A stretch of DNA of 64,000 nt from Gammaproteobacteria bacterium (GTDB lineage: Bacteria; Pseudomonadota; Gammaproteobacteria; Eutrophobiales; Eutrophobiaceae). The stretch lies in NCBI GenBank assembly GCA_965221695.1, contig OZ244905.1, positions 672,001 to 736,000 on the forward strand, written 5' to 3'. Numbering within the stretch: position 1 is the stretch's first letter; the number at the start of each line of letters is the position of its first letter. Made by a program: the position numbers and the translations under genes. The notes under the pieces were generated by a model. The model saw nothing but the letters and a program-made list of their open reading frames with translations. It was not told the DNA's origin and ran no database searches. Below are positions 1 through 64,000 of the stretch, piece after piece.

Positions 1-454
1 CACGCATGTCGGGAAAAGACAGGTCCGCCGTGGTAATGCCTTCGATCTTGGTGCACCAGCCGGCATAATAGCGCAACGACTCGGCCGCGCCAGCGGCATC
101 CAGGTGGCGCGCCAGTTCGATAGGCTTGCCCTGGTTCAGCGCCTCCATCTGTGCCAGCTCTTCCGCGTGGGCATCAACCAGGTCGGCCAGCTTCCACATC
201 AGTTTGGCGCGTTCTGTCGGCATCATCCTTCTCCATTCCTGCCGCTCGAAGGCATTGCGCGCGGCCGTTACGGCCCGGTCAACATCCGTCCTGTCGCCCG
301 CATAGGTTACGGCAATCTGTTCACCGGTCGCAGGGTTCAGTGCCGGGATGGTTTCCCCGTTTGCCGCTTCCACCCATTCGCCGTTAATCAGCATGGGCCT
401 GGGAGTTGCCGGAAAACGGCTGACCTTTTCACTCGCTTTATGTTCTAGAGCCAT
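1..454 (-). CDS. Aldehyde dehydrogenase (aromatic/phenylacetaldehyde-type), N-terminal part; runs off window start
   Basis: Manual translation from ATG at 454: MALEHKASEKVSRFPATPRPMLINGEWVEAANGETIPALNPATGEQIA...LRYYAGWCTKIEG, a typical ALDH N-terminus; RBS AGGAGA just upstream. Not in the ORF track because it is truncated. Confidence 0.9.
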   Translation of the reverse strand, partial: MALEHKASEKVSRFPATPRPMLINGEWVEAANGETIPALNPATGEQIAVTYAGDRTDVDRAVTAARNAFERQEWRRMMPTERAKLMWKLADLVDAHAEELAQMEALNQGKPIELARHLDAAGAAESLRYYAGWCTKIEGITTADLSFPDMR

Positions 455-529
455 CAAAGGGGTCTCCTAAATCCTCACAAATAGGTCTCCGGACACCCAA
501 ACTGTTGGCACAGACCAGGGCATTCCCCC

Positions 530-561
530 GTACCACTCCCGCAACAGCAGGAGTCCAGTCA
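530..561 (+). repeat. REP-like palindrome (degenerate copy)
   Basis: gtaccactcccgcaacagcaggagtccagtca matches the family GTACCAYTCCCRCGRAAGYGGGARTCCAG. Confidence 0.75.
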
Positions 562-767
562 TATCCTGTCCAGAATGTACATTTACTACACCTAATAATT
601 GGTATCAATTACCGATGAAATATCTAACAAGAATAAATTATCTATGTAATACATACAGTTAGATAAAAAACATGATTAATATCTGATATTTTCGAGATGA
701 TTCACAGATTGACTATTCTATAATTTTGTTGTACAAAATGGAACAGAAATCGAGGGGAGCGCTGCCC

Positions 768-2183
768 ATGTACCAACCTGACTATTCCGAATTCGACAGT
801 TTTGACTCCAAAGACCTGTGGCAAAAAGATCAAGCGCATGTGATCCACCCACAATGCGTCTGGCCCAGCTTCAAGGAAAAGGGCTGCACTGTATTTGTCA
901 AGGGTGAAGGCGCTTATGTCTACGACGCGGACGGCAACCGCTACCTGGATTCCAACGGTGGTCTTTGGTCGGTGAACATAGGCTACGGCAATGCGGAACT
1001 GGCTGAGGCCATTGCTGAGCAGGCTCGCTTACTGCCCCAGGTGAACCACTTCGGCGACTGTACTTCAGCGCCAGCGGTGGAACTGGCGGCAAAACTGGCC
1101 GGCATGACACCGGGCGACCTGAACCACGTGTTCTACACCAACGGTGGCACCGACGCAAACGACAGCGCGATGCGGATGATCCACCATTACTTCATCCTGC
1201 AGGGCAAACCGGAAAAGAAACATGTCATTGCCAGGACCGACGGCTACCACGGCACCTCCTACATGATGGCTTCGGTCAGCGGCAAGGCCAACATCCGGCG
1301 CAACCGGTTCCACTATGTGGACGACATTACCCACCTGATCTCCTCGCCCAGCAACTACCGGCGGCCTGTCGGGGTCTCCCTGGAAGAATTCTGTGATATG
1401 CAAGTGCAGGAACTGGAAGACAAGATCCTGCAGATCGGCCCCGAGCGCGTGGCCTGTTTCATCTGCGAACCGATCATGGGGGTTGGCGGCGTGCATGAAC
1501 CTGCCCCCGGTTTTCACAGGAAGGCGCGTGAACTGTGCAGGCAATACGGCGTGTTATACGTGCACGACGAAGTGATCACTGCATTCGGACGCCTGGGTCA
1601 CTGGTTCGCGTCCGAAGATGTATATGGCCTTGTACCGGACATTATCTGTTGCGCCAAGGGCATCACGTCCGGCTACCAGCCGCTGGGGGCAGCCCTGATT
1701 TCCGCAGAAATCTTCGATGTCATCAGTTCAGCCGGCAAGGAATCGTCTTTTGCTCAAGGGTACACCTACACCGGGCATCCGGTGTGCTGCGCCGCCGCGC
1801 TGAAGAACCTGGAGATCATGGAGCGGGAACGGCTGCTGGAACATGTGCGCAGCGTGGGACCGTATTTTGAACAGAAAATATTCGAGCTGGCCGACCTGCC
1901 CTTAGTCGGTGACGCACGCGGCAGAAGCTTCATGTTTGCGCTGGAATTCGTACGCGACAAGCATACCAAGGAACTGTTCACTCCCGAGGTGCAAATCGCC
2001 ACCCGGGTAACCGATGCGGCCAGGCGGCGCGGGCTGGTAGCACGCGGCATCGGTGAAATGGCGTTGTTCTCCCCTCCGCTGATACTGACCAGGGAGCAGA
2101 TCGATTTCATCGCCGAGACGCTGCGCGCCAGTATTGAGGAGGTGGCAAGCGACCTGGTTCGGGAAGGACTCTGGCAGGGATAA
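768..2183 (+). CDS. Class III PLP-dependent aminotransferase (omega-amine/polyamine-type)
   Basis: Motifs LDSNGGLW, EPIMGVGG, DEVITAFGRLG and AKGITSGY (PLP lysine). ATG at 768 follows GAGGGGAG; the ORF track starts at TTG 726. Confidence 0.92.
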   Translation: MYQPDYSEFDSFDSKDLWQKDQAHVIHPQCVWPSFKEKGCTVFVKGEGAYVYDADGNRYLDSNGGLWSVNIGYGNAELAEAIAEQARLLPQVNHFGDCTSAPAVELAAKLAGMTPGDLNHVFYTNGGTDANDSAMRMIHHYFILQGKPEKKHVIARTDGYHGTSYMMASVSGKANIRRNRFHYVDDITHLISSPSNYRRPVGVSLEEFCDMQVQELEDKILQIGPERVACFICEPIMGVGGVHEPAPGFHRKARELCRQYGVLYVHDEVITAFGRLGHWFASEDVYGLVPDIICCAKGITSGYQPLGAALISAEIFDVISSAGKESSFAQGYTYTGHPVCCAAALKNLEIMERERLLEHVRSVGPYFEQKIFELADLPLVGDARGRSFMFALEFVRDKHTKELFTPEVQIATRVTDAARRRGLVARGIGEMALFSPPLILTREQIDFIAETLRASIEEVASDLVREGLWQG

Positions 2184-2253
2184 CGAGCATGGGGGAGGAT
2201 TTGGGTTTAACAGTAACAAGCTTAAATTCATCCCGACCGGTAAATACTGAATC

Positions 2254-3438
2254 ATGCTGAGACTACTGGTCGGCCACCCGGCGTCACGGGTTGAAATCAA
2301 CAGCCTGAGGCTGATCGTTGCGGCGCTGGTTATCCACACTATCGGCCCGCAGACAGTGTTGCTGTTGCCCGGTTTTGTACAGGGACTGGTCGAATACGTG
2401 GGCTTCACCGAGGCGGAAGCGGGATTTATCGCCTCAGCGGAGATGATCGGCATGACCAGCGCAACCATCGCGATGATGTTCCTGGTGGCGCGGGTAAACT
2501 GGCGCCATGTGTTCGCGATATCACTGCTGCTGCTGATCATCGGCAATATCGCCTCTATTTTCATAACGGACCTGCGCTTGTTCTGTGCGCTCCGGTTTAT
2601 CACCGGCATCGGCGGCGGCTTCATCGTGTCCCTGTCCTACACCGTTTTCGGCCTGACCGCGAAAGCTGACCGCAATTTCGGGCTGGGGATTTTTTTCGTC
2701 CTAGTCTACTCCGCTGCTGTCTACCCGTTCCTGCCATGGATATTCAGCAGCTTTGGCATGCCGGGCCTGTTGCTGTTTTTCGCTGCGTTTGCGCTGATCG
2801 GCCTGCCGTTCGTGCGCATGATGCCGGTATCCGGTGAGGAACACCGGGAAATCGACGAGAATGCGCGGCATATTGACCGGAATCGGAAGGGCATGGCGCT
2901 GGCAGCGATGTTCATTTACTTTGTCGCCGCATTTGCGGTATGGACTTACCTGTTCCGCATGGGTATCCATGCCGGAATCACCGAACAGGAAGTTGCCAAC
3001 AGCCTGTCCGTTTCCCAGTTCCTGGGTATGGCTGGCGCATTTACGGCGGCGCTGCTTGGCGCACGCTACCGGCGCAGCCTGATGCTTACCCTGGGTATCA
3101 TAGGTACCGCCCTGCCTTTGTCGTTTCTGTTTGACGCGCCCGGCGCCCTGGCCTTCCTGGTAATCGTATGCGCGTTCCAATATGCGTGGAACCTGTCCCA
3201 TCCTTACCTGCTGGCCGCGATGGCCAGTTTTGACCCGACCGGCAAGATGGTCGTGTACGCCACGGCCATGCAGTTCCTGGGTGTCAGCGCCGGACCCGCC
3301 GCAGCGGCCATGCTGGTCGGGGAAGACAGCTACCGCAGCGTGTTGCTCCTCGGAATTATCTTGTTCCTGGTTTCACTGGCGTTTATTCTTTCTCCGGTCA
3401 TTGCGCGGGAAAGATTGGAAATCAAGCATGACAAGTAA
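2254..3438 (+). CDS. MFS transporter
   Basis: About 12 hydrophobic segments, with an RFITGIGGG MFS-like motif. Confidence 0.85.
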   Translation: MLRLLVGHPASRVEINSLRLIVAALVIHTIGPQTVLLLPGFVQGLVEYVGFTEAEAGFIASAEMIGMTSATIAMMFLVARVNWRHVFAISLLLLIIGNIASIFITDLRLFCALRFITGIGGGFIVSLSYTVFGLTAKADRNFGLGIFFVLVYSAAVYPFLPWIFSSFGMPGLLLFFAAFALIGLPFVRMMPVSGEEHREIDENARHIDRNRKGMALAAMFIYFVAAFAVWTYLFRMGIHAGITEQEVANSLSVSQFLGMAGAFTAALLGARYRRSLMLTLGIIGTALPLSFLFDAPGALAFLVIVCAFQYAWNLSHPYLLAAMASFDPTGKMVVYATAMQFLGVSAGPAAAAMLVGEDSYRSVLLLGIILFLVSLAFILSPVIARERLEIKHDK

Positions 3439-3491
3439 TGCAGCAGGCCGGCGAACACCAAAGTTGAGACTATTCTATTGCTGACAGTAAA

Positions 3492-4592
3492 ATGCCTATT
3501 AGCACAACAGCAGCCGTCGTATATGAGCCCGGTGGACAATTCAAACTGGAAACCGTGGAACTGGATGAACCGCGTGGCGATGAAATCCTCATACGGGTCG
3601 ATGCCTGCGGGGTCTGCCACACCGACCTCATTGCCCAGGGAGAACTGACGCCGCTGCCGGCAGTTCTGGGCCACGAAGGCACCGGCGTAGTGAAAGCGGT
3701 CGGCAGCGCAGTACAACGGATAAAGCCCGGCGACCGGGTGCTGGTCTCCTATCCCTGGTGCGGCTCCTGTCCCAAATGCGCCGAAGGCCGTCCCTATATC
3801 TGCAACGATGCGATCGCACTGAGTTTCAATGGCACACGCGCGGACGGTTCCATGCCGATCTCACTGGCCGGCACGCCCCTATCCAGCGCTTTTTTTCAAC
3901 AATCCACGTTTGCAGAACACGCGCTGACACTGGAACGCGATGTGGTGCGTATTGACAACGACATGCCTCCTGAACTGCTCGCCGCGCTACCGTGCGGGAT
4001 CCAAACCGGTGCAGGTTCGATCATTAACACCTTCAAAGCCTCAGCCCGAAACAACCTGGCAGTGTTCGGCGCCGGTGCAGTGGGCTTGAGCGCAGTGATG
4101 ATGGCCGGGGTGCTCGGCCTCTCGCCGATCATCGCAGTGGATGTCAACCGGATGCGACTCGACCTGGCGCTGGAACTGGGGGCCACACACGCGCTGGATG
4201 CCCGCGAAGATGAGGTTGCCCGCAGCCTCCTGGAGATTGTGCCCGGCGGCCTGCATTTTTCCCTTGAAACATCCTCCAACGAGCAAGCTCTTGAGGACGC
4301 CGTCGCCTGCCTGGGTATGGAGGGAGTGTGCGGCATGGTGACCGCGCCGCGTTTCGGTGAGAAATACCCGTTCTCACCCTCGGATGTAATGATCAAGGCC
4401 GCCAGCCTGCGCGGCATCATCCAAGGCTCCTCAGTGCCGGCAACCTTCCTGCCCAGGCTGATCGAGTTGCAGCAGCAAGGACAGTTCCCGGTCGAACGCC
4501 TGGTCAAAACCTACGACTTTGCCGATATCAACCAAGCCTTTGCCGATTCTCATTCCGGCACGGCGATCAAACCGGTGCTGAAGATGTACTGA
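3492..4592 (+). CDS. Zn-dependent (aryl-)alcohol dehydrogenase
   Basis: CHTD, GHEG, CxxCxxC structural Zn site, GAGAVG; benzyl-alcohol dehydrogenase-like. Confidence 0.9.
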   Translation: MPISTTAAVVYEPGGQFKLETVELDEPRGDEILIRVDACGVCHTDLIAQGELTPLPAVLGHEGTGVVKAVGSAVQRIKPGDRVLVSYPWCGSCPKCAEGRPYICNDAIALSFNGTRADGSMPISLAGTPLSSAFFQQSTFAEHALTLERDVVRIDNDMPPELLAALPCGIQTGAGSIINTFKASARNNLAVFGAGAVGLSAVMMAGVLGLSPIIAVDVNRMRLDLALELGATHALDAREDEVARSLLEIVPGGLHFSLETSSNEQALEDAVACLGMEGVCGMVTAPRFGEKYPFSPSDVMIKAASLRGIIQGSSVPATFLPRLIELQQQGQFPVERLVKTYDFADINQAFADSHSGTAIKPVLKMY

Positions 4593-4612
4593 GAGGCGAA
4601 AATTTCCGCCTC
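4593..4612. terminator. Possible hairpin terminator between convergent genes
   Basis: gaggcgaaaatttccgcctc inverted repeat directly after the ADH stop. Confidence 0.45.
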
Positions 4613-4621
4613 ATTTGGCTG

Positions 4622-4897
4622 TTATGAATTAACGCCTGATACGACCTTTTCAGCAAGCCATGTTTTTATCAGTGATTGATATGGCACATCCCTTTTATTC
4701 GCTTCAATTTTAATTCGGTCAAGCAATATTTCAGGGAGCCTGATAGAAATCGTTTTCGTTGACGGCTTCAAATTTGGCAGGTAAACAATCTCTGCCTTGT
4801 TCCAATCGACATAATCGCTGGAATCATGGTTTTCCCAAAACTGCCGTTCTTCCGCTTCTTCCCTGAAATCAGGGATCGGTTTTAACTGTTCTTTCAT
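4622..4897 (-). CDS. BrnA/CopG-family antitoxin (orphan)
   Basis: MKEQLKPIPDFREEAEERQFWENHDSSDY...TKTISIRLP...IKIEANKRDVPYQSLIKTWL; no BrnT toxin ORF upstream. Confidence 0.85.
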   Translation of the reverse strand: MKEQLKPIPDFREEAEERQFWENHDSSDYVDWNKAEIVYLPNLKPSTKTISIRLPEILLDRIKIEANKRDVPYQSLIKTWLAEKVVSGVNS

Positions 4898-5112
4898 ATG
4901 AGGCCATCTCTTTGCCGAACTCGGCACCTTGAGCGCCGCCGAGGTTCTTGCCTGGAACCAGTGGCTGCCCATGTCATGGGGCGCGGCAGGGTGTAGATGC
5001 ACCGTAAAATTTATCTCCATGCCAGCATAACATCAAAATCATGAATACTCAGTATTTTCCAATAAGAAACGAACTTGTCCCACTTGTGCCATTGAACTAT
5101 ACTCCTCCGTAA

Positions 5113-5334
5113 ATGAATGAAAAAAAGGTAATTGTTTCCAATTCAAATGTAATGAGTGGCGCCTATGTTTTCTGTGGCACACGCGTGCCATTTCAAACAA
5201 TAATGGACTACTTGGAGAGTGGCGAAAACCTTGATACATTTCTCAAAGACTTCCCAACAGTCAGCCGCCAACAAGCAATTACGGCCCTTGAACAAGCAAA
5301 GCGTGCTTTAACTAATGAAGTTGCTGTTGGATGA
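5113..5334 (+). CDS. DUF433-family antitoxin-like protein
   Basis: VMSGAYVFCGTRVPFQTIMDYLESGENLDTFLKDFPTV is a typical DUF433 signature. Confidence 0.85.
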   Translation: MNEKKVIVSNSNVMSGAYVFCGTRVPFQTIMDYLESGENLDTFLKDFPTVSRQQAITALEQAKRALTNEVAVG

Positions 5335-5395
5335 ATCTGTTCCTAAACGGATCAAATCCGACTTATCAGAGTTCGATGTGAAATCTGTACCTTGA
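5315..5395 (+). pseudogene. Truncated DUF5615 (PIN-like) toxin
   Basis: Overlaps the DUF433 3' end; translates MKLLLDESVPKRIKSDLSEFDVKSVP* (26 aa), i.e. only the N-terminus of the PIN domain. Confidence 0.75.
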
Positions 5396-5462
5396 AAGCG
5401 GCCAATTCTATCGCATCGGGTAAGAGACTGACATAGCAGTATATCTGAGTTCAACTCAGCAC

Positions 5463-6719
5463 ATGAAAGCCATTATCGTCGGCGCAGGAATTGGAGGTCT
5501 GACTGCAGCTCTGAAGCTGCACGGGATCGGCTGGGATGTCGAAGTGTACGAGAGTGTGCGTCAGATCAGGCCTCTTGGCGTGGGCATCAACCTGCTTCCC
5601 CACGGTACACTGGAACTGGTAAGCCTGGGCCTGGCTGATGAACTGGCAGCCACGGCAATAGAAACCCGGGTGCTAGAGTTCTATACCCGACATGGCAAGC
5701 TAATCCTGTCCGACCCGCGTGGTATCGCCGCCGGATTTCCCGTACCCCAGTATTCCATCCACCGCGGCGTGTTACAGATGCTGCTGCTTAATGGATTCAC
5801 TGCCAGGGCAGGCGCGGGTAAGGTGCATACCGGTTGCCGCTTCACCGGTTACCGTGAAGATGCCGGACAGGTGGTTGCTCGGTTCGCGGACCCCGACACC
5901 GGGGAGCAGACAGCCGAGGCGTGCGCAGATGTGTTGATCGGCGCGGACGGCATCCATTCAGCCTTGAGAGCGCATTTTTATCCAAAGGAGGGGCCGCCGG
6001 TGTTTGCCGGCATAATGATGTGGCGCGGAGCACATGAACAGGCGCCGTTTGCCGACGGGCGTACCTGGTTTATTGCCGGTTACGGGGATTTGAAGTGCGT
6101 CGTGTACCCCATATCAGCAAACGCAGCGGCGCGCGGGCAGTCGCTGATCAACTGGGTGGCCGAGATCCGTATTTCCGACGCCAAACCCCTGCATCCCGGC
6201 GACTGGAACCGGCGCGGGAATCGTGATTTCATCGAATCCTTCAAGGGATTCTCCCTGGATTACCTGGACATTATCGATCTTTTCCATAACACCGAGGCGG
6301 TTTACGAGTATCCGATGATTGACCGGGACCCGGTCCCACGCTGGAGTTTCGGTCGCGTGACCCTGCTGGGCGATGCGGCGCATCCTATGTATCCCGTCGG
6401 GGCCAACGGCGCGACCCAGGCAATACTGGATGCGGCCTGCCTGGCGGATGAACTGGCGCACAATCCGCCCGTGGAGGCCCTGCTGACCTACCAGGAGAAA
6501 CGCCTGCCTGCGACCCGGGAGGTGGTGTTGAGCAATCGGGGGCGCGGTCCGGAGAAGGTGTTGGACCTGGTGGAACAGCGCGCAACTGGACCGAAGGACA
6601 GGATCGAAGATCTCATTACCCCGGACGAACTACAGGAGATTACCCTGAATTACCGCAGGACGGCCGGTTTCAATGTTGAACTGGTGAACCGGCGCGCGCG
6701 GGAGTTGGGAATTGGTTAA
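5463..6719 (+). CDS. Group A FAD-dependent monooxygenase (aromatic hydroxylase-like)
   Basis: GAGIGG, ADGIHS and LGDAAHPMYPVGANGATQA fingerprints. Confidence 0.9.
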   Translation: MKAIIVGAGIGGLTAALKLHGIGWDVEVYESVRQIRPLGVGINLLPHGTLELVSLGLADELAATAIETRVLEFYTRHGKLILSDPRGIAAGFPVPQYSIHRGVLQMLLLNGFTARAGAGKVHTGCRFTGYREDAGQVVARFADPDTGEQTAEACADVLIGADGIHSALRAHFYPKEGPPVFAGIMMWRGAHEQAPFADGRTWFIAGYGDLKCVVYPISANAAARGQSLINWVAEIRISDAKPLHPGDWNRRGNRDFIESFKGFSLDYLDIIDLFHNTEAVYEYPMIDRDPVPRWSFGRVTLLGDAAHPMYPVGANGATQAILDAACLADELAHNPPVEALLTYQEKRLPATREVVLSNRGRGPEKVLDLVEQRATGPKDRIEDLITPDELQEITLNYRRTAGFNVELVNRRARELGIG

Positions 6720-6832
6720 TTTTGGGGCCAAAGTAATATTAGAACTCGCTAGACTGCCGGCACGTTCGGCTCGAATTTTACTCTGACCCCGGATCTCCTC
6801 TTCTTAGGGGATGTTGGAAAAAACAGGTTTTT

Positions 6833-7123
6833 TTATTCGCGCCAGTAGTTGTTTGCCGCGGCAATGGTGGCAAACTCAATGGCGATGACCTCTGCGGCAT
6901 CGATCAGTATCGCACCGTCTCTGGAGTATTGGGCGCGCACTTCTTTCTTGACGGCGGAATCGGATTGCATCTCGCCGATCGACTTTCTGGCCAACTTGAT
7001 GGCCAACTGCCGTCCCTCATAGGGTGTAGCTGTGATTAGACTTCCCACGTAGTCCTCGCCGGCAATGGCGTAGCCGGGAAGCAGCGCTGCCAGAAGCAGT
7101 AACATCGGTAATTTCTTCAACAT
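6833..7123 (-). CDS. Hexameric tyrosine-coordinated heme protein (HTHP) family, with signal peptide
   Basis: SLITATPYEGRQLAIKLAR...VRAQYSRD...FATIAAANNYW resembles HTHP; N-terminus MLKKLPMLLLLAALLPGYAIA; AGGAGG RBS. Confidence 0.85.
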   Translation of the reverse strand: MLKKLPMLLLLAALLPGYAIAGEDYVGSLITATPYEGRQLAIKLARKSIGEMQSDSAVKKEVRAQYSRDGAILIDAAEVIAIEFATIAAANNYWRE

Positions 7124-7155
7124 TTTTCCTCCTACACTCACTTGGTTGAAATAAA

Positions 7156-7305
7156 GGAAGCTCCGAACAAGTACATCCTGGACTTGTCAGAGCACGCAAA
7201 ACAAAAATGCGATTTTGTTTTGCTCTCAAATTCAATGACTTACCGTCATTAAGTTTGGCGATACATCCCTGTATCGCAGGAAACTCTGACTTAATCAGAG
7301 TTTCC
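7156..7305. mobile_element. MITE-like structured repeat, copy 1 (full length, 150 bp)
   Basis: Ends GGAAGCTCCGA...TCAGAGTTTCC, flanked by TAAA on both sides; five internal hairpins; homologous to copies at 29558, 53994 and 61428. Confidence 0.8.
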
Positions 7306-7491
7306 TAAAATTATAACATATGGAGTTAGCGCCTATTACTGCTCTGTTTACAAAATGACACAAGGCCGACGCTAAGAGGAAAAATACTTGCCGAAACATT
7401 GCAGATACCTCCAATGACGCAAATAGGTTAGCCTAGTACTCTTTCAACTTGATTTTGACATGGCCAGGTTCGAGGCAAGTCCGGATTGAAA

Positions 7492-7507
7492 TAGTTGGAT
7501 CGAACTA
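7492..7507. promoter_or_regulatory. Possible GntR-type operator upstream of the lig operon
   Basis: Near-palindrome TAGTTGGATCGAACTA about 70 bp upstream of ligA. Confidence 0.3.
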
Positions 7508-7574
7508 CAGTGTGTGTGGACACAAAAGTTGTATATAATTTCTGCTCATAACCGGTCTTGAATCGGAAATAACC

Positions 7575-7976
7575 ATGAACTGGCAAAAACACGACTACGA
7601 CGACATCCCCGGCACTTACGTGTTCAACGGCGAGACTGCGCATGCGGCTTATGGTCTTAACAAGCTGCTGTTCTCCTTTAACCGGGAAGAGAACCGCAAG
7701 GACTTTGCCGCCGACCCGGGCGCGTACGCGGACAGCTTCAACCTGAGCGCGGAACAGAAGCAAGCCCTGCTGGATGATGACTACCTGGAACTGATCCGTC
7801 TGGGCGCAAACATTTATTACGTCGCCAAACTCGCGGTCCCGCGCGGGCTGACCATGCAGGATACCAGCGCTGCGTTCAAGGGCATCAGCACGGAACAGTT
7901 CAAGGCCTCGCTGGAGGCCTGGGGAGATGGCCTATCTCAACGGCTGGAGCAGGAAGGAGGGTTCTGGAATGGCTAA
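7575..7976 (+). CDS. ligA: Protocatechuate 4,5-dioxygenase alpha subunit-like
   Basis: DIPGTYVFNG...YGLNKLLFSF...LGANIYYVAKL; overlaps the beta subunit gene. Confidence 0.85.
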   Translation: MNWQKHDYDDIPGTYVFNGETAHAAYGLNKLLFSFNREENRKDFAADPGAYADSFNLSAEQKQALLDDDYLELIRLGANIYYVAKLAVPRGLTMQDTSAAFKGISTEQFKASLEAWGDGLSQRLEQEGGFWNG

Positions 7977-8811
7977 AATCGTCGGCGGCGTAACCACCTC
8001 ACATATCCCGGCCATTGGCAATGCAATGACCAACAGGCTGGAGCAGACGCCTTACTGGAAACGCTTCTTCGACGGCTATGAACCCGTGAAGGAGTGGCTG
8101 GCTGACGTGGCTCCGGATATTGCGATTGTCGTCTATAACGATCATGGGCTGAATTTCTTCCTGGACAAAATGCCCACGATGGCCCTGGGTTGCGCGGATC
8201 GTTACGAAAACGCAGATGAAGGCTGGGGGCTGCAAACCCTGGCCACGTTCACCGGGGATGCGGCGTTTTCCTGGCACCTTGCCGAGTCCCTTATCGGGCA
8301 GGAATTCGACCTGACCACTTGCCAGGAAATGTACGTGGATCATGGCTTTATCGTGCCCATGGCGCTGATGTGGCGGCACCTGCCCGAGTGGCCGGTGAAA
8401 GGGATACCGCTGGCCATCAACACGATACAACACCCTATTCCCAGCGCCCGCCGCTTGTACAAGCTCGGACGCGCCTTACGCAAGGCCATCGACTCCTACC
8501 CGGAGGACCTCAAGGTGGTTATCTTCGGTACCGGCGGCATGTCTCACCAGTTGCAGGGCGAGCGCGCCGGCATTATCGACGTGGAGTTCGACCTGAAGTG
8601 CATGGACAGCATGATATCCGACCCGGACTGGATGGCGGACCTGACCACCACGCAGATCATTGAAAAGGCCGGCACCGAAGGCGTGGAGGTAATCATGTGG
8701 ATGGTCATGCGCGGCGCGTTGAATCACGAGGTGAATGTTGTCCACAAACACTACCATGTGCCGGTCTCCAACACCGCCGCGGGCGTGCTGGTGCTGGAGG
8801 ATGCGGCCTGA
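7969..8811 (+). CDS. ligB: Protocatechuate/gallate 4,5-dioxygenase beta subunit (class III extradiol)
   Basis: [30 protein letters not shown] and GTEGVE iron-ligand motifs. Confidence 0.88.
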
Positions 8812-9494
8812 TGCCGGTGGTTGTAACGAATATTCAGCGAGCGCCGCGGGAACACGCTGCTGAATGCGCGGCGCTGGGCGTGGCCACGCTGCACGAGGCC
8901 CAGGGTCGCAAGGGCTTGTTTGCCCCGCGCCTGCGACCCATCTACCGGCCGGTAAGCGCTGCCGGAACGGCTATCACCTGCGAAGTGGCGCCGGGAGACA
9001 ACTGGATGATCCATGTCGCGGTGGAGCAATGCCAGCAAGGCGATATCCTGGTAGTGACCCCGTCCAGCCCTTGTTCGGACGGCTACTTCGGCGACCTGCT
9101 GGCCACCTCCCTGCAGGCGCAGGGCGTGGTGGGGTTGGTCATCGACGCCGGTGTGCGTGACGTTGCCACGCTCACCGAAATGCAATTCCCGGTCTGGTCC
9201 GCAGCAGTCTATGCGCAGGGCACGGTGAAAGAGACCTTGGGGAATGTGAATACGCCCATCACCTGCGCCGGCGCCCGGGTCAGTCCCGGCGATATGATCG
9301 TCGCCGATGACGATGGCGTTGTGGTCATTGCAAAAGATGAACTTGCCGGCGCACTGGAACAGGCCAGAAAACGGGTTGCAAACGAAGAGCAAAAACGTAA
9401 ACGCCTGGCCGCCGGCGAACTGGGCCTGGATATGTACGACATGCGCGCGCGCCTGGCTGAAAAAGGACTCAAATACGTAGAGACGGAGGACTGA
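8811..9494 (+). CDS. ligK: 4-carboxy-4-hydroxy-2-oxoadipate aldolase / oxaloacetate decarboxylase
   Basis: [44 protein letters not shown]. Confidence 0.9.
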
Positions 9495-9559
9495 CTTGAC
9501 GCCGGCAAGCCGAACAGGGACAGTTTCCAATCCGTCACCGGCAAACGAGGAATAGCCAG

Positions 9560-10648
9560 GTGCAACAGGCAATCCCCACGGTGGTGATGCGCGGCGGCAC
9601 CTCGAAAGGACTTTATTTCAACGCCGAAGACCTGCCGCAGGACCCACAACAAAGAGACCAATTACTGCTCGCCGCAATGGGCTCGCCGGATGCGCGCCAG
9701 ATAGACGGCATGGGCGGCGCCCATCCACTGACCAGCAAGGTCGCAGTCGTCTCGCCTTCGATGCAATCAGACGCCGATGTGGACTACCTGTTCTTACAGG
9801 TGCTGGTAGATCGGGCCGAAGTCAGCGACGGCCAGAATTGCGGCAACATCCTCGCCGGAGTCGGGCAGTTTGCCATCGAGAACGGCATGGTTAACGCCTC
9901 CGGCCAGGAAACCCAAGTGCGCATCCGCATGCTGAATTCCGGCGGCATCGCAGTGGCCACGATACAAACTCCGGGGGGCGTGGTCAGCTATGCCGGCGAT
10001 GCGAATATAGACGGTGTGCCGGGCAGCGCGGCGCCGGTGATGCTGGATTTCGCCGATGTCGCCGGCGGCGATTGCGGCGCGCTGCTGCCTACCGGCAACA
10101 CAACGGACACTATCAACGGCGTTGCCGTCACCTGCATCGATAACGGTATGCCGGTGGTCGCGCTGCGCGCCACGGATGTGGGTAAAACCGGCTACGAAAC
10201 CGTTGCCGAGTTGGAAGACGATGCAGCGCTCAAACAAACCATAGAGGCGATCCGCCTACAGGCCGGACCACTGATGAACCTGGGAGATGTGGCGAACCGC
10301 ACCGTCCCGAAGATGTGTCTGCTGGCGCCGCCGCAATCGGGCGGCGTGATCAGTACCCGCACCTTCATCCCCCACCGGGTGCACCAGGCTATCGGTGTGC
10401 TGGGCGCGGCCAGTGTCGCGGCGGTCTGCCGTGTCGAAGGTTCCGTGGCTGCCGCGCTACTCAAGGATAAACCCTGCGCCGGCCCGGCTCATATGGTCAT
10501 TGAACACCCGACCGGTTCGTTCACGGTCGAGGTCGATATCGTTCGGGAAGGAGGCGCCTACACGGTAAAACGTTCGGCGCTACTGCGCACCGCCAGGAAA
10601 TTGATGCAGGGCGCGGTATATGTACCGGACAATTTAAAATCCGGTTAA
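9560..10648 (+). CDS. ligU: 4-oxalomesaconate tautomerase (PrpF family)
   Basis: MRGGTSKG, QIDGMGGAHPLTSKVA, NCGN, EHPTG, RTARKLM. Confidence 0.9.
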   Translation: MQQAIPTVVMRGGTSKGLYFNAEDLPQDPQQRDQLLLAAMGSPDARQIDGMGGAHPLTSKVAVVSPSMQSDADVDYLFLQVLVDRAEVSDGQNCGNILAGVGQFAIENGMVNASGQETQVRIRMLNSGGIAVATIQTPGGVVSYAGDANIDGVPGSAAPVMLDFADVAGGDCGALLPTGNTTDTINGVAVTCIDNGMPVVALRATDVGKTGYETVAELEDDAALKQTIEAIRLQAGPLMNLGDVANRTVPKMCLLAPPQSGGVISTRTFIPHRVHQAIGVLGAASVAAVCRVEGSVAAALLKDKPCAGPAHMVIEHPTGSFTVEVDIVREGGAYTVKRSALLRTARKLMQGAVYVPDNLKSG

Positions 10649-10683
10649 TATTGTGCCATCCTGCGGACGACTCTTGGTCTACC

Positions 10684-10710
10684 GGATTCCCGCTTGGGCG
10701 GGAATGGTAC
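10684..10710 (-). repeat. REP-like palindrome
   Basis: Reverse complement reads gtaccattcccgcccaagcgggaatcc. Confidence 0.75.
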
Positions 10711-10741
10711 GGGCAGAGACTGGTTACAAAATAACAGAACA

Positions 10742-11767
10742 ATGATAATTATAGATTGTCACGGCCATTACACCACCGCGCCGGAGCCTTTGCAGGCATT
10801 CCGCCGTGAGCAACTGGCGCGCTTTGCCGACCCTACGCTGCCCGACCCCCTGGCGCCGGTAATCAGCGACGACCAGATACGTGAGAGTATCGAAACCAAC
10901 CAGCTCCGGTTGCTGCGTGAACGGGGCGCAGACCTGACCATCTTCTCGCCCCGAGCCTCTGCGATGGCTCACCACCAGGGGGATGCCGAGGTCTCCCGGG
11001 TCTGGAGCCGGCTCTGCAACGACTTGATCGCGCGGGTGGTGGAACTGTTCCCGGACAACTTCATCGGCGTATGCCAGTTACCCCAGTCACCGGGCGTGCC
11101 CATCTCGGATTCGATCTCGGAGTTGGAACGCTGCGTTAATGAACTGGGTTTCATCGGCTGCAACCTGAATCCCGATCCTTCAGGCGGACACTGGACATCC
11201 AGGCCACTGACGGACCGCGAATGGTATCCGTTCTACGAGAAAATGGTGGAACTGGATGTGCCCGCGATGATTCATGTATCCGGTTCCTGCAACGATAATT
11301 TCCACGCCACCGGCGCTCACTATATCAACGCCGACACCACTGCATTCATGCAATGCATCCAGGGAGACCTGTTCGCCGACTTCCCCGACCTGCGTTTCAT
11401 CATCCCCCATGGCGGCGGCGCCGTACCGTACCACTGGGGCCGTTATCGCGGGCTCGCTGACATGCTGAAAAAGCCGAGGCTGGACACGCATGTGATGAAC
11501 AACATTTATTTCGATACCTGCGTCTACCACCAGCCGGGGATAAATCTCCTGTTTGAAGTCATTAATATCGACAACATCCTGTTCGGTTCTGAGATGGTGG
11601 GCGCGGTGCGCGGCAAAGACCCGCAGACAGGGCGCTATTTCGATGACACCAAGCGTTATATCGATGCCCTGGACCTGGATGAGACGGCCAGACATAAGGT
11701 TTTTGAACTGAACGCCCGCCGGGTCTACCCGCGGCTGGACCTGGCATTGAAAGCGATGGGAAAATAA
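10742..11767 (+). CDS. ligJ: 4-oxalomesaconate hydratase
   Basis: MIIIDCHGHYTTAP, NLNPDPSGG, IIPHGGGAVPYHWGRYRG, FGSEMVGAVRG. Confidence 0.92.
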   Translation: MIIIDCHGHYTTAPEPLQAFRREQLARFADPTLPDPLAPVISDDQIRESIETNQLRLLRERGADLTIFSPRASAMAHHQGDAEVSRVWSRLCNDLIARVVELFPDNFIGVCQLPQSPGVPISDSISELERCVNELGFIGCNLNPDPSGGHWTSRPLTDREWYPFYEKMVELDVPAMIHVSGSCNDNFHATGAHYINADTTAFMQCIQGDLFADFPDLRFIIPHGGGAVPYHWGRYRGLADMLKKPRLDTHVMNNIYFDTCVYHQPGINLLFEVINIDNILFGSEMVGAVRGKDPQTGRYFDDTKRYIDALDLDETARHKVFELNARRVYPRLDLALKAMGK

Positions 11768-11866
11768 AGATGGGCAGGATCATCAGGGGCACCTTGCAAT
11801 GCTCGACCCGGTACGCGGGAAAACTTCTGTCCCGGAAGAACCCCCTGTAATGGAGGCCTGTTGATA

Positions 11867-12751
11867 ATGGACAAAGATTGGCTGGAATTCCACCCGTATC
11901 CGTCCATTCCCGAATTCATCGTGCCCGAAGGCGCGGTCGATGCGCATTGCCACGTGTTCGGCCCCGGCCACCTGTTCCCCTATGCCCCGCAACGCAAATA
12001 CACGCCCTGCGATGCGCCCAAGGAGAAACTCTGGGCGCTGCGGTCGCACCTCGGCTTTTCCCGCAATGTCATCGTGCAGGCTGCTTGCCACGGCGCCGAT
12101 AACCGCGCCATGGTAGATGCGCTGCGCCACGCTGACGGCAGCGCCCGGGGCGTTGCCGTGGTTACACCCGATATCGAAGCAGAAAAATTACGGGAGATGG
12201 ATGCGGCAGGAGTGCGCGCGGTGCGTTTCAATTTTCTCAAGCGTCTGGTCGACGCCCTGCCCCGTGACGACCTGCGACGGCTGGCGGAAAAAATCGCCGC
12301 GCTGGGTTGGCATATCGTCATCTATTTCGAAGCCGATGACCTGCCTGAACTGTATGACTTCTTCACGTCCCTGCCCACCATCGTCGTGGTGGATCACATG
12401 GGCAGACCTGATGTCAGCAAGGACCCTGATGGTCAAGAGTTCCAATTGTTTCTGCAACTGTTGCGGGAGAACGGGAATTTCTGGTCCAAGGTCAGTTGCC
12501 CCGAACGGCTATCCGCAAGCGGCCCGCCCGGTTATGACGATGTGGTCCCGTTTGCCCGGCGCGTGGTCGAGGCCTTCCCGGAACGCGTACTCTGGGGCAC
12601 CGACTGGCCCCATCCCAACATGAAGTCCCACATGCCCGACGACGGTAAACTGGTGGATTTCATCCCCAGGGTCGCAGCAACGGCCGAATTACAAAAAAAA
12701 CTGCTGGTGGAGAACCCGCTCAGGCTCTACTGGCCTGAGATCAGGAAATAG
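11867..12751 (+). CDS. ligI: 2-pyrone-4,6-dicarboxylate lactonase
   Basis: DAHCHVFGP, RKYTPCDA, VDHMGRPD, WGTDWPHPNMKSHMPDDG. Confidence 0.92.
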   Translation: MDKDWLEFHPYPSIPEFIVPEGAVDAHCHVFGPGHLFPYAPQRKYTPCDAPKEKLWALRSHLGFSRNVIVQAACHGADNRAMVDALRHADGSARGVAVVTPDIEAEKLREMDAAGVRAVRFNFLKRLVDALPRDDLRRLAEKIAALGWHIVIYFEADDLPELYDFFTSLPTIVVVDHMGRPDVSKDPDGQEFQLFLQLLRENGNFWSKVSCPERLSASGPPGYDDVVPFARRVVEAFPERVLWGTDWPHPNMKSHMPDDGKLVDFIPRVAATAELQKKLLVENPLRLYWPEIRK

Positions 12752-12830
12752 AGATTGACAACGCGCAAAGATGTAAATAAACCCTCATGATCAAGGTTCT
12801 GCACAAGTATGTAACTGTTGGGAATAGTAT

Positions 12831-12916
12831 GGGGGATGGTTTCGTGAGCCCCACCACAGTACCACTCCCGCGAAAGCGGGAGTCCAGTCAAATACGCTGC
12901 CGCCCAGAGGGCGGCC
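12831..12916 (+). repeat. BIME-like unit (linker + REP + GC hairpin)
   Basis: ggggatggtttcgtgagccccaccacagtaccactcccgcgaaagcgggagtccagtc...gccgcccagagggcggc is the same unit as in the 43840 array. Confidence 0.8.
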
Positions 12917-12951
12917 CTATATAATAAGCAATTCCATTAAGGAGAAAACCA

Positions 12952-13896
12952 ATGAAAGTGATACTTGCAGGTGTCGGCGCATTCGGCATCAAGCATCTGA
13001 ACGGCATCAGGAATATCGACGGCGTTCAAGTCGTTGCCCTGGTGGGGCGCAGGCTCGACCATACACAGGAAAAAGCGCAGGAGTTCGGCGTCGCGCACGC
13101 GTTTACCGAGTTGGCGGATGCCCTGGCCCTGCCGGATGTGGATGCAGCCATCCTCTGCACCCCGACACAGATGCACGCGGCCCAGGCATTGCAGTGTATG
13201 CACGCAGGGAAACATGTGCAGATAGAGATCCCGCTGGCGGATTCGTATGCCGATGCCCTGGCGGTGGATCAGGCACAGAAGGAAACCGGCCTGGTGTGCA
13301 TGGTAGGCCACACGCGCCGTTTCAACCCTTCGCACCAGTGGATAAACCAGCGAGTGCGAAGCGGCGAGCTGCAAATCCAGCAGATGGATGTGCAGACCTA
13401 TTTCTTCCGCCGCCGGAACATCAATGCCGAAGGTCAGCCCCGCTCCTGGACCGACCACCTGCTCTGGCACCATGCCGCGCATACCGTGGACCTGTTCCAG
13501 TACCAGACCGGCGAAAACATCGTCCAGGTGAACGGCATGGAGGGGCCGCATCACCCTGAGCTTGACATCGCGATGGACATGTCCATCCAGATGAAAACCG
13601 CGAGCGGCGCAATCTGCACCCTGTCCCTGTCCTTCAATAACGACGGTCCGCTGGGCACGTTCTTCCGTTACATCTGCGACAACGGCACGTACCTCGCCCG
13701 CTATGACGACCTGGTGACCGGCCGGGACGAACCCATAGATGTCTCCGGGGTGGATGTGTCCATGAACGGCATCGAACTGCAGGACCGGGAGTTTTTTGCG
13801 GCAATACAAGAAGGCAGGGAACCGAACTCATCGGTCGCCCAGACGCTGGAATGCTACCGGGTCCTGGACGAAGTCGAACAACAATTCGGAAAATAA
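12952..13896 (+). CDS. ligC: 4-carboxy-2-hydroxymuconate-6-semialdehyde dehydrogenase (Gfo/Idh/MocA family)
   Basis: GAFGIKHL, TPTQMHA, GHTRRFNPSHQW, RSWTDHLLWHHAAHTVDLF. Confidence 0.92.
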   Translation: MKVILAGVGAFGIKHLNGIRNIDGVQVVALVGRRLDHTQEKAQEFGVAHAFTELADALALPDVDAAILCTPTQMHAAQALQCMHAGKHVQIEIPLADSYADALAVDQAQKETGLVCMVGHTRRFNPSHQWINQRVRSGELQIQQMDVQTYFFRRRNINAEGQPRSWTDHLLWHHAAHTVDLFQYQTGENIVQVNGMEGPHHPELDIAMDMSIQMKTASGAICTLSLSFNNDGPLGTFFRYICDNGTYLARYDDLVTGRDEPIDVSGVDVSMNGIELQDREFFAAIQEGREPNSSVAQTLECYRVLDEVEQQFGK

Positions 13897-13900
13897 CACC

Positions 13901-14914
13901 ATGTCCCGGACACTGCGAACGCTTGGAGATTTTTCGGTCCCACCACTGGGACTGGGCTGCATGAACCTGTCCCATGCCTACGGCACGCCACCGGCGCCGG
14001 AAACCGGCCGGTGCGTGTTGCAAAAGGCCCTGGACCTGGGCATTACCCATTTCGACAGCGCCGCGCTGTACGGCTTCGGGCGTAACGAGGAACTGGTGGG
14101 CCCGTTTCTGAAGCCTCACCGGGACCAGGTGTTCCTGGTAAGCAAGTGCGGCATGCGCGGCGAGAACGGCGCTCGCACCATCAATGGCCGTCCGGAAAAA
14201 CTGCGGCAGGACCTGGAGGACTCGTTGCGGCGCCTGCAAACGGACGTCATCGACCTGTACTACCTGCATCGTTTCGACAAGGTCACGCCTACCCCGATTG
14301 AAGACAGCGTAGGCATGCTGAGCCGGTTTGTCGAAGAAGGCAAGGTCAGGTATATCGGCCTGTCGGAGACCTCTGCACAGACCATCAGCAAAGCCCACGC
14401 GATACACCCGTTGGCGGCGGTGCAGTCGGAGTACTCGCTCTGGAGCCGCAATGTCGAGCTGGGCGTGCTGGACACTTGCGCACGTCTGGGCATAGCCTTT
14501 GTCGCCTTCTCTCCGCTGGCACGCGGTTTCCTGACTGCCACCGACCTGCACCCCGCGGCGTTTGCGGATAAGGATATACGGCGCAACATGCCGCGCTTCC
14601 AGGAACCTCATTTCAGCCACAACCGGCGCTGGCTGGCCCAATTCCGCGAGCTTGCCCGCGAGGCGGACTGCTCACCGGCCCAACTGGCCCTGGCCTGGGT
14701 ATTACACCAGGGCGAGCATGTGCACGTCATTCCAGGCACCACATCGCCGCAACACCTGGAAGAAAACATGGGCGCCCTGGACGTCAACGTCCCGTCGAAC
14801 TTGGCTGAGGCCCTGGATGCGTTGATCAACCCGGACACGGTTAGCGGCGCCCGCTACCCGGCCACAGTGCAAGCGGAGATCGATACGGAGTTGCTGCCGT
14901 CGGAGGCTGCGTGA
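13901..14914 (+). CDS. Aldo/keto reductase
   Basis: GLGCMNLSHAYG, FDSAALYG, DLYYLHR, QSEYSLW, IPGT. Confidence 0.9.
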   Translation: MSRTLRTLGDFSVPPLGLGCMNLSHAYGTPPAPETGRCVLQKALDLGITHFDSAALYGFGRNEELVGPFLKPHRDQVFLVSKCGMRGENGARTINGRPEKLRQDLEDSLRRLQTDVIDLYYLHRFDKVTPTPIEDSVGMLSRFVEEGKVRYIGLSETSAQTISKAHAIHPLAAVQSEYSLWSRNVELGVLDTCARLGIAFVAFSPLARGFLTATDLHPAAFADKDIRRNMPRFQEPHFSHNRRWLAQFRELAREADCSPAQLALAWVLHQGEHVHVIPGTTSPQHLEENMGALDVNVPSNLAEALDALINPDTVSGARYPATVQAEIDTELLPSEAA

Positions 14915-15078
14915 ACGGACCAGATACTCAGCGTCGATTTCAAATCAAATTCCGTCTGGATTGAAGACATAGCGCAACCGCATATCGTTATCAGCCCTTA
15001 CGTACTGAATTTACAGGTCTTTTGCCAAATACATGGCATCGATAGGCCGACATCGCGCCGGAGTTGTAACAGGCCTCT

Positions 15079-15402
15079 TCAAACGCCCAGTAAACGTCTA
15101 CTCAACAATGTCTGCATATCTCTGCGGCCGTCGGCGATCAAATAAACATAGACTTTTTTGTCTTGAATGCGATAGACGATACGATAGGGTTTGAAGAAGA
15201 CTTCCCTGTATTCCTTGATCCCAAGCTTTAACAACTCGTCTGGATAGTTGCCACGCGCCGGCATTTCTGACAGGCTGAGAAAGACTTTCTCTATCTCACT
15301 GAGAACATACTCGGCTCTTTGCGGGGAGTCAGTAACGGCAATATAATCGTCTATTTCCTCAAGGTCTTGCAAAGCATGATCGGTCAAATAGACTTCATAC
15401 AT
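15079..15402 (-). CDS. RelE/ParE-family toxin
   Basis: YEVYLTDHALQDLEEIDDYIA...PYRIVYRI...IADGRRDM; overlaps the antitoxin gene. Confidence 0.88.
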   Translation of the reverse strand: MYEVYLTDHALQDLEEIDDYIAVTDSPQRAEYVLSEIEKVFLSLSEMPARGNYPDELLKLGIKEYREVFFKPYRIVYRIQDKKVYVYLIADGRRDMQTLLSRRLLGV

Positions 15403-15682
15403 TGGCTAAACGTTGTTCACGTCGCCTGCGTATATGTTCAAGCGCAGAAACAGCGGGAGTGATATTTTCCTGTTCGATTTGACTATTGCCCAAAGCCAAT
15501 ATCTTCAGCATTGCCAGCGTCTCTTGATTCTCTTCAAAACTGTTGATGTCTTGCACCACGAGCCTAGCCTCACCGTTCTGAGTAATAATCAGCGGCTGTT
15601 TTTGCTCGTTTAATTGACGAACAATATCGGCTGTATGGGCCTTGAGATAACTGATGGGTTTAATTTGCAGTGATAATTTCAT
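15395..15682 (-). CDS. Phd/YefM-family antitoxin
   Basis: IKPISYLKAH...PLIITQNGEARLVVQD. Confidence 0.88.
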   Translation of the reverse strand: MKLSLQIKPISYLKAHTADIVRQLNEQKQPLIITQNGEARLVVQDINSFEENQETLAMLKILALGNSQIEQENITPAVSALEHIRRRREQRLANV

Positions 15683-15715
15683 GACAAGCACTCTTGCACG
15701 AAATAATGCATGTTA

Positions 15716-15731
15716 AGACTGAATATAGTCT
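15716..15731. promoter_or_regulatory. Probable TA autoregulatory operator
   Basis: AGACT-gaatat-AGTCT inverted repeat about 35 bp upstream of the antitoxin start. Confidence 0.55.
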
Positions 15732-15844
15732 AAAAAAAGCTTTATGGCAAGCGCTTGTTCAACAGCGCTTGTTCAATAAATTGGGCTGGAATCCCCGCTG
15801 GGTTCAGCCATAATTACTTAAAACAGTAATACCATTCCAACGAG

Positions 15845-15931
15845 ATGTTGACAGTACTGACCCCGCGAGAACTCATGGAAATCGAGCAATACCTGTGGAT
15901 TGTTTTGGGGTTTGCCCCGTTAGATGATTAG
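15845..15931 (+). pseudogene. Possible MazF/PemK toxin C-terminal remnant
   Basis: MLTVLTPRELMEIEQYLWIVLGF resembles the terminal helix of PemK/MazF toxins; weak similarity. Confidence 0.3.
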
Positions 15932-16073
15932 CTTTGCCGCCTGGTTGGAGAACAGGTAAACTTCCGGTGGGGTTGAGATATTCACAGTACTGATGTCGGG
16001 GGAATGGACTTCAAATCCATCTGCGCTCCCAAGGGTATGATGACCGAGTTGAGTGTAAAAATGGCTTAGATAT

Positions 16074-16316
16074 ATGAGAACGACGATAGACATTAATGAT
16101 GAGTTACTGAAAGAAACCAAAGCATATGCATTCAGTGAACGCAAGACACTCAAAATGGTGGTGGAGCAGGCTTTGTGCTTGTTTCTCACATCATCGCCGG
16201 AACTGAAGAAAACTGCGGTCACGCCAATTCCAATATTCCGTGGTCAAGGCGTACAGCCTGGCGTGGACTTAACTGACAATGCAACGTTGGAGGAACTCAT
16301 GGATGCAAAGTGCTGA
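16074..16316 (+). CDS. VapB-like (ribbon-helix-helix) antitoxin
   Basis: MRTTIDINDELLKETK...TLKMVVEQAL...GVQPGVDLTDNATLEELMD. Confidence 0.8.
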   Translation: MRTTIDINDELLKETKAYAFSERKTLKMVVEQALCLFLTSSPELKKTAVTPIPIFRGQGVQPGVDLTDNATLEELMDAKC

Positions 16317-16368
16317 TGCCATCATGCAGCTATAGCCTTGGAATACGGTTGTGAATAGGTCACTGATG
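16303..16368 (+). pseudogene. VapC (PIN) toxin remnant with large internal deletion
   Basis: Overlapping ATG (MQSAD) is joined, out of frame, to HAAIALEYGCE*VTD, the VapC C-terminal motif with TGG mutated to TAG. Confidence 0.65.
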
Positions 16369-16420
16369 GAATAACTGAACAAAAATGATCTTTGTTCAAA
16401 ATATTGAAGCGCGTATTAAG

Positions 16421-17455
16421 CTAACCACTCTCAGTTGGTCTGCTGAGCATTGGGCGGCAATTCCGCCTCATTATATGTATGAGATCCTCCACTCGATTGC
16501 TAACTCGCTCACCCTCTTTCGAAAAGCTGAGAAGCAAAACAGGAGGTTTATTTCCCTCTCGTTGTACCATTAATCTTCCGAGTAACCGAGCTGCTTCTTG
16601 GTTATTCGTAAATTTCATCCTCAGACAATGACGAATCCCTGTCGCTATCAGGTCGGCGACCTGGACACCCTGATTTGCCATCGAATCCACAAAATTGAAG
16701 TCTTCATGTATCAACTGTCCGATGTTTAGCGGTGGTCCCCTATCTCCAATATCAATTCCATAGGCTGTTTTGAGGTATGTCGGAGTTTCTCCTTCAGGAT
16801 AGTCGAAACGCTGAAAAGCGCTGTAGTCTTCACCTTCCAAGATCGGAATTGGCTCTCTAAGTGAAAAGCTCTGCAACAATGCCGGAGTTAGCATTTCGAA
16901 CGTTTTCTCGTACTCGGTTCTAGTTAAGTTCTTCTGGTCAATCCTCCAGCGAAATTTTCCAAGTGATTTAGGAAATCGTTGTACAAAGTAGAGAACGCCA
17001 TCTCTTACAATCATCGATATCAGATTGATTTGACACTGCAATTGTACGTAAAGCTGTGGCGAAAGGTTCCTTACTTTGTCAGAGAGTATTTCCACTGCAC
17101 GGCGGCCATTCTCATAGAGCATTACATTTTTATGCTTTGTGATAGCTGCGCATTGATTTTCTTGATGAGTCAATACATCGGAGACTCGATTCGAACCTGC
17201 ATCGGTAGCGACTGAGAAAAGAACACCATTCAGTTTGCCGAGGCCTCCTAAAAAAATGAAATAGTCCTTCTCACGAACATGCCTTAGCTTTATCTCACTA
17301 TTTCGCGAAACACCCGTGGCCTGCTTCAAACGCGTTAAGATCTCCTGCATTCTTCTTCGATCAGATTCTGGCGTTACATACGCCACAATACAGTTCCAAG
17401 AGTCACACCTTGGAGAGATTACGAAACTTCCTGATTCATCAAGAAAGATGTTCAC
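16421..17455 (-). CDS. DUF3800 domain protein
   Basis: N-terminal IFLDESG and C-terminal FVDS...GVQVADLIA (QxxD) signatures; AT-rich; likely GTG start at 17455 (ORF track 17494). Confidence 0.8.
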   Translation of the reverse strand: MNIFLDESGSFVISPRCDSWNCIVAYVTPESDRRRMQEILTRLKQATGVSRNSEIKLRHVREKDYFIFLGGLGKLNGVLFSVATDAGSNRVSDVLTHQENQCAAITKHKNVMLYENGRRAVEILSDKVRNLSPQLYVQLQCQINLISMIVRDGVLYFVQRFPKSLGKFRWRIDQKNLTRTEYEKTFEMLTPALLQSFSLREPIPILEGEDYSAFQRFDYPEGETPTYLKTAYGIDIGDRGPPLNIGQLIHEDFNFVDSMANQGVQVADLIATGIRHCLRMKFTNNQEAARLLGRLMVQREGNKPPVLLLSFSKEGERVSNRVEDLIHIMRRNCRPMLSRPTESG

Positions 17456-17490
17456 GCATCTGGTGCAATAATCTAGATAGCAGGCTTTGC

Positions 17491-17778
17491 TCAAGCCGCC
17501 TTCTTGGGTCGTGTAGTAATTTTCAGTTCCCGCCCCACCCTGGCCAGCATATTCACCAGCGCATCAATACTGAATTTGAAGATATGACCGTTCATGAGTG
17601 CGCTGACTTCAGGCTGATTGATCTCCAACAAGGCAGCGGCATCTTTCTGCTTGAGGCCTTTCTTACGGATGTATTACCGGATTTCAATCAGTAACTCCGC
17701 TCGGACTTTCATGTTGGCGGCTTCCTGTTTGTTGAAACCAATATCCTCAAAGATATTGTCTGTCGTGATATTTTTCAT
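17491..17778 (-). pseudogene. XRE/HTH_37 (HigA-like) antitoxin with premature stop
   Basis: MKNITTDNIFEDIGFNKQEAANMKVRAELLIEIR*YIRKKGLKQKDAAALLEINQPEVSALMNGHIFKFSIDALVNML; in-frame TAA at 17674-17676. Confidence 0.85.
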
Positions 17779-17805
17779 CGTACTATCTCTTAATCTGTTT
17801 AGGCA

Positions 17806-19203
17806 TTACAGGTTTCTTTTCATGATGAAACTTTCGTTGATAAACCACAGGCCGTCGAATTCGTTGATCACTTCCATGGTGGTCCTTAAATAATCACTGT
17901 GTTCGGCCATCACGGCATCGACTTTTTCCTCGGGGACCTGGCAGACGTAGACCAGGTTATTCCAGGCTGCCTGCAAGGTTGCCTGGCTGACCTGGTTATG
18001 GGGGTCGATGGGTAATGTATGCATGTCAAAGCGGAACAGGGAGGTCTTGTCCGTGGCGCCGGTAAACGTGTATTTTCGTCTTGCATCGCCCAGGGATGAT
18101 CGGAGCGCGCTGACGATTTCCTGCCTGCGCACAAACACGGGGGCTTCTTCTTTCCAGATACGCTTCACCACTTCATGGGCAGGGTCCTGGCCGTAAGACT
18201 GGATAACCAGCATGCGCCCGTTCGGCGCCAGGTTCAGCGCCAATGGCCGCAACACGCGGTTTACCTTGAAGTCCAACGGCGCGCTGTGTCGATATAAATG
18301 GGAGGCGAGAATAAAATCATATTCGCGGCGCTCATAGCCGGGCCTGGGTATGATTTCGTTCAACAGAAATTTGTGGTCTTCCCTGTAGAGCACCAGCACA
18401 TTGGGCTTTTCATATAATGCCTGTCCGCGCTCACCGGTTTTAATGCGCCAGTTTTCAGCCAGCTTCGGGTGCAATGCGCTGATCTGCTGCTGAAAATCAA
18501 ACGCGGTTGAACCTTTCAGCGCGACGTCCTGCCACTCGAGCGCCATCGCCGCATGCACGGAATTGGCGCTAAGTGACGCGGCCTCATCAAAGTGCATATT
18601 GGTGACCACAAAGACGGTCAACGGATGTTCCAGGAACCGATCGGCCAGCCTGCCCAGGCTGTTCCTGAGGTCATCCAGACCATGTTCCTTGGCCACCACC
18701 AGGAACGGGATATTGGGGTGTTGGTTATGCAATGCCCGCAACACTCGCGCGATGACCACGCCATTCCTCAAGCTGCCGTCAAAAATGCGGAACGCAGGCG
18801 GCTTGATCGCCATATCCGCCATGGACTGGAAGCAGCGATCTGCAATCATCCACTTTTCGTTGCAGGTATTCGCCAGCAAGTGATGTTTCAGGCGTTCGTC
18901 ATGGTATTCATGGGCGTGGTACGGCCGCTCGGCTGTTTCACTTTCACGAATTTCAGACAACGCCTCGACACTGGCGACAGATTGCTTGCGCCTGGCGCGT
19001 CCTTTTACCACTTTCCTGCCGGAATTGACTTCTTCCATGAACTGGTAGATCCGGTTTACGGTATTGTCGCCTATGGCTGCGCCGTTGCGCGCGCGCTGGA
19101 CGAATTTGCCGTCGTTGACGGCGAGTCTGCCCAGGGTTGATTCGGCAATGCCGGCGCGCCTGCAAAAGGCATTGATATCATGAATAAGCTTTGCGTGTGT
19201 CAT
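17806..19203 (-). CDS. HTH-like N-terminal domain fused to a class I methyltransferase-like domain (putative regulator)
   Basis: N-terminal FCRRAGIAESTLGRLAVNDGKFV HTH-like segment; C-terminal Rossmann-like part (FRIFDGSLRNG, YDFILASH, LAPNGRMLVI); divergent from the flavoprotein pair. Confidence 0.65.
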   Translation of the reverse strand: MTHAKLIHDINAFCRRAGIAESTLGRLAVNDGKFVQRARNGAAIGDNTVNRIYQFMEEVNSGRKVVKGRARRKQSVASVEALSEIRESETAERPYHAHEYHDERLKHHLLANTCNEKWMIADRCFQSMADMAIKPPAFRIFDGSLRNGVVIARVLRALHNQHPNIPFLVVAKEHGLDDLRNSLGRLADRFLEHPLTVFVVTNMHFDEAASLSANSVHAAMALEWQDVALKGSTAFDFQQQISALHPKLAENWRIKTGERGQALYEKPNVLVLYREDHKFLLNEIIPRPGYERREYDFILASHLYRHSAPLDFKVNRVLRPLALNLAPNGRMLVIQSYGQDPAHEVVKRIWKEEAPVFVRRQEIVSALRSSLGDARRKYTFTGATDKTSLFRFDMHTLPIDPHNQVSQATLQAAWNNLVYVCQVPEEKVDAVMAEHSDYLRTTMEVINEFDGLWFINESFIMKRNL

Positions 19204-19349
19204 GTTGCCCGACTTTTTCCTGTACTGCGGAAAAGTTCAACCGCCCACTATATTCAGAAAATGTTCGCCGGTTTCAGCATTTTTTCCGAATATATTATCA
19301 TTATGTAACATCTCAGGTGATTTGGACACAGGTATTCCGGGTACTGTTT

Positions 19350-20924
19350 ATGAGAGGGAGATATGACGCAATCATTGTGGGCGCCGGCCATAACGGCTTG
19401 ACCTGCGGCGCTTACCTGGCCAAAGCCGGGTTGAAGACACTGGTCCTTGAGCATCGCCATGTTATTGGCGGCGCTGCCGTAACGGAAGAGTTTTCGCCGG
19501 GTTTTCGGGCCTCCACCTTCGCTTTTATCATGGGGCATTTGCATCCCAAGGTAATCAAGGATCTGGAGTTGCGCAAATTCGGCCTGGAACATGTCGTAGT
19601 CGACAATATCATCAACCCCACCGAAGACGGTGATTCTATTGTATTCACCAAGGACCCGAAGAAAACCCTGGCGCAAATTGCGCGTTTTTCAAAAAAAGAC
19701 GCTGAAAATTACCCGAAATTTTTTGAATCATTATCCGGCAGTATCAGGTTGCTACGGAAACTGCAACTGGAGACTCCTGTCGACCCTACCCGCACGGACT
19801 TCAGGTCCCGGCTGAAGATGGCGAACTTTCTCTGGCGTTACCGGCATACCGGCAAGGAACTCATCAATATCATTGATGCCTTGTCCATGAGCGCCCATGA
19901 CTATGTTTCCCGCTGGTTCGAAACAGACATCGTCAAGGCCAAGTTCATGTACTGGGCTACGATCGGGGGCACTGTGGGCCCTTTCTCGCCGGGTACCGCC
20001 TTCTACCTGGTTGCGCACCTGGTTGGCCAGACCGGGATGAGTTTTGCGCGCGGCGGAATGGGTCGCATCTCCGATGCCATTGCCGCTTCGGGCATGAGTC
20101 ACGGGATGGAAGTCAGGGTGTCTTCACCGGTTGAAAATATCCTGCTCAGCAACGGGCGGGCCAGCGGGGTGAGACTGGCTGACGGAGAAGAAGTCCAGGC
20201 AAAACTTGTCGTATCCAATGCCAATGCAAAAGCCACCTTCGGCGGCCTGGTTGGAGAAGAGCAACTGCCTGAAGAATTCATGCAACGCATCAACCGTTAT
20301 CGCACCCGCGGCAAGTCATTCAAACTGCTGTGCGCGGTCGACCGCTTGCCGCAATATACCGGATTCAGCAGGGAAAAAACGGGAGTTGACTATCCGGCTT
20401 ATGCGCATATAGGACCGACGCCGGAATACCTGGAACGCGCGTTTGATGAAGCGAAATACGGCTGGTATTCTTCCAGGCCGTTTCTCTCGCCGATCGTTCC
20501 CAGTTATTATGACGGCAGTTTGTGCCCGCAGGGAAAACACGTGGTTTCCCTCTATGGTGGCGTTGCGTCTTATGCGCTGAAGGGCGCCACCTGGGATGAA
20601 GAGCGACCGAAGCTCACAAAAGCGGCGCTGGATGTCATGGACCGGTTTGCGCCGGGTTTCTCCTCATCGGTACTGGACCTGAAACTGCTGTTGCCCGCGG
20701 ATTTCGAAGAAACGCTGGGCATGCCGGGGGGCAATACCCTGCATGGTGAGATGGCGCTGGACCAGATGTTTTTCCTGCGTCCGGCGCCCGGGTATGCCGA
20801 CTACCGCTCGCCAATCCGAGGGCTTTACCAATGCGGCGCTTCCACGCATCCGGGCGGCGCCGTCTCCGCCGTACCCGGACATAATGCGGCCAGGGAAATC
20901 CTGAGAGACTGGAAAAAACTGTAA
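19350..20924 (+). CDS. Phytoene desaturase-family (PYROXD2-like) FAD oxidoreductase, copy 1
   Basis: YDAIIVGAGHNGL, GGAAVTEE, GGMGRISDA, LYQCGASTHPGG; likely start at ATG 19350. Confidence 0.88.
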   Translation: MRGRYDAIIVGAGHNGLTCGAYLAKAGLKTLVLEHRHVIGGAAVTEEFSPGFRASTFAFIMGHLHPKVIKDLELRKFGLEHVVVDNIINPTEDGDSIVFTKDPKKTLAQIARFSKKDAENYPKFFESLSGSIRLLRKLQLETPVDPTRTDFRSRLKMANFLWRYRHTGKELINIIDALSMSAHDYVSRWFETDIVKAKFMYWATIGGTVGPFSPGTAFYLVAHLVGQTGMSFARGGMGRISDAIAASGMSHGMEVRVSSPVENILLSNGRASGVRLADGEEVQAKLVVSNANAKATFGGLVGEEQLPEEFMQRINRYRTRGKSFKLLCAVDRLPQYTGFSREKTGVDYPAYAHIGPTPEYLERAFDEAKYGWYSSRPFLSPIVPSYYDGSLCPQGKHVVSLYGGVASYALKGATWDEERPKLTKAALDVMDRFAPGFSSSVLDLKLLLPADFEETLGMPGGNTLHGEMALDQMFFLRPAPGYADYRSPIRGLYQCGASTHPGGAVSAVPGHNAAREILRDWKKL

Positions 20925-20933
20925 CCAGACGCT

Positions 20934-22520
20934 ATGAATACCACAAAACAATATGATGCCATTATCGTCGGCGCCGGTCACAACGGCCTGACCTGTGGCG
21001 CCTACCTGGCAAGGGCGGGCCTGAAAACGCTGGTGCTCGAACGCCGCCATGTCATCGGCGGGGCGGCAGTGACGGAAGAATTTTCCCCGGGTTTCCGCGC
21101 CTCAATATTTTCCTACATCATGGGTCATGTCAATCCGAAGGTTATCGCAGATCTTGAGCTGGAAAAATTCGGCCTTGAGCACCTGAAGGTAAAGGATGTC
21201 ATCTATCCACTATATGATAACGACTGCATCGTCTTTACCAGCGACCTGGAACGCAATCTGCAACAGATTGCCCGGTTTTCAAAAAAAGATGCGGAAGCCT
21301 ATCCCGAGTTCTTCCGCTACATGTCCAATTCCATTGAGGTCATGCGTAAGTGGTTACTGGAAACGCCTATCGATCCTGCCGACCGCTCCTGGCGTAAATT
21401 CAAGGAAACCGCCGGCATGCTCTGGCGTTACCGAAAAATCGGCGATGAGTTTTACCGCATTATCGATGCGATGACCATGAGCGCATATGATTATGTGTCA
21501 CAGTGGTTTGAATCAGACGTGGTGAGAGCCGTGCTGTGTTACTGGGCAACCATAGGCTGCAACGTGGGACCAAAGTCGCCCGGCACAGCTTTCAACATCC
21601 TGTTCCACCTGGTGGGTGAGAATGGCATGGGGTTTTGCCGCGGCGGAATGGGCATGATCTCACAGTCCTTGGCCGACTCGGGCAAATGCCATGGAATGGA
21701 AATCAAAACCGGCGTCCCGGTCAGTGAAATACTCGTTGAAAACGGCAGGGCCGTCGGTGTCGTTACCGAAGACGGCAGTGAATATCGCAGCAAACTGGTC
21801 AGTTGCAACGTCTCTGCGAGTCTTACCTTCGGTAAACTGGTAAAGGAAGCACACCTGCCGGACACCTTCATGCGCGAGATCAAACAGTTCCGTAACAAGG
21901 GCAGCGCATTCAAGATTAACCTGGCCGTAGAGCGGGCGCCACAGTACAAGGGGTTTGACCCGGTAGTGGCAGGTGTCGATTACCCTGCCTATGCTCATAT
22001 CGGCCCGACGACGGAGTACCTGGAACGGGCAGCCGATGATGCCAAGTACGGATGGTATTCAGCAAAACCGTTTATATCACCCATCGTGCCCAGCATGATC
22101 GATGACAGCCTGGCGCCGGAAGGCAAACACGTGGTAACACTTTACGGTGGTCATGCGCCCCATGAGTTAAAGGATGCGAAATGGGACGATGAGAGGGATA
22201 GTTTCGTGAGAAATGTTATGGACGTGATGGATGAATTCGCACCGGGTTTTTCATCCTCGATCATCGATATGCAGGTTCTGTTGCCGCCGGATATTGAACG
22301 CATCCTGGGCATTCCGGGCGGCCATGAATTACATGGTGAGGTGGCGCTGGACCAGCTTTTCTTCATGCGTCCGGCGTCAAAATACGCAGATTACCGGTCC
22401 CCGGTGTACGGGCTGTACCAGTGCGGCGCCTCCACCCATCCCGGTGGCGCTGTGTCCGCGGTCCCGGGGCACAATGCCGCGCGGGAAATACTCAAAGACT
22501 GGAAACAGCTCAGGAAGTAA
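20934..22520 (+). CDS. Phytoene desaturase-family (PYROXD2-like) FAD oxidoreductase, copy 2
   Basis: Same motifs as copy 1; close paralog 9 bp downstream. Confidence 0.88.
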   Translation: MNTTKQYDAIIVGAGHNGLTCGAYLARAGLKTLVLERRHVIGGAAVTEEFSPGFRASIFSYIMGHVNPKVIADLELEKFGLEHLKVKDVIYPLYDNDCIVFTSDLERNLQQIARFSKKDAEAYPEFFRYMSNSIEVMRKWLLETPIDPADRSWRKFKETAGMLWRYRKIGDEFYRIIDAMTMSAYDYVSQWFESDVVRAVLCYWATIGCNVGPKSPGTAFNILFHLVGENGMGFCRGGMGMISQSLADSGKCHGMEIKTGVPVSEILVENGRAVGVVTEDGSEYRSKLVSCNVSASLTFGKLVKEAHLPDTFMREIKQFRNKGSAFKINLAVERAPQYKGFDPVVAGVDYPAYAHIGPTTEYLERAADDAKYGWYSAKPFISPIVPSMIDDSLAPEGKHVVTLYGGHAPHELKDAKWDDERDSFVRNVMDVMDEFAPGFSSSIIDMQVLLPPDIERILGIPGGHELHGEVALDQLFFMRPASKYADYRSPVYGLYQCGASTHPGGAVSAVPGHNAAREILKDWKQLRK

Positions 22521-23334
22521 GGAGCTTCCTGACCGCCGGCCAGGCCGCCCTCCCGCCTTCGTCGAGTGCCTTTACCGCACCAGGATTTAACCAGTCGAGT
22601 ATGCCTTTTTGGTAACTTGGCCTGTTCTTCAAGCGCTCATACCAGGAGCTGACATGGGGCCGTTCAGACCACATACCCTGAAAATTCAACATCTCCAGCC
22701 GGGTCATATAAGAAGTGTAGGCAATATCCGCCAGCGAGTAATCGCTGCCACATAACCATTCGGAGCGCATCAACAGGGTCTCGAAGTCATGCAGCAGAAT
22801 ATCCATGTTGTATATCGCGTTTTTGAAGCTCTCCGCCGCCGTACCTTCATGCACCGTTTCCTGTAACCAGCGCTTGCTGTTGGCGTTCATGGAACGATCT
22901 ATTTCCGCATCTATAGCCTGCCTGTCCCGACTGCTGACACGATCCAGCAGTTGCAGTCGGTAGGCAGCGCCATAGGTAATTACCGAGATATCATGATGGA
23001 TACCGTCACTGCCGTTGTCCAAGCGCATGAGCAACAGCCGCATCCGGGCGCACTCATGGGCATGCCGGGGCCGCAAGGGCGGGTCAGCGAAGACATCATC
23101 AAGGTACTCAAGAATTATGTTTGACTCGACGATGACATTACCATCATGCACCAGTGTCGGGACCACTGCCTTGGGGTTCAATTGCAGGTACTCAGGGGCA
23201 AACTGGTCGCCGGCTGACAGGTCCAGAAGTTCCCCATGCCACAACAAGCCCTTCTCAGCCAGGGCAATACGCACCTTGGCCGCGCAAACAGACATGTAAT
23301 GGTGATAGAGTTTAAGCGTCTTGTCGTGTTCCAA
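22510..23334 (-). CDS. Glutathione S-transferase family protein
   Basis: LYHHYMSVCAAKVR, LNPKAVVPTL, ESNIILEYLD, YSLADI. Confidence 0.88.
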   Translation of the reverse strand: MEHDKTLKLYHHYMSVCAAKVRIALAEKGLLWHGELLDLSAGDQFAPEYLQLNPKAVVPTLVHDGNVIVESNIILEYLDDVFADPPLRPRHAHECARMRLLLMRLDNGSDGIHHDISVITYGAAYRLQLLDRVSSRDRQAIDAEIDRSMNANSKRWLQETVHEGTAAESFKNAIYNMDILLHDFETLLMRSEWLCGSDYSLADIAYTSYMTRLEMLNFQGMWSERPHVSSWYERLKNRPSYQKGILDWLNPGAVKALDEGGRAAWPAVRKLLTS

Positions 23335-23349
23335 GCTAAGAAGCCCAGG

Positions 23350-24000
23350 CTAGATATAGTGCTTGATATCGTCGGTTTGAGGTCCAACGGCATACCTGGG
23401 CTCAGGAGGGCGACTGTCATACTCGCCATCGGGACTGGTGAAGCTGATAGTATGGTTAAAATGCCGTTCCAACTCATTATCGACCAGCCCCACAGTGAGT
23501 GACCCGGGAACCGCAACACTGTATTCAATGTCTGCCGCGGTGACGCTGACCATATAACCTTTCGGCAGCGCCGCGCCCAGGCAGCCGAGGCGCTGCAGGA
23601 CTGTTTCAGGCGTCGGAAATCGGTTCAACGGGATGGGATCGGGGTCTGCGCCTTCCCGTTCGGCCGTGAGTTGCAGCCGGGCCAGGCGGCCCTCCAGATA
23701 TTTCAGACGCCAGGCAAACCGAGAGATATGCAGTGACCGGTATTCGTTGACCCTGCATTCGGCGCCGGCGCTCAGTATGATGCCTCCCCCTGCCGCGACC
23801 AGGTAAACAGCAGGACTTACTACGGCGTTTCCATCGAAGACTGGCAGTTCGGGGTTGGTCCGGATCCCGTCCAGTCCCGCTGGATGCATATCCACTGCAC
23901 CCTCCTTCCGGCGCGCCCTGAACAGTCGGTCTACCAATATATCCGGTGTGGTGATATGTTCCGGGCCGTGCACATGTGGCCTGTAAAGATAATGGGACAT
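23350..24000 (-). CDS. Hypothetical protein (weak DUF2848/FAH-fold resemblance)
   Basis: In the operon between the beta-propeller and GST genes; GGAG RBS; C-terminal LVDNELERHFNHTI. Confidence 0.55.
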   Translation of the reverse strand: MSHYLYRPHVHGPEHITTPDILVDRLFRARRKEGAVDMHPAGLDGIRTNPELPVFDGNAVVSPAVYLVAAGGGIILSAGAECRVNEYRSLHISRFAWRLKYLEGRLARLQLTAEREGADPDPIPLNRFPTPETVLQRLGCLGAALPKGYMVSVTAADIEYSVAVPGSLTVGLVDNELERHFNHTISFTSPDGEYDSRPPEPRYAVGPQTDDIKHYI

Positions 24001-24021
24001 AAATTTTGCTCTCCCGTTTGC

Positions 24022-24999
24022 TCAGTCGGAGGCCGGCGCCCAACCGATCATGCGCACTTCACCCAATTCCCGCCGCACCTTCTCCCAGGACTCGCCACCG
24101 TCCTTGCTACGGAAGATCTGGCCGAAAAGGGTACACAGAAAGATGAGATTCGGGTCTGCTGCGTTGGTTCCAATCCACCAGATGGTGCTGTTGACCGGCT
24201 CCGGCACTGGCGCCCTCTCCCAGGTTTCACCCATATCCCGGCTCAGCAGTAACATGCCCGTATCCCCTGACGGCAAATGCCCTACTGACGCGAATATCAC
24301 GCCGCTGCCGTCTTTTTTCAGTTCCAAACAGCGTAGATAGGGCCATGGTGACTGCGGGATGGGAACGTGGCGCCAGGATTGTCCCTCATCCGTGCTTTTG
24401 TGCAGGCCGGCTTCCGTTGAACAGAAAATAGTCCGTTCACCCGGTTTGCCAAGAAAAACCAGGTTATGGGTATCGTTGTCTCGCAGTCCGTCCACCAGGC
24501 GTTCCCAGGTCTCGCCGCGGTCTTTTGAGCGAAATACACCATCGATCTCGATCGTAATCCAAATCGTATCGGTGTCATCCGGATCGAACTGGATCGACGT
24601 CACACGCGTGGTGTTAATAAACCAGCACTCCGTTGCCGCATCAAGCTTGCAGCGGCGCCAGGTTATGCCGTCATCCTCTGACTTGAATATCTCACCCGGC
24701 CGGGTGCCGCAGACAATGAAGCTAGGGTCATCCGGACATCTGGCAACCTGGTGAATCTGCAGATCATCCATGGGTGTAGAAATGTAGTTCCAACGCCCGG
24801 TATCGTCGAGCCATCGATACAGGCCCTGGTCTGTCCCTGCCAGAAATTCACCGGGCCGGTGCGGATGGGCAACCACAGACCAGCAACGCGCCTCATTGTA
24901 TAAACCACCGGTCGGGGTCGGCGGGCGTTTCCAGGTCAAGCCAAGGTCATGGCTGAACCAGACTGCCTGCATGGTTGCGGCAAAAGCTGTCACTTTCAT
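24022..24999 (-). CDS. BNR/Asp-box beta-propeller protein (cytoplasmic)
   Basis: Repeated SxDxGxTW boxes (SHDLGLTW, SEDDGITW, SKDRGETW, STDEGQSW, SRDMGETW, SKDGGESW); no signal peptide. Confidence 0.85.
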   Translation of the reverse strand: MKVTAFAATMQAVWFSHDLGLTWKRPPTPTGGLYNEARCWSVVAHPHRPGEFLAGTDQGLYRWLDDTGRWNYISTPMDDLQIHQVARCPDDPSFIVCGTRPGEIFKSEDDGITWRRCKLDAATECWFINTTRVTSIQFDPDDTDTIWITIEIDGVFRSKDRGETWERLVDGLRDNDTHNLVFLGKPGERTIFCSTEAGLHKSTDEGQSWRHVPIPQSPWPYLRCLELKKDGSGVIFASVGHLPSGDTGMLLLSRDMGETWERAPVPEPVNSTIWWIGTNAADPNLIFLCTLFGQIFRSKDGGESWEKVRRELGEVRMIGWAPASD

Positions 25000-25111
25000 G
25001 GGGTTGTCATCAATGAAAAATGTTCATACACAATAATCATACTGCATCCTGTGCGGGTAGCGTCTTAATAATCGGAAATCAAGCAATCATTAAAAAATAA
25101 CAGGACAAACC

Positions 25112-25163
25112 ATTATCCCATTACAAAAATATCTTTGACTGGATTCTCTAATGGGATTATATT
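25112..25163 (+). promoter_or_regulatory. Sigma70-like promoter bracketed by an inverted repeat
   Basis: TTGACT (25135-25140), 17 bp, TATATT (25158-25163); inverted repeat ATTATCCCATTA (25112-25123) / TAATGGGATTAT (25149-25160). Confidence 0.6.
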
Positions 25164-25190
25164 ACTACGCTTACATTGGAGGAAATACCC

Positions 25191-27395
25191 ATGCGCACAC
25201 ATCTTCTGAAATTAATTGCTCTATCCGTGTTTATCTCCTGGAATTCTGCAGCGCTTTATGCCGCAGAGTTGGAAGAGGTCATAGTAACGGCCCAGAAAAG
25301 GGAGCAAAGCCTGCAGGATGTATCGCTTGCGGTAACGGCTTTCACCCAGGAGGGCATGAGCAGGATCGGCGCCAATAATGTTGAGCGGCTGGACTTGCTG
25401 ACACCGGGTATGGAATGGGGGCAATTTGGTCTCGGCGCCAAGGTTAGTATTCGCGGGCAGGGTGTGGCTAACTTTGAAGCAAATACCGACGGGCCGGTCG
25501 GAACCTTTGTGGATGGCATTTACCTCGGACGCGGCCAACAGGCATGGACGGTATTATCAGACATAGAGCGCGTGGAAGTCTTGCGCGGACCCCAGGGGAC
25601 ACTGTTCGGCCGCAACACGACCGGAGGCAGCATCAATATAGTCAGTAACAAACCGACAAAGGAATTCGACGCCAGCGCCAGCGTGCGGGTTGGGGATTAT
25701 TCATTGTACGAGATCAACGGCATGGTGAATGTGCCCTTGAGTGACACTTTGTCCTCGCGTTTCGTTATCTTTCGCGAGGAACATGATGGTTTCATGGAAA
25801 ACCAACATCCCGGCGGCAATGATTACCTGGATGAGGACATGATTTTCGGCAGGGCCGCGTTCCGTTTTGATAATGATTCCAATCTGATAGTGGATCTGGC
25901 AGTCGATTACTGGGAACAGGACAATAACGGCGCAGCGTTTTCCGGCATCAAGTTTTTTGACCAGGATGAACCGCACGTCAACACCTGGGCATCTGCGCTG
26001 TTGGGGTTGTCAGGCGCTGATCGGGTACCGGCAGATACCGATGAAGACTGGAAGTTTAACGCCGATACGATATCGCGCCAGGATGTCAAATCCTATAGTA
26101 TTGTTGGCGTGGTGCAGTATGAAACTGACTTCGCGACCTTCAAGAGCATCACCGGTTATTCGGACTATGACCAGCTTGCCGGCGGTGAAAGCGATTTCTC
26201 CACTTTTGAACTCGCAGACCTGACGCTGGATACGCAGGCCAAGGTTTTCAGCCAGGAACTTCAATTACAGTCGAACAATGATGACTCACGCCTGAACTGG
26301 CTGTTGGGTCTTTATTATCTTGATGAGGAAATCGACGAGTTGTTCCGCTTTGACTTTGTGCCGGCTGGTTTTGATTTTTCAACGCGCGACGGCAAGGCCA
26401 AGGCTAAATCGTATGCCGGTTTTGGCCATGCGGAATATGACCTGATGGATCAATTGCGCATCATTTTTGGCTTTCGCTACACCATTGATGAGAAAAGTTA
26501 CGACTCAACTGATGTAGCACGCGCCGATAAGCGCGGTACGGTAAGTGGTGACGAAACCTTCGAGGAATTCACCTGGCGAGCCGGATTTGAATACTTTGTC
26601 AATGATGAAACCATGGTCTATTTTAATGCGTCCACCGGCTTCAAGTCGGGTGGTTTCAATCGATTTCAACCACCACCCGGCGGCTCGATCGGCGTAGGCC
26701 TGGGCGATGTGGCGGTGAACTATGACCTGGTTTTTGCCCCCGAAACGATTACCAACTATGAGGGTGGAATAAAAACAGACTGGCTGGGTAATCGCATGCG
26801 GACCAACCTCGCGATATATTACAATGAGATAGAGGACCTGCAGGCTTATGCGTTTGATAACTCCGTGCCCAGTTCGGTAACGACGAATGCCGGCCAAGCC
26901 AGCACTTTTGGCGTGGAATTGGAGAATACGTTCTTCCCTGTGCCCGCAGCGCAGATCTTTGCAATGATCGCCTATATGGATGCGGAATATGATGAATACG
27001 GCGCCTTCAATAATGGCTCGCAAAACATTGACGCTTCCGGCAATACCCGGGAATTGTCGCCAAAATGGAAAACGACTCTCACCGGACGCTATGATATTTC
27101 CCTTGGTGATATGGGTATCCTAAGCCCGTACATCCAGTTCACGTATAAATCCAAGTATTATGTCACTGCGGCAAACGAGTCCAGGTTCGGTCTGGACAGG
27201 CAGGATGGTTACACCCAGACTGATCTGAAATTGCTCTGGTCCTCCAACGATGAGCACTGGGGCGCGGAACTGTATGTGCAAAATATCGAGGATGAGGCGC
27301 CAAAGACAGGGGGATTCCTGGCAACCAATGGATACTGGATTACCTACGGCCCTGAACCAAGAACCGTCGGCGGCAGAGTCTCCTATCGCTTTTGA
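25191..27395 (+). CDS. TonB-dependent receptor
   Basis: Signal peptide, EEVIVTAQKREQ TonB box, RVEVLRGPQGTLFGRN, C-terminal YRF. Confidence 0.93.
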   Translation: MRTHLLKLIALSVFISWNSAALYAAELEEVIVTAQKREQSLQDVSLAVTAFTQEGMSRIGANNVERLDLLTPGMEWGQFGLGAKVSIRGQGVANFEANTDGPVGTFVDGIYLGRGQQAWTVLSDIERVEVLRGPQGTLFGRNTTGGSINIVSNKPTKEFDASASVRVGDYSLYEINGMVNVPLSDTLSSRFVIFREEHDGFMENQHPGGNDYLDEDMIFGRAAFRFDNDSNLIVDLAVDYWEQDNNGAAFSGIKFFDQDEPHVNTWASALLGLSGADRVPADTDEDWKFNADTISRQDVKSYSIVGVVQYETDFATFKSITGYSDYDQLAGGESDFSTFELADLTLDTQAKVFSQELQLQSNNDDSRLNWLLGLYYLDEEIDELFRFDFVPAGFDFSTRDGKAKAKSYAGFGHAEYDLMDQLRIIFGFRYTIDEKSYDSTDVARADKRGTVSGDETFEEFTWRAGFEYFVNDETMVYFNASTGFKSGGFNRFQPPPGGSIGVGLGDVAVNYDLVFAPETITNYEGGIKTDWLGNRMRTNLAIYYNEIEDLQAYAFDNSVPSSVTTNAGQASTFGVELENTFFPVPAAQIFAMIAYMDAEYDEYGAFNNGSQNIDASGNTRELSPKWKTTLTGRYDISLGDMGILSPYIQFTYKSKYYVTAANESRFGLDRQDGYTQTDLKLLWSSNDEHWGAELYVQNIEDEAPKTGGFLATNGYWITYGPEPRTVGGRVSYRF

Positions 27396-27410
27396 GTATC
27401 GGCCTAATAT

Positions 27411-27445
27411 GACGAGCCCCGGTATCTGAAAAACCGGGGTTCGTT
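27411..27445. terminator. Hairpin between convergent genes (bidirectional terminator candidate)
   Basis: gacgagccccggt-atctgaaaa-accggggttcgtt. Confidence 0.65.
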
Positions 27446-28808
27446 AACGCTTGTATATTTCTCTGGCAGTCTCGGAGATCGGGCACACGCCTACGGTGGC
27501 CTTCACTTCGGTCTGTATATGGCGTTCCACCACCGGCTTGTTCGAACCACCGTCCGGCTCGCCCCAGACTATGGTTACTTCCGTTCCCGGCGCCGCAACG
27601 GTCTCATCGACCATCGCAAGGGATATCCAACGGCGGAAATTTGACGTATATACGGGATAGCAGGAAATTCCGACGTTATTGCCATTTTTCGTCACCATGT
27701 CATAGGGATAGGTGGCGTAGTGGGATGCGGGGATATCCATGAATTTATAGCGGTCCCCTTCATTGAACAGTGACGCAAATATACGGATGACATCATCATT
27801 GTTCCACGACAGTGTGACCTTGTGCCGGTGTGGTTGGTCCTTCTTTTCCAACAGCGCATCACGGCCGATGAAGTCATGGTCGAAATTTACGATATGGCCG
27901 TAGCCCAGGTCATAGGGCGTCAGGTAATAATCCTCCACGTTGTCGGACACCATGCTGCCGCCCAGCGAGGCGCTGGCTTCGAAACCGTCAGCCGGCAGCC
28001 ACTCACGGTACGGTTTCATTTTGTCCCCCGAATAGATGGCTGGAAGCTCCGACGGGATCCAGCCCGACTCATGGGCCACCGTCGAGTACGTCCTGGCCCC
28101 GCCGGCGAGCAGGCCAAGGTCCTTGCCTGCCTCGAAAATCGCGGCCCTGATCTCTTCCGCCTGTTCCATCGGACCGAACAGTTCCAGTCCCGGCGCGCCG
28201 GCCATGCCGTGTCTCAGACAACGCACCGGGAGGCCCGCCACCTTGATCTCACCCATATTGAAAAATTTTATCTCGGGCAACGGCCCGCCGTTCGCTATTG
28301 CCAGGATGTCCAGCGCGTTGGGTCCCTGCACCTCAAAACGGTAACCCTTGCGCTGCCCCGTGTTGGTCACACTGCGATGGTCCACATTCACGGTAACATC
28401 ATAGCCCCCGGTCTCGGCATGAAACTGTACCCAGTTGCCGGCATTGGGGCGGTTGACGATATTGATTTTTTCATCTTCCAGGCCAAACAGGATGGAATCG
28501 CCGATAACGTAGCCGTCGTAATTACAGACGACAATCTGTTTCGCCTTGTTACGGCCAAAGTTCTTGAATGTATTGATACCGAGATCGGATACCAGGCGTT
28601 TTACATCGGGGCCTTCCATGTAATGGTCGGTCATATGAAAGGACTGGTCGAAAAAGACTGCCGTGTTGCGCCAGGATTCCTGCTCATCACGCCAGTTGGT
28701 GAATTCGCTCCGAATCGGAAACACATAGGGACCCAGTTGCGCATTACGCAACATGTGAACCGGGTTGCCGTGTTCCAGGATCTTATCTTCGAGTGACTTA
28801 TGAGGCAT
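27444..28808 (-). CDS. ligM: Tetrahydrofolate-dependent aryl O-demethylase (LigM/DesA-like)
   Basis: MLRNAQLGPYVFP...EFTNWRDEQ...FDQSFHM, LRHGMAGAPGLE, RTYS..HESGWIPSELPAIY, WGEPDGG. Confidence 0.8.
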   Translation of the reverse strand: MPHKSLEDKILEHGNPVHMLRNAQLGPYVFPIRSEFTNWRDEQESWRNTAVFFDQSFHMTDHYMEGPDVKRLVSDLGINTFKNFGRNKAKQIVVCNYDGYVIGDSILFGLEDEKINIVNRPNAGNWVQFHAETGGYDVTVNVDHRSVTNTGQRKGYRFEVQGPNALDILAIANGGPLPEIKFFNMGEIKVAGLPVRCLRHGMAGAPGLELFGPMEQAEEIRAAIFEAGKDLGLLAGGARTYSTVAHESGWIPSELPAIYSGDKMKPYREWLPADGFEASASLGGSMVSDNVEDYYLTPYDLGYGHIVNFDHDFIGRDALLEKKDQPHRHKVTLSWNNDDVIRIFASLFNEGDRYKFMDIPASHYATYPYDMVTKNGNNVGISCYPVYTSNFRRWISLAMVDETVAAPGTEVTIVWGEPDGGSNKPVVERHIQTEVKATVGVCPISETAREIYKR

Positions 28809-28829
28809 CTTGTAGTACTCCTGAACCCG

Positions 28830-29501
28830 TTATTTACGCAACATCGCGATCACTTCCTCTGTCGTGCGCACATCCCCGAAACTCTGATAAAACGACGTCA
28901 ACCCGACCAGGTGATCTTCGTCATAGCGCGCCGCGTTGGCATCTATCACCATCACCACCTTATAGTCGAGCATCATCGCATCCCTGGCCGTGGACTCGCT
29001 GCACATATTGGTGGCAGTGCCGACAACGATGAGATTTTCTATGCCCTGCGCCTGCAGACGGTCGTGCAAATCGCTGGAACCCTGGACGAAAGGACTGAAA
29101 CGGGTTTTGTGCGCATGCTCGTCACCCTCCCTGACGTCAAGCTCCGGGTACAATTCATGCTGTTTCGTTCCCTCGGTCAGACCATCCTTGTGATTTTTGC
29201 CCTTTGCCTCGGTAAAAAAGTAGTCGTGATACAGTGACCATTTGCTCGGCGCTTCCAGGCTATCCGCCACCGTCATGACCACCCAGTACACTTTCGCGCC
29301 AACCTGCCGTACCGCATCGGCCAGCTTGTTGATATTGGGCACGATACCTTTTGCCGTATCGACCTCGGCAACATAAAAATTCTGCATATCGATAACCAGT
29401 AACGCGGTCTTTTCGGGATCGAAATGATCGAACACCTCGCGCTTGCCGCGCTTGGCCATGATCCTGTCTATAACGTATTCCGGTATTTCTACCTGGTGCA
29501 T
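28830..29501 (-). CDS. Isochorismatase-family cysteine hydrolase (amidase)
   Basis: VIDMQN, KTRFS, GTATNMCSESTARDA (Asp-Lys-Cys triad). Confidence 0.88.
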   Translation of the reverse strand: MHQVEIPEYVIDRIMAKRGKREVFDHFDPEKTALLVIDMQNFYVAEVDTAKGIVPNINKLADAVRQVGAKVYWVVMTVADSLEAPSKWSLYHDYFFTEAKGKNHKDGLTEGTKQHELYPELDVREGDEHAHKTRFSPFVQGSSDLHDRLQAQGIENLIVVGTATNMCSESTARDAMMLDYKVVMVIDANAARYDEDHLVGLTSFYQSFGDVRTTEEVIAMLRK

Positions 29502-29557
29502 TTAACTGCCTCCGACTGTGAGTTCCACCCGTTGTCAACTCGCTGTTTGAAGTTTAA

Positions 29558-29720
29558 GGAAGCTCTGAACAAGTCCATCCTGGACTTGTCAGAGCACGCA
29601 CAACAAAAATGCGATTTTTGTTGTGCTCTCTAATTCAATGACTGATCGTCATCGAATTTGGCGATACATCCCTGTATCGCAGGAACCTCTGAAATTGCCA
29701 TCCTGGTTTAGAGGGCGCCC
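29558..29720. mobile_element. MITE-like structured repeat, copy 2 (degenerate right end)
   Basis: TTAA|GGAAGCTCTGAACAAGTCCATCCTGGACTTG...GCGATACATCCCTGTATCGCAGGAACCTCTGA. Confidence 0.8.
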
Positions 29721-29789
29721 TTATGTTCCGCATTTGTTCCGTGATTGAAATAGTATCGGCAATAATGATAGCATACAAAACTTACCACT

Positions 29790-29894
29790 AGTGGGACTAT
29801 AGTGGGAGACAAAAGTGGGATGAACTTTTCTCCTGACAACTCATCCGGGGGCATGTGCTTCCCTCTCGCTTGCGCAATAGCAAGCATAGTGGGA
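29790..29894 (+). promoter_or_regulatory. AGTGGGA direct repeats in the divergent promoter
   Basis: AGTGGGA at 29790, 29801, 29814 and 29888. Confidence 0.5.
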
Positions 29895-29922
29895 TATTGT
29901 TTTGAATCTGGAAGCAGCAGAT

Positions 29923-30411
29923 ATGGGTAAGGTTGAATCCAGGTTGGCAGAGCTTGGTCTTACGCTACCCACCCCGCTACAATTACCGAGCAACAACCGC
30001 ACCAGCGGCGTCAGGGTCGGAAACGTTCTCTACCTGTCCGGGCATGGAGCAGACTTGCTTGACACCGATGTGGTAAAAAAACGGGGCAAAATCGGCGCTG
30101 AACTGACGCAAGAGGAAGGTTATGCCACGGCCCGCGCGCTTGCCCTGAAGATGCTGGCCACCGTCAAACATCACGTGGGGGAACTGGACCGGGTGAAGCG
30201 CGTGGTGAAAATACTGGGCATGATCAACGCCGTCCCCGAGTTTGAACACCATAACAAGGTGCTGAACGGCGCATCAGACCTGCTGTTTGAGGTCTTCGGG
30301 CCGGAGGTGGGATGCCACGCCCGCTCTTCAGTGGGCGTCAGCGGTCTGGTTGCCAACCAATGCGTGGAAATTGAAGGAATCTTTGAAATTGATGACGCAA
30401 GGCGAAAATAA
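29923..30411 (+). CDS. RidA/YjgF-family protein
   Basis: LYLSGHG, VLNGASDLL..VFG...HARSSVGV. Confidence 0.88.
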   Translation: MGKVESRLAELGLTLPTPLQLPSNNRTSGVRVGNVLYLSGHGADLLDTDVVKKRGKIGAELTQEEGYATARALALKMLATVKHHVGELDRVKRVVKILGMINAVPEFEHHNKVLNGASDLLFEVFGPEVGCHARSSVGVSGLVANQCVEIEGIFEIDDARRK

Positions 30412-30414
30412 GCC

Positions 30415-31509
30415 ATGACAACAGAAGCAACCGCAGCAGTGCTGCATGAAGTCGGGGGGGAGTTCAGGTTACAGGACGTATCCCTCGGCGATTTGCACGC
30501 AGACGAGGCGCTGGTCCGGGTTCAGGCCAGCGGTATCTGCCACACGGATATCAGTTCGCAGGGCCTGATGCAACTCCCAGCCGTCCTCGGACATGAAGGG
30601 GCGGGCATCGTTGAGGATATCGGCAGCGGCGTGACCTCACTCAAACCCGGCGACCGGGTCGTCATTTCCTACGGTTTCTGCAACAACTGCCCAAACTGTC
30701 ACGAAGGCAGGCCGTTCATCTGCGACAACAGTGTGCAGACGAACTTCGGCGGCTCGCGCTTGGATGGCTCACATACAATGACCCTGGATGGAAAGCCGAT
30801 CACAGCCTCTTTTTTTCAGCAATCCTCATTTGCAACCCGGGTCATCACACAGGCGCGCAATACTGTGAGGATAGAAGCCGACATTCAACCACACCTGCTT
30901 GCGCCCCTGGGCTGTGGGATTATGACCGGCGCCGGCGCGGTCCTGAATACGCTGGAAGTGCCTGCCGGCAACAGTTTCGTCGTTTTTGGCGCCGGCGCGG
31001 TCGGGCTCAGCGCAGTGATGGCCGCCAGGATCAGCGGCGCATTCCCCATCATTGCCGTGGACGTGAAACCAGCCCGCCTGGAACTGGCGGAAGAACTGGG
31101 CGCGACCCACTGTATCGATGCAAGCGATGGCGATACCGTTGCCAGGATACAGGAGATAACCGGGCGCGGCGCTGCGTTCTGCCTGGAGACCTCAGGGAAC
31201 GAAGCAGCGCTCAACAACGCGATTGACTGCCTGATGATGGCCGGGCAATGCGGCATGGTCACCGTGCCTCATTACGGTGAGAAATACCCGTTCACACCGT
31301 TTGGTGTATTTGTAAAAGCCGCCAGCTTACAGGGGATTTTTTTTGGATCTACCGTGCCCAATACTTTTCTGAGACAAATCCTGGATTTCCACCAGCAAGG
31401 TCTATTTCCCTATGACAGGTTAATCAAAACCTATCCGTTTGCGGATATCAACCGTGCGATGGAGGAAACACATTCTGGCGATGTCATCAAGCCGGTGCTG
31501 TTGATGTAG
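30415..31509 (+). CDS. Zn-dependent (aryl-)alcohol dehydrogenase, paralog of 3492..4592
   Basis: CHTD, GHEG, CNNCPNC, FFQQSSFA, GAGAVG. Confidence 0.9.
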   Translation: MTTEATAAVLHEVGGEFRLQDVSLGDLHADEALVRVQASGICHTDISSQGLMQLPAVLGHEGAGIVEDIGSGVTSLKPGDRVVISYGFCNNCPNCHEGRPFICDNSVQTNFGGSRLDGSHTMTLDGKPITASFFQQSSFATRVITQARNTVRIEADIQPHLLAPLGCGIMTGAGAVLNTLEVPAGNSFVVFGAGAVGLSAVMAARISGAFPIIAVDVKPARLELAEELGATHCIDASDGDTVARIQEITGRGAAFCLETSGNEAALNNAIDCLMMAGQCGMVTVPHYGEKYPFTPFGVFVKAASLQGIFFGSTVPNTFLRQILDFHQQGLFPYDRLIKTYPFADINRAMEETHSGDVIKPVLLM

Positions 31510-31525
31510 CAGACATGCGCCCCAC

Positions 31526-31730
31526 CCTATTCCCGTGGAAACGGGAATCCAGTGAGACAAAGAGTCGCCCTTCGGGCGACACTGTATTCGACTGGACTCC
31601 CACTTCCGTGGGAGTGGTTCGGTTGCGGGGTACGCGTGAGTGGTATGGTGGCCGGGTTTGCAGGAGTGGTTCAGTGGCGATGTTCATGCAATCGCCCCAT
31701 CCCATTCCCGCGAAAGCGGGAATCCAGTAA
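31526..31730 (-). repeat. BIME-like cluster (three REP-like palindromes + GC hairpin)
   Basis: attcccgtggaaacgggaatcc; gtcgcccttcgggcgac; ggactcccacttccgtgggagtgg; attcccgcgaaagcgggaatcc. Inverted relative to the 43840 array. Confidence 0.85.
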
Positions 31731-31789
31731 AACAATGGCAAGCGCTGGCGGATATTATCAGATAGAATAGCTGCTGAGGAGGACATGAC

Positions 31790-32872
31790 ATGTTGCCTGC
31801 AATTACTCGCGTACAGGAACTGAACCCGGCCAGGCTGGGGATACTGTTCAAGAAAGAATTTGAGCTTTGCAATGTAAACCAGGGCGAGACCGTGATGCTG
31901 CTCAGTGATCTTGCGACCCGGCGTGAATATATCGAAGCGGCGTTCGCGGCGGCTGAAGACCTGGGCGCTGACGTGTACGAAATGTGCGTCAACTCCATAC
32001 CTTCCTGGACCAAGGTTGGCGTGCCTACCATTGGCCAGTGCAAGGGCACCCTGGAAGCGGCCAAGGCGGCGGACATCATCGTCGCCCTGCATGTGCCGCT
32101 GTTCACCAGTTGGTTGAAGGAAGTCCGGGATGCCGGCGCACGAGTGCTGATGATCATCGATTCACCCGACGACCTGGAACAACTGATGGCGCCGCCGGGC
32201 CTTAAGGAGGCAGTGCTTTATGCCGACCAACTGCTGGCAAATACCAGGCAGGCGCGGGTTACCAGCGCGGCGGGCACCGACCTGACTTACGACTGTGGTG
32301 AATACCCGGTAATGAGCCAGTATGGCTACGCCGACCTGCCAAGACGGTTTGATCATTGGGGTGGCGGCCATGTTCATACTTTCCCCAATGAAGGCAGCGC
32401 CAACGGCACAGTCGTATTGCAGCCGGGAGACATCGTGATCCTGCCTTATTGCCGCTATATCCAGGATGAAGTCAGGTTGAGCATCCGCGACGGCTTTATC
32501 GACAAGGTGGAAGGCGGACTCGACGCCAAGCTTATGCGGGATTGGCTCGACGACAACCGCGAAAATGCTGAAGACAAGGACCCTTACGCCGTTTCCCACC
32601 TGGGCTGGGGCCTGAACCCCCAGGCATTGTGGTACGGCATTGCGTTAAATGGCGACGAACCGGAACGCAGCCGCGCCGCGGCCCGCACCTTCCCCGGCAA
32701 CTTCCTGTTTTCAACCGGCCCCAATACCCAGGGTGGCGGCAAACGGGCCACGCGCGGGCATTACGATGTGCCCATGCGGGACTGCACACTGGCGCTCGAC
32801 GGTGACGTCATCATAGAAAACGGCAAGATTATTGATAATAATATGATCGTCGAACGCATCAAGCACATCTGA
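31790..32872 (+). CDS. 2,5-dihydroxypyridine 5,6-dioxygenase (NicX)-like, M29 aminopeptidase fold
   Basis: SHLGWGLNP and FPGNFLFSTGPNTQGGGKRATRGHYDVP carry the His/His/Asp iron ligands seen in NicX. Confidence 0.75.
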   Translation: MLPAITRVQELNPARLGILFKKEFELCNVNQGETVMLLSDLATRREYIEAAFAAAEDLGADVYEMCVNSIPSWTKVGVPTIGQCKGTLEAAKAADIIVALHVPLFTSWLKEVRDAGARVLMIIDSPDDLEQLMAPPGLKEAVLYADQLLANTRQARVTSAAGTDLTYDCGEYPVMSQYGYADLPRRFDHWGGGHVHTFPNEGSANGTVVLQPGDIVILPYCRYIQDEVRLSIRDGFIDKVEGGLDAKLMRDWLDDNRENAEDKDPYAVSHLGWGLNPQALWYGIALNGDEPERSRAAARTFPGNFLFSTGPNTQGGGKRATRGHYDVPMRDCTLALDGDVIIENGKIIDNNMIVERIKHI

Positions 32873-32883
32873 ACGCGCCAAGC

Positions 32884-33759
32884 ATGAAGAATTTTCACTA
32901 CGTAAGGCCGCACAAGCTGGACGAGGCAACTGCGTTGATGGCCGAGCACACCGGCGCCGCGCAACTCCTCGCGGGAGGCACCGACCTGCTCATATTCATG
33001 CGCAACGGTCGCAAGTCTCCCGATGTGGTTGTCGATGCAAAGAAAATCCCGGAACTCAACCGTTTGGAGCTTAATTCGGAACGGCTTGTAATAGGCGCTG
33101 CGGTCAGTTGTCGAAGAATCTGGGAGAACCCCGAAATCACCGCCAAATTCCCGGCCCTCGCGGACGCGGCAACCCTGGTCGGCGGCATACAGATTCAGGG
33201 GCGGGCGACATTCGGTGGCAACCTGTGCAATGCCGCGCCCAGCGCCGACACGGTACCGCCGGTCGTCGTCTACGGCGCCACCGCCCATATTGTCAGCGCT
33301 GGGGGCGAGCGCCATATCCCGGTGGAAGAAATCTGCACCGGGCCCGGTCAGACCTCGCTGGCTGCGGACGAAATCCTTGTATCCCTGACTGTTCCGGCGC
33401 CTGCGGCGAACTCCGGGGCTGCATTCCTGCGCTTTATCCCGCGCAATGAAATGGATATCGCCGTCGCGAATGCCGCGGCCCGGGTCGACCTGGACCAGGC
33501 CGGCGAGACCTTCAGAGCGGCCCGGATTGCCATTGGCGCAGTGGCCCCGACCCCGCTGTTCGTGGCGGCAGCCGGCGACTCCCTCAGCGGTAAACCCGTG
33601 AATGACGAATCGATCGCCGAAGCTGCCCGGATTGCCCGGGATGCGGCCACACCGATCAACGACATGCGCGGCACGATAGAACATCGAAAGCAACTGGTTG
33701 AAGTGCTGACGACAAGGGCGCTACGACGCGCCTGTGAGCGCGCCCGGAGAATAGCTTGA
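32884..33759 (+). CDS. Xanthine dehydrogenase-family FAD subunit
   Basis: LAGGTDL, ATFGGNLCNAAPSAD, INDMRG. Confidence 0.92.
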   Translation: MKNFHYVRPHKLDEATALMAEHTGAAQLLAGGTDLLIFMRNGRKSPDVVVDAKKIPELNRLELNSERLVIGAAVSCRRIWENPEITAKFPALADAATLVGGIQIQGRATFGGNLCNAAPSADTVPPVVVYGATAHIVSAGGERHIPVEEICTGPGQTSLAADEILVSLTVPAPAANSGAAFLRFIPRNEMDIAVANAAARVDLDQAGETFRAARIAIGAVAPTPLFVAAAGDSLSGKPVNDESIAEAARIARDAATPINDMRGTIEHRKQLVEVLTTRALRRACERARRIA

Positions 33760-34232
33760 TGAGTAACAAATCATTGGTAACGGCAACGATTAACGGCGAA
33801 CGCAAGCAATTCCTGTGCGAAGCGCGCCAGAGTTTGCTGGAAGTGTTGCGCGATGTGCTGTACCTGACCGGCGCCAAGGAAGGCTGTAACGACGGCAACT
33901 GCGGAGCCTGCAGTGTTATCGTCGACGGCGTGTTACTGGATGCCTGCTGCATGCTGGCGGTGGAAGCAGAGGGCAGCAGTATTGAAACCATTGAAGGACT
34001 GGCGACCGGCGCCGAACTGCACCCGCTGCAACAGGCTTTTCTCGAAGAGACCGGGCTGCAGTGCGGCATTTGCACCCCGGGCTTCCTGATGTCCGCCAAG
34101 GCTCTGCTGGATAATAACCCCAATCCGGATGAGCAACAGGTGCGCCACTGGCTGGCCGGCAACCTGTGCCGTTGTACCGGCTACGACAAGCTGGTGCGCT
34201 CGGTGCTGAAAGCTGCGGAGGTGTCACAATGA
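33759..34232 (+). CDS. Xanthine dehydrogenase-family 2Fe-2S subunit
   Basis: KEGCNDGNCGAC, QCGICTPG, GNLCRCTGY. Confidence 0.93.
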   Translation: MSNKSLVTATINGERKQFLCEARQSLLEVLRDVLYLTGAKEGCNDGNCGACSVIVDGVLLDACCMLAVEAEGSSIETIEGLATGAELHPLQQAFLEETGLQCGICTPGFLMSAKALLDNNPNPDEQQVRHWLAGNLCRCTGYDKLVRSVLKAAEVSQ

Positions 34233-36499
34233 GCAAAGCGCCAGCAAAGAACGGTTTTAATGTGGTCGGCACTTCGCCGATACGCCCGGACGGTCTGGAC
34301 AAGGTCACGGGACGGGCGCGCTTTGCCGATGATTTCCACCTGCCGAACATGCTCCATGGCAGAATACTCCGCAGCCCGCATGCCCATGCGCGTATCCTCT
34401 CGATAGACACCAGTGCGGCCGAGGCCATGCCCGGCGTGCGTGCCGTGGTCACTGGCGCGGACTTTCCGGCGGTCCGGCACGAGATGCTGAACCTGGGTAC
34501 GGCCGGTATGCTCAATATCCGTGAGATGTCCGAGAACTGCATGGCAAAAGACAAGGCCTTGTATGATGGTCATGCCGTGGCCGCGGTGGCCGCGGATAAC
34601 CCGCATGATGCGGAACTTGCGATGAACCTGATCAAGGTCGAATACGAACCCCTGCCGGCAGCGATGGACGTACGCGCGGCCATGTCTGATGATGCCCCGG
34701 TGATCCACCAGGATTTTCATCCGGGCGCGTTTATCGCACCCACGGAAAAATTTCTGCCCAATGCCAGCCGCCTGCAACTGGGCAACGGCGACCTCGAACA
34801 GGGCTTCGCCGAAGCCGACCTGATACTAGAGCGGGAATACACGGCCGAGACCATACACCAGGGCTACATCGAAAGTCATGTCACCACGGTGCACTGGGAC
34901 AGCAACGATTACGTCACCGTGTGGACCTCCACCCAAGGCCAATTCGGGTTGCGCGACCACCTGGCTGACATCATCCTGGTGCCGATGAGCAATATCAACG
35001 TGGTGCCGCTGGAGATTGGCGGCGGTTTCGGCGGGAAAGAACGCCTGTATATCGACCCGGTGGCGGCCTTTCTGTCAAAAAAATCCCAATGTCCGGTCAA
35101 GATCGCGCTGCGCCGCGACGAGGTGTTGCGCGCAACCGGACCGAGTTCCGGCACGTATATCAAGCTAAAGTTCGGCGCCAGGCAAGACGGTACCCTGACG
35201 GCGGCCCACCTGCACATGGCATACGAGGCCGGCGCCTACGCCGGCGGCCCTATCTTTCTTGCGATCATGTCCTCCACCTCGCGCTATAACATTCCCAATA
35301 TTCTTATCGATGGCTTTGATGTTATTGTCAACAAGCCCACGATGCGCCCCTATCGTGCCCCGGGCGCGCCGCAGGCCCTGTTTGCGGTGGAACAGATGAT
35401 GGATGAACTGGCCTGCGAACTCAAGATGGACCCTGTTGATTTTCGCATGAAAAACCTGATGAAGCCGGGAGACCAGTTGGTGCCGGGCTTTCCCCTGGCG
35501 CCGATAGATACTGAAAAGCTGATTGATACCGTGAAGGCGCATCCCCACTACCAGGCTCCGCTGCAAGGTGCAAACCGGGGACGGGGACTCGCGTACAGCA
35601 TGTGGTTCAATATCGGCGAGATATCCAGCGCGCGCATCCAGGTCAACCCGGACGGTTCCGTGTCCCTGGCTACGGCCAGCCCCGATTTGAGCGGCACGCG
35701 CATCTCACTTGCGATGCAGGCCGCAGAAGCGCTGGGTATAGACGTGGAACAGGTATCCCCGACGGTATCCGACACACAGTCCATCGGTTTTTCGCTACCT
35801 TCGGTGGGCAGCCGGACCACTTACAGCACCGGCGCCATCGTGTGTGAGGTCGCGCAGGAAATACTGCAACAGATGTGTGCACGCGCTGCGTTGCTGTGGG
35901 AGACCGATGCCGACCAGGTCGGGGTCGAACACGGCGTGTTCACTAATAAGGGGGAGCCCGGGCAAAGCATCACATTCAATGAGCTGGCGGCGCGGATGTT
36001 CGAGACCGGCGGTCCGATCAGCTATCACAAGACCGGCCACACCCAGAGTTTTATCCCGAATACAGCCGTCCACCTGGTCGATGTTGAGGTGGACCCGGAG
36101 ACCGGCAAGGTGGACATCCTGCGTTACACGGTCTTCCAGGACGTGGGCAAAGCCGTACACCCGGACTACGTGGAGGGCCAGATGCAAGGCGCCGCGGTAC
36201 AAGGCATAGGCATGGCCTTGAACGAAGAGTACTTCTACGATGAAGCCGGACGCCTGAAAAATGCGAGCCTGCTGGATTACCGCCTGCCTACTTCGCTGGA
36301 TGTGCCGATGATCGAAACGGTGATCCTGGAATCACCGAACCCGGCGCACCCGTTCGGAGTGCGCGGCTGCGGCGAGATTTCCATCGCCCCGCCGCCTGCG
36401 GCCATCGCCAACGCTATCCATGATGCAGTCGGAGTACGGCTGAACTCCATGCCGATGGCGCCGCACAAGGTCTGCGCGGCCATCAAGGCAAGGCATTGA
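34229..36499 (+). CDS. Xanthine dehydrogenase-family molybdopterin subunit
   Basis: KVTGRA, GGGFGGK, PYRAPGAPQ, VGSRTT, GQMQGAAVQG, RGCGE. Confidence 0.93.
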   Translation: MSKAPAKNGFNVVGTSPIRPDGLDKVTGRARFADDFHLPNMLHGRILRSPHAHARILSIDTSAAEAMPGVRAVVTGADFPAVRHEMLNLGTAGMLNIREMSENCMAKDKALYDGHAVAAVAADNPHDAELAMNLIKVEYEPLPAAMDVRAAMSDDAPVIHQDFHPGAFIAPTEKFLPNASRLQLGNGDLEQGFAEADLILEREYTAETIHQGYIESHVTTVHWDSNDYVTVWTSTQGQFGLRDHLADIILVPMSNINVVPLEIGGGFGGKERLYIDPVAAFLSKKSQCPVKIALRRDEVLRATGPSSGTYIKLKFGARQDGTLTAAHLHMAYEAGAYAGGPIFLAIMSSTSRYNIPNILIDGFDVIVNKPTMRPYRAPGAPQALFAVEQMMDELACELKMDPVDFRMKNLMKPGDQLVPGFPLAPIDTEKLIDTVKAHPHYQAPLQGANRGRGLAYSMWFNIGEISSARIQVNPDGSVSLATASPDLSGTRISLAMQAAEALGIDVEQVSPTVSDTQSIGFSLPSVGSRTTYSTGAIVCEVAQEILQQMCARAALLWETDADQVGVEHGVFTNKGEPGQSITFNELAARMFETGGPISYHKTGHTQSFIPNTAVHLVDVEVDPETGKVDILRYTVFQDVGKAVHPDYVEGQMQGAAVQGIGMALNEEYFYDEAGRLKNASLLDYRLPTSLDVPMIETVILESPNPAHPFGVRGCGEISIAPPPAAIANAIHDAVGVRLNSMPMAPHKVCAAIKARH

Positions 36500-36589
36500 T
36501 ACACATTGATGTACAGGATATGTTTGATCAACGATTTTATGTTTGCCGGATACGGTACAGCCTGTGTCTCCATGTACTTGCTTATCCAA

Positions 36590-36617
36590 GGAACCTCTGA
36601 TTAAGTCAGAGCTTGCC
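36590..36617. repeat. Minimal terminal hairpin of the MITE-like family
   Basis: GGAACCTCTGA-TTAAG-TCAGAGCTTGCC. Confidence 0.65.
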
Positions 36618-36632
36618 TAAGTTAATTTCCAC

Positions 36633-36896
36633 ATGCCTTTAGTCAGGGTACCCAATGCCATGCAGATCTATACCGGCGGTAAGGAAACCGTCCAGGCGCA
36701 GGGTCGGAACGTCAGGAGATTGATCACCACCCTGGATGAGGAATACCCCGGACTGAAGGACGCGCTGATGGACGGCGACCGTCTCAAGCCCGGAATTGCC
36801 GTAGCCGTCAATGGGCAGATCAGCCAACTGGGACCGCTTCAGCCGCTGCAGGAAGATAACGAGGTGTATTTTGTCCCCGCGATCGGCGGGGGATAG
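36633..36896 (+). CDS. MoaD/ThiS-family ubiquitin-like protein
   Basis: IAVAVNG and C-terminal VPAIGGG. Confidence 0.85.
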   Translation: MPLVRVPNAMQIYTGGKETVQAQGRNVRRLITTLDEEYPGLKDALMDGDRLKPGIAVAVNGQISQLGPLQPLQEDNEVYFVPAIGGG

Positions 36897-36903
36897 TGTC
36901 TGT

Positions 36904-37962
36904 CTACTGATAACTTACCCGGTAGATGGCGCCGACCTTGTCATCCGAGATAAGCAGGCTGCCGTCTTTGGATACCAGCACATCGTTGGGCCGGCCCGAG
37001 ACCTTTTCATCTTTCAGCCACAAGTCCAGGAACGGCTCATAAACCGGTCCGGAGTCGCCGAAGCGCACAACACTGACCCGGTAACCCACCTTGGAAGAAC
37101 GGTTCCAGGAGCCGTGCTCGGCGATGAACAGCGCGTTCCGGTAGGAGTCGGGGAACTGACTGCCGGTGTAAAATGCCAGGCCGAGCGCCGCGGAATGCGC
37201 CTGGATCTTGATCTCCGGCGGTACGTAATCCGCCGGGTCATGCCCATCTCCGAACTTCGGATCGAGGATGTCCCCGGCATGGACATAGGGATAGCCGTAG
37301 TGGGCGCCGGCGCTGGTGACGCGGTTGATCTCCTCTGCCGGTTCATCATCGCCCAACCAATCGCGGCCGTTGTCAGAGAACCAGAGTTCGCCGGTGTCCG
37401 GATGCCAGTCCATGCCGACGGAATTACGCACACCGGCTGCAAACACGGTGGTCTCACCGGTCTCCGGATCCATGCGCAGGATGCTGGCGAAGCGCGGGTC
37501 TTCGGATTCACAGATGTTGCAAGGCGCGCCCACCGGAACGTACAGGAAGCCGTCAGGACCAACCGACAGGTATTTCCAGCCATGGTGGCGCTTGTCCGGC
37601 AGCGCATCGGTCACGATTTCCGGTTGCGGATTATCCCTGAAGGTCTGTTCGATGGAACGGTAGCGCAGTACCCGGTCCAGCGCGGCCACGTACAAGTCTG
37701 TGCCGATCAGCGCCAGGCCGCTGGGCAAAGTCAGCCCCTGCGCAAATGTAACAACTTCCGCCTTGCCTTCGGCGTTGGGTGTCACCGCATACAGATTGCC
37801 CTCACGCAGCGACCCCACCAGCAACAGACCAGATGCTGTTTCCGCCATCTGTCTCGCCCCCGGCGTTTCGTCGGTTACAACAGACAATCGGAAATCGCCG
37901 ACGATCGTGTCGGCAAATCCCGCGCGGGTTAAAATAATCAGTAGTAAGATACGTTTAATCAT
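36904..37962 (-). CDS. PQQ-dependent sugar/sorbosone dehydrogenase family (exported)
   Basis: Signal peptide; HHGWK, GAPCN, GVRNSVG, DNGRD, HGSWNRS, GRPND. Confidence 0.88.
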   Translation of the reverse strand: MIKRILLLIILTRAGFADTIVGDFRLSVVTDETPGARQMAETASGLLLVGSLREGNLYAVTPNAEGKAEVVTFAQGLTLPSGLALIGTDLYVAALDRVLRYRSIEQTFRDNPQPEIVTDALPDKRHHGWKYLSVGPDGFLYVPVGAPCNICESEDPRFASILRMDPETGETTVFAAGVRNSVGMDWHPDTGELWFSDNGRDWLGDDEPAEEINRVTSAGAHYGYPYVHAGDILDPKFGDGHDPADYVPPEIKIQAHSAALGLAFYTGSQFPDSYRNALFIAEHGSWNRSSKVGYRVSVVRFGDSGPVYEPFLDLWLKDEKVSGRPNDVLVSKDGSLLISDDKVGAIYRVSYQ

Positions 37963-38230
37963 GCGACAGCATTATACTACGTATTTTCCTGAGATCTTTT
38001 GTTTCCGTTATGCGGTTTAAATGCCAGATAATTTCCCTGGTAGCGCAACGGGTCACGCTCGCACCCGGACACAAGCCCGCCATTCTGATGCGAACGAGGC
38101 GCCCGAACTTCCTGGAGATGAGATAAAGCAAAAGCATGTGTCCTGGTATTTGAATTTGACTTTAATCATTGAAATAGCAGGCAGATGCCTGTAGCTTAGA
38201 AAATCCCTAACTGAATCAGATATTTCTGGA

Positions 38231-41062
38231 ATGAAAAAGCCGTATACTTTTGTCCTTGTTTCGATGCTGATAAGTTCCCTGGCTACCAGCCTGGGATCGG
38301 CGCCGGTTCATTCAGACGTAGTAGAGGAAATCATTGTCACCGGTTCGCGTATCGGCCGGGACCCGGCAGATTATGTCGGACCGATGTCCGTGATAGACGG
38401 CGCCGATATTGAAAGGACTCCCAACTACAGCGTGCAGGACATGCTGCTGAAACTGCCTTCAATCGGCCAGCAGGGCACCTCCAGGAATAATGCCAACGGC
38501 GGACGAGGGGCACATTTTTCCGGCATCCACCAGTTGAGCCCTGTGCGCACGCTGGTTTTGCTCAATGGTCGTCGCATGTCGCTCACCATTCGCGATTCGC
38601 TCGGACTGGGGGTCGATTTGCAGTCTTTCCCGATCAACATGATAGACAGTATTGAAGCGCTGGCAGATGGGGCTTCCGCCATCTATGGATCGGATGCGGT
38701 GGCCGGCGTCATTAACGTGAAAACCAGACGCTTTGAAGGTTTCGAACTGAATGCCGGCATGGGAACGCCTGAAGACCCGGGCGGCGATTCCTATAACGCA
38801 GGCTTCATCGCCGGTCACGCAGGGAAGCGGGGGCATGTGACCCTTGCTGCCACCATAGTCGATACCAGAAACGTGGATTACCAGCAGCGGGATTGGTCAA
38901 AAACACCCATCCTGGGACAACTGGACGCCGGCAATGGCGCTATTCTGACCTTGATGGGCAGCGGCATACCACCGGAGGGAAGACAGCCACATGCGGGGAT
39001 TATCTTCAAGCCTGACCCGGCCAGCGGCGCCAGTTTTCAACCCTACGATACGTTTGGTTTAAGCGGTTTGAATGGTTCCGCCGGAGATGGCAGTCTGCAG
39101 TCCATCCTGGATACCGGTCATCGCTTTAATTACTCTGATATCGAGGGAACCGGCTCTTCTTTGGTGAATGGTTCGCGCGTGATTAACGGCGCCATCATAG
39201 GAGAATTGCAACTGGACAGCAATGTCCTGTATTACGAGTTGCTGGGAATGCATCGGGAAGGCGCCCTGAATTTCACTCCCATACCTATTGCAGATGCCTT
39301 GGGCCGGTTCACGGACCTGCTGCAGGTACCGTTCAGCAACCCCCATATCCCGGCGGATGCTGTCCCGGTCATCAGGGCGGCTGTCGGACCTGACGCCGAT
39401 CGATTCCAGATGTGGTGGCGCGCCGCGGACCTGGGCCCGCGCCTTTTCAATTACGACAGTGATACGATGAAAATGACTGCCGGCCTGCGCGGCGAGCTAC
39501 CGCTGCTCACGCAGAGTTGGGAATATGATGCCTGGTTCACCTACGGCCGTTCTACCCTTGATGAATCAACCCGCAACCAAGTGAATGTAGCCAGATTGCA
39601 GACCGCACTCGACCCGGTTGCCTGCGCGCAGGATCTCGCCTGCCCGAAAGACGCAAACGGTAATCCCACTCTGAACATTTTCGGCCGAAACGCCAAAAGC
39701 CAGGAAGAGATGGATTATGTGTTATTCACCGACGAGGAAACTACCCGCTATGAATTCTGGCACCTGGCCGGCTCCCTGATCGGAGAATTATGGTCATTGC
39801 CTGGTGGTTCCATGAGCATGGCCGCAGGTTTAGAATGGCGCCATGAGGAAGGCAGCGTGCAAACTTCCGAGACTGTCCGCGCCGGACATAGCGCCGGCAA
39901 TTTTGCGGAACCGACTCAAGGTGATTTCTCAGTATGGGAATTCTTCACGGAATTCCACGCTCCATTGCTCGCCAACCACCAATTTGTCCGCGAGTTGTCC
40001 CTGGACGCCGCGCTGCGCTACTCCGACTATAGCCATGCCGGTTCCGAAGCGACGTTTAAACTCGGCCTGCACTGGGCGCCGGGGCATGACTTCCGTTTGC
40101 GTGGGGTCTTTGCCACCGGTTTCCGAGCTCCCAACATCCTGGAATCCTTCGGCGGTATCGCTGATTCCTTTCTGACGGTAGCCGATCCCTGCAACAGCGC
40201 AGCCGACCTGTACCGGGATAATGCCACGGTCCGGGCAAACTGCGCGAGCCAGGGGATTCCCGCTGATTATGTACAGAATGCGTCTCAATTGAAGGTTTCC
40301 GCCGGCGGCAATCCGGAACTGGAGCCGGAAACCTCTGACAGTTTCTCCGTGGGTCTGGCGTGGACGCCGAGGGCTATTGATAATCTCCTGTTGACTGTCG
40401 ATTATTACGATGTCCAAGTGGATAATGCCATTACCACCCCTGACCCGGTGGACGTGATCCTCACCTGTTACACCACGCAGGACCTGACGGCGCCGGAATG
40501 CGCCCGCATCGGACGCGGGCCATCGGGTACAATCACGCGTTTCGATCTGCTCAACGAGAACCTGGCGCGCCTGGAGACTTCCGGCATTGATGTCAACGCG
40601 TCCTGGACCCTTACCACGAACTTCGGCGACCTCGACCTCAACGGCGCCGTCAACTGGCTCAACGAATATGTCGAGACTACGGACTCCGGCGCAATAAGCG
40701 ATCGCACCGATATGGTGGCGGGGGCTATCTCCAGTTGGTTCGGCTATCCCGAATGGCGCGCTAACCTGACCGTATCATTTAACCGCAACAACTGGACCCT
40801 CGGCGGCGCCTGGCGCTATCTTGACGCCATGGATATCTTCGACGCCATTGAATTCGACAATATCCACACGAGCGTGGACGCAATTAATTACTTCGACCTG
40901 TTCGGCAGCTACCGTGGCAACACCTTCAACGTCACGCTGGGAGTGGACAACCTCACTGATGAAGCTCCGCCTTATGTGCCGGACGTATCGAATAACACCT
41001 CGGCAATCTACGACTACCTGGGACGAAATTACTACCTGCGGTTAAAACTCAGGTTTAACTGA
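38231..41062 (+). CDS. TonB-dependent receptor
   Basis: EEIIVTGSRI, RTLVLLNGRR, DGASAIYGSDAVAGVIN, GFRAPN, YDYLGR. Confidence 0.93.
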   Translation: MKKPYTFVLVSMLISSLATSLGSAPVHSDVVEEIIVTGSRIGRDPADYVGPMSVIDGADIERTPNYSVQDMLLKLPSIGQQGTSRNNANGGRGAHFSGIHQLSPVRTLVLLNGRRMSLTIRDSLGLGVDLQSFPINMIDSIEALADGASAIYGSDAVAGVINVKTRRFEGFELNAGMGTPEDPGGDSYNAGFIAGHAGKRGHVTLAATIVDTRNVDYQQRDWSKTPILGQLDAGNGAILTLMGSGIPPEGRQPHAGIIFKPDPASGASFQPYDTFGLSGLNGSAGDGSLQSILDTGHRFNYSDIEGTGSSLVNGSRVINGAIIGELQLDSNVLYYELLGMHREGALNFTPIPIADALGRFTDLLQVPFSNPHIPADAVPVIRAAVGPDADRFQMWWRAADLGPRLFNYDSDTMKMTAGLRGELPLLTQSWEYDAWFTYGRSTLDESTRNQVNVARLQTALDPVACAQDLACPKDANGNPTLNIFGRNAKSQEEMDYVLFTDEETTRYEFWHLAGSLIGELWSLPGGSMSMAAGLEWRHEEGSVQTSETVRAGHSAGNFAEPTQGDFSVWEFFTEFHAPLLANHQFVRELSLDAALRYSDYSHAGSEATFKLGLHWAPGHDFRLRGVFATGFRAPNILESFGGIADSFLTVADPCNSAADLYRDNATVRANCASQGIPADYVQNASQLKVSAGGNPELEPETSDSFSVGLAWTPRAIDNLLLTVDYYDVQVDNAITTPDPVDVILTCYTTQDLTAPECARIGRGPSGTITRFDLLNENLARLETSGIDVNASWTLTTNFGDLDLNGAVNWLNEYVETTDSGAISDRTDMVAGAISSWFGYPEWRANLTVSFNRNNWTLGGAWRYLDAMDIFDAIEFDNIHTSVDAINYFDLFGSYRGNTFNVTLGVDNLTDEAPPYVPDVSNNTSAIYDYLGRNYYLRLKLRFN

Positions 41063-41093
41063 CAGCATCGAACATCTCAGTTGCGCCTGTTAA

Positions 41094-41122
41094 GAAACCT
41101 CTGAGACTAAATCAGAGGTTCC
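41094..41122. repeat. Minimal MITE hairpin flanked by TTAA
   Basis: TTAA|GAAACCTCTGA-GACTAAA-TCAGAGGTTCC|TTAA; a further internal MITE fragment ggacttgtcagagcaagcaaa lies at 41175-41195. Confidence 0.7.
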
Positions 41123-41238
41123 TTAACATCCGACACATGCTGGCGGTCAATGATTTATGGTAATCTGCTTAACGGGACTTGTCAGAGCAAGCAAATAATC
41201 AATCAACGAAGCGCATGGCCTATCATCGTAGCGCTCGA

Positions 41239-43788
41239 TCAGGACTTATCCTTGATTGAAATCGATATTTCGGTTTCCTTGGCGTTGTTGACTTCTTCCC
41301 TGGAAAAAGGCAGGAATTTATGTTTGAACTGCTGGTATAACTCCATCTGATCATCATAATGTCGCGCTTTGCTGCCGTCCGGCGCTAAAAATCCACTCTG
41401 TCCCGGCGCGAAGCTGTCCCAGCCGAGAATGGCGCTGCCGTTTGCAATGAACAGATTGTTTTCACTGCCACGGTTCATAATTACAGGCAACTGTAATGTA
41501 TTGTCCGCTGTAGTCTGCGCAACGCCGCGGAAGTTAAACGTGGAAAAAATCTGTGGGTGCGTTTTGGCGCGCCATTGTTCCATATCATTGCCGAAGCGGT
41601 CGACCAGTTGCGTAATCGCCGCAGAAAAAGTCGTCAGCAACACATCGGCTGGATTACTGCCGTTAAAGAAATCATAATCGGCGTTATTATTACCGTTACT
41701 TTGAGCCATGGTATTCACTATGGTCTTTATACAGGGAGAAACGGCAATAGACGCGCTGACAGCATCAGTCGGGTAACCCGGGGATGCGAAACGAAAAAAG
41801 AATTCTTCACCGATATCATCTTTCAATACGTCTTCGCATAACTTTGTCAGCCATGTCTGCATGATCATCGGCGCGGCAGTATCAAAATATCCATCTTCGT
41901 TTTGATCTCGCCAGTAGCCGTCCCAGTTCTGCAGTGTCTGAAATGCGGATTTCACTGCTTGCGGCGCGTCATACCGCTTCATTTTGTCCGCCAGCATGGG
42001 GTTCAAATAACGAAAATTAACATCGGCAAAAGAACTGCGACTGTTAATATCCCATGCTTCGCGGCTGCTGAACGCAACTTTCGATTCGAGCTCATCAATC
42101 AGAATATCCACGCGCTCCGCCTTGCCCCAGCGCCGCCACCACAGGTCTGAATTTCGCCAATCATGTTCCGGCCGGTTGTTCCAGTTGGTGATATAGCCCT
42201 GTTTTGGATTGTAAACATAGGGATTATGTTCAAATGAGGTGTACCCCAGCCAATCCATACTGCCATCACCAGGCGCCGGTAACCTGTTATCGTGCAGCGT
42301 GTTTCGTAACGGGTATCTGCCAGTATGGGTATATCCGATATTGCCGTCCTTATCGAGGTAGTACAAATTGATATTGGTCGACATGATTGCCAGTTGCTGA
42401 CGCCATGTAGCGAAATCTCCGGTTCTCGCCATCTCCATCCAGGCCAGGCAGGTTTCCATTTCCCTGCCTTCCCAGGCGCGCTTTTTACTGAAGATACGGC
42501 CCGCTGCTTTATCGTACTGGACCACCGGGCCATAGTGAGAATAATAAAACGTATGGTTTACATCAGCGGCATCTTTTATCGCTATTTTCTCGTTGCGAAC
42601 GCTGAGCGGGCGATAACGCCCATCATGCCAATACTCATTTTCATTTTCCGGGTTCAGGCGGCTGACAAAAATATCGACAAGGTCGCCAAAACCGGCTGTG
42701 CTGCCCCAGGATATTGCGCCATTATGCGCGAACAGAAGAAACGGAACCGCGAGCAGGGTATTGCCGACGACGTCAAGGCCGCCGCCGTGCAAGCCGACAC
42801 CGTATACATACGAGGGATTAATCCATCCGAATTGCGGACCATTCACCAATATGCCCTGCGCTTCCCTGGTTTTACTTCTGCCAAGCGCCCACACATTGCT
42901 TGCGGATGAATAACCTGCTGTGCCGGGAATGCCGCTCAGTGAAAACTGTTCACGGGCGTAAGCCTGTTGTTGTTGCGCATCTGCGAACTGTTTAAACCTG
43001 CCGCTCTCATCAAAAGTAACTGGTGGCGGCGTATCAATGGCAGCTTGATAGATACTTTGCAGATAGACAGGCTCTTCCTCGCCACGATAAACTAGGGTTC
43101 TTCTCTGCGCATCCTCATCCGGCACAGTGACCGGTGAGGCTTTGTCATAAATTGGCAGCGTTGCATTGAAGATGCGCCAGGCTTTGTCAGCCCCATGCTG
43201 TTGTTGCAAACTTTTTAAAAATGCGAGGTTATTGACTTCCTCGTTGAAGTCGGCATAACGATGCGCCAATGCGCCGACGATTACCAGGAAAACATCGTAA
43301 GCTGTCCAGGCATATGGGGTAAAACCGAAATCGGCGAATTCCTTTGGCAGCAGGCGATCGGTATCCTGCATCACCTCCTCTATCCAGTGGTTAATCCCGT
43401 CAGCATAGCCCCTGAAAGGCGCTGACTGGCTGTCATTGAGTTGTTCTATCTGCTTGCGTAAAGCAGCAGGATCGAAACCCGTTCTGACCGTAATATCAAT
43501 ATCGAGATAGTCCTTGCCAAGCGCTTCGGCAACGCGCCCGGATGTGGTGCGCTTCAGCATTTCCATCTGGAACAGTCGATCCTGGCCTACCGCGTAGCCG
43601 TATCCGTAATACAGGGAGTAAGTATCATCGGCATAAATATGCGGCACACCATAGCCATCCCTGATAATTTTTACCGTTGATGGTTCGGCAGCCGGCGAGA
43701 GCGGAACAGCAACCGGCAGCAGACAGCAAAAAAGCCGGCATATCCAAAGTTTCTTATGCGCGAATCTCATTACAGGGAAAAGCCTCAT
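41239..43788 (-). CDS. Penicillin G acylase-family Ntn-hydrolase (exported)
   Basis: RDGYGVPHIYA, QDRLFQME, beta-chain start SNVWALG, NGPQFGW, NWNNRP, NRGSEN; start uncertain (43770-43851). Confidence 0.9.
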   Translation of the reverse strand: MRLFPVMRFAHKKLWICRLFCCLLPVAVPLSPAAEPSTVKIIRDGYGVPHIYADDTYSLYYGYGYAVGQDRLFQMEMLKRTTSGRVAEALGKDYLDIDITVRTGFDPAALRKQIEQLNDSQSAPFRGYADGINHWIEEVMQDTDRLLPKEFADFGFTPYAWTAYDVFLVIVGALAHRYADFNEEVNNLAFLKSLQQQHGADKAWRIFNATLPIYDKASPVTVPDEDAQRRTLVYRGEEEPVYLQSIYQAAIDTPPPVTFDESGRFKQFADAQQQQAYAREQFSLSGIPGTAGYSSASNVWALGRSKTREAQGILVNGPQFGWINPSYVYGVGLHGGGLDVVGNTLLAVPFLLFAHNGAISWGSTAGFGDLVDIFVSRLNPENENEYWHDGRYRPLSVRNEKIAIKDAADVNHTFYYSHYGPVVQYDKAAGRIFSKKRAWEGREMETCLAWMEMARTGDFATWRQQLAIMSTNINLYYLDKDGNIGYTHTGRYPLRNTLHDNRLPAPGDGSMDWLGYTSFEHNPYVYNPKQGYITNWNNRPEHDWRNSDLWWRRWGKAERVDILIDELESKVAFSSREAWDINSRSSFADVNFRYLNPMLADKMKRYDAPQAVKSAFQTLQNWDGYWRDQNEDGYFDTAAPMIMQTWLTKLCEDVLKDDIGEEFFFRFASPGYPTDAVSASIAVSPCIKTIVNTMAQSNGNNNADYDFFNGSNPADVLLTTFSAAITQLVDRFGNDMEQWRAKTHPQIFSTFNFRGVAQTTADNTLQLPVIMNRGSENNLFIANGSAILGWDSFAPGQSGFLAPDGSKARHYDDQMELYQQFKHKFLPFSREEVNNAKETEISISIKDKS

Positions 43789-43839
43789 ATTCCATCTCAG
43801 ACCATGCAAACCCTCATGATCATATCTGTGCACGTCCCG

Positions 43840-44148
43840 TACCACTCCCACGAAAGTGGGAGTCCAGTTAAATTCTGTGTCGCCCGCAGGGCGACGCTTT
43901 TATTTACTGGATTCCCGTTTGCACGGGAATGGGATGGGGGGCGCTTCCGTGAACCCCGCCACAATAACCACTCCCGCGGAAGCGGGAGTCCAGTTAAATT
44001 CTGTGTCGCCCGGAGGGCGACCCTTTGTCTCACTGGATTCCCGTTTGCACGGGAATGGGGTGTGGGCGCTTCCGTGAACCCCGCCACCGTACCACTCCCA
44101 CGGAAGTGGGAGTCCAGTCCAATACTGTGTCGCCCGCAGGGCGACGCT
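43840..44148 (+). repeat. Tandem BIME/REPIN-like array, ~125-bp unit x 2.5
   Basis: accactccc at 43842, 43968 and 44092. Each unit = REP, gtcgcccNNNgggcgac hairpin, inverted REP, conserved linker. Confidence 0.9.
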
Positions 44149-44166
44149 TTATAATACCGCTTTGGA

Positions 44167-46404
44167 TTAATAGCTATACGTAGCCGTTATGCCATATGTT
44201 TGCGGTGGCCCCCACACGCCGATCACTCCCGGGCCGATGACGTAGGAATGAGAGATATAATCTTCCTTAGTCAGGTTCTTGCCCCAGACAGCCACTTCCA
44301 GTTTCTCGTTCGCTGAAGTCCAGGCAATGCGCGCATCCACCAGTTCATGTTGCTGAACAACGGTACGCTGGTCGATATAGTCATTGATCTGCTCATCCAT
44401 GTAGCTGTATTCCACCTGGAAATCGAAGGATCCCATTGCGGTCGGCAGGTTATAGCCCAGTATTAAGTTCCAGGAACTCTCAGGCGCCTGGCGCAGGTTG
44501 GACCCGGATGCATCGGTAGTGCCGGCAAGTGTTTCGATAACCAGATCGTTCACTTCGCTGTCCATGTAGGCATAGTTGCCCAGGAAACGGATGTTATCAG
44601 TCGGGTACCAGCCCCATTCCACTTCAATGCCATAAATATCCGCTTGGCCGATGTTGGTGGTCTGGAAAGTGCCGAACGCGGAACCGACAACCGGACCGAA
44701 GCGGACGATCTGCAGATCTTCATAGTCTGTGTAATAACCGGTGATATTCAGGCGCAGACTGGCGTCGAAAAGATCGCCTTTGAAACCCAGCTCATAGTTA
44801 ATCGCTGTCTCCGGGCTCACCGAGGTCGATGCGCTTGACTGCACGCCCTGGGAACCGGCGAACCCACCGGATTTATAGCCCGTGGTGACAGAGCCATAAA
44901 CCATTACATCGTCATTCGGGAAGTACTGTAGCGCCGCCTTGTAGGACAACTCATCCCAGTTGTCGCTGGGCGAGACAGTAAAGGATTCACTGACAATGTT
45001 CAGGCTCCCGCGAACGCCGGCGCACTCGGGGAAGTTTGCAAACGGGCCGCTGTCGGGCAGGTTGCCGCAATCCACTGCAGTGGCCGTGTAGTTCTTTTTA
45101 TCATAGGTATAGCGCAGTCCCACGGTGAGATTCCAGTCTTCCCGGAATGCCCAGTCACCCTGACCGTAGGCCGCATAGCTGTTGGTGATATTCTGTGTCC
45201 GTGTGTATTCGTTGCCGATGACGGCCTGGTTGCCGACCGCAGTCTGAGTCAATCCCGTGTAATCGCCTGCTTTTGTGATCTTGAACTGCTCCACACGGTC
45301 AGTCTTTTCCCGGAAGTAAAAGACCCCGGCCGTATAGTTGATATTGCCATCCAAGTCGGAGGTCCAGCGCAGTTCCTGTTGAACTGTCTCTATGTCTTCG
45401 ACAATATCATCAATGACTTCATCGAAAGGCAGCCCTATTGCGCCAAGTCCGACGCCCACTGACTGCATTTCCCAGTCTGTGCTGTGGTCACGATAGGCGC
45501 TGATACTGGTGAGGGTACCGCTGCCAAATTCAATATCGCCTTGCAGGCTGACGCCCCAGGCTTCGCGCATGGAAAAACCGTCATACGGCGAGGCATTCTG
45601 ACGGGGTCCGGTAATGCCGTTAGCAGCGCCAATCACGCTCAGTGGCGCATTGTCAGCGAGCGGGGTACGGCCCATATCGGTGCGGTCGTCTTCCATATAA
45701 TCAACCGACAACAACCATTCAGAAGAATCGAGGTCCATGCGCAACTGGCCGCGCACGGAAGTCTGGTCCTGGTCCTGGAGTTCCGTGCCCAGAAGCACAT
45801 TATCCACATAACCGTCATGCTGCCGGTGATTGACGCTGATCTTGCCTGTCAGGTTTTCCGTCAAGGGACCGCTTGCGTAACCTTGTGCCCGAAAAATACC
45901 CTCGTTGCCGCCGGTGACTCCAACCTTGGCAGTGAACTCATCCGATGGTTTGGATGTGACGACGTTAAATGCGCCGCCAATCGCATTGCGCCCGAACAAG
46001 GTGCCCTGGGGGCCTTTCAGCACCTCAATGCGTTCAAGGTCAAACATATCGAAGTTGATACCGGCGCCGCGTCCAATGTAAACGCCGTCCAGAAACAGCG
46101 CCGTGGAGTTTTCCAGTCCGGCGCCGTCGTCAGCAGAAGAAATGCCGCGAATGGCTACCAGCGCCTGGCCCGGCGCAAATTCCGCGTAGACCACGCCAGG
46201 CACATGCTGCGAGATGGTTGCCGCGTCAAAGATATCGGATTTCTTCAGCGCATCTTCGTTAAGCGCCGTCACCGCCAGGGGCACATCCTGGATGTTCTGC
46301 TGCCGGTGCTGCGCGGTCACAATGACCTCTTCCAAAACTTGGGCTACGCTGCTGCCGGCGTGTAAAGTAGACACAAAAATCGTGATAAAAATCAAATATC
46401 TCAC
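44167..46404 (-). CDS. TonB-dependent receptor
   Basis: EEVIVTAQHRQQ, RIEVLKGPQGTLFGRN; likely GTG start at 46404 after CAGGAG. Confidence 0.93.
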   Translation of the reverse strand: MRYLIFITIFVSTLHAGSSVAQVLEEVIVTAQHRQQNIQDVPLAVTALNEDALKKSDIFDAATISQHVPGVVYAEFAPGQALVAIRGISSADDGAGLENSTALFLDGVYIGRGAGINFDMFDLERIEVLKGPQGTLFGRNAIGGAFNVVTSKPSDEFTAKVGVTGGNEGIFRAQGYASGPLTENLTGKISVNHRQHDGYVDNVLLGTELQDQDQTSVRGQLRMDLDSSEWLLSVDYMEDDRTDMGRTPLADNAPLSVIGAANGITGPRQNASPYDGFSMREAWGVSLQGDIEFGSGTLTSISAYRDHSTDWEMQSVGVGLGAIGLPFDEVIDDIVEDIETVQQELRWTSDLDGNINYTAGVFYFREKTDRVEQFKITKAGDYTGLTQTAVGNQAVIGNEYTRTQNITNSYAAYGQGDWAFREDWNLTVGLRYTYDKKNYTATAVDCGNLPDSGPFANFPECAGVRGSLNIVSESFTVSPSDNWDELSYKAALQYFPNDDVMVYGSVTTGYKSGGFAGSQGVQSSASTSVSPETAINYELGFKGDLFDASLRLNITGYYTDYEDLQIVRFGPVVGSAFGTFQTTNIGQADIYGIEVEWGWYPTDNIRFLGNYAYMDSEVNDLVIETLAGTTDASGSNLRQAPESSWNLILGYNLPTAMGSFDFQVEYSYMDEQINDYIDQRTVVQQHELVDARIAWTSANEKLEVAVWGKNLTKEDYISHSYVIGPGVIGVWGPPQTYGITATYSY

Positions 46405-46918
46405 TGCTCTCTCCTGAATGAATAAATTCTGCAATTTCAATGGTAAAAATCCTAGGCTGATCAGTATGGTTTACATCGATTTTCTGATTACAAACGTGAA
46501 TACAAAAACAGCGCCGGATCAGAGATTCGAAACATCAGACCATCCGTTTACCAGGCAAGCGCTATAACGACTGGATAAATCTGACTTAATACTACTATCA
46601 GGCAGCCATAGTTAGCTGCAAATATTATGATACTACAAAGAGACCAGCAATGTCATATCTCTTAAGCTCGGGCCGTTACTCCCCCACCGGGATCGCTGGT
46701 TGCCGAACTGCCCCGCAACGCGATGGACAAAGACCAGAAACGCCTGCTACGAAAGCAGTATAAAGCTAGTTTCCAATGGCAGATCGTTCGCTCTTGCGCA
46801 TCGATTACTTGCGGCGCTCACCGGAATTCATAAAAATAACAACTACATGAATAACTATTGTCTGGCTGCCTGAAATATCCTTAATGATTTACGGTTAATC
46901 GGGCACAGACCCAGTGAA

Positions 46919-49336
46919 ATGAAATCACAAACACAGGTTGTAGTTATTGGCGGCGGCGTTGTTGGCTGCAGCATTCTCTATCACCTGGCCAAATTGGGTT
47001 GGTCGGATGTTGTGCTGCTGGAACGCAAAGAACTGACTGCCGGTTCCACTTGGCATGCGGCAGGTGGATTTCATACACTCAATGGCGACCCCAATGTTGC
47101 CCGCCTGCAGAAATACACGATCGACCTTTACCGCGAGATTGAATCGCTGATCGGCGCCTCCGTAGGTATGCACTTGACCGGGGGTATCAGCCTGGCGACT
47201 ACCGAAGCATGGTGGGAGCTGTTAAAGAATGAAGCAGCCCGGCACAAGGTCATGGGCATTAGTTCAGAACTCGTCGGTCCAGCGGAGATCAAAGACCTCT
47301 GTCCAATTGTCGAAGTCAGCGACTTCAGGGGCGGTCTCTACATGGCTGATGAGGGGCACATAGACCCCTATGGCATAACCCATGGATACGCGAGGGCAGC
47401 GAAGCAGTTGGGCGCTGAGATATACCGGCATACCAGGGTCGATGCGCTAAAGCCGCAGGCGAAAGGCGGCTGGGAAGTGATTACGAACCAGGGTACCATC
47501 AGCACGGAGCATGTGGTCAATGCAGCCGGTTTGTGGGCGCGGGAAGTCGGGCAGATGGCAGGTCTGGAATTACCCCTGTTGCCCTTTGAACACCATTACC
47601 TGGTTACGGAAGCCCTCCCCTGTCTGAAAAACCGTGAGCAGGAAATCGTTACCGTGGTAGACCTGGATGCGGAAATATACCTGCGCGAGGAACAATCCGG
47701 CGTTCTGCTGGGCGTATACGAAACTCCGGCCACGCCCTGGGCGGCAGACGGCACCCCCTGGGACTATGGTGAAACTGACTTGCTGCCCAATGACCTGGAT
47801 CGTCTGTATCACGCGCTGGAAAAAGGCTTCAAACGTTTTCCCGAAGTGGCAAATGCGGGCATTAAGCGTATTGTTAACGGCCCTTTTACATTTTCTCCGG
47901 ACGGCAATCCCCTGGTAGGTCCTGTCGCAGGCGCGAGGAATTATTGGGTGGCCTGTGCCGTCATGGCCGGGTTTGCCCAGGGCGGCGGCATTGGCTTGAC
48001 GCTGGCGCAATGGATGATCGAAGGCCAACCCGACGGTGATGTATTCGGTATGGACATTGCCCGGTTTGGCGCCTATGCCGACAAGGACTATACCGCCGCC
48101 AGAGCCAGCGAGTTTTATGAACGGCGTATGCGTATGCGCTATCCCAATGAATTCTGGCCCGCAGGCCGACCCAAACGCAGCACACCACTTTATCCAAGAT
48201 TCAAACAGGACAATGCCGTTTTCGGTGTCAGCGACGGACTTGAAATGCCGCTGTATTTCGCACCGCGCACGGAAGCGCCGGTGGAAACACCCACTTTTCA
48301 GCGCTCCAATGCCTTTCCCACTGTCGGGGAGGAATGTCGCGCAGTACGTACCGGCGCGGGAATTATGGATATCACCGCTTATGGAAAATATGAAATACAT
48401 GGCGCCGATGCTGAGAGTTGGCTGGATAAGATGATCGCCTCCCGGTTACCGGCGATTAACCGTATCAGGCTAGCGCCGTTGCTGTCAGAAAATGGACGAC
48501 TGATGGGCGATCTGACCGTCTGGCGCCTGGCTGATGATCGTTTCATGCTGTTTGGTTCCGGCTACCTGCAGCGATTTCACCTGCGCTGGTTTCGATCCCA
48601 TCTTGAAAAAGCGCGCGTGAAAATCATCGACCATAATGAATCACTGGCAGGCTTATCCGTCTCCGGACCGCTGGCACGCGAGGTACTCCAGGCTGTCAGT
48701 GATGTGCCCTTCGATCATGACGCATTTCCATTTCTGCATGCCCGGCAACTTCATGTGGCGGATTGCGACGCCCTCGTTGGCCGTATCTCGCTGACCGGTG
48801 AACTCGGTTACGAAATCTACCTGCAACCACAGGCCCTGACTGGCGTATATGAAAAACTGCTGGCAGCCGCGCAAGACACGCACCTCCCGCTGCGGCAATA
48901 CGGTGTGTATGCGTTACTGTCCCTGCGCATGGAAAAGTCTTATGGTATCTGGTCGCGCGAGTTCAGCCCGGACTATACGCCAAGAATGTGCGGGCTGGAT
49001 GCATTCGTAGATTATGATAAGGTGGATTTCATTGGCCGCGCTGCCGTGTTGCGGACCAGGGACAGCGCGCCGGCGCAAACTCTGGTCGCTTTTCATATCG
49101 ATACCGAACAAACCGAGGCAGGCGGTTTTGAACCCATCTGGCTGGGTGACGAGTTGGCGGGGTTTACCACTTCGGGCGCTTACGGTCACTACGTGGGAAA
49201 AAGCCTGGCCATGGGATATTTGCAGACTGAGTATCTCGATCAGCAGGAATTTGAAGTATCCATACTCGGCGAACGGCGGCGCGCTACACGGCTGACTGAG
49301 CCTGCTTATGACCCTTCGGGAGGCAAGTTAAGGTGA
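46919..49336 (+). CDS. Dimethylglycine/sarcosine dehydrogenase-like GcvT-family flavoprotein
   Basis: IGGGVVG, GSTWHAAG, NGPFTFSPDGNP, RISLTGELGYE, LRMEKSY. Confidence 0.9.
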   Translation: MKSQTQVVVIGGGVVGCSILYHLAKLGWSDVVLLERKELTAGSTWHAAGGFHTLNGDPNVARLQKYTIDLYREIESLIGASVGMHLTGGISLATTEAWWELLKNEAARHKVMGISSELVGPAEIKDLCPIVEVSDFRGGLYMADEGHIDPYGITHGYARAAKQLGAEIYRHTRVDALKPQAKGGWEVITNQGTISTEHVVNAAGLWAREVGQMAGLELPLLPFEHHYLVTEALPCLKNREQEIVTVVDLDAEIYLREEQSGVLLGVYETPATPWAADGTPWDYGETDLLPNDLDRLYHALEKGFKRFPEVANAGIKRIVNGPFTFSPDGNPLVGPVAGARNYWVACAVMAGFAQGGGIGLTLAQWMIEGQPDGDVFGMDIARFGAYADKDYTAARASEFYERRMRMRYPNEFWPAGRPKRSTPLYPRFKQDNAVFGVSDGLEMPLYFAPRTEAPVETPTFQRSNAFPTVGEECRAVRTGAGIMDITAYGKYEIHGADAESWLDKMIASRLPAINRIRLAPLLSENGRLMGDLTVWRLADDRFMLFGSGYLQRFHLRWFRSHLEKARVKIIDHNESLAGLSVSGPLAREVLQAVSDVPFDHDAFPFLHARQLHVADCDALVGRISLTGELGYEIYLQPQALTGVYEKLLAAAQDTHLPLRQYGVYALLSLRMEKSYGIWSREFSPDYTPRMCGLDAFVDYDKVDFIGRAAVLRTRDSAPAQTLVAFHIDTEQTEAGGFEPIWLGDELAGFTTSGAYGHYVGKSLAMGYLQTEYLDQQEFEVSILGERRRATRLTEPAYDPSGGKLR

Positions 49337-49343
49337 CCCGGTT

Positions 49344-50546
49344 ATGAATGAAGAGATTAACAAGAGTTTAAATCAGACAGTATTTGAAGCCAGGGGCTTG
49401 CCGGGCTGGTTTTTTACCTCCAAGCAGGTATTCGAAGCGGAAAAACAAGCGTTTTTTCAACGTTCCTGGCTGTGTATCGGCCTGGTAAGCGACGTTGCCG
49501 AGGCCGGTGATGTTTATCCGGTCACCATTCTCGACCAACCCCTGCTGATGGTCCGTTCCCGTGCCGGCATGTTGCGGGTATTTCATAATGTTTGCAGCCA
49601 CCGGGGTACGCAACTGGTCCAGGAACCGCGCCGGTGCGCCAACATCGTTTGTCCCTATCACGCCTGGACGTACAGCCTGGATGGCGCGTTGGACAAGACG
49701 CCGCATGTGGGCGGGCAGGATATTCACGCTTGCGCACAGGTCGACAAAACTGAACTGGGATTAACAGCAGTGCGTAGCGCCACCTGGGCAGGCCTGGTCT
49801 TTGTCAATCTCTCGGGAGACGCCGTCAGTCTTGAAGAACACATGCAGGCGTTGACGCAACGCTGGCAACGCATCGACCTGGCGCTGCTTGAAAACGTGCC
49901 TGACCTGGGCCAGCGTCCGAAATTCCAGGCCAATTGGAAACTGGTGGTGGAGAATTTTGTCGAGAGTTACCATTTGCCCTGGGTGCATAAATCCATGAAT
50001 GCCTTCAATCCTATGGGCGCACATTACCAGATACTTGGCGCAGAACATTACGTCGGTCAAGGGGTAAAAGCCTATAATCCCACGGCTGCGTACGCCGGCA
50101 AACTCAACTTTTTTCCGGCGATGAAAGACCACGAACGGCGCGCCGGCGAATCCATGTACGTCCCGACCAACCTGCTGCTGATCACGATGTCCGATTTCAC
50201 GCTTGCCAACATCATCAATCCTGTTTCCGCCGGCGTGACCAGCGAGCGCCTGGAGTTGTTCCTGATCGGGGATGCTGCAAGCAACCCGGCTCTGCAGTTT
50301 GAGCGTCAGGACCTGATGGATATCCTGGCACAGGTGAATAATGAGGATATCGGAATCTGCGAATTGGCACAAAAGGGCAGAACTTCGGAGGCGTTCAGCG
50401 GCGGCGCTTTTGCCCCCGCACATGAGCGAACGACCTTACATTTCCAACAGTTATTGGCCCACCGGATGCTGGCGGCATCGGGCAACTCAATCCGTGACCT
50501 GCCAGCGCTGTCCGTACAGGACATACATCATCCCGATATTGAATGA
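49344..50546 (+). CDS. Rieske oxygenase alpha subunit (choline monooxygenase/betaine demethylase-like)
   Basis: CSH...CPYH Rieske motif, ENFVESYHLPWVH, EDIGICE. Confidence 0.88.
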   Translation: MNEEINKSLNQTVFEARGLPGWFFTSKQVFEAEKQAFFQRSWLCIGLVSDVAEAGDVYPVTILDQPLLMVRSRAGMLRVFHNVCSHRGTQLVQEPRRCANIVCPYHAWTYSLDGALDKTPHVGGQDIHACAQVDKTELGLTAVRSATWAGLVFVNLSGDAVSLEEHMQALTQRWQRIDLALLENVPDLGQRPKFQANWKLVVENFVESYHLPWVHKSMNAFNPMGAHYQILGAEHYVGQGVKAYNPTAAYAGKLNFFPAMKDHERRAGESMYVPTNLLLITMSDFTLANIINPVSAGVTSERLELFLIGDAASNPALQFERQDLMDILAQVNNEDIGICELAQKGRTSEAFSGGAFAPAHERTTLHFQQLLAHRMLAASGNSIRDLPALSVQDIHHPDIE

Positions 50547-50609
50547 AAATGAAAAAAAGCCTGTCAACAGTGCCGGATATGACGAGTACGGCAACGGCTT
50601 TTGAATAAT

Positions 50610-52061
50610 ATGGCAGTTGCCCTCAGTTTCTGTTTTTTTCTGATGCTCATGGTGCTGGTAGGTAATCTATCCGCCAGGCGTAAACGGGAACACACTGCCG
50701 AAGATTACCTGATGGCCGGTCGTTCTCATGGCCGGTTTGTGATCGCGTTGAGCGCGGCGTCATCCGCAGTCAGCGGTTTTGTGATGATCGGGGCAGTCGG
50801 CGCCGGTTATACGATGGGGCTGGTCGCGCTGATGATGCCCCTGGGCTGGTTTATTGGCGACCTGGTTTTCTGGAAATTATTTCCCGACAGAATCAACCAA
50901 CGCGCCCGTGACCACAACTGTATTACCATTCCCGAATTTATCAGCGAGAGTACCGCGAAAAATCGGGATTCAGTGATCAGAAAATACCTGGCCACTGCAA
51001 TCATCGTATTCGTCGGCAGCTATGCCGTTGGCCAGTACCTGGCAGTGGGCAAGGCGGTCAGCGTTGTTTTTGACATTTCGATACCGGCTGCGATCCTCGC
51101 GTCCGGAGCGGTGATACTTTGCTATTCAGCGAAGGGTGGCCTGGAGTCGTCGATACCCACACAGTTTTTTCAGGCGCTGATCATGCTGTTGACTACGGTA
51201 GGCATGCTCTCGATGGCAATCTATCTTGGCGGCGGCCCCACACAGTTGTTGGCAACCCTGCAATCGGCTGACCCGCAATTGTTCTCTCTCAAAGTTGAGC
51301 AGTCTGGATGGGTGGCATTGCTGTTTTTTACTGGATTTGCGGGCGCCGCGTTCACATTCAACATGGGCACCCCCCATTTGCTGGTACGCATTATGGCCGC
51401 GAAAAGTCCGCAGGAAGCGGTAAAAAGCCGTTGGATCTACATGGGCTTCATGCAGGTGACCTGGTTGTGCATGAGTCTTTTTGGTCTGCTGATGAAAGTG
51501 TTATTGCCGGAGATTGCCGATCCGGAGCAAGCATTGCCGGTGTTTGCGCAGGATTACCTGCACCCCGTATTGGCGGGCGCGGTGATGGCAGGGATTTTTG
51601 CCGCGGTGGCATCCACACTTGATGGGCAAATTCTGGTGGTCTCAAGCTCTTTTGCCGTGGATGTATCCCCCGGTTTTTACCGTCGTATGACCCGGCGTTT
51701 GGGCGTGCGTTACCAGTCACTGGTAACCATTCTGGTGTCCATTGCCGTAGCAGTTGTTGCCATCCTGATTAAAGACAGTACCAATGTGTTTACGATTGTT
51801 GTCTTATCCGCATCAGCATTGGGCGGCACCATTGGTTTGGCATTTTTCATTACCCTGATGCGTTGGCGGACTTCAGCCTATGCGCTGGTTGCCGGACTGG
51901 TCGCGGCTATTCTGACGGCATTGGCATGGCGTCATTATGGTCTGAGCAACTATGTGCTGGAAGCGGCGCCCAGTTTTATTGTGGGCCTGCTCACCCACCA
52001 GGTGATCATAACAACTCTCAAATCAGACCCTGACAAAGCTACCGCAAACGTGGCTGATTAG
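50610..52061 (+). CDS. Sodium:solute (PutP-like) symporter
   Basis: DYLMAGRS, ALSAASSAVSG, PHLLVRIMA, FAAVASTLD. Confidence 0.88.
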   Translation: MAVALSFCFFLMLMVLVGNLSARRKREHTAEDYLMAGRSHGRFVIALSAASSAVSGFVMIGAVGAGYTMGLVALMMPLGWFIGDLVFWKLFPDRINQRARDHNCITIPEFISESTAKNRDSVIRKYLATAIIVFVGSYAVGQYLAVGKAVSVVFDISIPAAILASGAVILCYSAKGGLESSIPTQFFQALIMLLTTVGMLSMAIYLGGGPTQLLATLQSADPQLFSLKVEQSGWVALLFFTGFAGAAFTFNMGTPHLLVRIMAAKSPQEAVKSRWIYMGFMQVTWLCMSLFGLLMKVLLPEIADPEQALPVFAQDYLHPVLAGAVMAGIFAAVASTLDGQILVVSSSFAVDVSPGFYRRMTRRLGVRYQSLVTILVSIAVAVVAILIKDSTNVFTIVVLSASALGGTIGLAFFITLMRWRTSAYALVAGLVAAILTALAWRHYGLSNYVLEAAPSFIVGLLTHQVIITTLKSDPDKATANVAD

Positions 52062-53133
52062 TCCTTGCATTATTTCGCAATTGTTTTGGCGTCACCCCGA
52101 AGAAGTGTTTGACTGCCGCGGTGAAACTGGTCTGGTATTCATAGCCGACGCTCTGGGCCACATCCGTTATCGGCATTTCCGTAGTCTGTAACAACTCCAG
52201 CGCTTTTTGCATACGGTGATAGTTGCGATACTCGTGGATAGTGGCGCCGAATAACAGTTTGAAACCCTGCTTGAACTTGGTCTCATTCAGTCCGACCCGC
52301 CGGGCCAGTTCCCTGATTGTCGGTGGCGGACTGAAGTGTGTTGACAATATATCCCTTGCTTCCTGCAGGCGGGTTTTTTCATAGGAAGACAAGGGCTTGA
52401 GGTTGACATCGCCGTCGATATTTGACGTGCACAGAAACTGCAAGGCATCACATAACAAGTGATATGCCTTCGATTTTGCATGCAACAGGTGAAACCTGCT
52501 GGTGAAGTCGGAGCGAAGAAAACTCGTGATGGAAAACGCCAGGGCCGGATTCAGGTTGATGATTTCATACTCGATCCTGTCGTTTTTACCGTCCAGGAAA
52601 GCACTGATAATGCCCGGCATAACCTTTCTGTCAATACCCAACTGGCGCAGGAATAACGCCGGTTTGCAATAGAGCGTAAACGAGGATTCATGCGCGCCGC
52701 CCACGATCCATTCCTTGCAGCTAAGCCCCGGGGGCAGGTTCCAGATGAGCAATGACGGCCCGCGCACGCTCAACCGGTTTTCAGCGTCAAGCTCCAGTAA
52801 CAGTTCACCGGTGACCTTGAAGTGAAATTCCAGGAACCCCTCACCCAAGACCGTCTCTACCCGGGTTTCCCGGTACTGGAAGTCGGTTGCAATCAGATAC
52901 AGGTCCGGCGAGAGGTGAATGAATTCCCAGTAACCGTAACCCTCCTCGGGCGCAAGCGGGAGCCGGCTGCTGTAAATGACGTTATCATTGTCTTCTACCT
53001 GCGTAACAGCAGGCGCGCGCTTTCCTGAACGGATACACTCGAATGTCTTGACCAGCGAGTTGCTGTCGCCACTCAGCAAGGTCCTCGCCGAAGACGGGTA
53101 ACTCTTCTCAGTGTTGATCCGGATTTCCTGCAT
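52039..53133 (-). CDS. AraC-family transcriptional regulator
   Basis: C-terminal LARRVGLNETKFKQGFK...VAQSVGY...FTAAVKHFFGVTP; start estimated. Confidence 0.88.
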   Translation of the reverse strand: MQEIRINTEKSYPSSARTLLSGDSNSLVKTFECIRSGKRAPAVTQVEDNDNVIYSSRLPLAPEEGYGYWEFIHLSPDLYLIATDFQYRETRVETVLGEGFLEFHFKVTGELLLELDAENRLSVRGPSLLIWNLPPGLSCKEWIVGGAHESSFTLYCKPALFLRQLGIDRKVMPGIISAFLDGKNDRIEYEIINLNPALAFSITSFLRSDFTSRFHLLHAKSKAYHLLCDALQFLCTSNIDGDVNLKPLSSYEKTRLQEARDILSTHFSPPPTIRELARRVGLNETKFKQGFKLLFGATIHEYRNYHRMQKALELLQTTEMPITDVAQSVGYEYQTSFTAAVKHFFGVTPKQLRNNARTNQPRLR

Positions 53134-53417
53134 AATGTGATAGTTTCTCGGTATCCGGCAAATTGATCGGGAAATCGCACTGTCTAAACTACCCGTACAA
53201 ATGACAGACGTCAAATATTCCGTTGGTAATACAGCAGGCCAACCCTGGCAACAAGCAATGGACACTGTCTTTCTTTATTTTATGATTTATGAACGCAATA
53301 TATGATTACATTTGCTATAGTTTCATTAACATTTGGAGATTGATTTTCCCAGTATATTAGGGAACCTCTGTAGTTCCATACTGGAATTTAATCTGTCTCT
53401 ATTTCCAAGTTTTATAC

Positions 53418-53993
53418 GTGAGGGTGGATAAGGTAGTGAGCAACAACGCAACAGTGAAACGATTATCTCTTGGTCCGGTTATCCATCTTGCTTTTGTCGT
53501 GGAAAACCTTGAGCAAGCTATCAACAACTGGGTACAAGTGGCTGGCGCCGGACCGTTTTTTGTTAAGGAAGATATTGAAATGCACGATGTATATTATCGG
53601 GGTAACCCTGTCTCACCCGATTTCAGGATGCGCTTTGCCATAGGATATCTAGGTGAGATGGGGATAGAACTGATCCAACAACTTACTGACACTCCTTTTG
53701 TTTACAAGGAACTGATTGATAAAAGCGGTGGTGGCTGGCATCACATCTGGCTGAACGCGGACGATTATCATGCCGAAGTGAAAAGACTGGCATCATTGGG
53801 TGGAGAAATAGCAATGGAAGGCGCTTTTAATGATGGAAGTAAATTCTGCTACGTTGATACAACTGCGACTATCGGGGGCATGGTCGAGTTAATGCAGATG
53901 CCAGAACCAATTATTGATGCGATGCATATAATGAAATCCGCACATAAGGAATGGGACGGCCTAGACTCCGCAAGGCCATTCCCGGAAATCTAA
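53418..53993 (+). CDS. VOC (glyoxalase/methylmalonyl-CoA epimerase-like) family protein
   Basis: HLAFVV, IELIQQ, GGWHHI, YVDT...MVEL. Confidence 0.85.
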   Translation: MRVDKVVSNNATVKRLSLGPVIHLAFVVENLEQAINNWVQVAGAGPFFVKEDIEMHDVYYRGNPVSPDFRMRFAIGYLGEMGIELIQQLTDTPFVYKELIDKSGGGWHHIWLNADDYHAEVKRLASLGGEIAMEGAFNDGSKFCYVDTTATIGGMVELMQMPEPIIDAMHIMKSAHKEWDGLDSARPFPEI

Positions 53994-54092
53994 AGAAGCT
54001 CTGACAAGTCCATCCTGGACCTGCCTGAGCACGCAAAACAAAAAAGTGATTGTTGTTTTGCTCTAAAAATCAATGACTCAATCAGAGTTTCC
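53994..54092. mobile_element. MITE-like structured repeat, copy 3 (internally deleted)
   Basis: CTAA|AGAAGCTCTGACAAGTCCATCCTGGAC...TCAGAGTTTCC|TTAA; lacks the fourth hairpin. Confidence 0.75.
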
Positions 54093-54108
54093 TTAACAGT
54101 TAGCCGGA

Positions 54109-56400
54109 TCAAAAATCGACCTGTAGACTGACCCCCCAATGCCGACGTTGGCTCCACCTTGGCGAAAAAGCCAAAGCAGCATTAGGATCCCCCGAAGCAA
54201 ACCAGAAACCGCCCAGGTCGTTGCTGTACAGGATGTATCTTTCATCCGTCAGGTTCTTACCCCAGACAGATAATGTCCACCGCTCGTCCTTGGTCTGGTA
54301 TTCTATTCGCCCATTGAGAATCCCGTCATTACTCGTTTTAAATGCCGGATCATTGGATATTTCCGTAAAATAATTACTCTTGAACGATACATCGCCGCTG
54401 ATGCTCAATGTTCCACCATGTGCCAACGGCTGGGAATAACTCCCCCAGATAGCGCCCGCATGTTTAGGTGTCAGCGCTGCCCGGTTGCCACCAAAAGCGG
54501 GGTCATCTTTTCCTACCTCACTGTCGGAAAATGCATAATTAAATCCGATATTCAAGTTATCAGAAACCAAAAACAGCCCATCTACTTCCAAGCCATAAAT
54601 TTCCATATCCTCGATGTTAACGGTTGTTGCGGCGCCTGTTGGCAATACAAACGCATTTTGTGCGCCGTCATATTTTGAGTAGTAAAATGATGCGTTCAGA
54701 AGCGCCCTGTTGTCAACAAAATCGGATTTAAAACCAGCCTCATAATTCCAGACATACTCCGGGTCCAGTGGCGTTGAAAGCGTTGCGGCGCCTCGGGTTC
54801 GTGTGGTGGCAAGGTCTGCAAATATCCCTATACCATGGTTGAATGAGCCGCTCTTGAAACCGCGTGAGACCGTTGCATAGGCCATCAGGTCATCACTGAA
54901 ACGATAATCTATGCTTGCTTTTGGCGTGAACGCATCCCAACTTTCACTTAGATCAGTTTCGGGATAAACAGAAAATATCAAGTTGGGATCACCAAAACTG
55001 GAGCCAGTCCCCTCTTTCTTATCCTTTGTCCAACGGCCACCCAGTGTAATACCCATCTGCTCCGTAAGGTAATAGGTGACTTGTCCGAATACAGCGAAAC
55101 TCTCAGTGTCAATCTGCATATCATGTTCTGCAGTCACCGTGGATATGCCGGGTGTTCCAGGAAGAGACGGGCTGAGGCTCAGGTAAAATTGTTGTAAAGA
55201 ATGAAACCTCGTTCCCGGGAAAAAGGTGAATCTTATAGGTTCATATTCAAAATTATCCTGGAAGAAATAATATACACCCAGTGTAAAGTCCCAGCGGTCA
55301 ATATCCGTGGAGACCAGTCGAAGTTCTTGCGAAATTTGCTCAACATCATTATATGGATCATAGTCAACCGCGCCGGGGTACGGAAGACCAACCTGGTCTA
55401 CTCTGCCAAGCTGACTTTCCATCGATCTATAACCTGTTACGGACACGATGTCGGCCCAGTCCATGCTCCAGGTCAGTTTTGAACTTAACGTAAAGTATTC
55501 CGCATCAATGCCACCATCAAATGGCGATGCCGTGGTATTTTCATTATTATCCGGAACAAAATCAGCAAGTTCCGGAACAGCCGTGATGGGCGGGCCTGTA
55601 TAGTCTCTGGTAGGGCCACCGGAATCATCCAATGAATAACTCAGACTCAAAGTCCACTCCAACATATCTGAAGGCTGATACAGTAACTTGCCGCGAATAC
55701 TTTTTTTATCAACAGACTCCGCTCCCTTTCCAGTAAACGTATTTCGCAAGAAGCCATCTGCGTTTTTTGAACTGGCGGCAACAGAAGCAAACAAATTTTC
55801 AGCTACGGGACCGGCCACATATCCATCAAAGTCAATCCTGTCAAAATTCCCCACTGTAGCTCTAACACTGCCCTCAAAAACTTCGGAGGGTTTTTTTGTG
55901 ACAACATTAATTGCCCCACCAACCACATTGCGTCCAAACAATGTGCCTTGCGGCCCGCGTAAAACTTCCAGCCTCTCCACATCGAAAAGATCAGGATTCC
56001 AATCCATTGAACCACCGTAATATATCTCGTCTACAAACAAAGCGACAGACTGGTCCCCACCCGGTGTTGTATTGTTTGATGAAGAGCCTCTCAAAGCAGG
56101 TGTGACTCTTTGATGACTTGTCGAGTTTATATTAAAGGTTGGCACAATAGTGGATAGATCCTGCACCGTACTTATACGTTGCTTTTCAAGCTGGACCCCA
56201 CTGAATACGGCAACTGATGAGGGCACATCCTGAATATTTTCTTCCCGTTTTTGCGCAGTAACTACCAGTTCCTCAATGACTACGTTTTGAGCATAAGCGG
56301 TGTTGATAAGCATAATTGCCAGCAAATACGAAATCAGTAGTGAACTGTAGCGCCAGAGATGCTTGGTTTGTTCGTTGGTTGTAACCATGAATACCCCCAA
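54109..56400 (-). CDS. TonB-dependent receptor
   Basis: EELVVTAQKREE, RLEVLRGPQGTLFGRN, C-terminal VDF. Confidence 0.93.
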   Translation of the reverse strand: MGVFMVTTNEQTKHLWRYSSLLISYLLAIMLINTAYAQNVVIEELVVTAQKREENIQDVPSSVAVFSGVQLEKQRISTVQDLSTIVPTFNINSTSHQRVTPALRGSSSNNTTPGGDQSVALFVDEIYYGGSMDWNPDLFDVERLEVLRGPQGTLFGRNVVGGAINVVTKKPSEVFEGSVRATVGNFDRIDFDGYVAGPVAENLFASVAASSKNADGFLRNTFTGKGAESVDKKSIRGKLLYQPSDMLEWTLSLSYSLDDSGGPTRDYTGPPITAVPELADFVPDNNENTTASPFDGGIDAEYFTLSSKLTWSMDWADIVSVTGYRSMESQLGRVDQVGLPYPGAVDYDPYNDVEQISQELRLVSTDIDRWDFTLGVYYFFQDNFEYEPIRFTFFPGTRFHSLQQFYLSLSPSLPGTPGISTVTAEHDMQIDTESFAVFGQVTYYLTEQMGITLGGRWTKDKKEGTGSSFGDPNLIFSVYPETDLSESWDAFTPKASIDYRFSDDLMAYATVSRGFKSGSFNHGIGIFADLATTRTRGAATLSTPLDPEYVWNYEAGFKSDFVDNRALLNASFYYSKYDGAQNAFVLPTGAATTVNIEDMEIYGLEVDGLFLVSDNLNIGFNYAFSDSEVGKDDPAFGGNRAALTPKHAGAIWGSYSQPLAHGGTLSISGDVSFKSNYFTEISNDPAFKTSNDGILNGRIEYQTKDERWTLSVWGKNLTDERYILYSNDLGGFWFASGDPNAALAFSPRWSQRRHWGVSLQVDF

Positions 56401-56577
56401 TCAGGTAGATTCGTCGAAGAGTCCGCATTGAATAAGTTAATGTAATGGTAATAATAACATATTAATTGTTACAGTCAAGATTTTTTGTTCTGGGATTTGA
56501 TGGCCTGAATTGTTGGGTAACTGCTGGCCGACTATGTGTTACAGCCTGGAAAGAATGGGGGGGTCGGGACGGTTATA

Positions 56578-57693
56578 TCATCGCCTGGTGACACTGACTC
56601 CCTGATGTATCATTGATTGCACTGCCCCTTTATGAAACGAATAAGGTGTCATATCCGGTATTGAGCTTGCTTGATTAAGCAACTGCACCTGTTCATGGTC
56701 AAGTTCAAACTCCAGCGCTAACAGGTTTTCATTTAATTGTTTAATCGTCCTGGCGCCAATGACGGCTGAGGTCACGGTCGTGTGTTTGATCAGCCAGTTC
56801 AGCGCGATTTGCGACGGAGTTTGTCCTTTTTCCTCTGCGATTGATATGAGTTGGTTTACAATGTTCACACTCCTTTTTGCTAGCGGGTCAACCCCCGGGT
56901 CTGTCACCCAGGTTTTGGTTAATCTGCCTTCACCTGTAATCCCCCCTTTCCCATCCGGCCGATATTTTCCTGATAACAACCCGTTTGCCAGCGGACTCCA
57001 CGCATTTAAAGCCACACCCAGGTGCGCGCAGGCTTCGACGTATTCATATTCCGCATCCCGGACGACCAGAGAATATTCATTTTGTATTGCGGCCGGCCGT
57101 TCATAGTTATTGCATTCTGCCAAAGTGCAGGCGCGTGCCAAGTACCAGGCAGGACAATTGGAAAAACCATAATGACGAATCTTACCTTGCGATACCAGAT
57201 TATTCAGCGTGCTGACGACTTCTTCAACCGGAGTTACGGTATCCCAATGATGCATCATGTAAAGGTCAAGGTAGTCTGTTCCAAATCTCTGCAAGGAGGC
57301 CTCAAGCGCCTGAATAATATGCTTTCTCCCGTTTCCTCCGGCATTCGGATCACCCGGACATGTCGATTGGGTTCCTTTTGATGAAAGAACGACCTGTTCT
57401 CTTACCTTCAATTCTCTTACAAACTTGCCCAGCCAGACCTCGCTTTCACCGTTTTGATATACATCGGCAGTGTCAAGGAAATTTCCACCGGCATCAATAT
57501 ATCGTTCCAAAATCTGACGCGCCTCTTGTTCCCCTGATGACCAGTCCTTACCCCATGCGGAACCGAACGTGCCGGCGCCAAATGCAAGCGGAGATACCCG
57601 CAAGCCGGTCCTGCCTAACAACCGGTATGAAGTGAGGGACTGAATTCGATTCCCTAAATTCATCCCGGTATCATAGGGGTTTACATCTGCCAT
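56578..57693 (-). CDS. Aldo/keto reductase
   Basis: GRTGLRVSPL, FLDTADVY, DLYMMH, WSPLANGLLSGKY. Confidence 0.9.
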   Translation of the reverse strand: MADVNPYDTGMNLGNRIQSLTSYRLLGRTGLRVSPLAFGAGTFGSAWGKDWSSGEQEARQILERYIDAGGNFLDTADVYQNGESEVWLGKFVRELKVREQVVLSSKGTQSTCPGDPNAGGNGRKHIIQALEASLQRFGTDYLDLYMMHHWDTVTPVEEVVSTLNNLVSQGKIRHYGFSNCPAWYLARACTLAECNNYERPAAIQNEYSLVVRDAEYEYVEACAHLGVALNAWSPLANGLLSGKYRPDGKGGITGEGRLTKTWVTDPGVDPLAKRSVNIVNQLISIAEEKGQTPSQIALNWLIKHTTVTSAVIGARTIKQLNENLLALEFELDHEQVQLLNQASSIPDMTPYSFHKGAVQSMIHQGVSVTRR

Positions 57694-57741
57694 TTTGGCC
57701 CCATTACTGATGTGTCAGACAGGTTATGTTTCGCTAAACCG

Positions 57742-59232
57742 TTAAGAAGACAGGTCAAGCCAGATTGTTTTGGTTTGCGTGTAACTTTCCAGAGCCTCAC
57801 CACCTTGCTCCCTGCCGATTCCAGACTGCTTGAACCCACCAAACGGCGCAGAAGGATCATAACGATGCCAGCAATTTAGCCATAAGGTTCCTGCTTTGAT
57901 TAACTGAGCCGCCCGAATCGCCTTTGCCGCATCTCGTGTCTGTACACCTGCCGCTAATCCATACGGTGAATCATTGGCGATTCGAATCGCGTCATCAAAA
58001 TCATCGAAAGCCACCGCTGTGAGTACCGGTCCGAATATTTCTTCTCGAGCAATGGTAACGTCGTTTGATGGCGCTGCAAATAAGGTCGGTTTAATAAAAT
58101 AACCTTTACCGTTAACTTTTGTTGTTTCGCCTCCGGTCAAGGCATCGCCGCATTCTTCCCTTCCCCTTTCGAGAAAAGAAATGACATTGTTATATTCGAT
58201 TTCGCCGGCCATGGGACCATAGTCTGAGCTGAGGTCCAGCGGATCTCCTACTTGAATAGACTCGGCCAGATTCACCATCTTATCCATAAATTTGTCGAAA
58301 ATTGAACGTTCGACAAGCAGACGAGAACCTGCTACACATACCTCTCCTTTATTCCAGTAAATTCCCAGATAAGCATTGAATGCCGCCTTATCGAGGTCTG
58401 CATCGGCAAATACAATATTGGGTGATTTGCCACCCAATTCAGCAGTGATATGTTTAAGCGTGCCTGCCCCGTCCCGTATGATCTGCTTGCCGGTTTCGGT
58501 TGAGCCTGTCACCGCGATTTTATCAACACCCGGATGTGTCACCAGCGCTTTTCCTATTACACTGCCTTGCCCGGTCAGCAGATTATAGACTCCATCAGGG
58601 ACACCGGCCTCAAGCATAATCTCTGCCAATGAAATCGCGGTCAGAGGTGTGGTGGTAGCGGGTTTGTGAATAATGCAATTCCCGGCCGCAAATGCGGGGG
58701 CAATTTTACTGACAGACAAAATAAGCGGGAAGTTGAATGGTGTAATTGCCGCAACCACCCCGAGAGGTTCACGCCGTGTAAATGCCAAGCTTGCCTGATG
58801 CCCTTCAGTCGGTTTGACAGCGCCCTCTATCTTGGTTGCGAAACCGGCGAAATACCTAAACAGTTTTGCGCAGAACGGAACATCAATCCCAACAGCATCC
58901 TTATACAATTTCCCCATGTCCAACGCCTCACGGTATGCCAACTCGTTTGCCCGTTCCTCCATAAGATCCGCAATCCGATTCATAATTATCGCCCGTTCAG
59001 AACCAGGCATTTTCCCCCACGGCCCATGGTCGAACGCTTTTCGCGCGCTATTCACCGCATCGTCCACATCGGAACGGGTAGCTTTTGCCACCTCGGTAAT
59101 AATTTCCTCATTCGTGGGGTTAAATGTGGGGAAAGCGCTACCATCCGATGACTCTCGCCATTTTCCATCAATATATAATTGACCTGGATTAACTTCCACG
59201 GGTTGGGGTGAGGGGACCTGTAACGGCAGCAT
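57742..59232 (-). CDS. Aldehyde dehydrogenase
   Basis: PFNFP, ELGGKSP, GEVCVAGSR (catalytic Cys), EEIFGPV, PFGGFKQSG. Confidence 0.93.
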   Translation of the reverse strand: MLPLQVPSPQPVEVNPGQLYIDGKWRESSDGSAFPTFNPTNEEIITEVAKATRSDVDDAVNSARKAFDHGPWGKMPGSERAIIMNRIADLMEERANELAYREALDMGKLYKDAVGIDVPFCAKLFRYFAGFATKIEGAVKPTEGHQASLAFTRREPLGVVAAITPFNFPLILSVSKIAPAFAAGNCIIHKPATTTPLTAISLAEIMLEAGVPDGVYNLLTGQGSVIGKALVTHPGVDKIAVTGSTETGKQIIRDGAGTLKHITAELGGKSPNIVFADADLDKAAFNAYLGIYWNKGEVCVAGSRLLVERSIFDKFMDKMVNLAESIQVGDPLDLSSDYGPMAGEIEYNNVISFLERGREECGDALTGGETTKVNGKGYFIKPTLFAAPSNDVTIAREEIFGPVLTAVAFDDFDDAIRIANDSPYGLAAGVQTRDAAKAIRAAQLIKAGTLWLNCWHRYDPSAPFGGFKQSGIGREQGGEALESYTQTKTIWLDLSS

Positions 59233-59340
59233 TGCAATTCCTCCTGGTAAATGTATTACCGCATGATGCGGGATATCACGTTATGGGCATGGGCGCTATC
59301 TTGGTCTAACTGTATCGGGTCTGACGGCGCTCAAGGCTTA

Positions 59341-59365
59341 ATATGTTATTGTTAATATAACATAT
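59341..59365. promoter_or_regulatory. Perfect 9-bp inverted repeat operator candidate
   Basis: ATATGTTAT-N7-ATAACATAT; related site at 56438-56462. Confidence 0.55.
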
Positions 59366-59422
59366 GTATTTTAAATTGATACATCCCGCCACACAAATTT
59401 TTGAGGATAGCCAAATTGGCAT

Positions 59423-59734
59423 TTAATCTGCTACTTCATTGAGCAGCAGCGGATCACAAAATTGCGGGAATCTGGGATGGGCGACCAACGGTTCCAGGTC
59501 GATTTTGCTCATATACTTATAAAGCGGCATTTTCCTGATTTGTTCCATTACCTCTTCATGACTATCCATGTTCCAGATTGCTACAACACCTTTGGCATTG
59601 GCCTTTCTCCATATGCCGAGCATCTTTCCATTTTTAACCATGGAAGTTGTTTGTTCCCATTCCCGAGGAAAAATTTCCTCTAGCGGTTCGGTAATTAGAT
59701 TGTAGTCCAGATCAACATTAAGAAGATAAATCAT
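59423..59734 (-). CDS. Muconolactone delta-isomerase (CatC)-family protein
   Basis: GKMLGIWR...VAIWNMDSHEEV...MPLYKYM...PLVAHP. Confidence 0.75.
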   Translation of the reverse strand: MIYLLNVDLDYNLITEPLEEIFPREWEQTTSMVKNGKMLGIWRKANAKGVVAIWNMDSHEEVMEQIRKMPLYKYMSKIDLEPLVAHPRFPQFCDPLLLNEVAD

Positions 59735-59831
59735 CAGTGAAACTCCTGCCTGGTAGAGAGTCAGGATTACATTGGCACTTCGAGTTGGACATATTGTCCT
59801 TCAAACATTTATTGGCTCCTGTACAGAAAAA

Positions 59832-60611
59832 TTACTCTGCAGAAAATGCGCCCTCAACATACTGTTCGGGATTCCATACATTAAATCCGCCATCCACATC
59901 GATAAATACACCTGTCATATAGCGATTTGTCATACAGAACAGGTAGCTCGGCGCTATATCTCTTGCCGTAGCGACAAATTTAACCGGCAGTTTTTGTTCA
60001 AAGTGTTTAATCATGCCTTCAAGAGCAGCATCGGGGACATTATCGTAGGTCTCAGTACCCTGGGTGAGACCTGGAGAGATAACGTTGATACGCTTAGGGC
60101 CTATTTCTACTGCGACTTTGCGCGCAAAGGCCTCTACCGCGCTGTTATTTCCAGCCAGCAGGCTGTGGTTCGGGACATAGCCTCGAGCAACGACGCCCGA
60201 GGTCAGCACTATGGAACCATGCGAAGACAAGTGCGGAACAGCGAACTTTGTGCATATAAACTTAGCCCAGAATCGGGACTTGAAGTAGATTGCTGCCTGA
60301 TCCAGGTCTATTTCCTCCAGTAAGCGCATCGCGCCGCTTAACGCGTCCCCTGAGTCATGGGTGGTAACAACCATGTGATCAATAGCGCCAAGTTTACTCA
60401 ACATCGCCTGGACTGAAGCCGGATCGGTAGCATCTACCTGTGCGATGGATGTCTTTCCTCCCAGCCGTGTTTTTGCAGCTTCGAGCTTTTCCATATTACG
60501 GCTTGCAATAATGACCTCCGCGCCTTGTGCCAGTGCAGCCTCAGCCACGGCATAGCCTATGCCACTTCTGCCACCGACGACTAACACTCGCTGATTTTTT
60601 AAATTACTCAT
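59832..60611 (-). CDS. Short-chain dehydrogenase/reductase (atypical active site)
   Basis: VGGRSGIG, RINVISPG, VDGG; no YxxxK. Confidence 0.85.
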   Translation of the reverse strand: MSNLKNQRVLVVGGRSGIGYAVAEAALAQGAEVIIASRNMEKLEAAKTRLGGKTSIAQVDATDPASVQAMLSKLGAIDHMVVTTHDSGDALSGAMRLLEEIDLDQAAIYFKSRFWAKFICTKFAVPHLSSHGSIVLTSGVVARGYVPNHSLLAGNNSAVEAFARKVAVEIGPKRINVISPGLTQGTETYDNVPDAALEGMIKHFEQKLPVKFVATARDIAPSYLFCMTNRYMTGVFIDVDGGFNVWNPEQYVEGAFSAE

Positions 60612-60670
60612 TCTATGTACGCTCCCGTTGGTTGTTACGATTGATATCAAATGCCTGGATTGTGTGTCGG

Positions 60671-61408
60671 TTACCAGACATTGTTCCCGCCATCGATGTC
60701 AACCCACGCGCCGGACAATTGTCGTGAGGTCATTGCAAACAAATAGGCTTCAGCAACGTCTGCCGGTGTGGCCACTTCCTTTACAGGCAGTTTTTCCGCG
60801 AAATGCTGAAAGTAAACATCACGGTCTTTTTTTGGAATACCATCAAAAGCTGGTGTGTCAGTCAGACTGGGGACTATAGCGTTTACTCGCACAGGACCAA
60901 ATTCGTGGGCTGCTTTTTTCACGAAACCTTCAACAGCACAGTTAACAGGACCCATGATGCCGTGTTTTTCCAACCATATACGACTGGCGCAACCGGAAGT
61001 CAACGTGATAGAACCTCGTTTGTTGAGGTGCGGAAGCGCATAGCGGCTGGCTAACACAGGTCCCCAGAATTTTGCCTCCATAAATTCACGGGAGGCCGTA
61101 ATATCAAGATCAACGATATCACGGAACACGCCGGGCACAACTTCGGATGAGGTGCCATGAGATGTGCATACCAGGTGGTCAAACTGACCTATTTGTGCAA
61201 AAAAGTCGGGCAGAATATCGAAATTTGTGACATCAAGTTGTTTGTATGAAGCATTCTCGCCAACTTCTGCGGCCGCCCGCTTCATGCGTGCAATGTTGCG
61301 GCTGGCGATAATAACAGACGCCCCCTGTTGATGAGCCAGGTTGGCGACAGCAAGGCCAATGCCGCTGCTACCACCTATGACAACAACTTTTTGATTTTGA
61401 AGTTTCAT
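60671..61408 (-). CDS. Short-chain dehydrogenase/reductase (atypical active site), paralog
   Basis: IGGSSGIG, RVNAIVP, IDGG; no YxxxK. Confidence 0.85.
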   Translation of the reverse strand: MKLQNQKVVVIGGSSGIGLAVANLAHQQGASVIIASRNIARMKRAAAEVGENASYKQLDVTNFDILPDFFAQIGQFDHLVCTSHGTSSEVVPGVFRDIVDLDITASREFMEAKFWGPVLASRYALPHLNKRGSITLTSGCASRIWLEKHGIMGPVNCAVEGFVKKAAHEFGPVRVNAIVPSLTDTPAFDGIPKKDRDVYFQHFAEKLPVKEVATPADVAEAYLFAMTSRQLSGAWVDIDGGNNVW

Positions 61409-61427
61409 AGTTCTACGATTGAATTTA

Positions 61428-61578
61428 AGAAGCTCTGAACAAGTCCATCCTGGACTTGTCAGAGCACGGAAAACAAAAATGTGATTTTTGTTTTCCTCAC
61501 AAAATCAATGCCTTACAGTCATTGATTTTGACGATACATCCTTGTATCGTAGGAAACTCTGACTTAATCAGAGTTTAC
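61428..61578. mobile_element. MITE-like structured repeat, copy 4 (full length)
   Basis: AGAAGCTCTGAACAAGTCCATCCTGGACTTG...ACGATACATCCTTGTATCGT...TCAGAGTTTAC|TTAA. Confidence 0.8.
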
Positions 61579-61996
61579 TTAAACTGATGTCTGCGGGTGG
61601 CGAGCCACCATATAGTAAATACATTGTTTCTTTTCCGGTGTTTAACATACGGTGTTCAATAACACCGGGTGGCATAAATATACAATCGCCGGTAGTTACC
61701 GGTTCCTCAAACAGTTTGCTGTTTTCATCTTCCCGCCACTGCATTACGCCGGAACCTCGGTGTACGAAGTAAAATTCTTCGAATTCCGGTGCATAGTTAA
61801 TTTTGATATTCCCATGCACCTCCTCTTGATGCCGGTGAAAGACATGAGGAAAATCACCGGGCGGTATCTCCGCCATCCCGCAGAAGAAAGCTTTTGATCC
61901 GGTATTTTCGGGGTAAACCAGCTTTTTTATCTTGCCTTCCCCATGCAGGTTATGCGGAATACCGTCTGTATATTTCACAATCTTTGGAATAATCAT
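61568..61996 (-). CDS. Cupin-domain protein
   Basis: HVFHRH...EEFYFVHRGSG...GDCIFMPPGVIEH. Confidence 0.85.
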   Translation of the reverse strand: MIIPKIVKYTDGIPHNLHGEGKIKKLVYPENTGSKAFFCGMAEIPPGDFPHVFHRHQEEVHGNIKINYAPEFEEFYFVHRGSGVMQWREDENSKLFEEPVTTGDCIFMPPGVIEHRMLNTGKETMYLLYGGSPPADISLSKL

Positions 61997-62049
61997 GATC
62001 TGACGTTACCTTAGAAACTTCAACGACTTATTGGTTGAGATTGTACTGC

Positions 62050-62649
62050 TTAGCGACATGGAAAATATTTCCTCGCCTTTTGTTGAACGGACTCGAGAAA
62101 CTCGCGTGCCAGTTCATCAGTGAGGCGTGACCCTACAGGACCAAAATGCAGGTGATCAATGACACTGATATTACAAAACTCGAGAGTAAATTTATCTTGT
62201 GTCAACCTGATTGCATCCATTTTTCCGGTCTGATTAAAATTATCAATCGTTGAACCTGAGGTTGTCACCAGCAGGCCTTTTTTATTCTCTAATAGTCCTG
62301 CCGTATGGTTCTTCCCGATACCATGCCCGTAGGCAAATCCATCCACCAGGACCCGGTCAATATAGCCTTTTAGGATTGCGGGAAATGATAACCACCAGAT
62401 TGGTGAAATAAAGGTGATTACATCAGCCCAAAGAATAAACTGTTGTTCGGTTTTAACATCATCTTCATAGTCACCGCTATGTCCTGCCGCCAGGTCTTTT
62501 GCGGTTGCCACCGGATTGAATTTCAGTCTGTACAAATCCCGGATTTCAACCTGGTGTCCCAGGTCTGATAAAGCGGATACATAAGCCTGTTTCAACTGCA
62601 TGTTAAAACTATTGCTTCTGGGATGTGCAAATACGATAAGGTGTTTCAT
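62050..62649 (-). CDS. Flavodoxin-like NAD(P)H:quinone oxidoreductase
   Basis: FAHPRSNSFN, RDLY, PIWWLSFPAILKGYIDRV. Confidence 0.9.
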   Translation of the reverse strand: MKHLIVFAHPRSNSFNMQLKQAYVSALSDLGHQVEIRDLYRLKFNPVATAKDLAAGHSGDYEDDVKTEQQFILWADVITFISPIWWLSFPAILKGYIDRVLVDGFAYGHGIGKNHTAGLLENKKGLLVTTSGSTIDNFNQTGKMDAIRLTQDKFTLEFCNISVIDHLHFGPVGSRLTDELAREFLESVQQKARKYFPCR

Positions 62650-62691
62650 AATCCAGTCATTTTCATAGTTGCGCCGCTATTGCAAGATTTG

Positions 62692-63369
62692 TTAATTGGC
62701 CAGAACTATCAAGGCATCCACAGCAATGGCATTACCGTTTTCAATGATTAACGGGTTGATATCCACTTCCGCAACATGGACATGTTCCAGACATAAATCT
62801 CCCACTGCAATCAAGTAATTGATTAATTTTTCAGTATTGACTTCGCCCATACCCCGAAAATTCCCCAGCAGGGCTGATGCGCTGATTTCATTGATCATCT
62901 GTTCAGCATCAAATGCACTGATTGGCGCCAGTCTCATTGATACATCTTTATATACCTCAGTAAACACCCCTCCAAGTCCAAATGTGACTACAGGTCCGAA
63001 CTGAGCGTCGCGTTTGGCGCCAAGCAGGAACTCTCTTGCCCCTGATGCCATTTGTTGTACCAGTATCTGTCCCCTTCCCTGCATGATGTTCAATAACTCG
63101 GCGAAATGATGCCGGAGTTCCTCCTTGTCCCTGATCCCCACCCGAACCAGTCCCAATTCGCTTTTATGGCTGAACTCGGGCCCTGACCCTTTCATGACTA
63201 CAGGAAATCCAATTTCCTCGGCAGCCTTTAGTCCCTGATCGAGGCTATCGACAACTTTCTCCACAGTGACTGAAATACCATACTCAGCGATAACTTTTTT
63301 TGAATCCGCCTCAGACAAAGTGTTTTGTCCGGCAACAATATAACGATTGAGAATGTCCTCAACGCTCAT
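62692..63369 (-). CDS. ADP-forming acyl-CoA synthetase beta (ATP-grasp) subunit
   Basis: GFPVVMK, HKSELGLV, FGPVVTFGLGG, EVDINPL. Confidence 0.9.
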   Translation of the reverse strand: MSVEDILNRYIVAGQNTLSEADSKKVIAEYGISVTVEKVVDSLDQGLKAAEEIGFPVVMKGSGPEFSHKSELGLVRVGIRDKEELRHHFAELLNIMQGRGQILVQQMASGAREFLLGAKRDAQFGPVVTFGLGGVFTEVYKDVSMRLAPISAFDAEQMINEISASALLGNFRGMGEVNTEKLINYLIAVGDLCLEHVHVAEVDINPLIIENGNAIAVDALIVLAN

Positions 63370-64000
63370 TGCGCTTGTGCCGATACGAAACTTTCCCGGA
63401 ATTTCGCGTAACGGAGCAGATAGGAAAATGTCTTCACTGCATCGTGCGAAGAAAGGAAAGTCGGGACTTTATTGTCAAGCAACATCCGGTAGCCATCTTT
63501 GGACAGCGTAACAGCGCCAGTCCACCCTACAATGATTGGTTTTTTGGCTCCCTTTGCCAGCTTGCTGATTTCAACGCCATAAAATGTAGCCCTTGGTTCC
63601 GCAACCATGGTGACCAGCAACAATACGCCATCAATATTATCCTGTGCCAATACTTCCCTGACAGTATCCTGATAGCCGGATTTATACGAGCGAATTTGCC
63701 CGGTAACATCTATCGGGTTAGCGGTTGAAGCAAATTCCGGCAGAACATTACGCAAGGAGGCTCTGGCATCTTCCTTGAGTTCGGGAATCTCCAAACCAAA
63801 GCGGTAACAATCATCCGCTGCCACACCACAAATACCTCCTGACGCAGAAATGATACCTACTTTAGGACCAGCCGGGTATTTGCCGGCTGACCAACTGAAA
63901 GCACGCGCAACAGGCAGCAAGTCTGCCGCATCATCTACCCGCACCACGCCAAATTGCTTACAAACTGCGTCAAAAACCTTATTTGAACCCGCAATCGCGC
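63366..64000 (-). CDS. ADP-forming acyl-CoA synthetase alpha subunit, C-terminal part; runs off window end
   Basis: AIAGS (window edge), ISASGG, NPIDVTG; stop overlaps the beta subunit start. Confidence 0.85.
   Translation of the reverse strand, partial: AIAGSNKVFDAVCKQFGVVRVDDAADLLPVARAFSWSAGKYPAGPKVGIISASGGICGVAADDCYRFGLEIPELKEDARASLRNVLPEFASTANPIDVTGQIRSYKSGYQDTVREVLAQDNIDGVLLLVTMVAEPRATFYGVEISKLAKGAKKPIIVGWTGAVTLSKDGYRMLLDNKVPTFLSSHDAVKTFSYLLRYAKFRESFVSAQAQ

Follow-up and report, generated by a model that had tools for sequence, protein, structure and literature searches.

The 64-kb window (the whole stretch of DNA analyzed here, 64,000 nucleotides, from G000, the 3.54-Mb genome of an uncultured gammaproteobacterium) contains four copies, c1 to c4, of a hairpin-rich repeat element, all on the minus strand. 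We re-found these copies and their GGA-bearing hairpins at the positions given by a first-pass annotation of this DNA. The copies c1 and c4 are full elements, and c2 consists of hairpins B to E and the right end, with an extra E-like hairpin instead of hairpin A. In c3, which is internally deleted, the left end is joined directly to hairpin C, of which only the 3' half remains, followed by D and E, and hairpin B is absent. A fifth locus is a 27-bp remnant, a solo hairpin A, with both inverted ends lying head to head (GCAAGCTCTGA-CTTAA-TCAGAGGTTCC).

Three copies had been described as lying 20-57 nt upstream of co-oriented start codons, and we measured ~32, 57, and 20 nt from the ends of c1, c2, and c4 to the starts of an HTHP-family, an isochorismatase-family (cysteine hydrolase), and an SDR gene (all Pfam assignments), respectively. 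The Shine-Dalgarno region of the HTHP gene, AGGAGGA, likewise includes a GGA, and c4 separates the SDR gene from a cupin gene that is likewise on the minus strand. The remaining copy, c3, had been assigned to the 3' region of a TonB receptor gene; it follows the TGA stop of the TonB-dependent receptor (Pfam) by 13 nt in a convergent intergenic region, and its TTTA flank includes the TAA stop of a plus-strand glyoxalase-family gene.

Table 1. Element copies, their GGA-loop hairpins, and adjacent genes in the 64-kb window
Feature	Position	Strand	Details
HTHP-family gene	6833..7123	-	ATG at 7123
c1, full element	7152..7309	-	core 7156-7305; GGA strand sense to HTHP gene
c1 target duplication	7152-7155 and 7306-7309		TTTA
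c1 hairpin E	7161..7192	-	GGA 7176-7178
c1 hairpin B	7258..7277	-	GCGAUACAGGGAUGUAUCGC; GGA 7266-7268; exact SELEX 12-mer 7263-7274
Isochorismatase-family gene	28830..29501	-	
c2, hairpins B-E and right end	29554..29714	-	core from 29558 to ~29714
c2 flank	29554-29557		TTAA, beside core end 29558
c2 hairpin E	29563..29594	-	GGA 29578-29580
c2 hairpin B	29661..29680	-	GCGAUACAGGGAUGUAUCGC; GGA 29669-29671; SELEX 12-mer 29666-29677
c2 extra E-like hairpin	29686-29714		third GGA loop, 29701-29703
Solo hairpin-A mini-element	~36590..36620	-	
c3, internally deleted	53991..54096	-	core 53995-54092; GGA of hairpin E 54013-54015
SDR gene	60671..61408	-	
c4, full element	61425..61582	-	core 61429-61578; GGA strand sense
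c4 target duplication	61425-61428 and 61579-61582		TTAA
c4 hairpin E	61433..61464	-	GGA 61448-61450
c4 hairpin B	61531..61550	-	ACGAUACAAGGAUGUAUCGU; GGA 61539-61541; SELEX 12-mer 61536-61547

Using nhmmer, we found 244 element loci in the genome, 96 of them near-full (matching 140 or more of the 159 model positions). Since 126 loci are on the plus and 118 on the minus strand, the shared strand of the four window copies is unremarkable. The core is 151 bp long, non-coding, and bounded by 11-bp inverted ends (GGAACCTCTGA...TCAGAGTTTCC); it inserts at YTAR with a 4-bp target duplication. The same 4-mer was present on both sides in 45 of 60 cases among the copies listed (82 are end-complete; counted by eye), and 19 of those 45 are non-palindromic (CTAA, TTAG, TTTA, and others), so the target repeat is direct. 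The target flanks are palindromic and read TAAN/TTAA/NTTA. A congener, G022, has two copies of a 1.15-kb insertion sequence (IS) with the ends GGAACCTCTGATCAAGCCC, YTAR flanks, and a transposase with DUF772 and DDE_Tnp_1 domains; hairpin A simply is the ends of this parent IS, joined head to head. Copy number among congeners ranges from 0 to >100, and at the c2 locus one relative (G008) has the E-like remnant alone and another (G021) is empty. The inverted ends, target duplication, dispersal, parent IS, and between-species insertion polymorphism bear out the MITE-like nature proposed in the annotation: the element is an IS5-family MITE, a non-autonomous transposon. A short subfamily has lost hairpins C and D and retained B and E, and the cargo is joined to differing terminal sequences, lineage by lineage. 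Further hairpin-repeat families also occur in this genome.

The element folds into five hairpins, A to E, with a four-hairpin cargo, B to E, between the IS-type ends. The annotation had proposed a covariation check, and the stems do covary. Compensatory changes were observed in 22 of 32 RNAalifold pairs. When all five hairpins were scored, both partners had changed at 32 of 59 pairs and 90% of cells were paired, a result reached by 0 of 500 shuffles, whereas pairing in slid controls was only 33-46%. Both element strands fold equally well and much more stably than shuffled sequences (window element, GGA strand z -11.0, complement z -12.4). G:U wobbles exceeded A:C mismatches on the GGA strand only: counted as variant types rather than phylogenetically independent events, shared variants in hairpins B to E of 155 full copies comprised 36 G:T and 15 A:C (p 0.005), or 17 and 3 for those occurring at least four times, whereas the IS-derived hairpin A showed 7 and 10. 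This wobble asymmetry shows that the cargo is selected in single-stranded form, the GGA strand being the one under selection. Single-copy, and thus recent, stem mutations were symmetric (G:T 21, A:C 24 in G000; 22 and 19 elsewhere), and there is therefore no detectable purifying selection on individual copies.

The cargo presents two apical A-N-GGA-N loops, in hairpins B and E. We observed the GGA of hairpin B in 86 of 87 G000 copies, 11/11 other-family representatives, 6/6 low-copy genomes, and 5/5 genomes of another class, and that of hairpin E in 10/11, 4/6, and 5/5 of the latter three sets, where the stems are wholly different. Both loops retain the GGA in >30 families and in a second class; some distant copies have a hairpin E without it. 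PMC4347634 gives the SELEX consensus for CsrA as RUACARGGAUGU, in which ACA and GGA do not vary and the GGA occupies a hairpin loop. Hairpin B is identical to this 12-mer, as had been claimed, and by the consensus is a perfect predicted CsrA/RsmA high-affinity hairpin; it also aligns base for base to a hairpin of the Rfam RsmV model. The hairpin B sequences given earlier were verified, together with the CAGGAUG apex of hairpin E (4/4 window copies). The window contains the 12-mer RTACARGGATGT three times, where 0.02 occurrences would be expected (100 shuffles), and 100 of the 103 exact consensus matches in G000 (1.3 expected) lie inside MITE loci. More broadly, MITE loci hold 254 of 747 non-coding CANGGANG motifs within ~9% of the non-coding DNA.

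We also found the csrA gene whose presence the annotation had wanted confirmed, with a canonical N-terminal sequence and the synteny alaS-lysC-csrA-tRNA-Ser. In a phylum-wide sample, csrA was present in 25/25 element-bearing genomes versus 81/125 without the element (Fisher p 6.5e-5, relatedness uncorrected), an association driven mainly by a single family (21 of the 25 genomes). In a class-wide sample we did not observe csrA enrichment (24/29 with and 98/121 without the element), and the five element-bearing genomes lacking a csrA match are each just 62-90% complete.

We then considered orientation relative to genes, using rough ORF-based gene calls. Between same-direction genes in G000, the GGA strand was sense at 30 loci and antisense at 63 (p 0.0008), and other genomes gave 8 and 22. 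Replication-strand bias was absent (49 versus 47 full copies; 94 versus 91 loci with B or E), and the orientation bias tracked transcription whichever replichore class was considered (45 to 23 in one and 18 to 7 in the other), showing that it is tied to transcription and not to replication. The GGA strand being the minority in transcription units, most copies would expose UCC loops in mRNAs, and the four same-sense copies of the window are not representative. The antisense excess was not stronger where the remaining spacer is short (18 sense and 25 antisense below 100 nt; 12 and 38 at 100 nt or more), which simple purging from operons does not predict.

On balance, our analyses support the idea of an IS5-family MITE with a GGA-strand-selected cargo whose RNA, where transcribed, would probably bind CsrA, sense copies being incidental. 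One CsrA dimer could bridge hairpins B and E, or each hairpin could pair with a nearby Shine-Dalgarno GGA. Because of such binding, sense insertions would be costly and partly purged, which would leave antisense copies in 2:1 excess. Those sense copies that remain, with the three leader or intercistronic window copies and ~43 loci within 100 nt upstream of a start codon as candidates, would then be incidental CsrA targets or decoys and not a purpose-built wiring device.

A purely selfish MITE, in which the hairpins serve the element or make it tolerable and CsrA is uninvolved, is a possible but rather less likely explanation. The compact fold of a co-transcribed insert might protect against polarity or cleavage by RNases, an idea put forward for ERIC or Correia-type repeats, or the GGA loops might be recognized by a factor other than CsrA or be kept for SD-like or structural reasons. 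Every defining MITE feature is present, and the equal folding of both strands, the occurrence of both orientations at equal gene distances, the symmetric recent mutations, the class sample, and the other hairpin-repeat families are all consistent with it. However, the GGA and its preceding ACA are fixed across two classes despite variation in the neighboring loop positions and in every stem, and this explanation leaves unaccounted for both the SELEX identity of hairpin B, with nearly all genomic matches in the element, and a one-stranded wobble tolerance that hairpin A lacks.

An adaptive cassette that brings genes under Csr from their leaders, or a distributed CsrA sponge that benefits the host, seems improbable. 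Three of four window copies precede co-oriented starts, sense copies lie within 100 nt upstream of a start codon at 43 loci genome-wide, the CANGGANG motifs are concentrated in MITE loci, B and E are retained in the short subfamily, and the genome has no match to CsrB, RsmZ, or RsmY. But the orientation bias is the opposite of that expected, antisense loci prevail next to gene starts (69 sense, 97 antisense) and within those 100 nt (64 antisense), distances to genes are alike for sense and antisense copies, and leaders are not preferred over gene ends; placement of the cassette to wire genes into Csr, as the annotation had suggested, thereby lacks support genome-wide. The variable congener copy number, the undetectable selection on single copies, and the lack of a detected promoter or terminator likewise argue against it. 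Hairpins acting as ssDNA for a HUH/RAYT-type or other ssDNA enzyme (cf. REP, IS200/IS605-type, and dRS3/NTS-type repeats) would in principle fit the one-strand selection and the plentiful other hairpin repeats, but are very unlikely, as lagging-strand ssDNA-using elements show a replication-strand bias, which is absent here, the orientation bias follows transcription, and a DDE (double-strand) type of transposition is indicated by the ends, the target duplication, and the parent IS alike.

A MITE with a CsrA-binding cargo thus remains our preferred reading, and a regulatory role of the element is plausible on the sequence evidence, although this explanation gives no reason for a selfish DNA transposon to retain CsrA sites. 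The element also occurs in many related bacteria, and its RNA would be a predicted CsrA ligand wherever transcription yields the GGA strand.

In a comparison with known systems, we found no full-length Rfam family match to the element, TwoAYGGAY included, consistent with the novelty suggested earlier. Like the Csr/Rsm decoy sRNAs (CsrB, CsrC, RsmX/Y/Z/V), it carries several CANGGANG-type GGA hairpins. Unlike them, it has no Rfam match at gathering score and is multi-copy, mobile, and found in both orientations with 2-3 GGA loops per copy; no internal promoter, terminator, or GacA/UvrY box was found in it. MITE-like repeats are also abundant between the genes of Neisseria (Correia, or NEMIS/CREE) and enterobacteria (ERIC/IRU); they are 100-160 bp long, are co-transcribed with their neighbors, and form RNA hairpins that affect mRNAs in an orientation-dependent manner. 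Compared by description, they form one long foldback, whereas the element is a series of five distinct hairpins with GGA conserved in apical loops. The TwoAYGGAY RNA motif (Rfam RF01731; Weinberg 2010, PMC2864571), predicted to bind CsrA (Gardner and Eldai, PMC4333381), is similarly repeat-like with two GGA-loop hairpins, and CsrA sequestration has only been proposed for it. Its covariance model matched nothing in the element or the whole genome; its loops are A-Y-GGA-Y rather than the A-R-GGA-U of G000, and it has two hairpins rather than five inside IS5-type ends. The element resembles IS5-family MITEs in its short non-coding body, 4-bp YTAR duplication, hundreds of copies scattered through the genome, and insertions that differ between species, and its inverted ends are identical to those of the DUF772 and DDE_Tnp_1 insertion sequence of a congener. 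Unlike in those MITEs, the cargo is not an IS remnant, but a covarying four-hairpin structure retained in >30 families and in two classes.

The four copies of the MITE in the window lie where the first-pass annotation had placed them, and in each the GGA strand is the minus strand (table). The element folds into five hairpins: A is built from insertion sequence (IS)-derived ends, and B-E form a cargo with GGA loops in B and E. As annotated, hairpin B is of the CsrA-consensus type, reading GCGAUACAGGGAUGUAUCGC in copies 1 and 2 and ACGAUACAAGGAUGUAUCGU in copy 4, and the apex of hairpin E is CAGGAUG in all four copies. The window has three exact DNA matches to RUACARGGAUGU, in copies 1, 2 and 4, against 0.02 expected. 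Copy 3 has an internal deletion and is without hairpin B, and copy 2 has an additional E-like GGA hairpin where hairpin A would be.

The genes adjoining the copies encode HTHP, isochorismatase-family, SDR, cupin and glyoxalase-family proteins and a TonB-dependent receptor. The cupin ORF overlaps the left end of copy 4 by 11 nt and stops at a TGA within the element's CTCTGA, so the insertion of copy 4 provides its final codons and stop. The TAA stop of the glyoxalase-family gene lies within the 4-bp flank of copy 3, which fits a YTAR target that is often a stop codon. The window also holds a solo version of hairpin A and a mosaic of short hairpin repeats (ATTCCCG...CGGGAAT, ACTCCC...GGGAGT and GTGTCGCCC...GGGCGAC), which has very high depth in short-read contigs and represents an abundant family distinct from the MITE. 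Short-read contigs of four DNA runs on 44001-64000 break at repeats; apparent contig joints across copy 4, with 21-letter sides, resemble artefacts that the palindromic ends cause in the assembly graph and were rejected. Genes in the last part of the window have far lower scores under the genome's codon-usage model than genes elsewhere in the window, and this part may be foreign DNA.

Coordinates of the MITE copies and associated features
Feature	Sequence	Position	Strand
Copy 1, core	window	7156-7305	- (GGA strand)
Copy 2	window	29554-29714	- (GGA strand)
Copy 3	window	53991-54096	- (GGA strand)
Copy 4, core	window	61429-61578	- (GGA strand)
Cupin ORF	window	61568-61996	-
Glyoxalase-family gene	window	53418-53993	+
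4-bp flank of copy 3	window	53991-53994	
Solo hairpin A	window	about 36590-36620	
Hairpin-repeat mosaic	window	43980-44160	
Region of low codon-usage score	window	53400-64000	
csrA	host contig C1	1649914-1650189	
Short subfamily, example	host contig C1	511896-511987	
Short subfamily, example	host contig C1	2057539-2057628	
Second repeat	host contig C1	39516-39587	
Second repeat	host contig C1	2083235-2083306	
Second repeat	host contig C1	2798610-2798681	
Second repeat	host contig C1	2832398-2832469	
Second repeat	host contig C1	2919444-2919515	
Second repeat	host contig C1	3195502-3195573	
Second repeat	host contig C1	3247046-3247117	
IS copy	congener G022, L122	1033-2182	
IS copy	congener G022, L138	933-2083	
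Nested palindromic unit	L051	5963-6167	
Nested palindromic unit	L055	6164-6340	
Nested palindromic unit	L114	1452-1632	

The vehicle is an IS5-family MITE. In the host genome (3.54 Mb, 55% G+C, a single contig), its consensus has a 151-bp core with 11-bp inverted ends, GGAACCTCTGA / TCAGAG(T/C)TTCC, which match the terminal inverted repeats of an IS in the congener G022, GGAACCTC(C/T)GATCAAGCCC / GGGCTTGATCAGAGGTTC(T/C). Among 82 end-complete copies examined, identical 4-mers flanked 45 of the 60 listed, as counted by eye, and 19 of these 45 were non-palindromic (CTAA, TTAG, TTTA, TAAG and others). The same 4-mer on both sides, non-palindromic in 19 cases, indicates a 4-bp direct target duplication at YTAR; the wider target around YTAR is palindromic. 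Together with the matching ends and this duplication, the short, non-coding, dispersed copies and their presence/absence polymorphism place the element in that family. The element is present in 20 of 22 congeners; at the site of copy 2, genome G008 has a short remnant only and genome G021 is empty.

A DDE_Tnp_1 (PF01609) search of the host genome for a parent IS gave no match; candidate parents sought as pairs of inverted ends with a spacing of 0.6-3 kb proved to be ordinary genes flanked by two solo hairpin-A mini-elements. DDE_Tnp_1 genes occur in 16 of the 23 genomes of the genus. Among the 30 such loci listed, two 1.15-kb IS copies from G022, 4.5 kb apart and both with broken transposase frames, have ends (GGAACCTCTGATCAAGCCC) and YTAR flanks that match the MITE, and their product combines DUF772 with DDE_Tnp_1, the IS5 architecture. 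We also observed that the flanking 4-mers of the two copies are swapped (CTAA...TTAA vs TTAA...CTAA). Joined head to head, the two ends of this IS (left and right) give exactly hairpin A of the MITE, and solo versions of hairpin A, 27 bp long, exist with target duplications of their own. Hairpins B-E, compared by eye, bear no evident likeness to the IS.

A profile search of the host genome gave 383 hits, which merged into 244 loci (126 on the plus and 118 on the minus strand); 96 loci cover at least 140 of the 159 model positions, 134 contain hairpin B and 158 contain hairpin E. A short subfamily of ~95 bp, with about 15 loci and a shared breakpoint, keeps A, B and E and is without C and D. 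The genome has a second repeat of about 190 nt, in at least seven copies, with three further GGA-type hairpins (loops CUGGA and ACGGAU, stem CAUCC/GGAUG) and, in its upstream parts, SELEX-like hairpins on the opposite strand. Six long-form MITE copies have a 72-nt module of this repeat inserted between B and C. As the insert is a nested module of another family, a reading of the extra GGA hairpins as an independent gain was rejected, and we did not count them as independent support. A small palindromic unit, GTCCCGTA...TACGGGA, is nested in the loops of hairpin D or E of the MITE in other genomes. The plasmid collection searched for the element gave no match.

The cargo is conserved as a structure. 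RNAalifold on 37 diverse copies from several genera found compensatory changes in 22 of 32 pairs; over the five-hairpin structure, both partners had changed in 32 of 59 pairs and pairing held in 90% of cells, a result reached by none of 500 shuffles, while slid controls were 33-46% paired. In hairpin B, seven of the eight pairs of helix 3 covaried, and GGA was in the loop in both the minimum-free-energy and the centroid folds. Stems are entirely different between lineages, and the C and D loops show weaker conservation. Loop B reads A-N-GGA-N in 86 of 87 host copies and in 23 of the 24 copies listed (of 26) from five other genomes, as well as in 11/11, 6/6 and 5/5 representatives elsewhere; loop E has GGA in 10/11, 4/6 and 5/5 of those three sets. 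By a loose measure, GGA/TCC lies near the loop in 46% of perfect hairpins at MITE loci vs 27% in other non-coding and 22% in coding sequence.

A covariance model of B-E was then used to search two samples. The end-to-end module was present in 30 of 151 genomes of a one-per-family class sample (28 of 149 without the host genome and the unpublished G165) and in 26 of 151 genomes of a phylum sample, 25 of them from other class(es) and 21 among the 36 genomes of one family. Copy numbers in these samples are lower bounds, as at most 23 candidates per genome were scored in both searches, vs 150 in one other search. The named hosts, from a pattern scan, are uncultured Gammaproteobacteria MAGs. In low-copy genomes, the B-E design is joined to different terminal sequences.

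Both strands of the MITE fold equally well, but the variants in their stems are asymmetric. In 155 full copies, shared stem variant types in B-E comprised 36 G:T vs 15 A:C (p 0.005), and those seen at least four times 17 vs 3; hairpin A of the same copies had 7 vs 10. This asymmetry suggests that the lineages that spread tolerated wobbles on the GGA strand only. Single-copy variants were symmetric (21 G:T vs 24 A:C in the host genome, 22 vs 19 elsewhere), and individual copies decay neutrally after spread. Replication strand showed no bias in the host genome (49 vs 47 full copies; 94 vs 91 loci with B or E), which makes a lagging-strand ssDNA mechanism less likely and favours RNA. The cumulative GC skew of this genome is lowest at about 1.84 Mb and highest at about 0.38 Mb, giving unequal replichores of about 2.08 and 1.45 Mb.

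In the SELEX consensus for CsrA, RUACARGGAUGU, both ACA and GGA are invariant, and GGA lies in the loop of a hairpin (PMC4347634). The host genome has 103 exact matches, 100 of them in MITE loci, against 1.3 expected by composition. The csrA gene that the first-pass annotation presupposed is present (PF02599, 90 bits) in the order alaS-lysC-csrA-tRNA-Ser; its product has 91 aa, is canonical over the first 55 residues and ends in an acidic tail about 30 residues long. Directly past this tRNA-Ser there is a MITE fragment that comprises hairpins D-E and is antisense to csrA. In the phylum sample, csrA was found in 25 of 25 element-bearing genomes vs 81 of 125 others (Fisher p 6.5e-5, uncorrected for relatedness), and within one family in 21 of 21 with vs 7 of 15 without the element, again uncorrected for relatedness. 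The class sample showed no csrA enrichment (24 of 29 vs 98 of 121), and its five element-bearing genomes with no csrA match have a completeness of 62-90%. The unpublished G165 and G063 are counted in these tallies. Judged by sequence, by the GGA in hairpin loops and by a csrA gene in the host, the element carries predicted high-affinity CsrA/RsmA sites.

The Rfam check gave no full-length family match of the kind that would have removed the element's novelty. In the window, CsrB, RsmY, RsmZ and RsmV gave no match at gathering score, and RF00018, RF00166 and RF00195 (CsrB, RsmZ, RsmY) gave none in the whole genome; hairpin B matched the RsmV model locally over 17 nt at 13.1 bits, far below the model's gathering score of 100. 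No convincing candidate for a canonical Rsm/Csr sRNA emerged from scans for GacA boxes and for non-coding windows dense in GGA. In MITE loci, a simple consensus scan, a weak negative, found only chance GacA-box-like matches with two mismatches. The TwoAYGGAY model (RF01731) gave no hit on copy 1 (E up to 10), on ten loci from varied subfamilies (E up to 0.1) or on the whole genome (E up to 1), though in this last search control genomes were equally blank. TwoAYGGAY was given as a probable RNA in 2010 (PMC2864571) and predicted as a CsrA binder in 2015, a prediction presented there without validation (PMC4333381). Among the papers searched, none connected CsrA or RsmA with MITEs or REP elements.

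Orientation was scored with rough ORF-based gene calls made for this analysis. The first-pass annotation proposed that the cassette is placed in leaders to bring genes under Csr/Rsm control. The counts run the other way: between same-direction genes of the host genome, loci with B or E were 30 sense vs 63 antisense (p 0.0008), with the antisense excess in both replichore classes, and beside gene starts 69 vs 97 (43 vs 64 within 100 nt). In 8-kb loci of other genomes the counts were 8 vs 22, or 8 vs 15 without the nearest relative. Because the target is palindromic, the bias must arise after insertion. Position does not account for it, as sense and antisense copies are equally distant from flanking genes; nor does a promoter or terminator, none being predicted within copies by simple consensus scans (a weak negative); nor does replication strand, with its balanced counts.

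The most economical account, on sequence grounds, is a MITE whose cargo would be an RNA module bearing a pair of hairpins of the CsrA type. Within transcripts, sense insertions would be costly and partly lost, and surviving sense copies, including three in the window, may serve incidentally as targets or decoys for CsrA. In short spacers the antisense excess is no greater, which is in tension with such a loss. We regard as tentative, and on balance doubtful, the wider proposal that a DNA-transposon superfamily has long carried and spread this module over at least two proteobacterial classes, scattering high-affinity CsrA sites, with a cargo under selection as RNA in a vehicle that moves as DNA. 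If true, transposition would alter the set of mRNAs exposed to the Csr system and supply a decoy pool that is mobile and variable in copy number. Should CsrA bind the module, a global post-transcriptional regulon would gain new members directly from a mobile element, the availability of CsrA would hinge on a repeat of variable copy number in lineages without a recognised CsrB/Rsm-type decoy, and the element would offer a clear case of RNA-level selection on DNA-transposon cargo. Should binding fail, it would still be a well-defined, very widespread structured repeat absent from Rfam, for which a family entry would be worthwhile against repeated mis-annotation.

Set against known systems, the MITE differs from ssDNA hairpin elements of the REP/RAYT and IS200/IS605 type, whose orientation is tied to the replication strand, in having no such tie. 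Csr/Rsm decoy sRNAs have their own promoter with a GacA/UvrY box and an intrinsic terminator, whereas simple consensus scans of the MITE, a weak negative, found no promoter-like or terminator-like site and only chance GacA-box-like matches. TwoAYGGAY carries the loop AYGGAY twice; loop B of the host element is A-A/G-GGA-U and loop E is AGGAU, although AUGGAU and AUGGAC variants occur in copies from other genomes. With its model unmatched and the host loops different, the element appears to be distinct from TwoAYGGAY, as had been supposed. Overall, it combines two known kinds, an IS5 MITE and a predicted CsrA-binding repeat, and is a variant of these.
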